Source: Trichoplax sp. H2 (lineage: Eukaryota). From it: DNA of 64,000 nt. The notes below the pieces were generated by a model. It saw only the letters and a list, made by a program, of their open reading frames with translations, had not been told where the DNA came from and did not search any database. How positions within the stretch are numbered: position 1 is the stretch's first letter; each line of letters opens with the position of its first letter. The translations under genes were made by a program, and so were the position numbers. The DNA is taken from the NCBI GenBank assembly GCA_003344405.1, contig NOWV01000019.1, positions 744,001 through 808,000 on the forward strand. Reading direction: 5' to 3'. Positions 1 through 64,000 of this stretch are shown in pieces.

Positions 1-3000
1 CAGTTTTAGCTTTGCCCTTGAATTCTTGCATTAACCCAATCATTTATACCATCTTTACGAAAAAGTTTACGAATTACGTGAATTCTTATCTAACTTGTTA
101 TAAGTGTTATAATCGTCAGTATCATGCATCGATGGCAATATACACCACATCGATAATTAGTAAAAACGCTATTAGTAAACTGAATGTGGTAGCCAAGGAA
201 GGTAATGAATCTGTCAAGAAATAAATTTTGCAACTAATGCTCATCTTATTTCATCAAATAAAATATCTTAGTATTAGTTGATTATTACCTTTTTATATAC
301 TGAAAGTTTATATCAGAAGCGCATAGTTTTAAATTATCGGAGTACTAATAATTATAACCAATTTTATTGCATGGATACGTTAAAATGATTGACTTTTCAA
401 TAAAGTTTGGATTCAGTTTCTATTAAAGAGACTATAGGTGTACTTTAACCTTCAGACCAAGGAGAAATTATTTATCAGTAATAGATTTTGCTGTAGGTAG
501 TTGTCACTTGTCAAAGAAGACAAACTTGACATTAGATTTGATGTGTTAAGTCGTTAATGGCATATTTAATTTCTTCGTTATAAGTTTTAACTTTTAACAG
601 TATCATACCGAAATTATCATATTTTAGTCTAAAATTAAATATATCTTGATATACTTAGTGTAATAGTTTTGCAAGCAAAAATGTACTATTTTTCAAATTT
701 TAATCTAAAAAAAAATATAGAAAATCTTTATTTAGACGTTAGCAAGTAATTTTACGATAGTAACGAAATCACTTTAATATTTATACCGATGTATATATAT
801 AATTCAGTAATTTACTTCAAATCATATTTTGGAATTAAATCGTATCCGTAGTGGGAATGAGAAATGGTACATGATCACTTGTAAATGAATTTTACCGTGA
901 TTAATATTTATTACCTAAACTTTATTACCTTGTAATCTAAACTTAAAAAAGATACTGGCTTTGCCAATTTTCAAGTCGTAATACTCAACCTTGGCGAATT
1001 TCCTCTTAAATCTGTAAGTATTTCACTCCTATAGTGTATGTTATTCACTCCAGACAGTTATTAGCAGTCCTCGAAATCAATCTTAGTTTGCTAATTTGTT
1101 ACGAAAAGAGTTCCGTTGCAATTTATAATATAAAATTATTGATATTTTTCTTTGACTTCAGGGCTATATCCGTGCTCAATTTATTAATAAAAATGGAAAA
1201 ACCTTATTTGCTTTGATAAAATTATATAATAAAGCTGAAAGAAAATTATGGGAAAAGGAAGTAGATTTCTATCGCTACGTTCACATGAGACGTTGGTGTT
1301 TACTAAACGTATCTCAATGTCTTTGGATATGTGAAGGAAAGAAATGCCATATCTCTTTACTAAAGAAAGATAAAGCCAAGCTACTAGATAAATTGTAAGT
1401 TGATCACAATCACTTAATAGTATTGGATTAAAAGTCCCAGTCATATAACTTTAATACGCAATTAATTAGAAATAGTCAACGTAGACAGTTGCAATAAATC
1501 CACGGTTTAGAAATGAAGAAAGATTATTAGTAATAAAACTGTCAAATATATGAGATTTCATCTGCCAATTGCCCATAATAATTATCAGATTTCTAAAGCA
1601 AAGCAAGTAAATTTGTAATGTCAAGATATATTAAAACTTACAGTGGTACATTTTATCATCCTGCTCACTTCTGGGCAGAATTATACCTGCCAACGATTAT
1701 ACCATTACTAGATGAAATTCAGTTTAACGAAATTGATAGGTAATACTTTATTTATTAATCTAAAAGTATAAACCACATCAAATTATAAATACTGTTTTGT
1801 CAACTGTTTTGAAGCAAAGGTAATTTTGAACCTATATCGCTTAAATTTCCTAAATAAAGAATCTACCTACAGAATACACGTAACTGTTATTAATTATAGT
1901 ATTTTAATGCAATATAGCTTTAAATAGAATAGCAAAGGTTGAACTCGATACTATACACATGCCATGTGATTAAATAACTACTGGTATTTATATCGTCCTT
2001 ATATCTTGCACTTTTCTTATTTGCTAAAATGATATACTGTTGTTTCCACCTTCGAAGCCTAACTTGTTACTACATGAGTGGTAATGAATTACAATCGTTA
2101 AAAGAGATGCTCGAATACAATTCCAAACATTTGTCCCCGACAGTTATTGTCAAGATCATTCTAGATATTGCAATAGCAATCAAGTCCTTGCATTCAAATA
2201 TGATAGTCCACGGCAACATTGGGACTCATGCCATTCTCCTTATTACATCTCACAAGGTAACCGAATGCATGATACATCGTCGAGCAATAGATACTCTTAT
2301 CTTATGGAAAATCATTGTTATAAATGAAAAGTTTAATTTAGTACTTTTCTAATTATTATTTAATTACAAACGTATTCAACAATCTAAATAGGAGCAGCAG
2401 GCAACAGCACTATTAAGTGAATTTTCGCATATGCACAGATTGCAATTATTCACGGGCAGTAAACAGAATGAAACAATCTCACAGTTAATGTGTAAGGACA
2501 TTAATGGGTTGGTCTCCTTGACTGAAGCTCTTTCTCTGTACTGCCAAATCGATAAAAATCGGCCATTGAATGATAGTGAAGTAGCATCGCAAGGCGATGT
2601 TAATTACGACGACTGGGAGTTAGCTCTAGAATCGGTAAGATACTATGAAGCATCATTCGAGCTGCCATTCATGAACAGTTACAAATCAAATTAATGGTAT
2701 TCCATTTATAACATTTTAAACTATTTGAACTTATCTCCTAGAATTGCGAAAACTAAAATATAACATATCAGAAGGGTATTTTACTGTTTCATTGCGTTAA
2801 AATGAATTTTTAATGTTTTGGTTACTGTTCTGCTTAACTTTGAGTCTAAGTCAAATGTTAAAATACTTAGCTTGATTTAAGATTAGTACCTAATTTAGCA
2901 TTAAGCTATATTTGTGAGTAATATTTTAGTTTTGAATTTTGAGGCGATCTAGCAATTAAGTCTGACATTCTGTGAATCTTTATCTAGCTGCAGCATATCA

Positions 3001-3113
3001 AATCGGTAATTTACGAAAGCCAAAACCATAGGAATATTAAAGAACGTCAAGAAATCATAATCTCAACTATTGAGCAACTATTTAATCGAATGCCTGAACC
3101 AGGTGATGGATAA
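1..3113 (+). CDS. 3' portion of a rhodopsin-class (LGR/RXFP-like) GPCR fused to a C-terminal kinase-like (pseudokinase) domain; 5' end lies outside the window
   Basis: Exon <1-201 reads VLALPLNSCINPIIYTIFTKKF (TM7, NPxxY) and ends at a phase-1 GT donor. Further AG/GT exons stay in frame: 952-1013 (TGFANFQVVILNLGEFPLKS), 1162-1394 (GYIRAQF..FALIKLYNKAERKLWEKEVDFY..), 2058-2256 (..IILDIAIAIKSLHSNMIVHGNIGTHAILL), 2392-2634 (ATALLSEFS..DINGLVSLTEALSLYC..DWELALES) and 2988-3113 (LQHIKSVIYESQ..TAA). Confidence 0.8.
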
Positions 3114-4507
3114 GGAAATTTTTAGCGCTTTCAATTCTCTCTTTCTTATTAATTCGCAAGAGTTGTAGTTTAATCCCGCAGAAATACCTCTAACATGTAT
3201 GGCTTTCAGTTAAAACATATGATACTATATCTAAACTATGTTAGTTTTAATGTCTTCTATTGCAAGTATGTCATATTATCTGATGGTCTTAAATATAGAG
3301 TACTGCAGTTTCAAAATTAACTTTAACTAAGTACATTTACAGTAAATCAAAGATAAATAGTGCACAAGTTGATACGTAGATCTAAACTTCTAGATTTTCA
3401 TATTTAAATAAAGTTAATGTTTGCCAATTACGGTTTGGAAATATGAGAGATAGCATATGATAAATAAACCCTGTCTTAAAGCAAACAGATCGATGTTAGT
3501 TTTTATATTTGCGAAGTATAGCTACAAAAGTAAGGATTTTTTAGTTTTTCATAGAAAAATAGTATTCAAAGGATCTACAAAGTTAAAATCTGTAAATAAC
3601 GTAGGTTTGTAGGTATTTATTAAAATAATTAGCGCTGTACCTCTAGTATGGTACTAGTCTGCATTTATCGGGGTATGTCCTCGAAGTTAGCAATGAAAAA
3701 TATGCTATGGTCCATTGCAGATAGTATAAAATCAGCTCTAGTTGATAAATACTACAGTAAATCCTGCATTCATGCCTACAACTTTAGTTATTTCTGCGCA
3801 ATCTTGTTAACTTAATCTTACACTATTTAGGAAAGCTGTACAATATCGCTATAAGCATGTCACTGTTCTACTTTTACCTTAATTACTTTATTCATTACAT
3901 TCTTTAGCATTTTTAAACTCTACTGCAAGACAGCTAACGTCCTGCTATGTAGTTATACTCGTATTCTCTAATACGATTTCCAGCTTACGATAATGAATCC
4001 ATGTTTACTTATTACTGTATACCGCACAAGTGCTAATTGTTATGCTTTCAATCAGCCTCTTTACCCAATCACTCATTCGATATTTTATTTTTCCAATATC
4101 ATAAATTGTGATTTGTAACAATTAGAAGAAAATATGACAATACAAAACACGGTACAAATCTCTTAAGAATGTTCACAAAACGGCTTTTTAGTAACACTAG
4201 TACTTTATCTTAGCAACTTCATCAAATGACCGAAACGAGAAGCACACAGTACAAACTTCTTACTCGACTTGTTCACAACAGGTACATTCATGTATGCAGT
4301 ATATGCGTACAATAAGTAATACTAAATCAATAGACTAAAAGAGCCGCAACTTACAATTAAGGGCTGATCAGTTAGGATAATAAATTGTTTGTTTTCAATG
4401 CCCTTGCTATGATAAAATAATAACAGTAAAGTTTACTACCTCTCAACTTGTGATTCTTATTATTAATATTTTAACTGATTCATTGTAACTTGAATTAAAT
4501 CTGTCAC

Positions 4508-6688
4508 TAGTAGTTACAACTTCTATTATAGCACAGGCGACTAACCAATACTATGATCTTCAACGACTACCTTCATCGCCGCACTAATTGAGTAGAGCAA
4601 TAAAACTAATTAGCCAAGTCTCTGGACGTTCAAAAACCCTAGATAACTACGTTGTTTAGTAGGCTACTGTTACAAGTCAAAGCTTGCAACAAGGAACGAC
4701 AGAAAATAGTCCACCTCCCTTCTTCAAGTGACAAGTATACTTTATTTGACTACCGCCTTACATAAATGAGGCAGGAACACGTTTTTTTGGTGTCTTTTGA
4801 GTAGAAAATACTTAAAAGGACGTTATAGTACGCTATCCAATCAGAAAACGACAACTCATTCCAAAATGACTCCAACTCTATGTCACCATATTTCAGTCTC
4901 AAAGAATGTGCAGTAAATCTACCAAATTGTACAGAGCTGGATAGTGTGCTGTGACAGTTACCTATAGTATTTTGAAAGAAAGAAATTTTTAATGTATTAC
5001 TAAAATGCGCAACTGTGGCAGCTGACAATTCCATCAGCTTGCAACTTTGCAAAGTATCCCAATCAATTTATAGGCAATATTCATGGCAAAATAGCTCAAA
5101 GAGGTTTCCATGAGTTAGCCAATTGTGACAGTGCTATATACTATATTAGAGTAGAAATAACTATGTTAGGATAATTCTGTTAGACTATCCTTATTTAGTT
5201 AACTTCTAATTTGGATATACTGTATTTTAATATAGTACTGACTTTTTATGACAGTGACACTTGTACACATACTGAAATTAATAGTTATAATAGGGAATGC
5301 AAATCATCTGCTTATAGTTCGAATCATTGTGATGGTAATTTACTTATGGTAGATTGTAAATTATCATGGAAATATTCCGTGATAGGACATATCGTAATCT
5401 GACTATTCTGTATTAGTCATTACATGTCTATGTTCGTAAATACTGTTGTCTGCATTAAAGGAGCAGTAGCTAAAATTNNNNNNNNNNNNNNNNNNNNTAG
5501 TAGTTACAACTTCTATTATAGCACAGGCGACTAACCAATACTATGATCTTCAACGACTACCTTCATCGCCGCACTGATTGAGTAGAGCAATAAAACTAAT
5601 TAGCCAAGTCTCTGGACGTTCAAAAACCCTAGATAACTACGTTGAAAACGACAGCTCATTCCAAAATGATTCCAACTCTATCTCACCATATTTCAGTCTC
5701 AAAGAATGTACAGTAAATCTACCCAATTCGTCAGCAAAGCGACGGGAGTTTGCACTAGTGTATTGCTAAAATGCGCAACTGTGGCAGCTGACAATTCCAT
5801 CAGCCCGCAACTTTGCAAAGTATGGCAATCAATTTATAGGCAATATTCATGGCAAAATAGCTCAAAGAGGCTTCCATGAGTTAGCCAATTGTGACAGTGT
5901 TATATACTGTATTAGAGTAGAAATATCTATGTTAGGATAATTCTGTTAGACTATCCTTATTTAGTTAACTTCTAATTTGGATATACTGTGTTTTAATATA
6001 GCACTGACTTTTTATCACAGTGACACTTATACACATACTGAAATTAATAGTTATAATAGGGAATGCAAATCATCTACTTATAGTTCGAATCATTGTGATT
6101 GTAATTTACTTATGGTAGATTGTAAATTATCATGGAAATATTCCGTGATAGGACATATCGTAATCTGACTATTCTGTATTAGTCATTACATGTCTATGTT
6201 CGTAAATACTGTTGTCTGCATTAAAGGAGCAGTAGCTAAAATTAATATCTACTTATAGTTCGAATCATTGTGATGGTAATTTACTTATGGTAGATTGTAA
6301 ATTATCATGGAAATGTTCCGTGATAGGACATATCGTAATCTGATTATTCTGTATTAGTCATTACATGTCTATATTCGAAAATACTGTTGTCTGCATTAAA
6401 GGAGCAGCAGCTAAAATTGATATCTAATTCAGTAAATGATTCCAATGTTAATTGTCTTAACTATGACTCATGAACTATTGAGGAATAGTATATAAATGCA
6501 GTATATCGCGTAATAAAGTGGATTCTCAAACTTGGTGTTTAACGTAAAATACGAGGCGATTAAGTCTTTGTGTAATCTGCTAGTAGAGCAAAAGTGTTTC
6601 TTAGTGCAGATATCGTTCCTTAATACGCGGTTCAAGGAATTGATTTATTGATCGTACATTACGTTATCTTGTTGCAAAGCTATTTTGT
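4508..6688. repeat. Two near-identical tandem copies (4508-5477 and 5498 onward) either side of a 20-N gap, containing interspersed repeat family A
   Basis: Both copies start TAGTAGTTACAACTTCTATTATAGCACAGG. Copy 1 has an extra ~190 bp (about 4655-4843). Copy 2 has an internal ~175-bp tandem duplication (about 6071-6245 and 6248-6420). Confidence 0.9.
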
Positions 6689-6825
6689 GACACCAATCAA
6701 ACGTGGCAACCTATTCAAAATGTTTCAAGCATCACTTCTCTTCCACGAAGTCCAACGCAGTTACGAATATGAGCAACAACAAAACTTGAAGTCTACTGCA
6801 GCTTCATTTCCATAGTAACGCCGGA

Positions 6826-7320
6826 ACTACACTGTACACTGTACAGTGTACAGTACTTCAACTTCGCTTGCAGTACGGTAGTGGCGTGCACTGTGCAGAG
6901 TGGGTCTCCTTGCCGTCGTTAAAACTCAGTACTGTACTGTGTATACTGTACACTGTACAGTACAGTACTGTACTGTACTGTGTATACTGTACAGTGTGTC
7001 ATGTTACCTGGACGGTATATTCGCTAAGGATGCTTTCTGATATGTAGAGGATAACATGTATATTTTATACTGTAAGTATCTTTTTTTTGAGAGAGAAAAG
7101 CAAAGAAGACTCCGAGGAAGGTTTCGCTTGAAAGTTCTGTATACAGCTGACTGAGCGTACTCAGGATACTGTACTGTACATACTGTATACTGCACGGTAC
7201 TATTCGCTTGCATTTCGCTTACTTTCCGATTGCATTTGTGTGCTACAGCGGTGCAGCGAGTGTACAGTGTACAGTACAGAGGTGCGAATACAGTACTGTA
7301 CACTGTACACTGTACAGTAT
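6826..7320. repeat. Low-complexity CAGTA/TACTG/TGTACA palindromic microsatellite field
   Basis: Repeated ACTGTACAGT, TACAGTACTGTA and ACTGTACACTGTACAGT units. The overlapping T/V/Q/Y/C-rich ORFs on both strands are artefacts of this repeat. Confidence 0.85.
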
Positions 7321-9143
7321 ACCGACAATTAGCGACAAAGCAAAGCTTGTTGCCAATACAGAATTCTTCACGATCTATTCTAACCAACTGCCATGCCAGA
7401 ATTCAAACTTACCACCAATTTGAAGTTAGCCTAATAGTTCATTTTTGCTATCTCTATGGTTCGACAAGGGAGGAATTGATCGACGACTTTCAACATCCAG
7501 TTGTAGCCAAAAAAAAATGCCTTTGAAAAAGAGTCAAATTTTACAGGTGAAATATGCAACTGGATAAGTACGACAGACACAAGCTGATAACCCTAATCGA
7601 GTTTCTCATCCATTCATCAAATAGATAGTAGGCAGGAGGCGTAGGTTAGAATGAGCATCTTTTAGCTTTCATCGACAGTACTGTACAGTATAGCGTCGTA
7701 GAATGCATATCTACAGTAGTGATCCAAAGCAAAATTTTAATTTTTTATCCTTATATACAGTATATCTTGTTCATGGCCTCGAGAATGATTTGGATCCATT
7801 TCACTGCACCTAAAATTGATCCAAGCTTGATTTAGACAATGTGAATTAATCTAGAGGTCAGCTAATGTTGTACTTTATATTGATGACGATAATCATATCA
7901 GTAATGCATCTGCAAAATAAGTAAAAAATACTCTGCTATCCTTACTTTAAGCATTAATTTAGACAAGTTGATATTGTATTTACAGTCGATTATACCAATC
8001 CAACGATCGAATACTAGTTCATACCAATGCCCAAAGCTGTCATTGGCACTCTAGATGCGATCGATTAGATCATCATACTCGTACTCCAATAAAGTTCTAA
8101 TAATTGAATGAAGATAGCAATGAATGATATAATCGATGGGAAAGACTTTCATAGCCGATCAAGTAGATGTTGCTTTACTGCTTTAACAGTCTGGATCTGA
8201 CCAGTGGAATGATACCAACAAGACATGCAGTAATGTTCGTTAGGAATTGTCTGACTGTTGAAACTTCCTATAATATGGATATAGAATAGAAGTGTGAATG
8301 GAGTTCAGGAATGCAAGATGCCCTTTTATTTTATCACATGTTGGTAGTAAGAGAGTTTTGCTGTTCTATTTTTACTATAGCTTCAATAGTTCAACATTAA
8401 TATACTGTACTGCTATGGTAAGAATCAATCAATTGGACTTTGTAAGACTCATTCGACATAACTCTCCAATGCCTCTATTGATTGGTTTGACTAGTTTGTA
8501 AATGTTATATGGTTATAGCAATTTCCTAATGGACTGCCTATTCAATTTAATCGATGCCACATTGACAGTAGATCCGAAATCTCTATAACACACCAACTTT
8601 ATAAACGAAACAATTTTATTAACGTATGTATATACAAAAATAACCGTCCATTGTAAGCCAATAAATATGCCCACTCTTGACACATTCCTACAATCACTGC
8701 TATGGTCATGTTTAAGTTACATCATAAGCATGCTATCGTCAATATGTAACGCGATCCTAGTTAACTCAGTACAATGTATGATGAAATTTACGGTTGAAAT
8801 ACCATTTCATCTACAACTGAACGTATTATCTGAGCAAGCAAGTATCCAATTGCAATACCAAATTCAACTATAGCTGTCATTCGACTAACCCTACTAGATT
8901 CATTACGGAAATAGCAGACCCTAACCTCGTAATGATAGCCAAATATGTAGCAACTATTAGAGATAGTTGAATTATACGAAAAGCACAATTGCAATCTAGG
9001 TTTTAAATTGATATCGGATAACCATGTTCTTGTAATTAATCATCTAGTCAATCATACATATTATATTCGCCCTATTGCATATTATTTGCCGCAAGGCCCA
9101 ATATAGTCCTTCAGTGCATATATTTCGTTAACGTCTCTTCAAA

Positions 9144-12100
9144 ATGGCAATGGCGGAGGTATCTTTATCAATATTAAGATTCATAATATTGGACTTGATA
9201 GTAAGTATTGAATCTCTCAAGCCTGTAAACAATGATTGTAACTATGAAAAATTGAACAGAGCTAACTTTATATCTTCATAAACATAGCCCCTCTCGTATC
9301 GAACCCAATAAGTGATATTGTAATCCATCAACTTTTTTAAAAATAATTTCTCATATAAAATAAATAAATATTTTTATAGTCTAGTAGCAAGCATTAACAA
9401 TAACATCATTATAGAAACAAATGATCGAAGAAGTTACTTAATCGGCTCATATCATATTCATTACTGTAGTTGATGTATTTTAAATTTACTCGCTAGAAAA
9501 TTAATAATTAGTTATGCCTATGGAACAAAATTATAGACAGAGGAAGAAGAGAGTGATACCAACCAGCAATCCAGCAGCGACTCTTCTTTACAAAGTATTA
9601 TCAGCAGACATAACCTAAAAGCAAGATATTGGTCTTACTTATTTGATAATCTAAATCGGGCTGTTGATGAAATTTATTGCGTTTGCGAGAATGATGAAAA
9701 TATTAATGGTTGTCAGGTAACCAATCTCATGGTAGTTTGTGTCGTAAGATCATCTCAGAGTAACCTTAACGTATTTACGCCTATAACGAAATTCGGTTGC
9801 TTTAGTTAGCACCAAAAGAACAATGCAAAAAACCTAAGTTATAAAGTTTGAATTATAAGTAATTATGAACTACGATAGAGTTTCCATTATACGCGTATTT
9901 AGATAGTATAGCGAAATGATGTGTATATTATTGATATCATAATATTAATAAACAATTCATATGCATATGATCGGCAGGAAGTCATTATGACATTAGATAT
10001 ATGCAAGAAAGATTTTAATGCATTAGTTGAAAGAATTCACTTACAAACAGAATTTGAAGTTGCAGATTCAAAGTATGTATTCAATTATTGTTTTTAAATA
10101 TTTTGGTCACACAATTTTATACTTTACTATAGTAAAAAGCGTAAGCGTATGTAACATGCTGTTTTTAACCATCGATTCAATATATCCTCATAGACCAACA
10201 TCTTTAGCCTGGGAAGTCAGAAAATCCTCTCCTGGTAAATCTTTTTCTATGGATGGTAGTAGAAGAAGCTCAGAACGTACTAGCAGTAGTAGCAGTAACA
10301 GACTATCAATGGGTTCTGCCCGGAAAATTAATTTTGACATAAAAGAAAGCGATGGACAACAGAACGCTGCTGTAGAAATGCCATTAGCCAAAGATGATAG
10401 CAATCCACGCCTTGAAGTTGTACACGAAAAGACCACCTGGGCTGATAGAGTGAAAAATAAAGGCAGTGTTATCAGAGAGGTACGAAAAGTCATTCAGTTT
10501 CTTTTTTTACCAGACTAATACATTACTTTATTAACCGATACTTTAGTTTCTTAATTATCATAATGAAAATTATGTATTCGAATGTTGGTAATAGAATTTG
10601 TATCTCAGTTTAGTAAGCGACGACAGTAAATTAGACATTTTGCTATACTGTAGGTAGTAACTACGGAGTCGCAAACAAAAAAAGACAATGATTCTATCGA
10701 TAACGATGGTGAATGGACCCTCGTACACCACGGGAAATCTAAGCGTACCCGTAAGATATTACTTGCATTTTTGCCTATTATTGAAACTGTATAATGATCT
10801 CAAATTGTAAAAATATAAATTAGCTTTCTGATTATATGATCAAATAATCAATTTTGAAGTCAATTTTCTGAATCTTCTTACAGGGAGTAACCAGCAATCA
10901 GATTCTGTTAGAAATGAAACAGACTTGCAAAAACTTCAGGTGTACTTTACTTTTGATTTAAATACTTTATGCAGTATTATGGCCTAGTAATGTGACGGCG
11001 TTTCTAAACGATGTTAGGATGATTACGGCGATGAAGACATTATCCCATTTTTAGAAGCCAATGGTAGTTTATCAATAATATATGACTTATTCTTGCTTTG
11101 GTGAAATGAATTTTAAGATCCTTGAGTAAAATTTGCTATTTTTTATTGAAGACGAATTCAGAAATCTCAGTTTGGCAGATAGAATGGAACTTCTAGATGT
11201 TGATTCCAATGTTAGGCCTCCAGGTAGGGTCATTGAAATTCATCAAAAACTGTCCTCCCCAAGGAAAAGGTATCTTCAAATAAATTTAGCATTTAATAGT
11301 TAATAAAAACAGCCATAAACTGAAAGCTATCTTATTATTGGCTATAAAATTGATTCAGTATACATGACTTATCAGCATGTTATTGCTTGTCGCTATAATT
11401 ACAGACCTCTTGATGAAACTAAGCGAATTCAAGACGAACGCCAAGTCAGTAATACATTTGGCTGCAGTTGATGTGCTCAATTCCGTCATATATTATAAAC
11501 ATCTATTTGGCTATTTAAATTGATAAAAATTACATCGATTAAATAACATATGCATGACGTCACATAATAGATGAAAGCTGCGGAGCGAAGAAATTATAAT
11601 CAAAAAGAAAGATTAAAAAAAGTAAAATCAACCTTAGAAAAGGTACATTTTTGTTAGTGCTAAACAAAATTTATACCAGGATTATGACGAATTGTTGTAG
11701 AAATACTGATATGAAATACTACTAATTTTATATTTAGGGGAAAAAAATTCGACAGCAGCAAGAAGAGATGCAGCGACAAAAGAAAGAATACTTTGAAAAG
11801 AAGCATACAACAGCTGAACAAAAGAGACTTGATCAACTACGAGAAATAGTACGAAAGGCTCAGGAAGAAGATGCCAAAGTCAGTTAAAGATGCAATGTCT
11901 AATAAGAGCGCTTAGACGTGAATTATCTATATAGTTTGCATACGTGTGCTTGAATATTTATTACTATAATGTAAATCATGTTCTACAGATTAGTGAGATT
12001 GCGTTTATTAATTCATTGGAAGCCCAAAATAAGAGGATTGAAGTATTTTCGAGACATCAGGTTTGAGCACGAATGATCTACGCATAATTTAACACTTCAA

Positions 12101-15100
12101 TTACTAACTGCTAATTCTGATAAAACTGTATTGATTTGTAATTTATGAAACAAAAATATTTCTTAGAATCACAAAGCACGTTTGAAGGACATTCAGGTTG
12201 ATAAGAATTCATCTTAAATAATGCAGTAATGCAGGTGTCAACATTGAATTACTAGTACAATTTCTGCTATTTAATTTAACTCGATAGACCGAGAGGCAAA
12301 GAAAATTCGAAGAACAAGCTGCAAAGGAAGAAGCTGCGCTGGTTAGTTCGAGTAAAGTTTAGATATCTTGACCTAATTTAATACTGTCAATGATTAACTA
12401 AGTTATCTATGATCCTATACATTTTAGGAGCGACGACGTGCCTTGGAAGCCGAAAGGCAATTTAAATTAGAAGAGTTGCGACTAAAAAAATTAGAAAAGG
12501 TAAAGGTGTTAACAATTCTTAACATTGTTCAAACAATCTATAGTAACTCTGCATGGACCTACTTATCACGGTAAATTTTCAATTTGCTGACTTATTGAAA
12601 CGCTTTAACTTACCTTTAGGAGGCCAAAGTAGAACTTCAACGGCAGGAACGTGATAAGGCTAGAAGTGATGCCCTGAAGGAGAAAGCACGGTAGAATTAT
12701 TACCGCGATAAGATCTATGCCGTAAATTATTGCATAAAAAGTTTACGCCGTATCGATTCTATAAATATTCACTGTAGCGACCGAGAACAAAAAAAATCAG
12801 CGCTCCATGCTGCTCTAGCAACTTCAGCTAAAGAACTTCAAAAAAGAATTGAGCAAAAGGTTAAACAATTACCGTCTCTGAGTAAAGTGTGCTCATAAAT
12901 ATCATTCTATTAAATGAATAAGCTTTCATTACCGATAGAAAATAATAAGTCCACTGATTTAAAATCATTGCTCTAAATGCTTAAAATACATTAATATTTC
13001 TATTTAAATAGCATACTGAGAGTAACAAACGGCACGAAATGTTAATTGAACAAAAGAAAGAAAAGGTTAAATTCTATATTTAATATTTACATGTCTGATT
13101 AATACGTATATCATCGTAGCTAAAACGAGAATTTAGACTAAGTGTTTCTTGACGTAAGTGTAATGTTGTTATTCCTAATACTGTAGGCAGCTACTTCTTA
13201 TCGTCCAATGTCCTCGGATTATGTTCCTAATGTTGCTCCCTATGAATGTAAAAAATTTTGTTCACTTTGCAAAGTTCAGGTACATGTACATTTATACATT
13301 TATTGGCCATAATGCCTTCAATATTCAATTAATGTGATATACTGGCGCCTTGGTTATGTCATTATTTCTGTATTGAAAACAAGGCATACCTTAATTGGCT
13401 TAGAGGTGAATCTTAATTATAACAACTACATATTTATTATAAAAAATCAGATTATGTCTGAAGTATATCTTCTTAGCCATTTACGAGGAAAAATTCACAG
13501 AGAAGCTTTGTATGGAGACAATAACAAAGAATTTTGCCTTGATGACATTGTAAAAATAAAGCTTCTGGTGTACCTGTTATCATCGATTTGATATAACCTC
13601 GCAAAAATGAAATATTCATTGATTAACATTCCTATGTTTTTCACTGTTATTTTAGTTTACGGAATCAATAAACTACATCGTCGACGTTCAAAGTGATATG
13701 GATGAGCAAAGCGCACATGAAAGTAAACAGCGACAGCAATCTTGGAAAAAGAAAGCCAAGAAAATTAAGCAAAGATTAAATTCAAAGTAATATATAGAGA
13801 AGAGTGATCATATTTGTTACTCTAGCTTTATTTTTTTATCAACGTTTGTATGTGCAGAACCAAAGTGAAGCTAGTGGACAAAAAAGCACTAACGGCTGGA
13901 AACTCAACCAAGTAGGGCAATACTGATAAGTTTTCAGTGAATATCCCTAATAACTGATTATCGATAAATGTTAACTCGCGGAAAATATTCTGTAGGACAA
14001 CCAAAATTATAAAAGATTTAGAAAAAGCTGTCAAGTCCGTTAACGACTGCACCGAACTGAATCAATCGCAATGTAATCTTATAGAAAAGTGCTTAAGAGA
14101 ACTTAAGTCGATACTAAAGTCAAAGGTATATTATCAATACCATTATCAATACCATCAACTTATCCTGCCACAAGCAAGGATTAAAACTCGTAGATTAAAA
14201 CTAATTTTTTTTTAAACGTAAATGTCACTTTGTAGATATCCAAGACTGAAGTTGTTGCCTTCAAAAACAATAATGGCATTACTTTAATATGTAAACTATT
14301 AGCTATGTTTGGAAATCAAGCCTCTAATCCGGTCTTTAGGAAGTAATTTCATGCGTTATATTAACATTAAAATAATCAGTTTTGATCGAACAGCCGTAAG
14401 CAACATCTCATATTAACGGTATGAAATCCTAATTACGTTGCAGGTATGTAAATGGCTTTACGGAAGTAGTGATTCTCATTTGTTGGGACAATTTAGACGC
14501 GTGTATGGAGTTCATTTTAAGTGGCGAAGTGATCTCATTAATTGATATTTTAATGAAAAGATTTCAGGTAGGCTACATGTTATTATTATTATTATGGCTA
14601 AGGCAATCGCTACTTAAGATACCCTCTAGTATATCAGAGTTGAGGTACTCAATAAATTTACGTTGACCTAGCAGTATTAAAAGACATGAAATTGGATTGT
14701 TGTTACTCTAACGACCCTTACTACAAATTAGTGTTTCCAAAATTAATTTCTAAATAAATGTAATTTAAAATTAGGTAATAAACTTAGAAGGAAAGGGAAG
14801 TTCCGAAGGGAAGCAAAAGCAAAAATTATCCCCTTATTGTCCTATAGCACATAATTTTTTAAGTCTGTTATCAGCGATATTTACAAGTTTGATAAGGAAT
14901 GACTGCAAGAGTGTGACCATATCGGAAAATGTATCGCTTTATCAACGAGCATTGGACTGTATTAGGTGTGTAAATTAATGTCCCTAAACAACTTTGTAAA
15001 TAAGGGATAACGTAGGTAAAAATTGATGGCTATTTTATTATTATTAATAAATGCTTCAGCTACATTGTTTGCGTTGGAATTATCGATGCTCTAAAATCTT

Positions 15101-16745
15101 TCTTTGGCTTGGTATATAACTCTATACTTGTTGATAATGGAGTATTAGAATTGTCACACGAATGCATTAAATTTCTGCTCGAGTTGTCAAGTTACCTTAT
15201 TGAAAGGTATGCTTATCACGGATGTTGACTATCATTAGGATAATCAAAATAAGGAGAAATTTTGCTTACGGAATTATTTATTAAACTAAGGCCAAGAACA
15301 ATATTCAAGAATAAAAAATTTCAAGATAACTGTAATCTGTTAACCGCTTTCAAAGAAACACAATTTGTTGGTTAGTTACTAAGCTTGAAATTAAAACTAC
15401 CAAAAGATTCATGTTTAATGTTAACCTGCATTTTGCGGGAGAAAGGCTCTAAGTTGGATTCACACTCAAACTATTCTTTTATGCTAAAAAGGAACAGTAT
15501 CACTGCTATACGCTATTTTGTTAGCAAATGGTCCTCCACGACGAGCATCTGATCCTCCAAAGTTATGTTCTCGTATTCATAATCTAATAAAGACTTCAAT
15601 TGAATTGCTGAATTGTGTTGCAGTATTAGATCTAGATTTGTTTCAGGTAATTTTTGATACGGATTAAAACAGATTCAAAGCTGATAAAAAAGTTTATTTG
15701 AATTGCAATCAATCATAGTCTATTCTAGGCCAAGAAGGAATATCCTTAGAATATCGTCATGTTATGGTCTATTTACTATGGTATTTATGTGATTTTTTAC
15801 AGATTATTCGACATAGATTTACTTTTTAGATATAATTAAGCGACAGCTATAAGGATTTAAATTTCTTATTTAAAATTTGCTCAAGATATGTTTAGTAGAT
15901 TAGCTATTTTACACTGTGTTCTTAACGCTTATTTCCTTAAGGGTATAAGGAGAGAAATTAAAAATGTACATGAAGCTGAATAAGTTATCTGTTTACATTG
16001 TTAATACTATCCTATAGGCATTTCAGTTTTCACAAGGATGATGCATTATTGCAAGATATTATTATGAATATTGGATACTACTCAATTCTTAACAACGACA
16101 ATCAAACATTTATTCAAGCTAGTCGTAGCCCAACCATTCTTCAATTACTTTGTGCTTTACCTTTTGACTACTTTAGTAATCCAAGGTAATTATGTTAGTT
16201 TTATCATTAATAATCTCGGTTAGTTGACATATATTAGATAATTTGGTTGGTAGATATAGTTTAGACTTCGTTCCCTCAGAACGCATTGTTTCACTAAGCT
16301 TTCTTTTAATGAACTTAGGTTAAAAGATGTTTTGTTTCCAACGTTAATGGCCTTATGCTTTAGAAATTATGATAATAAAGCTATTTTGGATCAAGAAAGT
16401 AGCAGCTCTTTCTTAGCAGAATATATTACCGTAATCTCCTTTATTCAATATTTTCCACACTTTTTAATAAATGTATAATTGCTGTTAAAAAAATTTACAC
16501 CTCGTTCTTATAGGGTTACCAATGTAAGAATAAGGGGTCAGAAAAGAAGACGGAGGAAAAGAAAGGTTTAATCAGATTTACTTAGCTTTGGTTAGCTACA
16601 GCGAGAGATTTCTGAATACTATTCGATACTAAAAGCGCATATCTGCATTTATCACATTATAGATGATTTAGTGTCACTTCCATCACGGTTTCCGTCCAGT
16701 TATTGGCTAGAGGCATGCCATTTCTTCTCATCAACCGCTAGCTAA
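9144..16745 (+). CDS. SCAPER: S phase cyclin A-associated protein in the ER (SCAPER/ZNF291) orthologue, about 30 short exons
   Basis: Exons 9537-9716, 9978-10072 and 10194-10479 give LKARYWSYLFDNLNRAVDEIYCVCE..EVIMTLD..DFNALVERIHLQ..RPTSLAWEVRKSSPG (SCAPER N-terminal motif). There is an E/K/R/Q coiled coil at ~11150-13070 (KAQEEDAKISEIAFINSLEAQNKR) and a C2H2 finger CSLCKVQ|IMSEVYLLSHLRGKIH (~13250-13500). The C-terminus reads TILQLLCALPFDYFSNP..LFPTL..SRFPSSYWLEACHFF, stop TAA 16743-16745. The start at 9144 (MAMAE|gt) is tentative. Confidence 0.93.
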
Positions 16746-18775
16746 ATATATGGATAATCTCATTACAATTAATTATATTATTTATGCAGCACACATAGCC
16801 TGTTCGACAATTTACTTCATGTATCACCTTGAATATGATACGTTGGAAAAATTTACTAAGAGAAAGAACACACATCAAACGCTCGATATATAATATCGTT
16901 GATGCTAACATAAGAAAAGTATTGCTTATGTAAAACTGGATAAGATAGTAATTCTCCGAATAATTTACAGTCCGCGAGGATATACGATAGTTTATATTTA
17001 GGTCATATAATTGATATTTTTTCAAATGTAACAGTGACCACTAGTAACCGCCCTAATTTTAGGCCTGTCAATGATGTAGAGTATGTTAATAACAATACCT
17101 CTACCGATTATGGTTGGCACAACTATGTACATATGTGGTATTTCAAATCGTATAGCTGGCAATAAATCAAGTTTATATTAATAATAAAAACTATGCAATA
17201 AAGATATGCACGGAAGTGAGCTCGATTATGTAGTATAATCGCGGTTAACCAAGTTCTTGACAAACGGATAAATTTAAAGTCTAATTAATTGACAAAATTA
17301 TCGTCCATAGATAATCAGTAGTACGCCACTGTATTTTGATAGCGTCTTAAGTTTAGGTCTATAATAAAGGATTTTTAACATGTAGTAAAGTGAAGATAGA
17401 CACGTCGGGATTAACTTCAGAAATCCTATTAAATTGTACTTTAAAGCACCTTAAAAAATATGTAATACTCCATCATCGTAGATACATCATTTTTGGCCCA
17501 CTAGCGACTACCTGAGAAAGGAATATTCGGCACTATTTTGCAAAATATAGCATTGTGCATTTTTCCTTTGAATACATAAAATTATGTCTGAATATGCTCA
17601 ACAAAACACTCCGGTAGTTTTTTCACAATTATTTAGCGATCTCACTACGAAACTAATAAAACAGATAAATGGCTTTAATATATACTGCCTAACGGGCCAA
17701 ATTATAGATGATCCGAAGATAGCATAAGTTAAATTGGATAAATATATGCAATGAATTTTAAAGTTCATTGATTTAGTTTTACCTTTGCAATATCTTTCTG
17801 ATCGAAGCAATTGCACGGAAAGATTTTATTATGGATATTGGTTTGCGTGCAATTACAAATTATTGCCCTAACTGATTAAATTAGCTAGCTAGGATCTATT
17901 CCAGTACTCTATTACTGTTTAGGTGACTCTATTTTCATGATTGCTACTTCAAGCAATCAAACAAGGTACTAGTATTATTAAACATTACTAACAGTCGGCA
18001 AAACTATAAATACAATTATTAATACGTCTATTACTCTAATTGAAGTTATATTTGCCAACAAATTATTTGGCAGTGAATTCTTGCTTACAAAGGATAAAGT
18101 GCATTAGTTGAAGTCTAGCTAAGGATTTGAATTAATTAAAATTAGTTTATGGAAGAAATCATTTGCCCTAAATCATTTATTAAGTATACAAAATGCTGTA
18201 ATTACAGGACAACTACACCGTTGTTACTGCACACCATATATCAGTATATCTTTAAACCATATCTAACATAATCAATAAATTGGAGTATTCATTTGATGAT
18301 AATAGATATTTCATAATAATTATAATGATAATAATTATAGTATTCTTATAAATGGGCAACCGCACTGCAATTTATATTTATCCATGATTTGTACGCTAAT
18401 ACTACTACTTATCTTAAATCATACAAGCTAATATTACTTTAGGTAAATTAGCTAATTATAATTATTGTTGTAAAGTGGTTTCACATTATTCTAACGTTAA
18501 TAATTATAATTTCACCAGAAATTAAATACATAAAATCTATAATTAGCGCCCATAATTAACAAACTTGTTAAAATGATCTTCTACGGAGTAAAATAAAGGG
18601 AATTTAGGTTATAACACTGTGGCAACAGACATTATTTCAGACAAGACTTTATCTAGTTAAAGACATCAAATGTTTAGGTAGCATAAGTAACACTTTATTT
18701 TTAGTAAGTAAATAAAGGTAGCTATAATATTTAACAAATGCAGTAAAGTTTTTGTCTTTCTTTGGACTAAATATA

Positions 18776-21048
18776 TTAGCAGGCTGCATTCAAATTCTCC
18801 ATGGTGTTAACTATAATCTGTATGGAATGTATGATGTGTTTACTAGATAACTTTTCATCCCCTTGATAACCTAAGATTGCGTCTTTCACCTTAGTTAGCT
18901 GAGAAAAGATAAACTCCAATTAAGCTGTCAGTCTATTTGTACAATAAACAAAAAATGGTACAAAAACATGAAAAAAATAAAACTGCTCAGTAAATAATCT
19001 GCTCTATGTTGTCAAACTAAGTTTACTGTAGTAAATTTAGTAACGGTTCCTTATTTAATAGTGAAACAATGAATAATGTCTATCGATTATAAGAGTAAAG
19101 AGGTAAAACAAGATATGGACTAAGAAATACATAATTAATGATTAACATTAGATGCTTTAGTGGGCGATAACAATTCTTGAAATCACTGCATGGTTAATAA
19201 ATGATAAACAAGACAAAAGATAAAATAAATTAACTGAAAAGAAACGATGAATACGATAATCAAGATTTAGATATGTAATGTAGATAGAAAAAAGGTTGGT
19301 TTATTGTACTGTTTTTCTATTCTGATAGCTTCTACGCGTTTCTCTTTTATTGAGTGCAATAAAATTGACTATTTATCTTAATATTAACCTGCTTAACTTG
19401 TATTGTGAAAAGTCGAATAAGAATACGATATGGTAAACAGTATTGCAACGAGCAATCCTTTAAACTAATTTCCATCTTGATCAAAATCATATTAAATTAG
19501 ATTGTGGGTTCTGATAAGATTAAGTAGAGTTTGTCTTTGAAAAATTTAGAATAAATAGGCATTCTATAATAAATCGTATCAGAAGCGGCTCACGTTTTCA
19601 ATGAATCAGCAACATTTTCAATCAAATTACAGAATCAACTCAAATGTTGAGCGTGTGTTTGGTTTAAAGTTTAATTTCCATTAATTTGAACGGGTAGTTC
19701 ACCAGTGCATATAATGATAGTAAAGAAACTTTAGACTGGTTCCTTATAGCTGAACAATCGTTAAACATGATAAAGTCACGTTTTAAAATGGTGACAACTG
19801 TGTTGTATAGCAGCCTGGAAGTAATAAAAGAGGATAATCTGTAACATAATTCTACAAATGTAGCTCTAGGTGTATTCGAAACTAATAAATTCATTTATAC
19901 CGGTATTAATTGTGGTAGCAATTACTGTAGCTGTCACAGAGTTGGAGTTTAATTTAAAAAAATCATACATATTGCATCGAATTATCTAGAAGAATGAATA
20001 TTAGTGCAACAAAAATTGATTTAAAATTATGCTAAAATGAATTAGTAATTACGGCGCCTTACTCCTTCTTTAGCTGCTTGCCACTGATAATTATTGTTTT
20101 CGCTTTCCTGTAATGATACTGTAGAAATTGAAAGTTTCTTACAGCAATATAAAGACAGTGTTTCAGAAAGATGGCCAAAATCAATTACGTCTTGATGAAG
20201 TGCTAGAGTCTTTTCACTCCCATTATCGTTGCAATTCTTATCTTTCCAGTACATTTTAACGCGAGAAAAGTTACCAAGCATAGCTGTCACACTCTGTGTT
20301 TATTATATTTCATAAATTAAACAAACATTCTTATTCAGTGTGAGTATATTAGTAAATTCATACATCATTTATTTAATAAGCTGATCTAAATAGATGTGAA
20401 ATATTAGCTCCATCGCTAATTAATTGATATGCTGCAATTAACTAAATTGACTCAACTTACTCTTGGTTCTGTAACAACAAAAACTGCACCCGCATTGATG
20501 AAGCCATGTGCAATTAAATTCAATTGTAAAGAATCCACAGCTAAGGCAGTATCTTTAAGTATTTGCAAAATTTGCGTTGGTTGTAAAACTTTGGACTCAA
20601 GTTCCATTAAATGACTTAATATAGAAATGTTTTGCCCCTTAGTTTCGTAGCATGTTATTCTAGTAAAATAAAATTCAAAGCTTGTAAATGGCGAAAATGA
20701 TTATATAGTACCCTCATGAATTCAACCGTTAACTGTACTGTCAATCAGTCAAGATTATTTTAAAATACCGCATTAATAAAATTCTAAGTTTTGTGTTATG
20801 GCTAATATTATTTACAGTTTTCCCTGTATATCGATGTTGACCAATTCATCATTTACGATTTGACATTTGCCACCATTAATCATCCACAAACACTTGGCAA
20901 TATTTTGTAATCTAAGATTACGCCGTTTTATAGCAACGTAGAATTGCATCTCATTTTTCCAGCGTTTCATTTCATCCTTAGAATAGATTTTTAATAATCC
21001 GAACGGACAGGCCTTAGTATTTGTTTCTTGCTCAACCAATAAATAGCT
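18776..21048 (-). CDS. Kinase-like (predicted catalytically inactive) C-terminal exons of the minus-strand GPCR
   Basis: FGLLKIYSKDEMKRWKNEMQFY (beta3 Lys, alphaC Glu); QILQILKDTALAVDSLQLNLIAHGFINAGAVFV (alphaE and catalytic-loop position); AMLGNFS (DFG position); QDVIDFGHLSETL (DVxSFG of alphaF). Exon lengths of 233 and 199 nt equal those of the + strand paralog. Confidence 0.8.
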
Positions 21049-24000
21049 CTATAAACGTGAAAGTCAGTTTTTAATTCGAAGTTATATTTACTGTATATAG
21101 CCTAACAAATTTAAATTAAGGTGATATCTATCGCCCTACTTTAGTGAGGCTTAAGTAGATTATTATAATTTAACTAGCAGTCTACCACAGACTAATGAAT
21201 AAATTAATTAACGGCCATTCTAACTTCAGGCGGGTTATTTCATAGATTTGTATGACTTATTTGTGATCGTATCAATCAGATGCATTATACTAATTGCAAC
21301 AGTTAAACTTATTTAAAAATGTAAATTCGATAAATTTAGAAATGATAATAGTTTACTTTTCACCGTATGACAGTTTTTGGCAATATCTATTTTTTTTAAT
21401 GTGAATAATTTTATTCTAATAATGTAGCACTTAAAAGCCTAGGAAAAACTACTATTCTGGAGGTACCTAGATATAAAGGGTCTGGAAAATAAATACTTTG
21501 TTAACAAGTGAATTTCAAATTCAAAATTGTTTAATACATTTCATAGTTAAGCAATACCATAAAAATGAAGGAAAAATTTCAATGCTATCAAATCCAATTT
21601 AATTCTAACAACACTAATTCAAACCCCAACTGTTAATGCATTTAATGAGGGAATAACTCGCTTAAAACGGTACTTAAATAGACAAGAAATGCAATAAACC
21701 TCAACTTAGACCTTGTTATTGTCTTTCAATTAGTCGAATACCCACTGCCTGTCCAAATCTAAAGAAACTACGGTAATTAATATCTCTGTAATTTACTTAA
21801 AGCTTTATACAATTTTCTACCCAAATTTAGAACAAAGTATCAAATCTATTGATTTTGATGTTGCATTTAGAACCGCATCCTGGGAATACAAAAGTAGAAG
21901 AATATAGTAGCTTCGTGAATTTTTAGAAGAAATAACCTCTACTACTGAGATATAAAAAACAGGAAATAAATACTCTAAATTATCACTTCTTGATATTTTC
22001 TCGTCACTCAGGACTTAAAAAGGTGAAAAATAATGTTAGCAACTACTTCATGGAAATCATTTTATTTTAAATTACTGATTTAGCATTTGCATTACTGTAC
22101 AGGTAAATTAAATAGTATTTGAGCCGACCTTATCTATGTGATGAAAGGCAGTTAAAGATGATTTCGCCAGGCGCTTCTTAATTCTAGATTCGATTTCAAC
22201 ACCTTCAAGATATTAAATATTATTTAAAATAAAGCATTTAGAGCATTAGCCATTAAAATGAACGTATGATTTGTGGACTATCTTAGCCTAGAGCTAGCTA
22301 TTAAATCCAAAATTATTTAAATTTGATCGTAATCAACTTACTATGCCATTCTTGATAGCGTTCATTATGCTCAATTCGTTCACCACAACTCCAACAATAT
22401 CTCATAGGTAAAAAACAGCAACCCAATATCTTAAACCAATTATTTGCCGTATTGATAAAAGTTGTTGTAAATATAGTATACAAGATAGGATTGATACAAG
22501 AATTAAGTGGTAAGGAGAGAATAGCAATAAATGGTAAACTGTGAGTATCCAACCCTAGGCCAAATCCAGCCCGAAGTAGAACCACATACAACGGTAGCCA
22601 ACAAATGAGATCCGTTATTACAATGGTGATCATTTTAGCTCGAATAATCCTATCAGTTGTAGACATTGGACGTTGAGCTTTCTGGCGAGCCTTTGCTAGA
22701 GCAATAATAATTACAATATACATCACTGCTATTAACATCCAGACAAGTAGGGTAATGGCACAATATGATATTATCCACATCAAAAGGTAACTGTTTTCAA
22801 TATTTCCTGGTATACACGCACTATTAGTTCCATGTAAGCGCAGTGTTTTAGGTTGGTTAATGCCATTAATCACTGGGAATCCTATGTAGATTGCTGAAAT
22901 TAACCATAGCAAAATCAAAATGGTAAGTATTACAGGATAGGATATACGTTTATCTGAGAAAGGATAGATTAAGTACAAATATCTATCTAGAGTTACGAAA
23001 AATAAAATAAATGTTGACATTAGACTTGATAGCGCAATTAGAAAAGACGCTGTTAAACATGCCCAACTACGCTGCCAAAGTTCGAGATTTTCAGAATAAC
23101 GACCGGCATAATAAATATTAGCCGATGCAATAATAATTAAGTAACATCCCATCATTAGATCAGCAATAGATAAATTAATTAAAAAAGTCTTCACAGTGCG
23201 TAGATCTTTAGAAATATCAATTGAGTGCCATATAATTGAAATAGTATTTCCGATGATTGATATTGTCCCAATAGCCCAGATAAATATACGTAATGCATCA
23301 TGCGATAATATGCTTGAACATGTTGACAAATTGAGTTGGTCAGGGAGTGGATTGCATCGCTTAGCCACTGGAGGTGCGATACAACATAAATAATCACGAG
23401 TAGAATACCTACGTAAAATGCGCAAAGTGTTTTGAATTACTGCAAAATTGCTCTAAGAAATATTTTAGTAAATATTTGATTTTAAATATCCTACAATTAT
23501 GACATTAACAGCAAGGCGTAAAATATACAGATACGTGACTTTTTAAAATATTAGATAACTTATCATGTACACGAATCTTAAATGAATTAGTCCATGCATG
23601 GCTTTTGCATTGAAATTTAGCAGCGGATTATTTTCCAAATGCCTACACAGGAAATTAATAATATTTTCCAAACGCTACCACAATTTTAACGAACTTCGAT
23701 AATATATCTTAACTTAAACTCAACTAAATCCTTATATAATTAATTTTTCATTCTCTATGTGATTTATATACCGCAATTTTTAATACATATTAACTTGAAA
23801 TCAAATTTCAAGCTTTCAATAGCTATATTCAAATTTAAGGGACACTCATACATAACTACGGGGAGCGTAGTGGCTTTTGGTTGACTTCAACGATTCATAA
23901 TTTTTAAGTTATCTTTTCTAACAAAACAATTTTTGAAGTTAATAACTACTATTTTACCGCAACAAAACGAATTAGCGAAGGAAAAATGTACTTTATGTGT

Positions 24001-27000
24001 CTATACTTTAGACAATTTCCTAAATGTTTCATGGACTTCTACGGCTGATGATGTGAATAAGATTATCTATGGGATCGATTACCCTGCAATTCCTGCAGAC
24101 ATCGATGTTTCGGGTATTTTTGAAGAAATGTTAGGCGTCTTGTGGAAGGTAACTTAAATAAATGGTACTTATTCCTGTAAAAAGATATTACTATTTTATA
24201 TCTTGGATTTTAGAGGCTATGTGCCGTTTAAGTTAACTTCTACGATGGCGCACAATATATCGTCAAACTTAGCCAAAATTACGGTATTAAATACATTCAG
24301 AACTAACGATAGACTGTTAGATAGTCAGCAATTTCAATAATGTAATGCGTAGAGCAGTAGCTATTAGTTGTGAGTTTTCAAATTAGTATGAGTGATACAA
24401 CCCAAATATAGTTAAGATTAAGATTACAAGATTGTACGAGAATTAGGAAACTATTCATAGAGGATTATGACAGAACGTATAGTAGTAATTCAATTGAGAT
24501 ATTTATATTAAGATTCTGAGACATAAATAGATTTCACTAAGGTACCGTATACAAGTACAGAGGGATTTAAATTGCAACGCTTTAATTAGAAGCTCGAATT
24601 ATGAATAGATGACATGATAGCAAATTCAGATCCCATCTTGCGTCTTAATTAGAATATGATTGCGGCTAGATAATGCTTGGTAGTTATTCGAAATATCCAG
24701 TTTATGCAATAAATTGACATTTACAAGAAACTATAGTACATGTTTCATTGTTTGAAGGTACTATATCACAGTATTCAATAAGAGCTATATATTATGTATT
24801 GCGATAAACAATACGCAGTATTAATTTACGTGCTATAATTCGAGTGTCCGACCTAAAGTATCATCTTAGTAAGTTAGCATAGGTGTGAAATATTGATTTT
24901 GCGTTAATAAGACAGATGTGACTGGATGCTGTGTGTAACATTAACTAGTATTATAAGAAATTCCATTCCCACCGTCCAGTGTGCCGATTTCACTCGTCTC
25001 AGCATAAATAAATAAATTTATCAGTTTATTTGGACCATCGTATCCGTCTTGACTATTCTACTGAGAAGGTGTTTAATTACAGATATGCGCTCCTGTTATA
25101 GATTTCAGCTCATAAAGAAACTTTATCAGCAGGCCTCTCAAATCTCAGAATATATAGCTATAAGTTTGATGTAATAAATTAAGCTTTATATAGCTGAAAA
25201 TAGAAAACACTTGCTGTTCAGGAATTGAAAACTGACGCATGGCAAATAATCCTTATCCGCATGCGAAAGCTTCATATCGAGTAATTTAATACACAGTAAT
25301 TATCATTATTCTATATGAATAAATTAAAGACTCAAAATATAATAATGCATACATGTACAGTACATTAGCTTTAGCTACTAGTGGAATTTTTCAGCATTGA
25401 AAAAATCTTTGATTTAAACATGAATAATAGCATTTAACATTATATTGTTAACAACGCTGCTATCAATGTATGACGGTATACTATCATGCATATGTATCGT
25501 ATGTATGTCTTATTTAGAACTCTCTTAGTTATTTCTAAAGAAAACTACATTTAGAAAATTTTAGCTTACTGTGCAACAGTTGCCGCAATGATGGCAGCTA
25601 ATAGTAATACACGTAATTAGTAGTTTGAATTTGTATCTAAGAAATCGAAATATATATCTCCTTGGAAATGACAATGTGATAATGCAAACTATAAAAATGA
25701 TTTTCCGTTATTAATAGCCTCTAATACGACATCACCTATCAATCCATTACAGTTAAATACTTTAACAGCATTATGAAGAAGTACGCTTTTAAATTATAGT
25801 AAAAAATATGTCTAATAGATCATAACCCTATCATTTCATAATCAATAAACAATCGCAGAATTTTAAACTTGCAAATATACGATATTAGATGATTTTATAT
25901 TTGTATATTTTAACTTTGACGTTGAATTAATTCTTTCACACTTACAGCTCTTCTAGATTTTGAAAAGTAAAGAAGCAATTAGCTGACAGCGTATAAATTT
26001 TATTCCAGTTCAGATTTCTGTGTGAAATCATTGATTGAAATAATTAGATGGATCAAGAACAGGTAGTATAGTAATCGAACGAACTATTCTAATTGAAATA
26101 GTTGAAGTTCAAAGTAGGTTTGTATCTTAATCTCCCAGCTCGAAGATATCAAAAAGTAATGAAGGTTAATGTTTAGAAATCTAGTTCAAGCTTTTTGTTA
26201 TTTTAAAAAGCATTATAGCTTTAAAAATAACTAAATTTTAGTTTAATTACAGTAGGTTTAACCTAGAATCGTAAGATATTGTAAACTCGACTCCTTTATT
26301 TGGGTTAGAATACTTAAGAATATTCTGTAGTATAATTTTGATAAGAATACTACGATGATAGAATGTAATTTATGCAACATATTTAGCAAGTAAAATACTT
26401 TTGCTATAACTATGATAAAAACTTGTAGCCAATTTTGATTACAAATGTCGTAGAAATAATTTTAATTCGCTATTGAATACAATGTAAACCCAAACGTTTC
26501 GATCTGGGTTCTAATTTAAGATTGTTAGTCTGCCTCGGTCTTTTCTGATAGTTATCGATGTATATAAAGTAGAAGCCGATTTTTATCGAATAGCATCACA
26601 GCCAAACTGAGAGTGAAATTGTCGATCTAGCAAATGTAATTCGTAACTTTATATTAAGTAGAATTTACTTTTCTAATAATTATTCCCATACTGAAATAAT
26701 TGATACTGGTCTACATTATATCTTACAGACAATTTCTTAAACCATATATATAATTTACGTAAGAATTAGCAATTTTAATTCATTCCATAGCACTTATTGA
26801 TCACTAAATAACTTTTTATTTATGATTTATCCTTTATGTATAATCAATCAATCTGTGCTTGGGACTTCCTTCTATACCTTAATTAACAAATTTTACGCTT
26901 TGATCTTCTTATCATCACAGCGTTTACTCTTTACGAGTATAAATGCAGTATTGAAAATCTTTAATTGCATGAAGATTAGTACACTATAAACTACCTGATG

Positions 27001-30000
27001 TACTTTCTAATGTTAATTTAACTCTAATAAAGAATTTAATAAGACATTAATGCCACTAATCAGCAAATAATCCATAAAATCTATCGAAGGTAGATGGCAA
27101 AATATCGCTTTCTTCCAACTATCAACACGAGTATAGTTAGTTCATATTTACGAAGCATTAGTGAATCTGTATAACATTTCCTATGCTTAGTAAATCGAAT
27201 GTTTGCACATGGTTGAAATATAAGCTAGATCAGCTTAACTTACAATACTGCTATGGATTTTCCGAATAATCGAGAGGCATTTCTCAAGCAAATATCAAAG
27301 ATTTCATTGCTGGACATCACCCTGTAGGCATTCATCCAATTAGTAAATACGCCAAGAGTATTATCAAATAAGAAATACCGGTAATTCTTAGACTTGAATT
27401 AAAAAAGCAACACTTGCAATGTTTTCAATTCAGATAGCTTGGCGACACTGGCAAAGTCTTCATTACCGAGGTAATTGTTATCTAAATATCTAGATAAAGA
27501 GTGTGGTAGCAATTGCAGTGTAAGTTAAACTTTAATATAAGATGCATCTACTAATGCCAATTTAACAACCAACAGTACCAAGACCTAGCTGATAATAGAA
27601 CTGAATATGACTATTCTCGATAGTTTTCCCAACTACATCAGGAGAGAAAAACTAAAACGTAGCGTTGTATCTTCGATAACTTTCGCTTAAATTTTCATTT
27701 GCTATGAGTTTTGTATGACATAAAATCCTAATCTTACAAGTGTTGAACAATCGTCAGTAGCGCTAATGATGAAACATTGATATGTCGAATGCCATTCCAG
27801 CCAAGTTTTCTGTACCGTGAGAATATGTATATTTCGTGCCAAAGAAAAAAGAAATACGTTAAGGGATTTGAAGAAAATTTTAAATGATAAAATTCCTTAT
27901 AATGCTATGTGAGCTACTTTTATCTTTCATTAAAGCAACTCACAGGGAATTGATCTCGGACAAGGTACGGAAAAGCTCTATAGGGAATTCACCAATTCCT
28001 AAGCCTTCCAAATTTCTTTGAGTAGCCGTAATTGAATACAAAGTATTTACCGAATATAGTACACCGTATATACTATATTCTATCTATACAATATATTTTA
28101 CAAATTATACAGTACACTCCAACCACTTTAAAATAAGTATTTTATACTTAAAGTCGCTTACATATCGCTGTATTGAGTATTCTTTGACAGCAGCTGGACG
28201 ATTGCTTCTCTTGATAGATTGGTGAAACCTAGGCTGCTATAAATTGTAACATAGATAATGAGCAAGTATTTATTATGCTTTTCACATTTTTGCATGATAT
28301 AGCTAACACCCTATCCCTGGAATAATGATCTAAATATATAGAAGTTAATAAGATGAATTAACCATATTAAAATAAGTATTTGCTGATTTGTTGGAAGTAA
28401 ATGACATCAATACTTCAAAGCAACTAAAACGTTATCCACATATAATTGAATAAAAGATACCACTGAAAGTCTAATTCTAATGTAAAGCGCATAGTTTTGA
28501 ACTTTTGACGTTTATTAAATATTCTGAAAGCGCTTTCTTATACTACATAGTGTTAATACTAAGAATTCGTCATAATTCAAAATATGTTTATATAAGTTTA
28601 CGAGTATAAAGTAAAATTATGACCGTCGAACAATAATTAATTTATAACCCCGCAATGTTATCTATAATTATGATTATGAATAAGAAAAATAGCACCAAAA
28701 GTATCATTTTGTAAACTTAGATTAGAAAGAAAATTTAATTGATTACAAGCTACAATGTAAAGTAGATTTACTAGGTCAATGTACTAATGGAAGGATTTTT
28801 AGTTATCTTGTGTATAAACCCTATCTTAGATTATTATCAGCAATTGAATACTACTGTACAGTTATTCATTCTCGGAAGTTTTGATATTACATAAGGTCAG
28901 AAAATACTTAATGTACTTTAAAATCTATTTTATCACTTTCTACTATGATTTACCGTATCTACATTTTTAAAATCAGCTAGATAAATACTTTTATCTCTTA
29001 CATCGATTTCAGGGTACTTTTGTTTCTTATTGCTGTTATATTTAATCCAATTAGATTGTTGCTATCTAGTTTTCTGAAATCATAGTAAAGTAATATTCTT
29101 TGGTAGTCCATTTCCACATATTTTTTACATCATAGTCGAGTCCTGCTACATTTTACAATGCTGAAACATTTATATGTACATAGTTTGCAATTTGGGAATT
29201 CTTCTCATGAAATGCCGGTTAATAGTTGAAGCAGTGAAATTGCAATGCTGTAGTTCTCTACAAATTAAAAATAGTTATGAAATGCATAAATAAGATATTA
29301 TCATAAAATGATACATGATACAAGACAAGATATTGAACAGTAAGACTAGGAATGCTTTTCAATAAGCAATGCAGTGTTACATGTAATAATCACAGTATCC
29401 TTAAACTTTTATCTCTAAACTCTACGAATTTTGGACATTATAATAATACTTATTTTGAGGAAATCTCGGAAAGATAGAAGAAAGTAAGGTACCATAATAT
29501 CGTTATTTTTTTAACTTATAACATATAGGTGATGATATTTTAGGCCGCTAACGCAAACAGTGAATTAAATATTATTTAACAATATGACATCACAAATAAA
29601 TCCGCTGTCATTGCAATTGCATTAGCGAAAGAAATTTCAAATAATCAATTCTCTTGGAAAAATTTGATTTTGTAAGAAGAATCTGAAACGAGGCAACAAA
29701 ATCTAGACTGTCACGGTAATTTGCGATATCTTGCTTACTATGAAATTAATAATGGCCTTAAAATGCATAAAAAGGTGCCAATCAGAATAACTGTAAGCGC
29801 TTAATACTCTAATTAATACCGAAAAGCTATAGTCGGTATGAATTTCGCTGCAAAGCTTTATTAATATTCCTAAAGAAATTGAAATGCGTTCGTATTACGG
29901 TAACTATAATCAGTTATATCTATTTGCACTATATAATATCTTACGACTCATAACTGTTTTAATATGCTGACGATAACATCTTAGTTATTAAAACCCTTAG

Positions 30001-33000
30001 CGTAAGACGCAAACTATATAGTAGCTTTATTCTTTTGGCAACTAACACAATCAGCCATTTTAAAATATCCGTTCAAATATCGTTGAAGCACTTCTATTAT
30101 CAATTTCCTCTCATATTTAGCTCGGAAAAGCCGAAAATTATGAAGATATTGGTAAAAAAAAGAGCTTCCTGCAATAGCGGCTTACAAATTACAATAATAC
30201 TTCGCTGTCTTTCAGTCAATAAGTCAACGCAACGTTGCTGTATTTAATATTGAACTATTTTATGTTATATATATACCTATATATATAGTATTTAAGACTT
30301 CATACGATTAAACTCAGAGAGAATCTTGCTTATGAAGTTAAATTTAATTGTATATAATACTGCTAAACAATTATTGTAATTATTACAAATGTGAGAGGGC
30401 GATAAGATGTTCAGAATTGACAAAATCAACTGATTGCAATAATCTATTTTCATTGATGTACCTATCCAATAAAATAAAAATTAAGTGTAAAATATGAAAT
30501 TTAGAAATTAACAGGATCTAAGAGATTATTCAACTCTTACAAATGCGATAGGTGTTTTAGAGAATGAAATGCCTCTCGTGGTAATTGCTTAAAGAGATTG
30601 TTGCTAATATCACTGAAATAAAGAATCTTTTATTAGGATTATACTGATAAATATTTTACGTCTACAGATTTAGTTTATGCTGAAAAATTAATTGTTTTAC
30701 AGTTCTTCAAAAGATACACTAAAGGTTAAAATGAACATTTAATAAAGTTGATACTACTAGTTAGAATTTTCTTAATAAAATATTTTTAAATTTTGTCGTA
30801 AAACGAACAGAGAATATAGTCGATATATTTCATTGAAAGCGAAATGGGGAAGGAGTTCAATTCGGTTACTTGCAAAATTCCTGCAAATTAGGATTAAAAT
30901 ACTAAGTGTTATACAACATGCAAAAAGGAGCCAAACTGCATGCCTGTAGTTCATACAGAGCCTTACTTCAGTTAAAGAACTATCTATAAGCAGTACATAA
31001 TGCAATTGTGGCTTTCAGTCTCAAGAAATACACATTCCTTAGAGAAAATGAATTTCAAATGTACATTTCCAGGACTAACTCTAACGTAATAATGATATGT
31101 TACAGAATCATAATCTTCGATAATGTGATTTAGTTATTCTTACAAAATTTCGACATATGGTATCCTTGTAAAAAGTTGGACGGGTATCTCAGACATTAAA
31201 TTACCGCGGAGATAACTAAGATGATAAAAGATAATTAAGTCATTTAATGACGATCAAAATTGTACTTCTAGTAAATAGTAATTTTTTATTAGATTTAACA
31301 ATAAAAAATAGAAACGCAATGATAATCGAACTCAGCCCAAAGCATTATGCTTGGATAACATAAGCTCAATTTACCTTGCTTTAGCAATACTTATACGATT
31401 ATAAATTTTAAAAGATTTTATGTTTAAGGATACTGGAAATTCAAAGTTCCCATTATTACGCTGCTGCATAATAATTTACATCTGAATTTCTAGAAATATG
31501 GAACATTGAAGTCATAATTCATATCGCAAGATAGACTAATAGGAATATAGTAGGATATGATTGTCAGTTAATATAGTTACATTACGCGATAAGATCTTAC
31601 ACAGCAAATCCTGCAAATAAAATTGTATCGTGCTGCTTTCAAGGAAGCAAAGGAGCTTAGCGCTACTAGTAGGGAGCTTTATAGAAGAGCATCTTTTGCG
31701 GTATCATAGTGCTCTTGTTTTCATCTTAATTTCTTAAATAAATTAATGTAGCGATTCAGATGAGCCAAATGTGCTACTTAGGATATACGTAAACACATTG
31801 TCTTAGTAATTGATGTCTTAGTAATTGATGCTCTTCATGAGACCACTTACGAGATAGATTATATGCTTTATTTTGAAATAGTCTAACTAATCTTACTAAC
31901 TTTTATTCCTCAAGAGAAATCCTTACATACTTTATAAGATCTATTCATATTGCGTATTTTAATTTGTCGAATGGCCTAGAGAATGCTAGAAAAAATGGGC
32001 GCATTTCTTAACGTCCAGAATTCTTGAAATCTCCCCTTACTGTACTCTGTATTTTTATCTTAAAAAACGTGGTTATCCCTTTTCTCCGCCTACTTCTTTA
32101 CAGGCCTTAATTACTGTGTTCTAATACTTTTTCCAAAGAACTAGTTGTAACACTAAGTTATCCAAAAGTTGTAGGCAACAACTATACTGGAACTACATCT
32201 TACAAAATGAATTTCAGGGGCAAGTAGCCTTACCTCAAGCATAAAATAGAGTGTGTCGATAAGTATACTTACAGTTTACGTAAGGAAGATAATTTTCCAA
32301 AAGTTTCACCATGGATATATCGAATTTTGTTCTCAGATAAGTCGCTTACAGTTTAAATTTCCCGAAATATGATATTGCAAATGATGTTATTAGTATTAAG
32401 TAACGAAAAATGAATGTTAATGTTGTAATTCTTAATAAATACATCCTCTCCAAAGGTGCCAAACTTGAGAACAAATTTGATCCCAAATATTCTAATTTGT
32501 TGTAGCTTAAATCCCTGTTTTCCATGACATTAAGTTTTTACCATGATATAATGTTAGAATTTTAGTTTTATCTTAAGATCCTCTAAAAGAATCTTTGCGA
32601 AACGTTGTAAAATATTGATACATATTCAGGCGTAACATTTTTGACTTACAAACTTTTCAGCGCGTGATTGTAACTAAAACTGTTGGGTTTAATTTCTGAA
32701 ATCTCATTATGATCCAAGGCACTAATACATTATGTAAATACAATTTAAAAATTGGTTATTTGGCGACGTTAATCCAGTAGACACTAAATGTAGATTTGCT
32801 TTTAAATATTTTTGGCAAGCTTTAAGTAATACATACAGCTGCATAACGTACTGACAGCCGGATAACTGCGAGCTAGTAATGGTCCTAAGTCGATTAGAGC
32901 TAAAAGCTCTTTGATACATATATCAGAGATGTAAATTTCATAATATACTATAAATCTTTCAAAAATTTTGTGGATAATTTACTATACTCTATAGTCAGCT

Positions 33001-36000
33001 CACATAAATCGAAGTATTGTTCCATTGCACAAACCATCAGGTATCCGAAAGATAGAATTTCTTGATACATTTCTAAAATTGTTAATAGTTTATTTCACAT
33101 TACCATATAACTACCGTATTCATAAAGCACTGCCTTGCAAGTAAGATGACCATGACTTTTTTAAATAACTGTCACATAGTAATAGAGGATATTAATTTAT
33201 TTTTTAAATGAGTAATTAAGCTTTGATTCCCTCGAAAGAAATCAAAGTAGCTTAGAATTAAAAACTTACAGATAATCTAAATTAGCACATTTATCAAAAA
33301 ACCCTTCGTCTATTGTAGATATTCGATTATTGTATAGTTCCCTAAGTATTGAAGAAAAGAGCTTGCTTTAGTTACAAATAAAGGCAATAACTGTGGTAGA
33401 AAAAACTTCCAGTAGACCAATTTGAAAGTACGCATTGGTAAATATACCCATATTCTATTATTTTATAATTATTAGCTTAGCTATTGACTTCAAATCTGTA
33501 AATTAACATGAACATAAATGGGTACGCAATAGTATCTCCATATCATTGATTTTATATCTAGTTTAGAGTATTTTATAATAAAGAATGTGAAATTCGAATA
33601 GTCAATACTAACAGTTTCCAAAGTGCAATTTTATTCTGCTGGCGAGAATTTTTCAATTTAGTGATGTAGTTAAAATTAGCAGATCTATTTATTCCGAACA
33701 AATATCAGAATTCAATCAAAAAATTACAAGGTGCACAAGTTAAATATTTAGTAATTCAATTTAATAATAAGAATACGTCTGTAAGCCAATTAATTATCCA
33801 GCAATGGTATTAAAAATTTTTGGCAATGATTTTGTTACAACATTTAAAGCTATTATGTTAATGTTTTGTTTAATGAGCCAAAATAAGTAAAATTGCATTT
33901 GTAGAAAAGCTTCAAGCACCAATACCCACAATATTATAGTTTTCGTTGAATTATGAAATACGCCTATGTCTATTTCCGACAATCCATTAATTGATAAATT
34001 TCTAGAATAACGCAAAGAATAATTACAGATATTAATAATACACTTTGATCAATTCTAGTTTTTAATCAATACACGTGCAGTATTTATGTACAGGATACGC
34101 CTCTCAATTGCTCTTGGCGCAAGTCATGCACTACTATCTATAAAATAAAGAGATCACAACGATATATCGAATTCTAATTTCAGATATATCAAGATCAAGC
34201 CTATTTTATGATCATTTTCCCGAATTTCCACCTCGCTAAGACCATAGTAATCATTATATGTATGAAAACCGCTAACTGAATTCACGAAATTATTATACCA
34301 AATTTTTATAGTGATTAATTTAATAACAACTTCGGTGTTTCATGTTACTTCTGGTACCGTATTTGACAAATCTGAAATTGCCAATTTATTTTTAAACTGC
34401 TTCAGCAAAGATGAATAAAATTTGCAAAATAATGACTTACAGTACTCTTAGATGCAGAAAATCATTGAATAATCCAACATGGATATCTCTTATTAGGTTA
34501 TTCCGCATTTCTCTAAATTCAGATAAAGCAGTAAAAAGAGTCCTTCTGTAAATGTTTCAGCACGTTTTTTCTTACGAAATTAATCTGTATTAATTACCTT
34601 CTAAACACTACTGGGGCATTATTATGATCAAACTACAGGCAACTTCACCTATTTCTTTATTGGTTTATATACAGCGCCCACATTTTATATCTATTTTTAC
34701 AATTTCTCTTACTTATGTGATTACTTCCGACCTTTTTTTATTACTTGTAATTGTAAAAGACAAATACACTTACAGCCGAAGCACTTTCCGAAATCCGATC
34801 AATTGCGAAGGCTTTAACTCTCGAAAACTTGATTTTAGACAATATCTAGTCATTAACAAAATAGTCTTTCAAAGGCAATTTCCTTAATAACTCTTGGTCG
34901 ACTAATTGAAGTCATATTTATAAGATAAGCTTTCAATTAATTAGTATTTAGGACGATTACTAAATATATTACAGCGATTTAATTCTGGAAAGATTAAAAA
35001 ACCGAAGATAATCTGGACTCAAATTATTGCCATTAAGTATCCTATATAAATTAAAATTTTAAATATAATCAAATTAGAGATTGAACCCCGACCATGTTAT
35101 TATGCGTGAAGAAATATTAGCACTGAAATGTCTTCTTGAATACAAGTACGTTTCATAAATGCAATGTCATTGCCTTTTGTACTGTAAATCTATCTGTATA
35201 AAACATACAAATGTTCTAAATTTCTAAGTTTCGGCAGAGTAGAATTTTGCTCCTTCAATATAATCTTTTCTAGCTGATTCCATCCTAAATGCCTAAAACG
35301 ATTATAATCAATATTTATAAATATATTATCATCGCAGTTCAATCTGCCTGCAAATTTATATGTTACAACACAAAAGGGATCCTTTAGATCCAGCCATAGC
35401 TAGATATTGTTTGTAGCAATAATAAGCTATTTATTATGCTACTGCTAAGCAATGCTATACTTTTCTTAAAGGCTCATAAGCAGCACTGAAATCGAACAGA
35501 ATACTTTTAGTTCTTTCAAGAGTTTTGAAATTCTGTCATTTATTACATTTTCTTTAAATAATGAGAAGTAGCATTGTAACAAAACTTAGAATTGTGATTG
35601 TAGACTTTTAGCTATGTTAGTAAGATGTACGGAAACGTAACTTTCTATATTTATCTTGAGATGTATTTGGGAGTTCGCTACTATGGACTGTAATGGTAGA
35701 TTCTATGCTATAGTACAGATGATTATATATAGTAAGATGTTGAGTTACTATTAAGGCTAGAGGTAAAAATAGAGCCGTAATTCATATATTAGGATATGCT
35801 TAGTTTACCGTACTTCAACTGCTAAGAATAATATCTGCGAAAATACTGTAGTTGTTTCCATATCGGATTAATGATGGTCCGCTGTAAAATATTGTCACGA
35901 ATAATAAATTGACTATGCGTAAATTAAGGTAGAATGTTACATGCTGATTGTGGTAGTAGCTGCTACGAAATGAATAAATATAAGCTGGCAACTTCAGACT

Positions 36001-39000
36001 ATTCAGTTCGTTTTTTCTAGAAGTCCTTAAATCGTTGTATTCGACTAGAGTAGAGCCGTGTGTAGCTAGTCTTCGTCTTAGATCTTATAAAGTTCTTATT
36101 TTCTACAATTTTAAAATTTTCGCGACTGGATTTTATCACAGATATTCAATAGAATGATTGATTCAATGAAATTTCCAAGATAATCTCAGTCTTACAACTT
36201 TAAATATTTATTTAATTGTGACGTATTTTTACAAAACATTTGACGACGATACTAGAATCGGTTGTTCATTAAAATATTGTACAGTCAATTAGCTTAGTAA
36301 ATCAAGAATGAGCAGTGGTAAGATTAACTTAGCAAAATTCTTGTTATAATAATGCTAGCATGTAAAGCTGCCATCGATTGCTTAGCACATAGTTAATTTT
36401 GAATAGTGTGGAAGATTAATATATGTTAGGTACAAATTGCTGAGAGATGTAAAATGTTAAAGATATAAATTGTCATCAGGTAATAAATTGACCGCTGTTG
36501 TCACCCGTAGTATGAAATGCCCAGTATATTGACTGAAGTCTTGTTTGTACTTAACGAGGGTGCTAAATTGCGTTAAAGTAGTTGACTGGTATTGCGTTTA
36601 TGTTTGATTAATACACTTTTAATATTAGGCAAAAATTTTTCAATAAAGTTAATTTCAACTACTTGCTGTTCTTCAAATTATGATACTAGTTATCTATGAC
36701 AAACTCACAATAATTTTAGCGAAGGCGCTATGGCAAAATCATTCAAACTAACTGTTGTCAATTCATTACCATCCAGGAAGCTACATACAATTAAAAAAAA
36801 AACAGTTTATTAATTTGGCGACAAATACCTATTAATAATGGAAAGTCTGTCTATTAACTAGCATGGCAAGTTTTATTCTGTAACATATTAAATCTGAGGC
36901 AATTTCATCTCTTCTCTTGATGCTATATGTGAACTATGCTCGTGAATGCATTTATGTGAATACTAGTATAAAGAAAAACTTAAGTCAGATAAAGTTGAGG
37001 TAAATGCCGAATTTTTTATCTAATACCGCAGTATATTGATATACATTATGATGATCTTCTAGGAAAGAGAAGTTAATAACAATTCGTTTAAAATCTTACA
37101 TGATTAGCAAAAGATAATTTAATGTATTATCAATTGAACTCTAACGGTTACTATATTGTGCAAGATTTAAGATTATAGCCTAAATGATATTAATACAGGA
37201 AATATCAGGCCTTATAAATCAGCCTTGAAACTAATTACATTCTCTCTAATCGTATTAAGCCAGCAAATGTGTTCGTATTGACAGATAGTAATCGATTGCT
37301 GCTTAGATATCTGTTAGAAAAATGATTTAAAGGTATATCAGCATACGATGTAATTTATTAATACTATAAATTCAAATCAGAAATGACTGGGTCAATAGAT
37401 TTTAGTTGGAGTGGACTTACAAATATTTCAGACTGGATAACGTCCAGAAAGAATAATCTTCAATGGCTTCAATTACATTAAATGTTAAATTTCTATTAGA
37501 AGAAGAAATAAAAATCGGTTTCTGCAATATTTTTCTGCATTATTTACAGAAACAAATTGAACCTTCTTTAGTAATAATAACAATTGGAACATTATTTCTA
37601 TGCAGTATCTATTGTTATAACGATTAAGCCAAGATAATTAATTATGCTATCAGATATCTTGATCACAATGCAGGAGCTTTTTATTAAATTACTGAATTCT
37701 AACCCTAACCCTAACTCCTTGGCGCTATTACTTTTAGAAACCATCTGCTTAGCATTTCACTATTGATGTTAGCTAAAATTTATTAGGCTATAACTAGAAT
37801 ATTATAGAACTCAAAATACTGAATTTCATAGAACAGTTTAAACTCGGTGTTACAAAAATCTCTGCAAAAGAGTATTCTAGCGGTGTACTTTTTAGCTTAA
37901 ATTCGAATGAATCAACAGAAATTGGGGTTATAGGAAATAAAGATGCATGGATATCAACTAGTGGCCTCTTTAGAGACAAAATTCTGTAATTGAAAATATT
38001 CCGGTCAAAATTTCTCTTTAAATCGTAGCTTTACGATATAGTTACTATCACACTCCAAATTGCTCATACATAGGAACTGTTACAGATTTTTGCGTAAATT
38101 TTTAAACAATCGCACGACTTTGGTACTTGCAAAGACTATTACAAAATGTACTAATTCACACCAAATTTTTAATTATCAAATAAATAAAGTAAGCTTACAA
38201 ATTTTGCAATTGCCTTAGGCCATTGAATTGATTCACATTAATTTGATTCAGAAAATTTCCAGATAATAACCTAAAAATATTATATCATATTAATTTTAGG
38301 CACCACTGCTTAGACTTAACTTAAATGCAATTTATTATTTTAAACGAAGTTCTGATGTTACGATTGTTATCGAGGTTAACTTACAATGTCTGCAACTGCG
38401 GCATTGAAGCAAAGGCACTGTCTCCCAAGCTAATAATTTTATTATGCTCTAGTTGTCTTTATTGAATATTACAAATATTAAACGATATGCGCTTTTGCAC
38501 GGATATTGAATGAGGTTTATTCTTGTACAAAATATTAAAGAACTAGACAAGATTCACAAATTTTTGCAATTACGTAGCTATCATTAGACAACGCTTAAAC
38601 TTACAAATTTGCTAAGGAAGGCAATAAAGGAAAACTACTATTTTTGATAGTTGAGATATTGCCATTATTCATAAACCTGTAACGTAGGCCGTAATCGATG
38701 ATTCAGCAAAAGTGTGATAAAAGCCGCATTTTTTAATAAACTTCCTTTAAATAAAGATGCTTCAAATAAATATAGAATGCAAACATCATAGCAGCATTCT
38801 ACAATGTGATAGAAAGTAGGTGTAAGAAATAACAAAACTCCTCTTAAATGCCAGTAATTTACACCTCGAATTTTTAGAATCATCTACTAACCTTGGGTCC
38901 AATAAGATCGTATTAAAGCAACTAAGTTTAACTACGTCATTCCTAGATATTACATATCGGCTGGGTTGTATGTCAATTGGTAACGATCCATATAGTTCTG

Positions 39001-42000
39001 TATCTACTAGTTATAGTAATTCTCACTCTAACTGAAATATTTCTAAATTCTTCAGAAATTTTTGCTTTATTAAAATCACTAAATTTGTCCCATTAAAGCA
39101 GCTGTATCAACTCTTACAATCCTATTCTACATACGCGTATAATATATCTGTTACATCGTAATATATCAATCGATATAAATCTACAGCCATTATTTATGAT
39201 TTGCAGTAATTCGTAATCTAGCAGAAATATCATTAAATGCTACAACTTTTTAGATATTATAATATCAGTAAACTTGACCACATCTACAAGGCAATATTCA
39301 GTTCCTATTTACGAATTCAATGTCAAATTTTTCTGCTAAACGCATGAAAGACTTTGAAAGTTATTACTCTTTATCGCAGATAGCGCGCAATGCAACAGTA
39401 AAATAAGATGATTTAACATTTATTCATTCAACCTACAGAGTCTTTAACTTTCGGAGTCCTTGAAATTTAGTATAATTAACCGTGAAGAAACTTTTCAAGT
39501 CACTCATAATTCTAGAAATTTTAAGCATAACGAAAGATAAAATTTGTATCAGATCACCTTCTTACACAATGAACTATTCAGTATATAATTAACGTACTCA
39601 TTTTTGGTTCAAATATATAGATACTCATATGCACATAGCATTGTATATTTTAACTCATATTAGTATTCCTAATTATTAATACTCACAAATGAATTAACTG
39701 AGGATGATGAGTAAAGCTGTAGCTATCCTTAATTTGGCTGCCAGTGATATTCCTAAATTTACCAGCAAGTAATCTTATATTGTAGCTTGATTTTAAACTT
39801 ACTAAGCAAATACAATTATTACTAACCAAAATGCTAACCTTAAGACAACTGTTTTAATTATAATAATCGATAAGTTGTTATAGTTGCCATTCTTAGCAGT
39901 AATGCTTTAGCTGATATTAATGAAAATTTAATTCCGTAAAAAATATAATGCTTACAGGAAGTTCAAGTTCTTAAATGATGATAAATCTATCCAGCCATTT
40001 CTGCCAGAATCAACAAAATTTAAAGTTCTGCGAGGTTGAAATTAAGAATATATTTAAAAGTTCTATTCAAATTATTAAGATATACGAAAATAAGCATTTT
40101 CATCACAGCTTAAGCTGAGATAAAGGACGAATTGCTAAATTTATAAAATTGGCAATCTTATAAAGAAATTAAAACTAAGTATATACGGTAAGAATCTCCA
40201 TTCGAATAGATTTTACAAGTATTTAGCCAGGCCAATTCCATAGTGTCTAGCTTTGCATAGCTTTTAATAACTTATCATAATTATTATTTAAGATTGATAG
40301 TTCTATACAGTATTAGGTACAGAATGCTATTATGTGTAGAAAGTTCCAAGATGATTGAATCCTAGTACATGATAGTTGAATTAGACAAAAGTCTCGCGTA
40401 AATTAAGATTTCGCATAAGTATTGTGCTAAAAGGTTTTACTAATGCAATAGCTGTTGGAGGAATATTGTATTTGAAAGATCATTCCTTTGTAAAGGATGA
40501 TTAAATAAATTAATTTTTTTTACGATTAAGAAGGTTAATATGCAAGCTCGATAGACTCTAGTAATAAAAGTATTATAGCATCTAGAATTAGCTGTCATAT
40601 TTAAGTCTACTAATATATTGCTTCATTAGATAATTGAATAAGGTGTAAATTCACTAACTAAATTAAAGTAAAACTGCTGATACTATTATTGTAGCTGCTC
40701 CATACACTCATCAATGGCTCAAATGATACCAGAACAGAATGAACTGTAAAGTGTAATGAAATGATACTCCTCCAAAACTTTGCAAATATTGAATTTTGTC
40801 TCAATGCCATGATGCTAATAAGTTATGCAATCCGAAATATTCAGAATTTTAGGTCAGTTCTAATACTAAGATCATAAAGATGAATATTTGCATATCAAAG
40901 TTTATAAGACTGTTGCAAATCTTATTTTGCAACGTGTGGTATTCACACAGCAAAGAGACTCCACATTTTTATAATCCGAAACTTATTATTTTATCGATTC
41001 TGCTCCTTACACCAGTACCAGAAATCTATGTCATGACACTTTCTCTTGTTAAGAACTTTTGAAATGAAAGTTGCCTATCCTATTGTACGTTAAAGTACTT
41101 ATTGCAGAACTAATCAGAGTACTGCAACTGTTAAGCTAATGTGTTGACGTAGTTTATAGGATTATGAGATACACTTACAAGGTTTTCACCCGACGGAACG
41201 TCATAAGCGACTGATCTGTCAGATTATTCATGAGGTTGTTGTAAAGATACCTTATAGAAAGCATGAATACAAATTTAAAGAATAAAAGTGAATCAATGAT
41301 TCTAAAGTAGTCGAAATTTATCTCAATCAGCCTATAAAAAGAACAATTTATGCGTAGACTTGGCCGTGTGCCATATCTAAGACCAGGTTAAAAGGTACGA
41401 AGTTATTTCGTATTACATAAAATCAATAATAACGGTAAGTAAATAGATACGAGACATCGCATTTCCAATAAAAATTTTAATTAATCTGCATAATAATGTT
41501 TATCATGAATAGTAAATATTTTATCGATAATAATAAACTTATTATAAACTATCAGTTAGTACAAACAAATTTCTTAAATTCGGCAATGATCTGGAATTTT
41601 GGCCAATATTTACTGTGGTAATTGGATTGTCATTTAGCAGACTGAAAAAAATTTGTGAACAGTTTTAAGTGACAAAACTTTAATAAAATAAAGCAATTTC
41701 AACCATGAAGTTTTGCCAAATAGATTGTTTCAGAGATGTCTGTAGGAGCTATAAATACTATATACTCTTAACCAAGTTGAAATCGATTAATGAATTTTGA
41801 AAGCTCTTGATTCTACTCACAGAATTTCCAGATTTTGCAGGATAAATGATGTTTCAGTATTGATAGATCTTATACCATTAGACTGCATGTAACTTATTAT
41901 CAAAGGATATCAGTGCTCAATTATACAATCATTTAGGATTTAGAGCATCATAGCATTTAGCTATTATTTAGCAGCAATTCATAAAAGCAATTAAAAGAAA

Positions 42001-45000
42001 TGTTTCTTTATTAATTACTAATAGATATATTGTAGAACATACAGGGATTTTAGAGCCTGACTACAACCCAGTAACGATTGGAAATTAAAATCCTCGATCA
42101 TATTGTGATTGAGATACCTATATATAGTGAAATAGGTATCAGATTAATAAGAATACTGCTCGGTACATTTTAATTAAGGTATTTAAAGCTAAGATCCTGA
42201 CACCCAGCCCTTTACTCGCCGCAGTAACGGTATAAATCGTTGCTTTTATTGACATATTACTTATGGCATAAAAACATTTACGATAAGTCAAATACGACCA
42301 AGTTCAAAATATAATAACCGTAAAAACGTAAGAAATGCAACCACTTACTACAACAGAAAGTTGAATTCAAATTCGTGCTTGTCCTTTCTTTCAGATGTCA
42401 AAAATTAATCTACGTTCTTACGTACAGTATATTAACTTTTATACAATCATATTAGAGCTCTGCATATTTATACGCATTCACTACATTTTTATGAACGAGA
42501 GTAGTAGGTACTTTACATGATCAGAAAAAATGACTCAAGAATAACGTTATTACTATGAAACTAGCTTAACCTGCGGAGCATGCGTTACGAATGCGATTTA
42601 TGATAATTAAAAATATTAGTTAACATTTTACGCAGTACGGTTAAATCTGTCTTAATTCAGTCTGGTATAAAATTTAACTAAGATTCTGATACAGTGTTAT
42701 ATACTGTATTAGAGTAGATATATCTATTTTAGGATAATTTTGCTAGCCTATCCTTATTTAGTTAACCTCTAATTTGGATATGCTGTGTTTTAATATAGCA
42801 CTGGCTTTGAGTGACAGTGACACATGTATACATATGCTGACATTAATAGTTATATTAGGGAATGCCAATTATATACTTACAGTTCCAATCATTGTGATTG
42901 TAACTTACTTATGATAGATTGTAAATTATCGTGGAAATGTTCCTTGATAGGACATATCATAATCTTACTATTATGTATTAGTCATCAGATGTCTATGTTC
43001 TTAAATACTGTTGTCTGTATTAGGGACCAGTAGCTAAAATTAATGTCTAATTCAGTGAATAATTTCAAAGTCAATCGTACTAACTATGACTCACGAACTA
43101 TTGAGGAAAAGTATATTTACTTAATATATCGTGTAATAAAGTTAATTCTTAAACTTAGTGTTCAACGTAAAATACGAGGCATCTACGTCTTGGTGTAGTC
43201 TACTAGTAGAGCAAAAGTGTTCCTGATAGTACTGATATCGTTCCTAGATATGTGGTTCAAGGAATTGACTTATTGATCGTATATTACGTTATCTTGTTGC
43301 AAAGCTGTTTTGAAACAGATACTTTTGCTTAAATTTAGTAAAATATTCCGTTCCTACCAATAAACTATGCCGCAGTATTATACGCACGCAGGAATATATT
43401 GAAAATTAAAATTACTGGATCTTATTTCCCTTAACTATGTATTACTCAGCTAAAATTTGTCAACTTTAACTCTTAAAATTTCTAGATGTCCGGTCATATT
43501 GTAACCATGACCAATAATCATATTCATTATTGATATTTATTTTTTATCTTATTTACTTACAAATGCTGTAGCCAACTAGCATTACGACAAATTTCAGCTT
43601 CGATTGTTTCTAATCGATTCCTACTTAAACTTCTAAATATTTAAATATTGTGTTAACATTCATAGAATGATTTTAAAAAAGTCCTAGTTATTAGAATAAT
43701 GGTATTATTTCGGCTATTGAAATGTAATCATAGGTGTAATATTGCAGAGCAGTTGATCTGGAATTTACAATTTTCGAAGCGGAAATACTGTATATTCGTA
43801 AACGTGTACGTATTTTACACAAACACATTAATTTATATTAAATGGCTAACGGGAACATTTTCAAAGTAGAAGCTACTCTGCTTCAATTTGCAAACAGTTA
43901 TTAATCACTGAATTATTATATAAAGAATTTATCCATGAAATAATCTCAAATCAACATAAACAGATCTCGAATTACAAATCATATTCCTGGTAAGAATTTT
44001 ACATCACTGCATGTACGAGTATTCAAAAACCACAGATAAAGAAATTTCTCTAGAAATAAATTATAATTTTATCTTACAATGCCAATAAGTAGAAATCAGA
44101 AAAGGCTCCGTCCGCAATATGGCTCAATCTATTGTTCTCTAAATTCCTGCTCAAAGAGAAAAATTACACAAGGAGATGGCTCACCCAAGAAAAGATCTTG
44201 TTAGAAAGGAATTCATTTACTTTGAAACTTACCGACCGTAAAATATAGTAAATGCATTTTATAACATATTTATTAGGCGAATATCTATAGTTCTGATTAA
44301 CTAATTATTTTTAGATTATTCTTATGTTAAATTAGCAAACTAAATATTTACTGGAATATTGCATTTATATTCATTTTTACTCATAAAAATGCAGAATGCC
44401 TATCAGTTTTATATACATTTGAAGGGAGTTGTAGTCTAGAAAAAATATACGCAGAGAATAACTACTATAATATTATAAGTGTTAATTTTAGTTTTGAGAT
44501 TCAGCATAATAAATTTTATCCTAACAAAAAATCATGAATATATATATTATTTTAACTCAAATCATGCAGTGTTTGACTGAAAAATCGCGATCTCGCTACC
44601 GAACCTAAATTCTGTCTCAAATTGAGTTAACCTATACTCTATTTGCCTGAAATCGAACTGTATTCCGCGAAATTTCCACGGGTTTCACCAGTAAATATTA
44701 TTAGCATAGACCAATTCAAAATTAAAGTATGAATGGTGTTAAGGATTACTAAAATTGTTGGATTTAGTAGAAATTGTATTACTTTTTCAGAAATATAAAC
44801 GAAAGTCTGGTCGCTTTATCTTTACTACGTTTCAGAGATTCTTTATTTTGCCTTTATTCTTCTTATTTTTGCTCATTTTATAGTAAGTTCATGAAAATGA
44901 AATTGCATTTTGTTGATGCTACGGTTAAATTATGACTTTTACTATGGTTGGGTTCGAGAATCTAAATTGCAATGTAAGCTGATGAGATTAATTAATAACG

Positions 45001-48000
45001 GGATTATTTTTCGAGTACTTCATTGGCATTACATATGTCACAGTTACAAACATAAATTGGATATAGATTATAGTTTACAGCAATCTTTTTTGCACTTATT
45101 AGAAATAAAAACCCCTACTTAAGCAATTTTTATTTGTAATAAAGTAAATCCTATGATATAATGACTTAATAGTAATATGCTTCTAGTAGCTATCGAAATT
45201 ATGAAATCTATCTAGGGCTCTTAATCTAAATAAACTCATGAATGGATTATTTTTTACTTACAAAGTCAGTGTATGTTAACATAATCGTAAGAGCTATAAT
45301 AAAAATATGCTGATAGCGTAGTAAAAATGGCTATAACAACAGATGCGATACACAACCGTATGTGAGGTAATAATAGCATGAAATGTGAGAGTTAAATTAA
45401 ATTGTGTTGTATATCTATGTGTGTACTTTGCACAGATTCTGGTCTCTCTACTGAAAGCTAGGCAAGTAGTATTGCGGATTAAGGTACAGTTTATCATAAG
45501 TAATGTGTTGCTCCATGTATCATAACGGTAGTTGTAGCAAAATACCTAAATTTATAACGTTTCTAATAGCTCTACGTAAAGTTTCGATTTATGTTACAAT
45601 TTTTTGTGATAATTAAAATTTAGGGAGATAAGAAATCTAGCGAGAGAAATGCTTGCAAGACCTCTCATTGATTAATCGACTTTTTCTTTTGTTGCCAGCT
45701 TGATTGATTGATTGATTGATAATATCAGAAAATTTTGCTGCTCAGACTGTAATTCTTTAGTATTGAACAAGAGGTCACTTTTATAGTTTGGTTACTTACT
45801 GATAAGTTTATAAATTTTCTATTGAATTACTTTTAAAATAACTAACCTAATTTAATTTATTCCCGATTCCTTTGGGATTACAGTAACATTATATCTAAAT
45901 GCATTCAAAACCCTAACTTGCATCGTCTTTCTTAAATATTTTTACTTACAGATATTTTAACGATATTAGGCCGCTGAAAGTTTGATTTGTAACGATTCGC
46001 AATCTGTTTGTACCCAGATTTCTGTAAATTATTCAATAAATATTTAATAATTACCAACTGATAATTAATTAAACAATAAAAAACATAATAAATGATTTGA
46101 TGTGACACATAAATTTAGAGACTTGAAAATAATTCGATTTTAGCCTGTCTTTATCTCTACAGCAATTTCAATGTAGCGTTACTAAATACTATTTATTTAT
46201 TGAATTAAGGATTTATCAGAGTCATAATCCAAAATTAGACTGATACATTACAAATTATTTAAAGAAGCAAGTTCTCGAAAGGCTCCGTTGCAAATTCTTT
46301 CGATTTCTCCAAACGTAATCCAACTGTAATAATAATAAATATGAATTGCGTTAAACAGATTAATGATGATCCACAGTAGTCTTTGACAATTATGAAAGAT
46401 TCTTAATTATAATTATTCGTTCCGGTATTGGGGCCTATAAAAATAATGTAATCTCCTATTGTATATCAAAAAATTTTAATTATATTGTATTAGAGTATTC
46501 ATCTTCAATTTGTAAATCACTGTATTGCTGTTACTATATTAACTGAAAATATTGGAATTGCAAATTGGTATTCATTATTTGCTTGCAGTTCTTTGCAAAT
46601 ACTAATCTAAAACTGAAAAGCATATATTATAGTAGGGATATGCAATCACCTATCTAGTTAATTATTCGATCCATTTCTGGTTAAAATAGCACAAATTTGT
46701 TATTATACTACATTATATCTACTGTACTCTTTCTCTCTAACTTATCGTGGCTAATTCAATCCTGGAAAAGTTTCTTAAAAATATGTAATGAGTGCTGATA
46801 TACTTACAGAATTTCTAATTTTGGTAGTCGAGATAATACTCTACAATCCAAGTAAGAAAAATACCCCTTGGACAAGTCCCTAAAATTATATAATATCTTA
46901 GTTATAACGATTCATAACGTTTTCGATATCTTAGCAAGTAGCTAGATTAAATCTTAATTATTCATCTTAATAAGCTAGATCAATTAAACGTCTTTAGGCA
47001 TGAAAAATATTAGCAGATCGAACAAATTTAGCAAATGTTCGTAATCTCATACTAGACCATTGTGTTCAAAGTTCACAGTTACGAGTAGCTCTAACTTGCA
47101 ACAAAGATTGAGAGAGTGATTTCTACCCTTTACTACTGTCATTTGGAATACTAAGCAATCGGTATTCCAAGGCAAATAGGATTTAACATAGGGAGACCTT
47201 CAAGACTTACTAGAAAATGACAATCTAATTTATTGTCGGCGAACTGGCCATTTATATAGGTTTCGGACCTAAAACTAGTTTAGCTACACAAGTCACTTCG
47301 TCTATTAGAAATTGACCAACTTAATACCCTAAAGAGATTCTATCTGTACAGATTAGATACAGTCTTATCCTATTAAATTACTGAAACAGTATTAAAATAA
47401 TCAATGCTTATCGATAGTTTAACATATAAAGCTATCCTACTAAGACATTTCCTCTTAACTTAGGAATTGTAGTTTGAACCTTAACAACTTGGAGGTGACA
47501 GATATAATCTAGATTAGACGGTTGGCAATTACTATTTCAGTCTATGTAATCCTAAATTAAGGATATCAACTGTTAATCGCTAAAATTGCAATTAAAAGGA
47601 GACCATGAAACAATTTTAAAATATAACATATAAAGAACGGAACATAGAAATAAAGCATACGTCACGAAGATTACTATCGTGACAAGTATATAAAAAATTG
47701 CACGTATGAAGCGACATGGAATTCGAACGATACTTACAGTAGTTTGAGATCTGCTAAATCATGGAACGCTGTCAATTTAAGTTTTATATTTCCGGTAGCC
47801 TTAATGTATCTGATAAAAAGGATTGAAAACGATTTAAATACATTATATTGTAGACTTTATTGTTTGGTTGTATGAAGACATTCAGTTGATCTTCAATTTA
47901 ATTCATCATCATTGTAATTACACGAGATGAATTCGTGGCACTTCCATTAGAAAATTCGAAGGAATCACTTGAATCGGATTATCCGTGCAGACGCTACAAC

Positions 48001-51000
48001 AATAAATTAGTGGCTCAATTTTATAAATATGATAATGAATGTACAAAGCCGTTAGTAATATAACGTTATAATTATAGGTATTACGTATTTTTTTAGGACT
48101 GCTACAATATACAATTATAATTACAATAAGTTTGGAACACTTTAAATAACTGCAATGTAACAGTTTCCTGATTTTTAACTACCTTTAACTACTGCTACAT
48201 AAGAGTTAGTACGTTTTATATGAGGCTGTGATACGAAATTTAGGTAATCTAACTGCAATATGAGGTGATATTATGAAGAATTTTCTCATAAGCCATCTCA
48301 GATGCTGCGACGGAGTGCAGACTTCGAGAGTTCATCGTCGCTTTAGTGTGTTTAATTAAGATTTTTATTTGTAATTGATAATCTTTTATTAGTTGTCGAT
48401 AACCCATATTTATTAGGTACTCGCTAATTGTAATTTTATCAGTAGTTTGATCATACTGGCTGTCAACTCTGTGCAGAATAGTGTATTTACAGACAAGACA
48501 AATATTATTCACGTTGTGCTGAGCCTCTGATTGTTGATGGGCTCTTAATTAGTTCGTAGCCCATTAGTGTTGTTTACGCCGTTTGCCATACTAAACCTTA
48601 TGAACGGTCGGCTATAGAAATCTATGTATTTTTAAGGACTATTTATCTAATTTGTGCACCGGGTATGGCCGAGCTAGGGAAGTAAAGCCCGGTATTCTCA
48701 TTAGCTAGTCAGTTGACGCTTGGTCGTTTAGTTTGATTAGTCTTGCATGTCAAGACTACCTTCGCCGAATAAACTATATTTAAAAAGGGCCTAAGTCTAG
48801 TCTACGTCTAACCCGTTAGGAGGAAATTTGGCTGTTGTAGCCTTAGTACTGACGCACATTTAGAAACCCAGGTTTCCTTGCAGTGAATTGAATACGGCAG
48901 ATGCTATAATGATTTGCATAGAGTAAACTTTGTTAGTGGGCTGTGGCTGATGATGAAATGGTGAAGAATCTAAGTCGGCTTAAAACTGTACGATCTTTAA
49001 ACTAAGAATCTGACGTAGTAACTGAGATATTATTGCAGCTTCATTCATTTATAATGGATGAGTACCGTGATTATCGTAATTTTATGAAGTAGCAGCCAAA
49101 ATCTAAGTTCTTTGAGATTATGATTTATCTCAGACTGACTATTACACGAGTAAGTAGAATTTAACAAAAACATGTTAACAATTTCAGTCCTCAGCAGCGG
49201 ATTACGATCAAACTATTGAAATAAAAGTAATATTTTAATATTAATTCATCTTATCTCATTAAATTTTACTTTCTAATGATGTTGTAATTCGAAATTTAGT
49301 GCAGTATTGTAAACATAATTAGATGTTAGACTTGTATCTATTCTTGTACAAGCTGCTACATCATTCCGGTTATTAATGCCGAAATAACTTAATTCAGATG
49401 ATCAATTAATGTTCGTCACTGGCAAAAGTATAAGTTCGATAGAAGACTACTTGAGTATAATCAATTTTTCTAGCGGTATAACACATGAGCAAAGGCGTCT
49501 AAATTTAAATCTTTGTGAAAAGTTAGAAATATTGGATCCCAAAAGCTTTAAAAACCCAGAAAATTTGTATTTCCCGGCCCTGTTAAGAAACTCTATCGAA
49601 TATTATTAAAGCAGTCATTTTTAGGTACATAAATTACTTCAACACCATCATCACATCTAATTTTATGCTGGGAGAAGAGCGATTAAGAAATTTTAAACGT
49701 TGAAATTGAGTACACAAAAAATTCCTTTTTTGAGACAGGATAATTGTTGATGAAATAGAATATATGATAATTAGACTTTAGCCACAAGCATTAGCAAACG
49801 AATTTCCCACAAGGAAAGACTTATACGCTATTGTTATTAATTGAAAAAGCTCACTAAGATAGCTGCGTCTTACTACAGTTACTTATCAAGTCTTTTTACA
49901 TTCCAACTTTGACTTGAAGTCCTTCTGTTAAAATATTGCTAGTAGATCCCACCGTAACCTGATTTGAGCAAAACTAATTTTTCATCTGAAGAGATATTTA
50001 ACATATTTTAATCCCTGATCGTTAAATCTCGTTGTATCGTTAATTATTAGTACTAGTCAATTACCCATTCAAATTAATGGGAACGAATACTACGCAAAAT
50101 GTAACTCTGAAACAAAATAATCAGAGCTATATTATCATACTAGGATGAATCCCTTCTTAATATGAGATCTTAATAAGAGATAAGTAGCTAATAATTGAAT
50201 GATGCATCAATTTGATAGAAAAATATATTATAACATTTCTTGTTTGTTTTGTATTTATCTACGAAAAAGATTCTTACTAAACTTCATATTGATATTGGAT
50301 AATAAATAGAGTGGTGAATTGGAAGAGGTATTTTTTTATCAGCATATTGAAGCCCTTGTTGCAGTATTTCATTATAATAAGGGTAATTTCTAATCCCAAG
50401 ACACGTCGCGGTAGATGTATTCATGAGATTCTAGGCAATGAAGTAGTTTATAAAAGATCGCTTTATCCCATCGTACCGAAGCATTTCCAACCAATTAAAA
50501 TTAAAACTCTGACATAATAAAAGTATTTCTTACTGGATGACCTATTTAAATTTCGCTTTTCAAGGTAATTTTATCTGAGCAGTGAAAAATTATAGGTCAT
50601 GAAGCTAAAAATTCTTATGTTTATTCTCAAGGATTTAATCTACCAAAATTGTAAAACCAGCGTAATCTTTACTTGGCTATTGAACTTGACTCGTCATATA
50701 TATCTATTTTTAAAATAATTCATAACTTTGCAATACAAGTAAAACATAAAATGTATACGAATCTTACAGAATTTTCAGCTTTTTTAAACCATGAAAGATT
50801 ATAGGATGAACGGAATGGATCCTATTAGACTGAAAGTATCTATAATTTCATGAAAAGGATTACAAATATTTGGAAGCAATAAATGTAAGACACTCAAATA
50901 AATACAGAATATCATCGCAGCTTTAACATAACCAGAATATGCGTATAACCTGGCTATTTGTAAATTCATAAGTGGATCTATTCAAACTTACAAAAAGTCT

Positions 51001-54000
51001 AAATTTTTTAATGATGAAAATGTATTGTTTTGTATTTCTCGTAGCAACATATTTGAAAAATCCCTGATTAAATTAAGGAAACGCCAATCAAAGTAAGATA
51101 TTTTTTTCTATAATATTCAGTGTTATTATTTGTCATTAAAGAGCAAACTTGCAATTCCTTTATTTATTAGATCAAAATTTTTACGATCATGAACATGATT
51201 TCATTGGCATAATACTAGTATAATGTAAAATTTCATCTTACAAAATCTTCAAATTAGTCAAAGATTTGAATGTATCTGGATGCAGGTATCGGACATAATT
51301 GTGCTGGATAAGTCTATAATGATTCCGAAAAACTACATTAAATGGAGAATCTAAAAAATTTTTTATTTAGTGCTACTTCTACTATGTATTGCATTTCACA
51401 CTTGGCAGATTAATGCTAAGATTAACATCTACTATAATTAATTAGCTAAAGTATAGTATATTACTCTCAAATTAACGAACATCATGACCGCTTTAGTAAT
51501 TTATATCACGATTCAAAGTTTAATCAACTCGTTATCAAAAAAGTAGACAAATTATAGTGTTACAGATAGAGCAAGTTTCCTAGTGGAGCGAATGCATTTT
51601 TCGGAATGTGATATATATTATTATAAACTAGAGCCCTATGTAAGTCAAAATAACAAAGAGTATCAATAATTAATTGATTTTATAAACGCAGAATATTCCT
51701 TTATTGAGTTTCTGATTATAAAATTTAATATATTATCCTACAAGAGTCGCAAATTTTCTAATCCAGCGAAGGCATCTTCTTCGACGACTGTAATTATATT
51801 GGTAGTCAGGTCTCTAAAAGTTTTTAAGCAGCCATATTTTTTTATTAATAAAATCTGCATAAACAAAATATTAAACATCTAGGTATTAAGAATACTATTT
51901 ATGATCAACCAGCTCTTCTAGACATAAGCTTAGTTTGCAAATACATATTTATCTACCGTAAATGAAATTGTTGAGTACATGCGATAGAAACTTGAGTATC
52001 AAGCGAAGTCTTTCGAACTTACAAGTATTCTAAGTTTCTTAAATTTTTAAAAGTATTGTTGCGAACAATTGTCAAATGGTTTTGCCTAATTAGCCTTTTA
52101 AAGGACGCAAATTATAAAATTTTTTCAATTAACTACATTTCCCCAAAATAGTGCAAATATCCTTATATAAAATATCCGTTATTTCATCTTCTTATCCATA
52201 ACAATACTTACAAAGCATGCAAATTAGGGAGATTTCTCAATATTTTCGACGAAATTTTCTCACTAGTAATATCATTATTACTCAACTCTCTTTAGGCAAA
52301 TGGCAAAAATTTCACAAACATAGAAGATAAAAATTAACAAAATTTAAATTTTTAACAGTTATCAGGAAGTGGGACTTTCGACTTGTCATAATCAGAAACT
52401 TATGCACTAGGAATTGCTATTAAAGTTAATACATTTTTATTGCAGTATATAGTATACAAATATATTTAAAGCTGTCTCTGCGAATGTCGATACTTTATCC
52501 AATTTAAATGCAATAAATGTTATGTATTTGAATGTTATGTTTGATTAGATTGAAAGTAGAAATAATTTCTTTGGAGAAGGTATTCAAAATAAGATATTCG
52601 TCAATTAATTTCGATACAGTTTCTAAGATACAAGCTCATGCAAACCGGTTTAGTATCAGATTCTACATGTGCTGTATCATAGTTTAAAAAACCCATTGTA
52701 GAGCACATTTAGTTGCCCCTGATCAGAAAATGAAGATTCCATAGTAGATTATAGATGAATATATTCATATATTATAGGGTGTTGAGGTAGTATTGATCTT
52801 CAATATAAAAATATGTACTTAACTGATATGTTAAATTATGAATAATTCATTATACTACTGTAGCTCGTCGGGAAAGGTAATATATTTATGTTGCTAAAAA
52901 TTATAATTTGATTACATGTGAGATTGGATGCAATATTGCCAAACTTAGTGTAGCTAGATAATTCAGTGATTCTTTCTAACGTCTTTCCAGTAGTTTTATT
53001 CAGCTATATAGAGCTACTTTTAGTATATTTAGTGCAGTAATTAAACAAAATTTTAATTTACTAAAAGACTTTTTGAAATTTCATGATCAATATTTTCATA
53101 ACTCATTGTAACTGAACATATTGAGTTTCGACTATTGTAGTATATTTACTTGCGCATAAATTCTAAGAGGTAATAGGTAAGTCATTTGCCTAATAGCATT
53201 GTCCTGATACTTTATAACTCGCTGTAATTCATTTGTCGTAATCTTAATTATGAGAAGGTCATTGCTATCGCTGGTATTTATAATACATTGTTAGTATGCC
53301 ATTAGCATTGGTTAACTGTATATCAGCTGAGTAAAAGCAATAAAGGTTTAGATAATCACTCCAGCTTTACTGAATTCGTCTAAAGATTTCTAGCTAATTT
53401 TTCTTCTTACAAAGTAGAAGATTTTCGAAAATGTGGTAATTACATATATAGCTTCAGGACTTTTTGATCATCGATGAAATCATAACTCCTTGTTATTTAT
53501 ATCAGCAACTTGCTACTATCCATAGCCTCACATTGACGAAAGTTATAGAATTTCGTTAATATAACACTGCTGTAATACTATCAGTAAGTTCTAGCTATGT
53601 CACTATTGAATGATACTAGACTTAATTCCTGTATATTGTGGCAAAATCTGAATTGAATTGCATTCAAACAATTATTGGTATGCGCATTTGTAATATTCCA
53701 AGTTGAATTTTTTCATTTGAGAATTTGAAGTATTTCTCAAGATTACAAAATTCTTTTCTAAATTACTTCATTCTGACTATTAAGAACAGTATATTTTATT
53801 TACCATTACTAAGTTATCTAACTATTCACGTAAGGTTAAGAAGCTACAGTTAGCCGCTGCTATATCTAATTAGCAAGTAATAATGACCTATTTATGTCTT
53901 TGATCTAAGAGCGCACAGTCATATAGTAAATATGAACTACCGGAAAGATGCATCGTTGAGGTTAAATTATGTTACTAAGAATGTGTCATTGCTTACTGGT

Positions 54001-57000
54001 CGTTGCATAAGTCATTTAGAACTAGATATCAAATTATTTTTTCTCTATATTTTAAATGTATTTACAAATTTATAGTAATACGAGTATACCAGATCATACA
54101 TTTCTAATTATTTTTTTAACTGGTGAAATGAATCCTTAGTTGATTGCTTAGAATCTATCAACTTTTTTTAGCCGTTGTTAAGACGATATTGTGGTCTATG
54201 AATTATTATGAGCAGGAATCAAGCTCTAAACTAATATATAGGCGACTAAGATATTATTGTAACCAATTGATATCAAAAAACAGTCTCAAGTTATTCCCTA
54301 TTCTTTCCAAGAAATTATATCAGTCATACATTTATAATTATATAATCATATGTAATATATCTTTACTAATATTGTAACTTGCATTGAGCGTATCCACGGT
54401 TGAGAAATTACGGTGTCTATCGGAAATATTTTAAATTCGTTAATTTCGAACAATCTAAATTAAAAGAACGTGATTAAATTAATAAGAAATTGTTGACATT
54501 TACAAAATTTCTACTTATTCACTAGATTCTATTTCAATAACAATTAGTAACATTATTAAATTCATTTAAAAATTATGCTATTTTCTGTTTATAATTCGAT
54601 CTTGTGTAAATAGCAGTAGATTTTTATTCATCGTTAGCATGAATTCTGTAATTCCAAGTTCGCTAATTCGGTTATCTTATATTTAATCGATGAGTCTTAA
54701 ACTAAACGTACATGGTACTATAAGGCAATATAACTCGATTAAACATTTTGTATAGAAAGCCGCGGTTACAGTTCATCCTTAAATCACTGCATTGACATTG
54801 CTTGAGGCATGGCACTTCAACTAAATGACGAGATACATAAAATTAGTCAATTAAGTATTAATCTAATGAAATAATTTCTTAATATCCGTCTATATCGAGA
54901 AAAACTACATTCTGTTATAGAATTAGTTTATAGTAAAATATTACAATGATAACGTTAAAGGTAGGATAATTTTGTTTAGTTTAGTCTTATAGGGACAATT
55001 TCTAATTTAGATATGTTGAGTACCAATAAAACACTTGCTTCTTATGAATTGTAACACTGAAGCTAATAATTATGTAAGATAGTTGAGATTAGCCTAATTA
55101 CATTCCGACCTATTATGATTATGAAAACTTGTTAATAGACTGTACGTCATGGAAAAAATGTGCTATAAATGGACATTGCTAAATCCGACTCTCTTATACC
55201 GGTCATTATGTGTGTCCCTATATAGGGCTATCTTGCTTATGAACTAAATTTCATGAACTGTTATGGCTCATGCATGATAGCAGCTGCAGAAGGGTATTTA
55301 ACCTAGGCAGATAGTTGAATAAAAGAGAGTTCTATAATTGTCTAACGAAGAAGTAAAAGCGTCTTAATTCTTGTGAGATAGTTAAGTGATACTGAATCCC
55401 GGAGACTATTATAATTTAAAGATTTGTTTTACATCATCATTGTCTCGAAGCTGGTTTGTGACACTATGCTTAATACCAAAGCATCATTAGTAGTTAAAAG
55501 GTAATCAGATTACATAGAAATGAAATACTATTTCTACTTTATCAATTGTAGTTTTACTTTACGAATAGCAATATCTTAGAAAACCTCCATTAACAGTTAT
55601 GGATTTACCATACTTGATAAAAGAAATTGGCTTACTTTTCAGTTCTACTTACTACTGTTCCTTTCAGGTGCTTTTGACAACACGCTAGATAAAGTTCCAT
55701 TTGGCCCCCACAATGGACAATCGATTATTTTATCAACTAATTATTTCAAAATGTAAAGATTCATAAGTATGCTATTCTGGAATGCATTGAAAGTACATTT
55801 GATTCTTATTTCATCACTTTCGATATCATTACTTTAATATCTATCGGCCATACCTGTAATAAATTCGTATTCGTAATTTAAAGAGTTATTCTTGACGGAA
55901 TAGATTTCTTTGCTAGAATTCCGAGGATATTTTTCATACGATGCTGTAATAAGGAATTATGATTAATGCTTTATTACGTCTGTAATGTAACTAGTATTGT
56001 GATTGTAGGCTGTTAGCCATGTTTAGTATAATGTACGGTAGATATTTATCCTAAGAGATATTTGGTAGCCATAGCTATAGACTGTAGTGGTATAGACTCT
56101 ATGCTAGAGTACAGATGACTATATACAGTAAAGTGTTGAGTTACTAATGAGGCTTTAGGTTAAAATAGAACTGTAAATCATATATTAGGATATGGTTAAT
56201 TCATTGTACTTTGGCTGGTATGAATAATGTCTACGTAAGTACTGTAGTCTTATCCATGTTGGATTAATGATGGTCCGCAGTAGAATTGTGTTACTAAGAA
56301 TAATTTAACTATGCGTGATATTAGGTAAAAGGTTGCATTGCGGATTGTAGCCGCGAATGCTACGAAAAGTATAAAAGCATGCAGCTTTAGATTATGCTGT
56401 TAGTTCGTTCTAGAAGTCTTTAATAGCAGTATTCGGCTAGAGTAGAGCTGTGTGTAGTTAATCTTTGTATAAGATTCAATAAAGCCGTTATTTTTCTAAA
56501 ATTTGGAATTTCGCGATTGGTATATATCACAGCGGCAAATAGTATCTCGCAGATTTAGTTAATACTGTGAATATTTCGAAATAATTCTGTCCTTTATCAA
56601 TAGTTATTATCTAAAAAAAGAGAATAAATCATCTAAGAACTAATTTTATACTTATTCTATAACTTACTAGTATAGCATAAATTTTATGGTGAGCGGAATT
56701 TTAACTGTGGTTAAAGTATAATAAGTTTGCCAGTGAATCTTACTACCAAGCTGAACTATTATAACAGATTCTATAAAATAGCCTCATACTAATAGGCTAC
56801 TATATTACAACTATCAAAAACATTATATAACTAGTGATCACTTATCAAAAAAAGAAACAGCTACAGAATATAACAATTGCAACAAGGAAGTTCCTTTAAT
56901 AAAATAGTTTAAATGTTAGGAAATAGTATCGAAAGAAATATAAGGTAGTAACTCGGAAACATTTATAGACATGTTTACGGAAGTGACATAGTTACGAAAA

Positions 57001-57897
57001 GATAAAAAAAGGGTAGGAAATCTTCAAATTCAGATAAGAAGAGTTAAAAGCAATAACAAATTGCTATATTTTCTTTGCTACATACATAATTATAATAAAG
57101 TTCTTTTAATTGTTGAGTTCGTGGATTTGTCCCTTTTTGTATACCTTACACTGAGAGAAGTGAATAGAATAGAACTTTTTACGGTATAGTATGATGCTAC
57201 GTATTATACACTGTCGATATTGTATTTCTTATTTAATTTACTTATAAGAGTTTAATCTGAAATTACATTTCGGCTACCAAATATTTCTTTTATGTTTTAT
57301 GCAATTAACGATATTAGATCAGAATAATGCGAGATCGTTTTGAAACATTTTGGATGAGTCGTTAATTGGACACCTCGCTATGATCTATTTTAGTTCTTAT
57401 CTACTTCAGAATAACTATGAAATGATGTCCATGATTGATTACTAGTAGTCATTATTGTCTTCTCTTTGCAAATAAAGAAGCTTTCAATCCTAATAAAAAT
57501 TTTCCTTAAGCTTTACTGTTTGTTGAAAGCCGCGGTTTGTAACAGAATTATTTTTCAATTCCTTTTAAAGCAAAATCGTAATATGAAATGTATGTGGTTT
57601 TCGAAATCAAATTATGTAATATTAACAACATAGCTTTTCTATGACCTAAATTGCACCTGAATCTTGTAATGCAGCTTAGATGATATTAAAATTGAAGTTT
57701 TATACCGCTTGAAAACTAGAATATATTTAATAAAGATTTAAAATAAATTTTGCACTAAGCTGTTATCATTACTATTATGTATTATTTACCGCATCGCAAC
57801 TCATCGTACTTATTGGGGCAATCCCATTTGCAATCACAGCGTTGCCAAAGCTTATATCTGGGCTGATATCCGAAACCGCATAAAACAGCATTGCTAT
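18776..57897 (-). CDS. Giant LDLa-LRRNT-(LRR)x~50-hinge-7TM-pseudokinase receptor (RXFP/GRL101-like type C LGR with fused kinase-like domain); signal-peptide exon not located
   Basis: Phase-compatible chain of minus-strand AG/GT exons: LDLa 57897-57790, linker 55736-55653, LRRNT 54820-54712, about 50 phase-2/2 LRR exons from 52289 to 23571, hinge+7TM 23408-22342, linker 22202-22129, and kinase-like exons 21048-20816, 20659-20461, 20293-20063, 18898-18776 (TAA). Roughly 1900-2000 aa if all exons are used. Confidence 0.8.
22342..23408 (-). CDS. Single exon encoding the LGR hinge and complete rhodopsin-type 7TM domain
   Basis: Hinge YLCCIAPPVAKRCNPLPDQLNLSTCSSIL; TM1 LRIFIWAIGTISIIGN; TM2 NLSIADLMMG; TM3 VTLDRY; TM6 TDLICWLP; TM7 LPLNSCINPILY. 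The acceptor lies just before 23408 and a GTAAGT donor follows 22342. Confidence 0.95.
23571..52289 (-). CDS. Array of about 50 single-LRR exons (mostly 72 nt, range 66-84, all phase 2/2)
   Basis: Examples: 23571-23642 HLENNPLLNFNAKAMHGLIHLRF; 25946-26017; 29002-29073; 30541-30612 DISNNLFKQLPREAFHSLKHLSH; 32273-32344 DLSENKIRYIHGETFGKLSSLRK; 32443-32514; 33270-33341; 34441-34512; 37239-37310; 38385-38456 QLEHNKIISLGDSAFASMPQLQT; 41179-41250; 43561-43632; 45950-46021; 50768-50839; 51742-51813 DLTTNIITVVEEDAFAGLENLRL; 52212-52289. All are bounded by AG and GT (one GC) and fit LxxNxIxxIxxxxFxxLxxLxxL to varying degrees. Confidence 0.9.
35665..36141. repeat. Interspersed repeat family B, copy 1 (intronic)
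   Basis: About 480 bp colinear, diverged direct match to 56060-56532; shared blocks include TGTTGAGTTACTA, TCATATATTAGGATATG, GGATTAATGATGGTCCGC and CTAGAGTAGAGC. Confidence 0.85.
42691..43312. repeat. Interspersed repeat family A, intronic copy
   Basis: Colinear match to 5894-6688 (ACAGTGTTATATACTGTATTAGAGTAG ... TTACGTTATCTTGTTGCAAAGCT) without the internal duplication; the same spurious ORF appears at 5211, 5977 and 42824. Confidence 0.9.
45699..45720. repeat. (ATTG)5 microsatellite
   Basis: TTGATTGATTGATTGATTGAT is directly visible. Confidence 0.8.
54712..54820 (-). CDS. LRR N-terminal cap (LRRNT) exon
   Basis: EVPCLKQCQCSDLRMNCNRGFL (CxxxCxC...C pattern); phase-1 acceptor and phase-2 donor that matches the LRR exons. 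Confidence 0.8.
56060..56532. repeat. Interspersed repeat family B, copy 2 (intronic)
   Basis: Diverged direct match to 35665-36141. Confidence 0.85.
57790..57897 (-). CDS. LDL-receptor class A (LDLa)-like module exon
   Basis: SNAVLCGFGYQPRYKLWQRCDCKWDCPNKYDELRC resembles the LDLa CDGxxDCxxxxDExxC pattern; 108-nt phase-1/1 exon, typical of LDLa exons. Confidence 0.78.
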
Positions 57898-60860
57898 CTA
57901 TGGGGATAAATTGATGTTAATTTAATGGAATGTTTCTTAAATTAAAGGTCAGTGTTGGTAAGATGCTAAATATTAATATTAATCCTATTAATTTAGAAAT
58001 ATGTTTGTTCTAGAAATTACATGCAACAAATCTTACTATACGTACTGCATAAATATGCCAAGAAAATACAGAGAGAAAGGTGAAATTTAGCTATTGCAGG
58101 TATTTTCTTTATCATCATTTTTGCAATTCGAATGATGTAGCCTAGGATCGAAGAAGAGGTGTGTCTTCATCCAATACTCCTGCTATTTATACGAAATATT
58201 CAGAGTGGTCTATCTTAGAGAAAGAAGGCAACCAATGATATTTTTATCAATTCAACTTTAAAATTATTGTCATTAATTGGACTATTCAATTCTTTATAAG
58301 CAATATTTTCAACATTTTCAATGCTATCATCATTACATTCTTTAAAATTGAATACCTTTATCCCAAACAGTAAAAATTATGATGTAATACTAAATCATGA
58401 TAACATTTCAGTTAATTAGTCCAACATGGGAATTATAGCAATAATTTAGCAGCCGTATTACTGAAATAAACGCGGGCTTTGTCTTATCTACGATATCAAG
58501 TTTGTGTATCTGGAGCATCTCACTGCTGTAAACTTTGCTTCACTTTAATTTTAACGAGTTTTAGATTTCAGTAATATTTTTATTACTTAGATTTCATTTT
58601 CTACTGTCTAAGTAGTCACACATACAATGACAATGTGTATAATAATGTAATCTTAAGAAAATGACGCTATAAAGTTATTAATCTACATAAATTACTAAGA
58701 ATCTGAAATAAAATTTTTCTGTCGACGTCTAATGCAGTAAAAACAGGATGTAGCGTCGTTATCCTTACTTTGTCAGATTACCATACATTGCATAAGAACA
58801 ATAAAGAAAAAAGATAACGTTAGATTAAATTACAAGTGAATACCTTTTTATTATTTTCAGTGCAAATATTGATTAGCCAGAATCTTTAATGTGCAAAGAT
58901 TACTGTCAGAAATCAAAAAAAAATGATGAGTAATACCAGTATTACAAAGCAGTTTGAAAGGTTGATATATGAACTATCCATAAAGTAGCAATTAATGGCT
59001 CATCGGAAGTAAGTTACGAAATCGATACTTTTAGAACTCGATCCGCCCTTATCCTTATTTAAACAAATGAAATACATAAATGATTTTTATTATTGCAGTA
59101 TAATCACATTGAATGTTAAACTAGCACAAAATTTATTGGTAATATCAAGCAGATGGTCTTCTCCTTGCTAGAATAGTGTGACAAAACCTGTCGTACTAAC
59201 TGTAATTAGCGTTTAGATCATACAAGTAATTTCATAATAGCAGATTTTATTACTGATTCTATACCGATTGCGATACTACGTAACAATATAACAGCTCTGA
59301 CAGACAAGGAAAACTTCTTACAACAGCAGATCTTAGAAAAAAGGGCTAGAACAACAGTAACAGAAAAGCATAGCTGCTTAAATACGTCATCTAACTTTAT
59401 TACAGTATAACGATTGCAAACAACATCAATTAAGACTTACAGAACTTAGCATGAGAATAAAATTCTTTAATTATAATTAGTATTACATTCTGTAAAGCAG
59501 AAATCAATATACTCGAACTATTGCAAATATTACATATATTACACCTTTAATTGTCAACAGCCCCAGATTTTGATATTATTTTTAAATTATATCTAATTTA
59601 TTTTTACATAACATGTTGACAACGACAGCTTATCTAACAGCTTCTTTACCAATAGTAATTTAGAATTTACAGACAGCAAAGAACTGATATTTTTTTATCT
59701 ACTTCTTTTGCATTATAATTTTTACTCAACTTTAGATAAAAGAAAATTCCATCTCTTGAAATGATTTTAAATTTACTAATTGCATGTATCTCATTAGCCT
59801 TAAATTAAATTCTGGGGAAGAAGAAGATATATGTCTTTTCTTTATTATTTATGTAGCTACTGGGATTAATATCATAGGTAATTAAATCTATTGATCTCTG
59901 TATTATTAATAATATAATAAAAGAATTCCTTACTTATAAGTAGATACATGAAAAAAATATTGCAATATAAGGCGATACTTTATTATCACAATTCTACGCT
60001 AAATTTTCTATCTAGTAGTGAGATAATAACTTCTTCATGCGTTGCTAATTATTTTTTTGAAGACTAAGATTATTAATTATCCACATATGTTATACTGGAT
60101 AAGCTCAGAACTTTCCGAATTAATATAGATTCTGATGCTAATCATAAATTTTCAGATTTTAATTAGCTTGGGAAATTTAACTTCTTTAGTCTACCGTAAT
60201 TATCATTCATATAATATATTTTGGCCGTTGTTGCATATCGTAAATATTACTTGCTAATGGAGTATTACAACTTTAATTTACATGGAGATAATTGCCTATT
60301 GTCACGAAGAGATTCCGTATCGTTTACTGTTACCTAATTTGATTTTACTTTAACGATAAATTTGGCCATGCGGTTGTAAATCACTACCGGACTCAATTTG
60401 TGCTCAAAGTGGCTTCTACGTGCATTTGCATTGATGACAGCTTTTATGAGTTTTGTATTAAGTTATGTCTTTGACCTTGTCGTTGTATCTGCTTTTATGG
60501 TAAAGCAATAAAGTCCACAATACAAAACCCGTTTTATCATCTACGAAAATTACATGCTTGTCCGTAAACAACAAACTTTACTTTGTATCGATTTGCAATT
60601 AGCAATTAGCAACGGTTATTACACATAACAATAATATTTTCATATACGTAGAAGTTTAAAACTTATTATGACGTTAAGTTGTCATACGTGTATATTAAGT
60701 GAACAAAAATTAATTATAATCTAAAAATTTATGATTATTTTCTATATCTCAATTATTCCAGAGAAAATTTATTTGAAGAAAATACATAGTAGTAGCATAA
60801 GCAATTTTGGTAACAAGTATTAATGACGATACAATTGTTGTAAGATCTATTGTATACATT

Positions 60861-61007
60861 TTAGACCATCCGAAAGTATCAAAACTACTTACAATCTTTC
60901 GTTACCCCCCCCCCCCCNNNNNNNNNNNNNNNNNNNNCCCCCCCCCCCATCACTATTATAGGGTAACGAAAGATTGTAAGTAGTTTTGATACTTTCTGCT
61001 GGTCTAA
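60861..61007. mobile_element. MITE-like element with 47-bp terminal inverted repeats, a poly-C interior and a gap
   Basis: 60861-60907 TTAGACCATCCGAAAGTATCAAAACTACTTACAATCTTTCGTTACCC is the reverse complement of 60961-61007 with 2 mismatches. Flanks TATACATT (60853-60860) and TATACATG (61008-61015) look like an 8-bp target-site duplication. Confidence 0.7.
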
Positions 61008-62550
61008 TATACATGTTAGATAAGAACAGTATAGAGCAATACATATGCAGTATTTATTACTTGATTGAAAGCTATAAGTAGGTTTGAAAGTGATTGCTAG
61101 CTATATACCTAAATCTAATAATCCCGTATACAGTACTTGCGTTTGATCCTTATAGAAGAACAGCACAATAAATGGATGTAGTTGGTAACGATAATAGAGA
61201 CTGAATAACATGTACCTGCTATATCTTTCTTTTAATAATATCGTCCACTTTCTAGCTGTGGTTGTCATTATGGAAATAAAATAAAAATAAATAGTAACAG
61301 TATACTTGAGAACATATAACTAATGATAATTTAGTAAGTACGATATTGTAATTCATCGCAAGTAATAATATTGGCATCTAGGTAATTTTAAGGAATAACT
61401 GACAGTATGATAGTAGTCTACAATCACAAGCTTAAGTGGCAAAATATTAAAACAAGTTAGCTACTCTGTCATTCTACAGTCGATGTACTGCGTAACCGAG
61501 TTTAATTATCTTTTACATGTAATATTTGTAAAAGTAGCGAATGGAATGTATTCTTGCAGAACAGCACTGGCAACAAAGTTCTAAGGTTCTATGCCTCTAG
61601 CAGATTCTAGAGTTACAATTAGTTCACTCTTTACCTGAATCATATCCGAAAAAGGCATCTGATTATTTTGCCATCCATAGCTTGTCCGGGAAGTTGGCGA
61701 GGATCTAAGAGTATATATCAAGATATACTACTATTAAAATTACTAGCAGACTACCCGTTGAAATGAACGGGAATTAAATTCAAAGCAAGCACATAACTTG
61801 TAGATAAACATCAATTGAATACTCTCGGAACTTATCCAAATTCAAAGAAATGAGCGTTGTCGTCGCAAAGGTATGGAAAATCTGACTAGTGCGGAATAAA
61901 TTATCCAGTTTCTCACGGTTACCCGTTTGGGAAAGAAATTCGTAATTTTAGTCCAATTTTCTCTTTCTCAACAATACCTTCCAGTTTAATTAACGATAAT
62001 TAGTTAATAAAAGTTATTTTTCTATATTAAATCGATGTAAAAGGTTCTCTTTTATTTAGGCATATGCTGTAAATTACTGACTCTCTCATTGGCAAGGAAC
62101 CAATGAATTGAGCACATATTATAGCAGATACATACAAGACCAGAGAGTATTCTCTACTTTCCGCCTCNNNNNNNNNNNNNNNNNNNNCCCCCCGCCCTCA
62201 GGAAAAAGGATACTCGTCAATTTTTTGCCATTTAATTCATTAACTTAAGACAAAACACTAACGACGAGCAAGGCTGTTCTGGACTCCTAGATGTGCTAGG
62301 AAGATTGCCTAAAAATAGTCCATGACGTGATCCTGTATAGACCGATAAGACGACGTGACTTGTAAAATGGTTGAAGCGACCAAACATGTAACAGCGACCA
62401 ATAGTTTGTATAAGAAACATTAAGGCAACATTATAACTAAATATCTTTCAACCATTTTCGAGGGCCTCGCCACTCCCCGGCACTGTAATTGTGATCTTCT
62501 ACTGCCCATTTCAGTATACTGAAGTACTCTATACTTCAGATGGACGGATT

Positions 62551-63540
62551 TCTTCGATCGCAACGTCGAAAATACGGTAGTTAGTTGGTTTTTAGTTCGA
62601 AATGTCTGTCCGTATGGTTAGGTTCAGCTCATAGAGTTGACTTAACTCTATGGTTCAGCTAGAGCCATTTTTAACACTACTACATTCATACTGTTTTTTA
62701 CAGTTAATACTATACAGTACTGTAGTGTACAGTACAGTACAGTACAGTACAGTACAGTAAGAAGTACTGTACATTCAGTATGCAGTACTGTACTTGACAA
62801 AATTTTTGTTATTGCACAGTACGGTACTGTACTTTACAGTGTACAGTATGTAGCATAGCTGCACTGGTACTTGTAAAATGCGTGAGAATCACATGATCGT
62901 AACGAATCGTAACCATACTGTACGGTAGACCACTACAGTACAGTCACCACAGTGCACCAAGTCCAGTACTGTACAGTACAGTACTGTACTGTACCGTACT
63001 GNNNNNNNNNNNNNNNNNNNNCTTCGATCGCAACGTCGAAAATACGGTAGTTAGTCGGTTTTTGACTACGAAATGTCTGTCCGTATGGTTAGGTTCAGCT
63101 CATAGAGTTAACTTAACTCTACAGTGCATGGTTCAGCTAGAGCCATTTTTAACACTACTGTACAGTACAGTACTGTACACTGTACACTCAGTGAGTGTAC
63201 AGTACAGATTGTACAGTACTACATGCATACAGTACTGTACTGTACACTCATTAGTGAGTGTACAGTGTACAGTACTTGACAAAATTTTTGTTATTGCACA
63301 GTACAGTACAATACAGTACTGTACAGTACAGTATATTGCATAGCTGCACTGGTACTTGTAAAATGCGTGAGAATCACATGATCGTAACGAATCGTAACCA
63401 TGGACCACTACAGCACTGTACCACAGTGCACCAAGTCCAGTACTGTACAGTACAGTACTGTACTGTACCGTACTGTACGTACTGTACAGTACGGTACGGT
63501 ACTGTGCTGTACAGTGTACAGTACGACAGTATACTGTATC
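62551..63540. repeat. Duplicated unit (62551-63001 and 63022-~63475) around a 20-N gap, rich in CAGTA/TACTG palindromic microsatellite
   Basis: Both copies start CTTCGATCGCAACGTCGAAAATACGGTAGTTAG and share GCACTGGTACTTGTAAAATGCGTGAGAATCACATGATCG; (CAGTA)n runs are visible at about 62725-62760. Confidence 0.88.
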
Positions 63541-63665
63541 TTTGCTAGTCCATCATTCTGTCTGTGTGTCCGCATACTACAGAGTAATAACACTTAAATA
63601 TCCAAGACAAGTCACTGTCGATACGTTTTAAACTGCTTATACTGTCTGTGTACCATAAAATCAAA

Positions 63666-64000
63666 ATGGCAATGATGAAAACGATTCACTGGTTCAAACC
63701 GTTGATTCTGTTGATATTGGTGGCTTATCCAGCCATGTGTGTGGTATGGCCGATGCCTCAAATGATGTCAACAACCTCGACTGTACTCACAATTAATTCA
63801 AAAAAATTTACCTTTCAATCGAGCAGCAAGAGCGATATATTACATCAGGCATTCGAAAGATACATGAATATAAGCTTCATTCCATTAGGGAAACAAATTC
63901 AACCACAACTTTCGGAATCTTTCAACGTTACTGCTAGTAGTGGTAGTCTTACCAGTTTGAAAGTAAACGTCCATAGTTCAAAGGAAGAATTAAATCTGGA
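63666..64000 (+). CDS. Beta-hexosaminidase (GH20, HexA/HexB-like) N-terminal region, truncated by window end
   Basis: ATG 63666: signal-peptide-like MAMMKTIHWFKPLILLILVAYPAMC, then VWPMPQ, FTF, DILHQAFERY and LKVNVHS..LNL. These match the WPxP ... IL..AF.RY motifs of the hexosaminidase N-terminal domain. Confidence 0.85.
   Translation, partial: MAMMKTIHWFKPLILLILVAYPAMCVVWPMPQMMSTTSTVLTINSKKFTFQSSSKSDILHQAFERYMNISFIPLGKQIQPQLSESFNVTASSGSLTSLKVNVHSSKEELNL

Follow-up and report, generated by a model that had tools for sequence, protein, structure and literature searches.

LGR-type receptor genes with predicted pseudokinase tails at a locus of Trichoplax sp. H2

Two convergent receptor genes

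The window is the whole stretch of DNA that was analysed: 64,000 nucleotides of Trichoplax sp. H2 (assembly GCA_003344405.1, contig NOWV01000019.1, positions 744,001 to 808,000 of the forward strand). It contains two neighbouring, convergent genes, paralog 1 on the plus strand and paralog 2 on the minus strand. Both have 7TM exons followed by the exons of a kinase-like tail, of which K1, K2 and K3 are the core. The remainder of the paralog 1 gene extends past the window start. The exons are as follows.

3..201, plus: paralog 1, end of the 7TM exon (TM7, NPxxY, helix 8); 98.5% by tblastn with P0002
952..1013, plus: paralog 1, small exon, 62 nt, counterpart of 22202-22129
1162..1394, plus: paralog 1, exon K1, 233 nt, length and phase as in paralog 2
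1644..1739, plus: paralog 1, cassette of 96 nt, in frame and AG/GT-flanked, between K1 and K2
2058..2256, plus: paralog 1, exon K2, 199 nt
2392..2634, plus: paralog 1, exon K3, 243 nt
2988..3113, plus: paralog 1, last exon, with stop codon
22342..23405, minus: paralog 2, 7TM exon with the hinge end and the whole 7TM (rhodopsin class); borders from contig X1
22129..22202, minus: paralog 2, small exon, 74 nt, linker and start of the kinase-like N-lobe, glycine-rich loop absent; AG/GT borders
20816..21048, minus: paralog 2, exon K1, 233 nt, beta2-beta3, helix C and beta4
20461..20659, minus: paralog 2, exon K2, 199 nt, beta5, hinge, helices D and E and catalytic loop
20063..20293, minus: paralog 2, exon K3, 231 nt, beta8, activation segment without APE, and helix F
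20081-20083, minus: paralog 2, conserved Trp in exon K3
18776..18898, minus: paralog 2, last coding exon, 40 codons and TAA, last C-lobe helices

The lengths of K1 and K2 and all intron phases are common to the two paralogs; splice sites are intact and the frame is open in both. The 96-nt cassette of paralog 1 is a putative exon. It is part of the annotated proteins P0045 and P0002 and is without counterpart in other family members; the paralog 2 transcript lacks it, K1 and K2 there being separated by an intron of 156 nt. The ORF that holds K2 of paralog 1 matches Pfam PK_Tyr_Ser-Thr at 24.1 bits (cut-off 23.1; E 2.6e-5). A search of the window against Rfam gave no match.

Transcripts define the exons of paralog 2. 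X1 is a single 1911-nt contig, identical to the window, from which five GT-AG introns are absent; it joins 23405-22342, 22202-22129, 21048-20816, 20659-20461 and 20293-20057. The 7TM exon ends in phase 1 (X1 record 1 and its translation), and the joints of the small exon in this contig lie at 22200/22340 (cut +2) and 21048/22129. The rhodopsin-class 7TM exon thus runs in frame with the small exon and then with K1, K2 and K3, and the fusion of the domain to a receptor, which a preliminary description of this DNA had proposed, is borne out by the spliced contig and its open frame. RNA-Seq run X5 has the joints 20293/20461 and 23405/23568 and extends into the last exon; the K2 joints are found in both X1 and X5. 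Contigs from runs X2 and X3 are unspliced across the region, at 90-95% likeness, and are therefore without transcript evidence. Positions 21048 and 20063, between which the domain had been placed, are exact exon borders (AG acceptor at 21050-21049, GT donor at 20062-20061), but two of the five tail exons lie outside the interval.

In paralog 2, the final exon was located through the X5 RNA contig, whose loose end at 20059 maps to 18865-18894. An AG lies at 18900-18899, the frame is open, and the translation can be aligned with the C-terminal ends of P0001 and P0002. Another candidate for this exon, 19985-19866, was rejected because the loose end leads to 18865-18894. The spliced frame is open up to the TAA, and with the last exon included the kinase-like tail has 286 aa encoded by five exons. 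Because of the extra exon at 18898-18776, the tail is not cut off after helix F, and the word "truncated" used of it earlier has to be dropped. In the modelled relative P0001, 76 residues separate the helix-F Asp from the C-terminal end, and the last residue of the model aligns with the end of the ACVR1 kinase domain (VIA). The C-lobe after helix F had seemed short partly because the last exon was missed.

Canonical LGRs (relaxin receptors, GRL101, glycoprotein hormone receptors) combine an LRR ectodomain with a rhodopsin-class 7TM, as is found here. Their tails are short and unstructured, whereas here the tail is a kinase-fold domain. The 7TM of paralog 2 matches Pfam 7tm_1 at E 2.6e-24, and its translation has all of the switches: LDRY (DRY-type), CWLP and NPILY. 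P0045, the annotated protein of paralog 1, matches LRR_8 (8.2e-38) and 7tm_1 (1.3e-25). For paralog 2, the only LRR signal is a set of weak LRR-like exon matches at 27.4-32.5 kb of the minus strand; when individual minus-strand ORFs lying upstream of its 7TM exon were run against Pfam, one weak LRR_8 match resulted.

Kinase fold and catalytic site of the tail

The kinase fold is detected by family profiles and by structure, with a signal far above what chance would give. Alone, the tail gives only E values of 0.31 and above in a single-sequence PDB search, and a word-index search with the P0001 tail returns P0001 alone. The family profile finds eight generic kinases at E <= 1e-3 among 1.84 billion proteins (best 3.7e-7); against the PDB, it matches IRE1 at E 3.9e-4, and all 60 rows listed are kinases. 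Aligned to an ordinary kinase by hhalign, it reaches 95% probability over 64 columns in the K2 stretch. A profile of the N-lobe only (A5) has no kinase match in the PDB, just a non-significant EGFR stretch. ESM Atlas gives kinase clusters at 0.97. PF07714 matches nine of the 28 rows of the family alignment at E <= 1, and the Pfam kinase score is under threshold in nearly all family members.

An AlphaFold2 structure was predicted for the tail of the Trichoplax relative P0001 alone, which stands in for the paralogs of the window; with the 28-row family alignment, pLDDT is 84.7 and pTM 0.84. Foldseek with this model returns at least 500 matches at E <= 0.001 (best 2.9e-7), and every listed row is a kinase or a kinase-fold pseudokinase, RNase L being one of the top ones. 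VIA comparison aligns 213-218 residues at Z 17-18; in the wide search, 282 of 48,161 chains reach Z >= 8. As modelled, the receptor-fused tail is a bilobal, eukaryotic protein-kinase-like fold, with five strands and helix C in the N-lobe and a helical C-lobe based on helices E and F.

The key positions of the fold lie as follows.

20989-20991, minus: paralog 2, beta3 Lys
20950-20952, minus: paralog 2, alphaC Glu, within W-x2-E-x2-F-Y at 20938-20961
20500-20508, minus: paralog 2, HGF replacing HRD
20485-20487, minus: paralog 2, Ala at the catalytic-Asn position
20264-20272, minus: paralog 2, NFS replacing DFG
20189-20191, minus: paralog 2, helix-F Asp
1219-1221, plus: paralog 1, beta3 Lys
1258-1260, plus: paralog 1, alphaC Glu
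2209-2217, plus: paralog 1, HGN replacing HRD
2230-2232, plus: paralog 1, Ala at the catalytic-Asn position
2419-2427, plus: paralog 1, EFS replacing DFG
2497-2499, plus: paralog 1, helix-F Asp

Every motif that had been reported for the two paralogs is thus found, on the minus strand within 20063-21048 and on the plus strand within 1162-2634. Neither GxGxxG nor APE occurs in the translation of either paralog, as had also been stated, and the additional exons restore no catalytic motif. One detail needs correction: the N-lobe spacer is of seven residues (K-I-Y-x7-W), not six. The family pattern is K-x-[FY]-x7-W-x2-E-x2-[FIV]-Y, and the W, E, N, W and I are invariant in 9/9 K1-type sequences.

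Loss of the catalytic residues is a property of the family. In family alignment A4, an Asp at the HRD position and an Asn in the catalytic loop are each found in 0/17 rows, and no other conserved acidic residue is present in the catalytic loop; an Asp at the DFG position occurs in one of eight rows (P0016). The skeleton of the fold is kept in the same alignment: beta3 Lys in 12/14 rows, alphaC Glu in 15/15, and the spine residues His of HRD and Phe of DFG in 16/17 and 8/8, respectively. The glycine-rich loop, the catalytic Asp and Asn, the metal-binding Asp and the APE/P+1 region are lost, and helix G is probably lost as well. The activation segment is shortened: 25-27 residues separate the DFG position from the helix-F Asp, compared with 36 in PKA.

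A pseudokinase is defined here as a kinase fold without at least one of beta3 Lys, HRD Asp and DFG Asp. Judged by its sequence, the tail is a pseudokinase, for which phosphate transfer by the normal mechanism would be impossible. The earlier view of a non-catalytic pseudokinase is a sound one because the catalytic Asp, the catalytic Asn and the DFG Asp are all missing from a kinase fold. A role in nucleotide binding, or one that is ligand-dependent or weakly catalytic, is possible since the Lys and Glu are conserved.

The Trichoplax family and its affinities

At least 24 family-like proteins or exon fragments, taken from 50%-identity clusters, keep the core positions, and all named members are from Trichoplax. 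Annotated fused proteins are P0045 (1129 aa), P0046 (896 aa), P0047 (641 aa) and P0001 (747 aa); P0002 is a near-identical ortholog of paralog 1. Public names of relatives include 'GRL101-like' and 'Relaxin receptor 2'; UniRef names TRIADDRAFT_61685 'Protein kinase domain-containing protein'. One review counts 46 LGRs in Trichoplax adhaerens, and the word 'kinase' has no occurrence in its text (PMC9545775).

The tails diverge faster than the receptors. Tail identity between paralogs is 26-32% when the orthologous pair and a closely related pair (42.5%) are set aside; in the 7TM part, identity is 54-61%. When close lineages are compared, paralog 1 is changed at 2/378 receptor versus 11/319 tail residues (against the Trichoplax adhaerens ortholog) and paralog 2 at 4/97 versus 19/214; intron divergence is about 5% (37 differences in 716 nt). 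By a rough estimate made against this intron divergence, the dN/dS of the paralog 2 tail is near 0.7, which would be weak constraint. In the paralog 1 tail, 3.4% of residues are changed, versus the approximately 12% that we would expect under neutrality.

Structure and sequence give a mixed picture of the kinase group to which the tail is nearest. In the VIA search of 48,161 chains, every one of the ten best is a TGF-beta/activin receptor kinase or an IRAK/plant RLK kinase. This wide search puts TGFBR1 at the top (Z 17.3, rmsd 4.1, 216 aligned), and a second comparison puts ACVR1 there (Z 18.0, rmsd 4.0, 213 aligned); IRAK4 scores 17.2, NFR5 17.1, ActRII 16.6 (18% identity) and IRAK3 16.5. The first non-TKL chain, TBK1, has Z 16.3, inside the VIA tie margin of 1; IRAK4, the plant RLKs and TBK1 all come within one Z unit. 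STKR kinases also resemble the N-lobe pattern of the family. By contrast, the best PDB profile matches (IRE1, MAPKAPK3, MST1/2, CDKL3, SRPK1) are outside TKL, the very result that the preliminary description had named as counting against a TKL origin; among the listed PDB rows, only TGFBR2 is matched by way of the N-lobe, and its E of 0.26 is not significant. An affinity with TKL is therefore only partly supported, by near-tied structural scores and against the sequence profiles, and the evidence on the proposed TKL/STKR origin is mixed. The best structural matches include the pseudokinases IRAK3 and NFR5. Apart from these two, STKR, IRAK and RLK kinases are active, and they are borne by single-pass receptors or adaptors; type I TGF-beta receptors have a GS region.

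Receptor guanylyl cyclases also join a membrane receptor to an intracellular pseudokinase. Their kinase-homology domains have an HG[NRS] catalytic loop and are regulatory, nucleotide-sensing modules; several HGR and HGS rows in published tables of non-enzymatic kinase homologues are presumably guanylyl cyclases. A likeness to these domains had been seen in HGN, and the motif is present, but it is not specific. HGN is listed for JAK JH2 domains and VRK3, and HGR for GC-C, in a table of PMC2639636; HGN, HGR and HGS are listed among other non-enzymatic kinase homologues in tables of PMC2754085. Because JAK JH2 and VRK3 have HGN too, it is not diagnostic of a guanylyl-cyclase kinase-homology domain. 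Non-enzymatic homologues with HG[NRS] keep D[FYH]G and APE (PMC2754085 tables), whereas the tail is without the DFG Asp and without APE. Receptor guanylyl cyclases are single-pass proteins with a cyclase domain after the pseudokinase; here there is no cyclase. The protein ends 286 residues past TM7, with neither cyclase nor dimerisation region, Pfam on P0045, P0046 and P0047 finds LRR, 7tm_1 and weak kinase matches and nothing else, and no guanylyl-cyclase chain is among the listed rows of the PDB profile and VIA searches, an absence that does not by itself argue against one.

Possible roles of the tail and comparison with known fusions

Our preferred reading, held with moderate confidence, is of an LGR-type receptor with a complete, compact pseudokinase tail of approximately 286 residues which acts as a non-catalytic docking or allosteric module. 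The receptor would consist of an LRR ectodomain, a rhodopsin-class 7TM with intact DRY, CWxP and NPxxY, and a cytoplasmic kinase-fold tail that keeps its skeleton (the beta3 Lys-alphaC Glu pair, the HRD His, the DFG Phe and the helix-F Asp). Sitting approximately 40 residues below helix 8, the module may offer a surface whose position or conformation tracks receptor activation. We infer that it would recruit or regulate a partner, for which an active kinase or some other signalling protein is the most plausible candidate; it may also control whether G protein or arrestin can reach the receptor core. What the data show is the fusion, its transcription, the fold as modelled, the missing catalytic residues and their conservation pattern across the family; a scaffold or allosteric role, with any partner, goes beyond them as a proposal. 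A bolder possibility, to which we give a low probability, is that a sizeable branch of the expanded placozoan LGR repertoire consists of hybrid receptors, in which a hormone-binding GPCR signals via a pseudokinase paired with an active TKL-type kinase. Such pairing would be likened to that of TGF-beta type I/II receptors or NFR1/NFR5.

It is also conceivable, if unlikely, that the tail is mainly a dimerisation module: the kinase-fold domains would pair, back-to-back like those of IRE1 and RNase L or head-to-tail like those of other pseudokinases, and keep two receptors joined, and LRR ligand binding would be read out through this dimer. IRE1 and RNase L work as kinase-fold dimers, and glycoprotein-hormone-type LGRs form dimers; the best PDB profile match of the tail is IRE1, and RNase L ranks near the top of the Foldseek listing. 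However, the IRE1 match takes in only 48 residues of generic kinase core, from helix E to the DFG position, and surface conservation between the paralogs is poor, at 26-32% identity. We think it quite unlikely that the tail is the decaying remnant of a GPCR-kinase fusion that was once active, and that it now has hardly any function or none. Decay would agree with the loss of all catalytic residues, with tails that change several times faster than the 7TM parts, with the near-neutral rough estimate for paralog 2 and with sub-threshold Pfam scores in nearly all members; it would not agree with open frames and intact splice sites in both paralogs, with correctly spliced transcripts, with the same core positions kept in 24 family-like sequences from clusters of less than 50% identity, with a predicted fold of high confidence, or with the 3.4% of changed residues in the paralog 1 tail against the 12% or so expected.

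An atypical active kinase, or another ATP-using enzyme with relocated residues, is very unlikely. Kinases with migrated residues exist, WNK1 and titin being examples (PMC2639636 table), the beta3 Lys (12/14) and alphaC Glu (15/15) are conserved, a few relatives have an Asp at the DFG position (P0016, P0047), and one has HRN (P0024). Against this, the catalytic Asp and Asn are missing in 17/17 rows with no conserved acidic substitute in the catalytic loop, and the tail has neither a glycine-rich loop nor a P+1/APE region to hold a substrate. That the fusion is an artefact of annotation or assembly, a receptor gene lying beside a separate kinase-like gene, is already contradicted and has a negligible probability: the first Trichoplax adhaerens annotation does split TRIADDRAFT_61684 (receptor) from TRIADDRAFT_61685 (tail), but one spliced contig spans the 7TM and kinase-like exons in frame, and later annotations are fused (P0045, P0046, P0047, P0001). 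That the tail was overlooked is probably due to its sub-threshold Pfam scores and to early gene models in which it was separated from the receptor.

Should the tail prove to be a functional signalling module, some of the expanded placozoan LGRs would be without textbook LGR signalling, and the non-catalytic module that we favour would be a tractable case of a dead kinase domain reading GPCR state. Were the hybrid-receptor reading true, a G-protein-independent link between GPCRs and receptor kinases would have arisen in a neuron-less animal.

GPCR-kinase fusions place a 7TM and a kinase-fold domain in one polypeptide, as the X1 contig and its open frame do here. They have been described in oomycetes, amoebae, ciliates, choanoflagellates, sponges and a few other animals, and function is known for none. 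An LGR with a pseudokinase tail in animals was not found described in the literature searched; supplementary files could list such proteins. The GPCR-bigrams of oomycetes and amoebozoans, including GPCR-TKL, also have a C-terminal intracellular signalling domain, but they are protist proteins, and catalytic activity is predicted for their accessory domains (parts of PMC6033456 and PMC10463195). GPCR-type transmembrane kinases with TK-clade kinases are reported from sea urchins and felids, and placozoans are unmentioned in the portion of that source used (PMC10463195). GPCR-TKL/K occurs in acanthoecid choanoflagellates and GPCR-TK in choanoflagellates and sponges, none of them functionally characterised according to the sections used of a recent survey that sampled Trichoplax; in the same sections, GPCR-TKs are recorded in sponges and in no other animal lineage (PMC12716839). 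The 7TMs of these fusions are reported to show no clustering with known GPCR families, and their kinases are TKL, TK or other and are found by standard domain searches (same sections of PMC12716839). The Trichoplax receptors, by contrast, are rhodopsin-class LGRs with an LRR ectodomain, and unlike the kinases of GPCR-TKL/K and GPCR-TK, the placozoan tail is mostly sub-threshold in Pfam and has lost its catalytic residues. Described here is the GPCR-kinase design in rhodopsin-class, LRR-bearing placozoan receptors, in a version whose kinase part has turned into a predicted pseudokinase, is expressed and has multiplied into many paralogs.

Receptor and tail in one gene

The window is AT-rich (28-38% G+C) and its exons are short, which marks it as eukaryotic. 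The sole long open frame (22313-23452, minus strand) encodes a rhodopsin-family 7TM domain (Pfam 7tm_1, E 2.6e-24). The proteins most like it come from Trichoplax and bear the name 'GRL101-like' (61% identity); relaxin receptors and LGR4-like proteins of other animals rank next. This exon belongs to paralog 2. With LDRY, CWLP and NPILY all retained, the receptor part of this gene looks, on its motifs, like a working GPCR. The 64-kb window yielded no second 7TM exon. Weak matches to LRR-like exons occur on the minus strand, 5' of the 7TM exon (27411-32513, also 37420-37491 and 45949-46050); a loose end of one contig (run X1) places the next upstream exon at about 25946-25974.

The kinase-like interval of paralog 2 shares the strand of the 7TM exon, follows it downstream and contains three open stretches. 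The preliminary description listed kinase motifs for both paralogs, and these are indeed present: on the minus strand in paralog 2, and on the plus strand at 1156-2694 in paralog 1, downstream of a TM7 end at the first bases of the window. Its N-lobe pattern is also correct, except that the spacer from K-I-Y to W is seven residues, not six.

Contigs from four public sequencing runs were aligned over 19300-25000. The X1 contig (1911 nt) falls into six pieces, five identical to the window and the sixth with one difference; the five stretches that it skips are all GT...AG on the minus strand.

Pieces of paralog 2 joined by the spliced X1 contig, and tail exons of paralog 1 (same plan as in paralog 2)
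23642-23568, minus, paralog 2
23405-22342, minus, paralog 2
22202-22129, minus, paralog 2
21048-20816, minus, paralog 2
20659-20461, minus, paralog 2
20293-20057, minus, paralog 2
952-1013, plus, paralog 1
1162-1394, plus, paralog 1
2058-2256, plus, paralog 1
2392-2634, plus, paralog 1
2988-3113, plus, paralog 1

Joints 23405/23568 and 20293/20461 are also seen in an RNA-Seq library (X5). An X5 loose end at 20059 has letters found once in the window, at 18865-18894; the last joint is 20063/18898 (GT 20062-20061, AG 18900-18899), one mismatch having been absorbed by the aligner. A candidate last exon at 19985-19866 was rejected because the RNA loose end maps to 18865-18894. After splicing, no stop interrupts the frame between the 7TM exon and a TAA at 18778-18776. 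In paralog 2, receptor and kinase-like part thus share a single transcript and a single reading frame. Two exons of the domain had been missed in the preliminary description, one of 74 nt upstream and one of 40 codons downstream.

Exons K1 (233 nt) and K2 (199 nt) of the kinase-like part are the same size in both paralogs, and all intron phases are identical. The tail has 287 residues in paralog 1 and 286 in paralog 2; the paralog 1 tail in the annotated protein (P0045) is identical to the window. Between K1 and K2 of paralog 1 there is an in-frame, AG/GT-flanked cassette of 96 nt (1644-1739, plus strand). It is included in P0045 and in the Trichoplax adhaerens ortholog P0002 (31 of 31 residues the same) and has no counterpart in paralog 2 or in any other family member examined. 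If used, it would place some 32 additional residues between strands beta4 and beta5.

The window has several other features. A 175-bp unit is present in two tandem copies (6072-6426, 96% alike). Short tandem repeats of the GTACT/CAGTACTGTA type occur at 7004-7526, 62722-62793 and 63434-63524; low-complexity stretches like these form open frames on both strands. Near 63000, a stretch of unknown bases shows up as X in ORF 62903-63343. Between the two receptor genes, a serine-rich open stretch (10027-10518, plus strand) matches SCAPER_N at 24.1 bits (E 3.7e-5), just below the cut-off of 25; it probably belongs to another gene, as one of its exons. At the window end an open frame (63591-63998, plus strand) runs off the sequence; its start resembles a signal peptide, and it matches the beta-hexosaminidase N-terminal domain (Glycohydro_20b2, 29.1 bits, cut-off 27).

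Kinase fold and catalytic residues

Single sequences match kinases weakly: Pfam gives E 2.4e-4 for P0002 and 0.11 for P0001, a Trichoplax relative, and the top match in the PDB is the pseudokinase VRK3 (E 0.31). Searching 1.84 billion representatives with a five-row profile brought up 32 proteins at E <= 1e-3. Of these, 24 belong to the family, as members or as fragments the size of an exon; the other eight are ordinary kinases or multi-kinase proteins (best E 3.7e-7). Two distant matches, P0037 and P0042, are long and carry three or four kinase-like domains in tandem, several of which have HG[DNH] or HCN where HRD is expected. A profile of the 28-row family alignment (A4) matches IRE1 in the PDB at E 3.9e-4, and all 60 matches listed are protein kinases. 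hhalign pairs A4 with one ordinary kinase at 95% probability across 64 columns that span helix D to the DFG position. In the ESM Atlas, the tail of P0045 adjoins kinase clusters (0.97); its ten best matches all belong to one clan.

The tail of P0001 was modelled with AlphaFold2 using A4 (pLDDT 84.7, below 50 in the first 24 residues only; pTM 0.84). Foldseek matches this model to at least 500 PDB chains at E <= 0.001, those listed all being kinases or kinase-fold pseudokinases. A Foldseek-independent structural search gives Z >= 8 for 282 of 48,161 chains, and VIA-align superposes the model on ACVR1 with Z 18.0 (rmsd 4.0, 213 aligned). Strands and helices follow kinase order as far as beta8. 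A single 38-residue helix starts eleven residues past the DFG position and holds the helix-F Asp; two more helices follow, and by this helix count helix G is probably missing. The DFG position and the helix-F Asp are 26 residues apart in P0001; this spacing is 27 in paralog 2, 25 in paralog 1 and 36 in PKA. The domain had been called truncated, which does not hold: the ACVR1 alignment extends to the last model residue and to ACVR1 residue 498, so the C-lobe is present to its end. The DFG-to-helix-F spacing is short, and in P0001 the stretch running from the helix-F Asp to the C-terminus has 76 residues; the domain is better described as compact, its activation segment shortened, than as truncated. 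It has no glycine-rich loop and no activation loop bearing P+1 and APE.

In A4, the Asp of HRD is found in none of 17 rows (the variants are HGN, HGS, HGF, HGG, HGC, HGH, HSN, HRN and YGN), the catalytic-loop Asn is replaced by Ala, Ser or Thr in all 17, and the Asp of DFG is kept in one of eight. P0047, a fused relative outside A4, has DFT at this position. Other positions are conserved: beta3 Lys in 12 of 14 rows (one Arg and one Ser in the others), alphaC Glu in 15/15, the His of HRD in 16/17 and the Phe of DFG in 8/8. Five positions are invariant across K1-type sequences (W, E, N, W, I). The earlier reading of the domain as a pseudokinase is thus well supported by residue pattern; the hydrophobic spine and salt bridge would be retained and the chemistry lost.

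Affinity to kinase groups

The preliminary description also proposed capture from a TKL/STKR kinase. The top ten of the 48,161 chains in the structural search are TGFBR1 (Z 17.3), IRAK4, a rice RLK, ScRIPK, NFR5, a cacao RLK, IRAK4 again, IRAK1, ActRII (Z 16.6, 18% identity) and IRAK3, all TKL or IRAK/Pelle-type in kinase classification. The first chain outside these types, TBK1 (Z 16.3), is within the tie margin, Z differences under 1 counting as ties. The Pfam TK/TKL-type model is slightly ahead of the general kinase model (9 vs 7 of 28 rows; best E 3.5e-5 vs 1.6e-4). Against the proposal, the A4 sequence-profile ranking in the PDB is led by IRE1, followed by MAPKAPK3, MST1/2, CDKL3, SRPK1, CDPK, TBK1 and PAK, so profile search does not bear out an affinity to TKL or receptor guanylyl cyclases. 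Among the matches listed, TGFBR2 alone aligns with the N-lobe (profile positions 26-84, E 0.26), and an N-lobe-only profile found no kinase in the PDB. The STKR-like N-lobe is a likeness at motif level, statistically unsupported. A putative TKL origin is the best available guess. HGN had been taken to recall guanylyl cyclases. In published tables it is given for JAK JH2 domains and VRK3, and HGN, HGR and HGS recur in other non-enzymatic kinase homologues (PMC2639636, PMC2754085); it therefore does not point to guanylyl cyclases in particular.

Possible role and relation to known fusions

Helix 8 and the start of the tail are separated by about 40 residues. On the reading with most support, the tail would act as a non-catalytic module on the receptor, with a predicted surface for docking or allostery coupled to the state of the receptor. 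A variant would make it a putative dimerisation module; a putative atypical enzyme is another rival. That the fusion is an annotation artefact is already contradicted by the spliced X1 contig, which bridges the 7TM exon and the kinase-like exons.

The tail could also be a decaying relic. Identity between paralogs is mostly 26-32% in the tail (42.5% in one close pair) and 54-61% in the 7TM part. Paralog 1 differs from its T. adhaerens ortholog at two of the first 378 aligned residues and 11 of the last 319; paralog 2 differs from its ortholog P0013 at 4/97 positions in the receptor part and 19/214 in the tail. Across 4,449 bases, contigs from runs X2 and X3 show 214 letter differences and 18 gaps relative to the window; the 716 non-coding bases of 19338-20053 contain 37 differences. 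In exon K3 these contigs have two amino-acid changes in common with P0013. With neutral divergence set at about 5%, and from protein differences only, tail dN/dS would be roughly 0.3 for paralog 1 and 0.7 for paralog 2.

A cluster look-up of ten proteins gave six with T. adhaerens or Trichoplax sp. H2 names, three nameless fragments and one generic kinase (P0036). P0013 and P0002 are recorded on contigs of equal size (1,607,406), consistent with a conserved gene pair. One family member was split by the first T. adhaerens annotation into a receptor model, TRIADDRAFT_61684, and an adjacent tail model, TRIADDRAFT_61685 (records P0021 and P0016). The tail model and a tail fragment (P0044) are named 'Protein kinase domain-containing protein' in UniRef; the Trichoplax sp. 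H2 counterpart is one fused 896-aa protein, 'Relaxin receptor 2' (P0046). Automated annotation had therefore already picked up the kinase likeness in fragments, and the fused models, already public, carry receptor names.

A literature search covering article text found no published description of a placozoan LGR/GPCR-pseudokinase fusion. A review counts 46 LGRs in T. adhaerens (PMC9545775); a word look-up did not find 'kinase' in it or in a 2025 preprint on placozoan GPCRs. GPCR-type transmembrane kinases are mentioned for sea urchins and felids in another paper (PMC10463195), in which a look-up found neither 'placozoa' nor 'Trichoplax'. Oomycete GPCR-bigrams include GPCR-TKL (PMC6033456). T. 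adhaerens is among the proteomes of a survey of GPCR-kinase fusions, and that survey states that none of its fusion receptors has been characterised so far (PMC12716839). The receptors in the window are GPCR-kinase-domain fusions, a known kind; their receptor class and animal lineage are unexpected, and the family is sizeable and expressed.

Follow-up and report, generated by a model that had tools for sequence, protein, structure and literature searches.

The window analysed here, a 64,000-nt stretch of the Trichoplax sp. H2 genome (NOWV01000019.1:744001-808000), carries on its minus strand a long series of exons running from 58118 to about 20063, all of which probably belong to a single gene and a single transcription unit. 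The gene model spans at least 38 kb and comprises at least 57 exons, for a receptor of at least 1907 residues; these 57 exons provide 1907 open codons (each exon having been picked for openness). What the locus shows directly is the exon anatomy, the identity of the domains and their sequence along the DNA; from these we infer the joining of all exons into one mRNA. The encoded protein appears to be one G protein-coupled receptor (GPCR) with about 48-49 leucine-rich repeats (LRRs) outside the cell and a catalytically dead kinase domain inside. Its parts would follow one another in the order signal peptide, small Cys-rich module, LRR N-terminal cap (LRRNT), LRRs, hinge, seven-transmembrane (7TM) domain and pseudokinase. 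Public annotation of the locus is fragmentary: Trichoplax sp. H2 has a 5' model of 160 aa, T. adhaerens has pieces of 333 and 89 aa, and no full-length annotated protein was found.

At the 5' end, exon 1 (58046-58118) contains the start codon and the signal peptide (MMIKKIPAIAKFHLSLCIFLAYLC), with a hydrophobic segment at residues 6-24. Exon 2 (57790-57897) encodes a Cys-rich module. Its tail, CDCKWDCPNKYDELRC, is similar to the C-terminal half of LDLa repeats, a likeness judged by eye only, as Pfam gave no Ldl_recept_a match at E<=1 on P0162 (equivalent to exons 1-5). Exon 3 (55653-55736) is a linker (VDKIIDCPLWGPNGTLSSVLSKAPERNS) with a 100% tblastn match to the same P0162, a hypothetical protein of Trichoplax sp. 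H2 (160 aa). Exon 4 (54712-54820), identified by motif scan, encodes the LRR N-terminal cap (PCLKQCQCSDLRMNC...LPYST), in which the cysteine pattern C-x3-C-x-C-x6-C is followed by L..F..V.LP; the Pfam LRRNT match on P0162 is weak (E 0.03, below the cut-off). Exon 5 (54383-54454), found by protein match, is the first LRR exon, with 72 nt and a GCAAGT donor. The spliced translation of exons 1-5 is identical to P0162 at 148 of 148 residues, and the public model reads through the donor of exon 5 and then stops, being truncated. The initial annotation had let the array start at 52289; it begins one exon further upstream, at 54454, and the gene itself at 58118. That earlier reading had missed the signal peptide, the Cys-rich exon and the LRRNT, as well as the C-terminal kinase-fold domain.

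The LRR segment consists of 48 in-phase exons on the minus strand, from 54454 to 23571, which sum to 3543 nt or 1181 codons and would encode about 49 'typical' 24-residue LRRs. Thirty-nine of these exons are 72 nt long, five 75 nt, two 78 nt, one 69 nt and one 135 nt, the last holding two repeats. About 50 LRR exons had been noted on one strand of 23571-52289, and this is borne out, as 47 of the 48 lie there (38 of these 47 having 72 nt) and the controls described below are clean. Seven (one of 78 nt, then six of 72 nt) occupy 50768-52289, where Pfam LRR_8 matches five of the seven, and forty occupy 23571-47993 (32 of 72 nt, five of 75 nt, and one each of 69, 78 and 135 nt). Donors are GT in 46 of the 48 exons and GCAAGT in the other two. 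About 42 exons are solid, while six are weaker LRR matches (42117-42043, 39511-39437, 35041-34973, 30461-30387, 29257-29180 and 28236-28162).

These exons were found by a census of 72-nt stretches bounded by AG and GT or GC, in all frames, which gave 193 rows on the minus strand and 163 on the plus strand. Thirty-eight of the stretches, in 23571-52094, are open at offset 1 and LRR-like, and an LRR profile was built from them (and is circular for those 38). Counting repeats by profile search, as had been proposed, gave 40 matches of at least 10 bits, every one on the minus strand within 23571-52289, and the best score on the plus strand or outside this interval is 8.5 bits. Nine irregular exons came from an in-phase search of AG..GT exons of other lengths, and 54454-54383 was added by protein match. 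Every LRR exon begins at codon base 3 and ends after codon base 2. The expectation of one LRR per symmetric exon therefore stands as regards phase (phase-2 introns on both sides throughout), but not for the 135-nt exon with its two repeats nor, in full, for the nine irregular exons, whose symmetry is partly by construction since the search was limited to in-phase exons. Small one-LRR exons with a constant intron phase are a feature of vertebrate glycoprotein-hormone receptor genes.

As controls, we counted the 72-nt AG..GT stretches that are open at offset 1: the plus strand as a whole has 26 and the minus strand, outside the model, 29, against 37 (GT donors) within the model. When peptides from single exons were compared to Pfam LRR_8, 15 of the 48 LRR exons and none of the 55 control pseudo-exons of equal shape were matched; each match (E 5e-4 to 0.1) falls under the gathering score, as expected because only one repeat is present. 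The consensus over 39 units is L1 x L3 x x N6 x [IL]8 x x [IL]11 x x x x F16 x x L19 x x L22; position 6 is Asn in 32 of these units.

Repeat arrays are readily mis-assembled, and the window contains four 20-N gaps, all of them outside the array. It is nevertheless very improbable that mis-assembly, or a very recent tandem blow-up of a single LRR exon, accounts for the array in place of a stable long ectodomain. Pairwise identity between repeats averages only 38% at the nucleotide level (28% after shuffling, maximum 58%) and 19.5% at the amino-acid level, exon offsets show no periodicity, and the introns share no long direct repeats except one dispersed element, all of which argues against recent duplication or mis-assembly. 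Moreover, independent runs gave contigs that are colinear with the locus over parts of its length (X4/X5 over 49754-55386; X3 and X1 elsewhere, at 100% identity). Judged by their divergence, the LRR repeats are old and distinct.

Several features link these exons to one another. Each of the 48 LRR exons has NT as its last two bases, with which a Leu, Ile or Val codon begins (19 of 55 among controls), and in genomic order the junction codon is L, I or V at all 47 LRR-LRR junctions. When the 48 exons were shuffled 100,000 times, only 11 orders gave this result, and on average about 40 of the 47 junctions did. Eleven exons have C or T as their first base, and each of them comes after an exon with CT or AT at its end; this also holds for the pair flanking a 2.77-kb intron. 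The array has exactly one signal peptide and one LRRNT on its 5' side and exactly one hinge and one 7TM domain on its 3' side; a transmembrane scan of the model protein finds the signal peptide and seven segments, with none between. The caps, the constant phase and the permutation test of junction codons support, at the level of sequence, the presence of all LRRs and the 7TM domain on one polypeptide, and the exons likewise fit a single receptor of the LGR type, its ectodomain having about 1280 residues and about 49 LRRs.

The weak point of the one-gene reading is the intron at 50767-47994 on the minus strand, a possible split point of the array and the longest of the 56 introns (2774 nt, median 253.5 nt). 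Within it we found no in-phase exon, no tRNA and no Rfam family, and comparison with 13 relatives yielded nothing significant (every E>0.1). The locus might thus hold two units: 58118-50768 would be the gene of a small secreted protein with signal peptide, LRRNT, eight LRRs and, in the gap, a last exon that escaped recognition, and a second gene, for an LGR of about 40 LRRs, would begin in 50767-47994. We consider this unlikely. A weak candidate first exon for the second unit does exist at 50372-50278 (MKYCNKGFNMLIKKYLFQFTTLFIIQYQYEV), with a moderately hydrophobic start, a GTAAGA donor and the right phase, but it would give Tyr rather than L/I/V at the split codon and contains no Cys cluster; the downstream unit would lack a Cys-rich N-cap. 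Exon 47993-47922 (VCTDNPIQVIPSNF...), which is absent from every annotated protein of 80-2000 aa, and the three following repeats, which lack the Asn, resemble the start of an LRR domain, where such repeats are common. However, VCTDNPIQVIPSNF has an ordinary LRR score (17.4 bits) and keeps the register LKKLKI-L-VCTDNPI, and similar irregular stretches occur within single paralogue proteins (P0025, P0036). Although an acceptor at 49209 would place a stop six codons past exon 50768, and none of the annotated proteins spans the gap, the upstream unit would lack a C-cap, a transmembrane segment or any other ending. Finally, exon 50839-50768 has a GTAAGA donor and ends in an unfinished Leu codon (CT), which the first base of exon 47993 completes to Leu.

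Transcript data touch both sides of this intron. X1 and X3 (RNA library) contigs match exactly the LRRNT exon 54712-54820 within longer records, and X3 RNA contigs stop precisely at the exon 5' ends (acceptors) 46021 and 41641; these records indicate that the array is transcribed on either side of the long intron. Splice evidence amounts to three acceptors and one donor, with no CT..AC joints among the matches listed, and no transcript bridging the whole array was seen in the runs compared (mostly genomic-like contigs).

Even in a single gene, the mature receptor could contain fewer LRRs, some of the 48 being either cassettes that are skipped in frame or decayed pseudo-exons, with typical isoforms of perhaps 30-45 repeats, which we regard as possible, though not probable. 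Skipping any LRR exon would keep the frame since all are symmetric, the six weak LRR matches and the two GC donors might mark such exons, and intron sequence kept beside two exons in RNA contigs shows slow or incomplete splicing. On the other hand, all 48 exons are open, with the same Leu/Ile/Val ending, and the neighbour-dependent junction codons indicate that adjacent exons are as a rule spliced together; a joint that skips an exon did not appear, at a coverage too thin to show one.

Downstream of the array, the last LRR exon (23642-23571) sits 162 nt upstream of the exon encoding the hinge (YSTRDYLCC...C...STC) and a rhodopsin-type 7TM domain (22342-23408, minus strand), whose acceptor was picked from the spacing in paralogues. 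This exon matches Pfam 7tm_1 with 86.5 bits (E 2.6e-24, cut-off 30.5) and shows seven hydrophobic segments and the DRY, CWxP and NPxxY motifs. The order and spacing of LRRs, hinge and 7TM domain match those of P0001, P0016 and P0164, each a single annotated protein. That no other 7TM exon lies among the LRR exons is confirmed: tblastn of eight 7TM relatives matched only 22.3-23.4 kb and a paralogue at 3-203, in agreement with the transmembrane scan.

Four C-terminal exons, found by tblastn of the T. adhaerens model P0026 in 20063-22202 on the minus strand, encode a linker and a kinase-fold domain (22202-22129, 21048-20816, 20659-20461 and 20293-20063); the model stops short of the last exon and the stop codon. 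P0026 is 86-94% identical over these four exons and, together with a GTAAGT donor at 22342, supports their junction to the 7TM exon; the same junction is present in four independent public models of paralogues or orthologues (P0001, P0002, P0026 and P0164). The tail aligns with the kinase-fold tails of paralogues. Compared to PDB sequences, the tail profile gave 46 matches at E<=10, 44 of which are protein kinases, the best being IRE1 (E 0.0047), where IVHG.. aligns with IVHRN and L..F[ST] with SDFG. For paralogue P0002, the neighbours listed in the ESM Atlas are all kinase clusters (features 0.95-0.97, structure TM 0.52-0.57); an AlphaFold model of a tail-bearing paralogue is poor (pLDDT 40) and unusable. 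By these comparisons the C-terminal domain is a protein-kinase fold. In four aligned tails, HRD is replaced by HG[NSGF], the loop Asn by A and DFG by [EKN]F[ST], while all four keep the beta3 Lys and alphaC Glu (K161 and E174 of A1). As the HRD Asp, the catalytic-loop Asn and the DFG Asp are lost, the tail is predicted to be a pseudokinase. We found no LGR with a pseudokinase tail in the literature, and the word 'kinase' does not occur in the text of a review of Trichoplax LGRs (PMC9545775).

The window also contains, outside this gene, the 3' part of a neighbouring paralogue of the same architecture (3-3110, plus strand, found by tblastn of P0002), comprising the end of a 7TM domain and a kinase-fold domain; its region 1978-2352 matches Pfam PK_Tyr_Ser-Thr with 24.1 bits (cut-off 23.1).

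Annotated paralogues combine long LRR runs, hinge and 7TM domain in single models, several of them with a kinase-like tail. For example, P0164 (1129 aa) contains LRR_8, 7tm_1 and a sub-threshold PK_Tyr_Ser-Thr match, and P0001 has LRRs, 7TM domain and tail in 747 aa. The hinge of the present gene, YSTRDYLCC-x8-C...STC, has the same form as in eight placozoan-type relatives: S-T-R-[DE]-Y-L-C-C is common to P0001, P0002, P0016, P0018, P0020, P0028, P0036 and P0164, and P0025 has SQEYLCC. In Trichoplax adhaerens, 41 of 46 LGRs are placozoan-specific and combine a hinge of their own type with many LRRs (PMC9545775, Front Endocrinol 2022), and by the match of hinge type and LRR number the gene probably belongs to this expansion. 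The class-A 7TM domain, Cys hinge and unusually long LRR ectodomain are shared, but the example given in that review, Tadh-LGR-15, has 34 LRRs, for about 49 here. The view of an exceptionally long GPCR solenoid is thus upheld as to length (about 1280 residues), but less so as to novelty: annotated paralogues also have high counts (about 28 in P0028, at least 36 in P0036), and, set beside the published placozoan LGRs, this LRR number marks the far end of a type already described. In the protein library, relatives that reach 2000-2900 aa do so through CUB, LDLa, F5/8-C and lectin domains, and LRRs do not account for their size.

Bilaterian LGRs (type A, FSHR/LHR/TSHR; type B, LGR4-6; type C, RXFP1/2 and GRL101) similarly possess an N-cap, an LRR solenoid, a Cys hinge and a rhodopsin-type 7TM domain, with 7-9 LRRs in types A and C and 14-18 in type B (PMC9545775). 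The present receptor differs from them by its far higher LRR number (about 49), its different hinge, its kinase-fold tail and the lack of a Pfam-detectable LDLa. The closest named relative is a 'GRL101-like' protein of Trichoplax sp. H2 (61% identity over the 7TM exon), and relaxin receptors match the 7TM domain significantly (E ~1e-28). We nonetheless rejected assignment to type C (RXFP/GRL101-like), as Pfam detects no LDLa, the LRRs number about 49 instead of about 9-10, and 7TM identity to relaxin receptors is 26%.

Fusions of GPCRs with kinases (GPCR-TKL/K and GPCR-TK) are described in choanoflagellates, sponges, oomycetes and amoebozoans (eLife 2025, PMC12716839). They resemble the present protein, by architecture alone, in having a 7TM domain followed by a C-terminal kinase-fold domain in one polypeptide; here, in contrast, a huge LRR ectodomain precedes a 7TM domain of the LGR rhodopsin type, and the catalytic residues are missing from the kinase domain. 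Functional analogues, with no homology claimed, are plant LRR receptor kinases, the kinase-homology domain of receptor guanylyl cyclases and JAK JH2, the latter two being non-catalytic modules that regulate signalling: they too couple an extracellular recognition domain across the membrane to a kinase-fold module, but they cross the membrane once or never and none has a 7TM domain. Long runs of extracellular 'typical' 24-residue LRRs are also found in Drosophila chaoptin (about 41), Toll-like receptors (19-25) and Slit (four capped LRR blocks), none of which is a GPCR. Given a single N-cap and no internal Cys caps, the solenoid of the present receptor would be continuous (in which case it would not form a flat horseshoe) or broken only by irregular repeats.

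If the one-gene reading is correct, a ligand would bind the long solenoid and act through the hinge on the 7TM domain, as in other LGRs; the 7TM domain, with its DRY, CWxP and NPxxY motifs intact, would signal via G proteins, and the pseudokinase tail may serve as a non-catalytic docking or regulatory module. Large ligands, microbial surfaces or partner cells are the putative targets that the initial annotation had proposed for such a solenoid. It is decidedly doubtful that everything holds jointly, namely one polypeptide with the longest LRR ectodomain of any GPCR (about 49 repeats) and a conserved pseudokinase tail, an LGR/receptor-kinase hybrid undescribed in animals outside sponges, skipping that grades its length, and large or variable targets in place of hormones. 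Should it do so, in-frame skipping among the 48 symmetric LRR exons could yield receptors with solenoids of graded length, and the candidate function of this subfamily would be the recognition of large or variable targets, such as microbes, prey or other placozoan cells, rather than hormones.

The window is AT-rich eukaryotic DNA (28-38% GC) whose exons are short and bounded by AG and GT. Candidate LRR exons were collected as every 72-nt stretch flanked by AG and GT/GC in all frames, yielding 193 rows on the minus strand and 163 on the plus strand. Among the minus-strand stretches, 38, all within 23571-52094, are open from the second base and have the pattern x-L-x-x-N-x-[IL]-x-x-[IL]-x-x-x-x-F-x-x-L-x-x-L-x-x. 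A profile made from these 38 exons, which is circular for them and independent elsewhere, gave 40 matches of at least 10 bits when all six frames were scanned, each of them within 23571-52289 on the minus strand; the top score on the plus strand or outside this interval was 8.5 bits. A strict LxxLxLxxNxL scan of the six frames was uninformative (only 8 matches per strand), because the motif is interrupted by an intron, which falls within the codon for the second Leu of LxxLxLxxN. PMC11863921 contains no data on the phases of introns in LRRs. An in-phase search not restricted to 72 nt brought in nine irregular LRR exons, and a protein match added a further 72-nt exon at 54454-54383.

The final tally is 48 LRR exons (3543 nt, or 1181 codons), of which 39 are 72 nt long, five 75 nt, two 78 nt, one 69 nt and one 135 nt; some 42 of them are secure, the other six matching weakly. 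The initial annotation had proposed about 50 LRR exons at 23571..52289, each carrying a single repeat. This number is fair, and both other elements hold with one exception each: 47 of the 48 exons fall in the interval, but the one at 54454-54383 does not, and exons generally carry one LRR, but the 135-nt exon carries two. Three controls are independent of our self-built profile. First, 72-nt AG..GT stretches open at the same offset number 26 on the plus strand, 29 on the minus strand outside the model and 37 in the model. Second, Pfam LRR_8 matches 15 of the 48 single-exon LRR peptides, versus none of 55 control peptides. Third, all 48 exons end two bases into a codon for Leu, Ile or Val, versus 19 of 55 controls. 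The controls are clean. An artefact is very unlikely.

The 39 regular units follow the 'typical' 24-residue LRR consensus, with the Asn present in 32 of them. Compared pairwise, the exons share on average 38% of their nucleotides (28% when shuffled; maximum 58%) and 19.5% of the encoded residues. LRR exons show no periodic pattern with exon offset, and there is no long direct repeat except one intronic dispersed element. Low identity and the lack of periodicity and of long direct repeats together indicate that the array has been maintained for a long time, with no recent expansion: the LRR exons are old. The two copies of the dispersed element match over 246 nt (80% identity) and 94 nt (74% identity) and lie 20.4 kb apart, at 35697-36119 and 56093-56511, both in introns of the LGR gene. 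Three other stretches located in introns or adjoining the gene (42670-43336, 46672-48005 and 55343-55999) reach depths of 10^3 to 10^5 in contigs from sequencing runs X4 and X5 and show numerous joints and loose ends; these stretches are repeats of high copy number and probably transposable elements.

The Asn is missing from stretches at model residues ~343-415, 585-634, 778-846 and 1111-1210, which could be hinges in the predicted solenoid. A horseshoe of 49 typical repeats could not stay flat without colliding with itself, given the geometry of TLRs; by the same geometry, we infer that the ectodomain must be a superhelix or several arcs.

At the 5' end, a scan for Cys clusters revealed a canonical LRR N-terminal cap with four Cys (PCLKQCQCSDLRMNC...LPYST) at 54820-54712, and the stop-to-stop frame around this exon retrieved P0162, a Trichoplax sp. 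H2 hypothetical protein. Mapped back, P0162 defines five minus-strand exons, the translation of which is identical to it at 148 of 148 residues: exon 1 (58118-58046), with the initiator Met and the signal peptide; exon 2 (57897-57790), which is Cys-rich; exon 3 (55736-55653), a linker; exon 4 (54820-54712), the LRRNT cap; and exon 5 (54454-54383), the first LRR. This identity assigns the organism to the placozoan genus Trichoplax. No Pfam match to LDLa was obtained in exon 2. Its LDLa-like tail, CDCKWDCPNKYDELRC, is similar to the half of an LDLa repeat that binds calcium, and exon 2 may be a degenerate LDLa module, which would link the subfamily to type C LGRs. Contigs from run X1 and from the RNA library X3 match exactly 54712-54820 within longer records, the pattern expected of spliced mRNA. 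Two LRR exons on the minus strand, 54454-54383 and 27489-27418, have GCAAGT donors. The public 160-aa 5' model terminates shortly after the first LRR exon because it runs through the GCAAGT donor of this exon into the intron, and such read-through explains why the public annotation of the LGR locus is fragmentary.

At the other end, the exon encoding hinge and 7TM begins 162 nt after the last LRR exon. It lies within a 379-codon open frame on the minus strand (22313-23452) matching the rhodopsin-family 7TM (Pfam 7tm_1, E 2.6e-24). Its acceptor, at 23408, was picked from spacing in paralogues, and its donor is GTAAGT at 22342. The best named relative of the 7TM is a Trichoplax sp. H2 'GRL101-like' protein (61% identity), and relaxin receptors and a sponge LGR4-like protein show distant but significant matches. 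Four C-terminal exons follow on the minus strand (22202-22129, 21048-20816, 20659-20461 and 20293-20063), with 86-94% identity to P0026, a T. adhaerens fragment model; the search downstream of 20063 located neither the final coding exon nor a stop codon. Joined by script, the 57 exons give 1907 open codons. The model protein has a signal peptide (residues 6-24), seven TM segments within residues 1347-1615 and none between, and 20 N-x-S/T sequons in its ectodomain. As the DRY, CWxP and NPxxY motifs are all present, its G-protein-coupling core looks intact. The initial annotation had seen no other 7TM exon among the repeats, and tblastn with eight 7TM-bearing relatives agrees, detecting no second one in the LGR gene.

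Whether the array belongs to one gene or several hinges on the intron at 50767-47994, which at 2774 nt is the longest of the 56 (median 253.5 nt). Its length makes it suspect as a boundary between two genes, and a search for a start exon in the right phase in 47994-50767 and 52290-58000 returned a sole, weak candidate at 50372-50278 that might be an alternative first exon. Against two genes, there is a single pair of caps, with one signal peptide and N-cap at one end of the array and one hinge and 7TM at the other. Moreover, the exon preceding the intron has a good donor and ends on an incomplete Leu codon, and the exon following it keeps the LRR register (...LKKLKI-L-VCTDNPIQVIPSNF...). Junction codons provide a further argument. 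In genomic order, all 47 LRR-LRR junctions encode Leu, Ile or Val, a result reached by only 11 of 100,000 random exon orders (mean ~40), which supports the genomic order. It is so rare because, in the genomic order, each of the 23 exons with a terminal TT precedes an exon that opens with A or G, and each of the 11 exons that open with C or T comes after one with a terminal CT or AT. The pair across the long intron obeys this rule, but the alternative first exon would give Tyr. A split within this intron is therefore distinctly unlikely. The assignment of all repeats to one ectodomain in the initial annotation is favored by the single cap pair, with the length of this intron, the weak candidate first exon and the fragmentary public annotation as points against it.

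Exon 47993-47922 was considered as a half N-cap opening a second gene. This reading was dropped as decisive evidence, as the exon is a regular LRR once the split-codon Leu is added, the real LRRNT sits at 54820-54712, and paralogues have similar internal stretches. A protein search with the open frame of this exon yielded no annotated protein of 80-2000 aa containing it. Inside the long intron, no in-phase exon was found, 13 relatives gave nothing under E 0.1 by tblastn and no 7TM relic, and tRNA and Rfam scans of the window, this intron included, returned no matches. The intron does contain, at 49063-49209 on the minus strand, a strong acceptor followed by a 49-codon open frame starting with FDRNPLL.... 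This frame is similar to the final LRR ahead of the hinge. Its phase does not allow it to follow exon 50768, and it may represent a decayed exon.

The data from runs X1, X3, X4 and X5 are contigs, mostly colinear with the genome. At 90% likeness, X4 and X5 cover 49.7-55.4 kb and little or none of much of 36.7-46.7 kb, the uncovered parts being uninformative. Records of X3 end precisely at the acceptors 46021 and 41641, which, with the cap exon, are the only splice hints. Skipping of some symmetric LRR exons in the usual mRNA is, in our view, somewhat unlikely. A single gene joining the whole array is the best-supported reading of the sequence and is probably correct.

Placozoans lack neurons and are very simply built, yet T. 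adhaerens has 46 LGRs according to the 2022 review PMC9545775. Of these, 41 are placozoan-specific, characterized by a hinge of their own and 'an unusually high number' of LRRs (34 in Tadh-LGR-15), and most of the 46 are orphan receptors of this lineage-specific type. The LGR gene shares the placozoan-specific hinge (YSTRDYLCC), and its nearest relatives are such proteins, which would place it in the placozoan-specific family. It is not a type C LGR, despite the 'GRL101-like' name of its relative, because an LDLa module is undetectable and LRRs are far too many. To our knowledge, no higher LRR count exists in the placozoan-specific family. Relatives of 2000-2900 aa were rejected as precedents, since they owe their length to CUB, LDLa, F5/8-C and lectin domains rather than to LRRs. 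The exceptional ectodomain length initially proposed is an extreme of a placozoan peculiarity already published rather than a new kind of feature. The function proposed along with it, binding of large ligands, microbial surfaces or partner cells, is a conjecture.

The window also carries, at 3-3110 on the plus strand, the 3' portion of a second, oppositely oriented LGR paralogue, comprising the 7TM end and a tail of kinase fold. In P0164 (1129 aa, incomplete at its N terminus), the public model of this paralogue, LRR_8, 7tm_1 and sub-threshold kinase matches occur in one protein, so that at least two subfamily members lie within 64 kb. Another gene lies between the two LGRs (9537-17200, plus strand), with charged coiled-coil-like exons such as ERRRALEAERQFKLEELRLKKLEK at 12428-12499. 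Low-complexity repeats at 6790-7526 and 62646-63631 have several frames open on both strands (peptides like TVQYSTVLYSTV) and are adjoined by four runs of 20 N, at 5478, 60918, 62168 and 63002; together, these features probably represent satellite-like DNA and scaffold gaps. Finally, an open frame on the plus strand (63591-63998) leaves the window end; it opens with a signal-peptide-like segment (MAMMKTIHWFKPLILLILVAYPAMC...) and is the beginning of an unrelated secreted-protein gene.

Several lines of evidence point to a kinase fold in the tail. Pfam PK_Tyr_Ser-Thr matches exon 1978-2352 of the neighboring paralogue with 24.1 bits (cut-off 23.1), and sub-threshold kinase matches occur in the paralogues P0001, P0002 and P0164 and in two further proteins, P0155 and P0163. 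A profile built from the tails of three paralogues and three exons of the LGR gene gave 46 matches to PDB sequences at E<=10, 44 of them protein kinases; the best, IRE1 (E 0.0047), aligns over helix E and the catalytic loop up to the DFG strand. In the ESM Atlas, the P0002 tail falls with kinase clusters by features (0.95-0.97), and its predicted structure (TM 0.52-0.57) does so in all 10 matches listed. An AlphaFold2 model of P0155 from a 5-row alignment (pLDDT 40) was too poor for a fold search. In all four tails, HRD is replaced by HG[NSGF], the loop Asn by Ala and DFG by [EKN]F[ST], and the beta3 Lys and alphaC Glu are invariant. The tail is thus predicted to be a pseudokinase, which would have lost catalysis and retained the Lys-Glu pair. 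The 7TM-tail fusion is found in four public gene models (P0001, P0002, P0026 and P0164), and LRRs, 7TM and tail occur together in P0164. UniRef tags a 158-aa paralogue fragment as 'Protein kinase domain-containing': the fold has been flagged automatically before, apparently never, as far as we have seen, as part of an LGR. Literature searches, at the level of their listings, found no paper on a Trichoplax pseudokinase or a placozoan GPCR with a kinase domain, and the word 'kinase' is absent from the text of PMC9545775.

The LGR locus is an annotation failure, as the 5' model halts at a GC-AG intron and the remainder is split or missing; LRR and domain-architecture counts drawn from current gene models of the family are therefore likely to be underestimates. 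With ~1180 LRR residues on 48 old, individually distinct and phase-compatible exons, the locus shows how far the placozoan LGR type can go. The most interesting addition to the LRR finding is the conserved pseudokinase tail. Animal GPCR-kinase fusions have been stated to occur in sponges alone (PMC12716839). Should the tail be confirmed in cDNA, this statement would need amending, and the placozoan family would offer a concrete example, open to testing, of a 7TM receptor linked to a pseudokinase.
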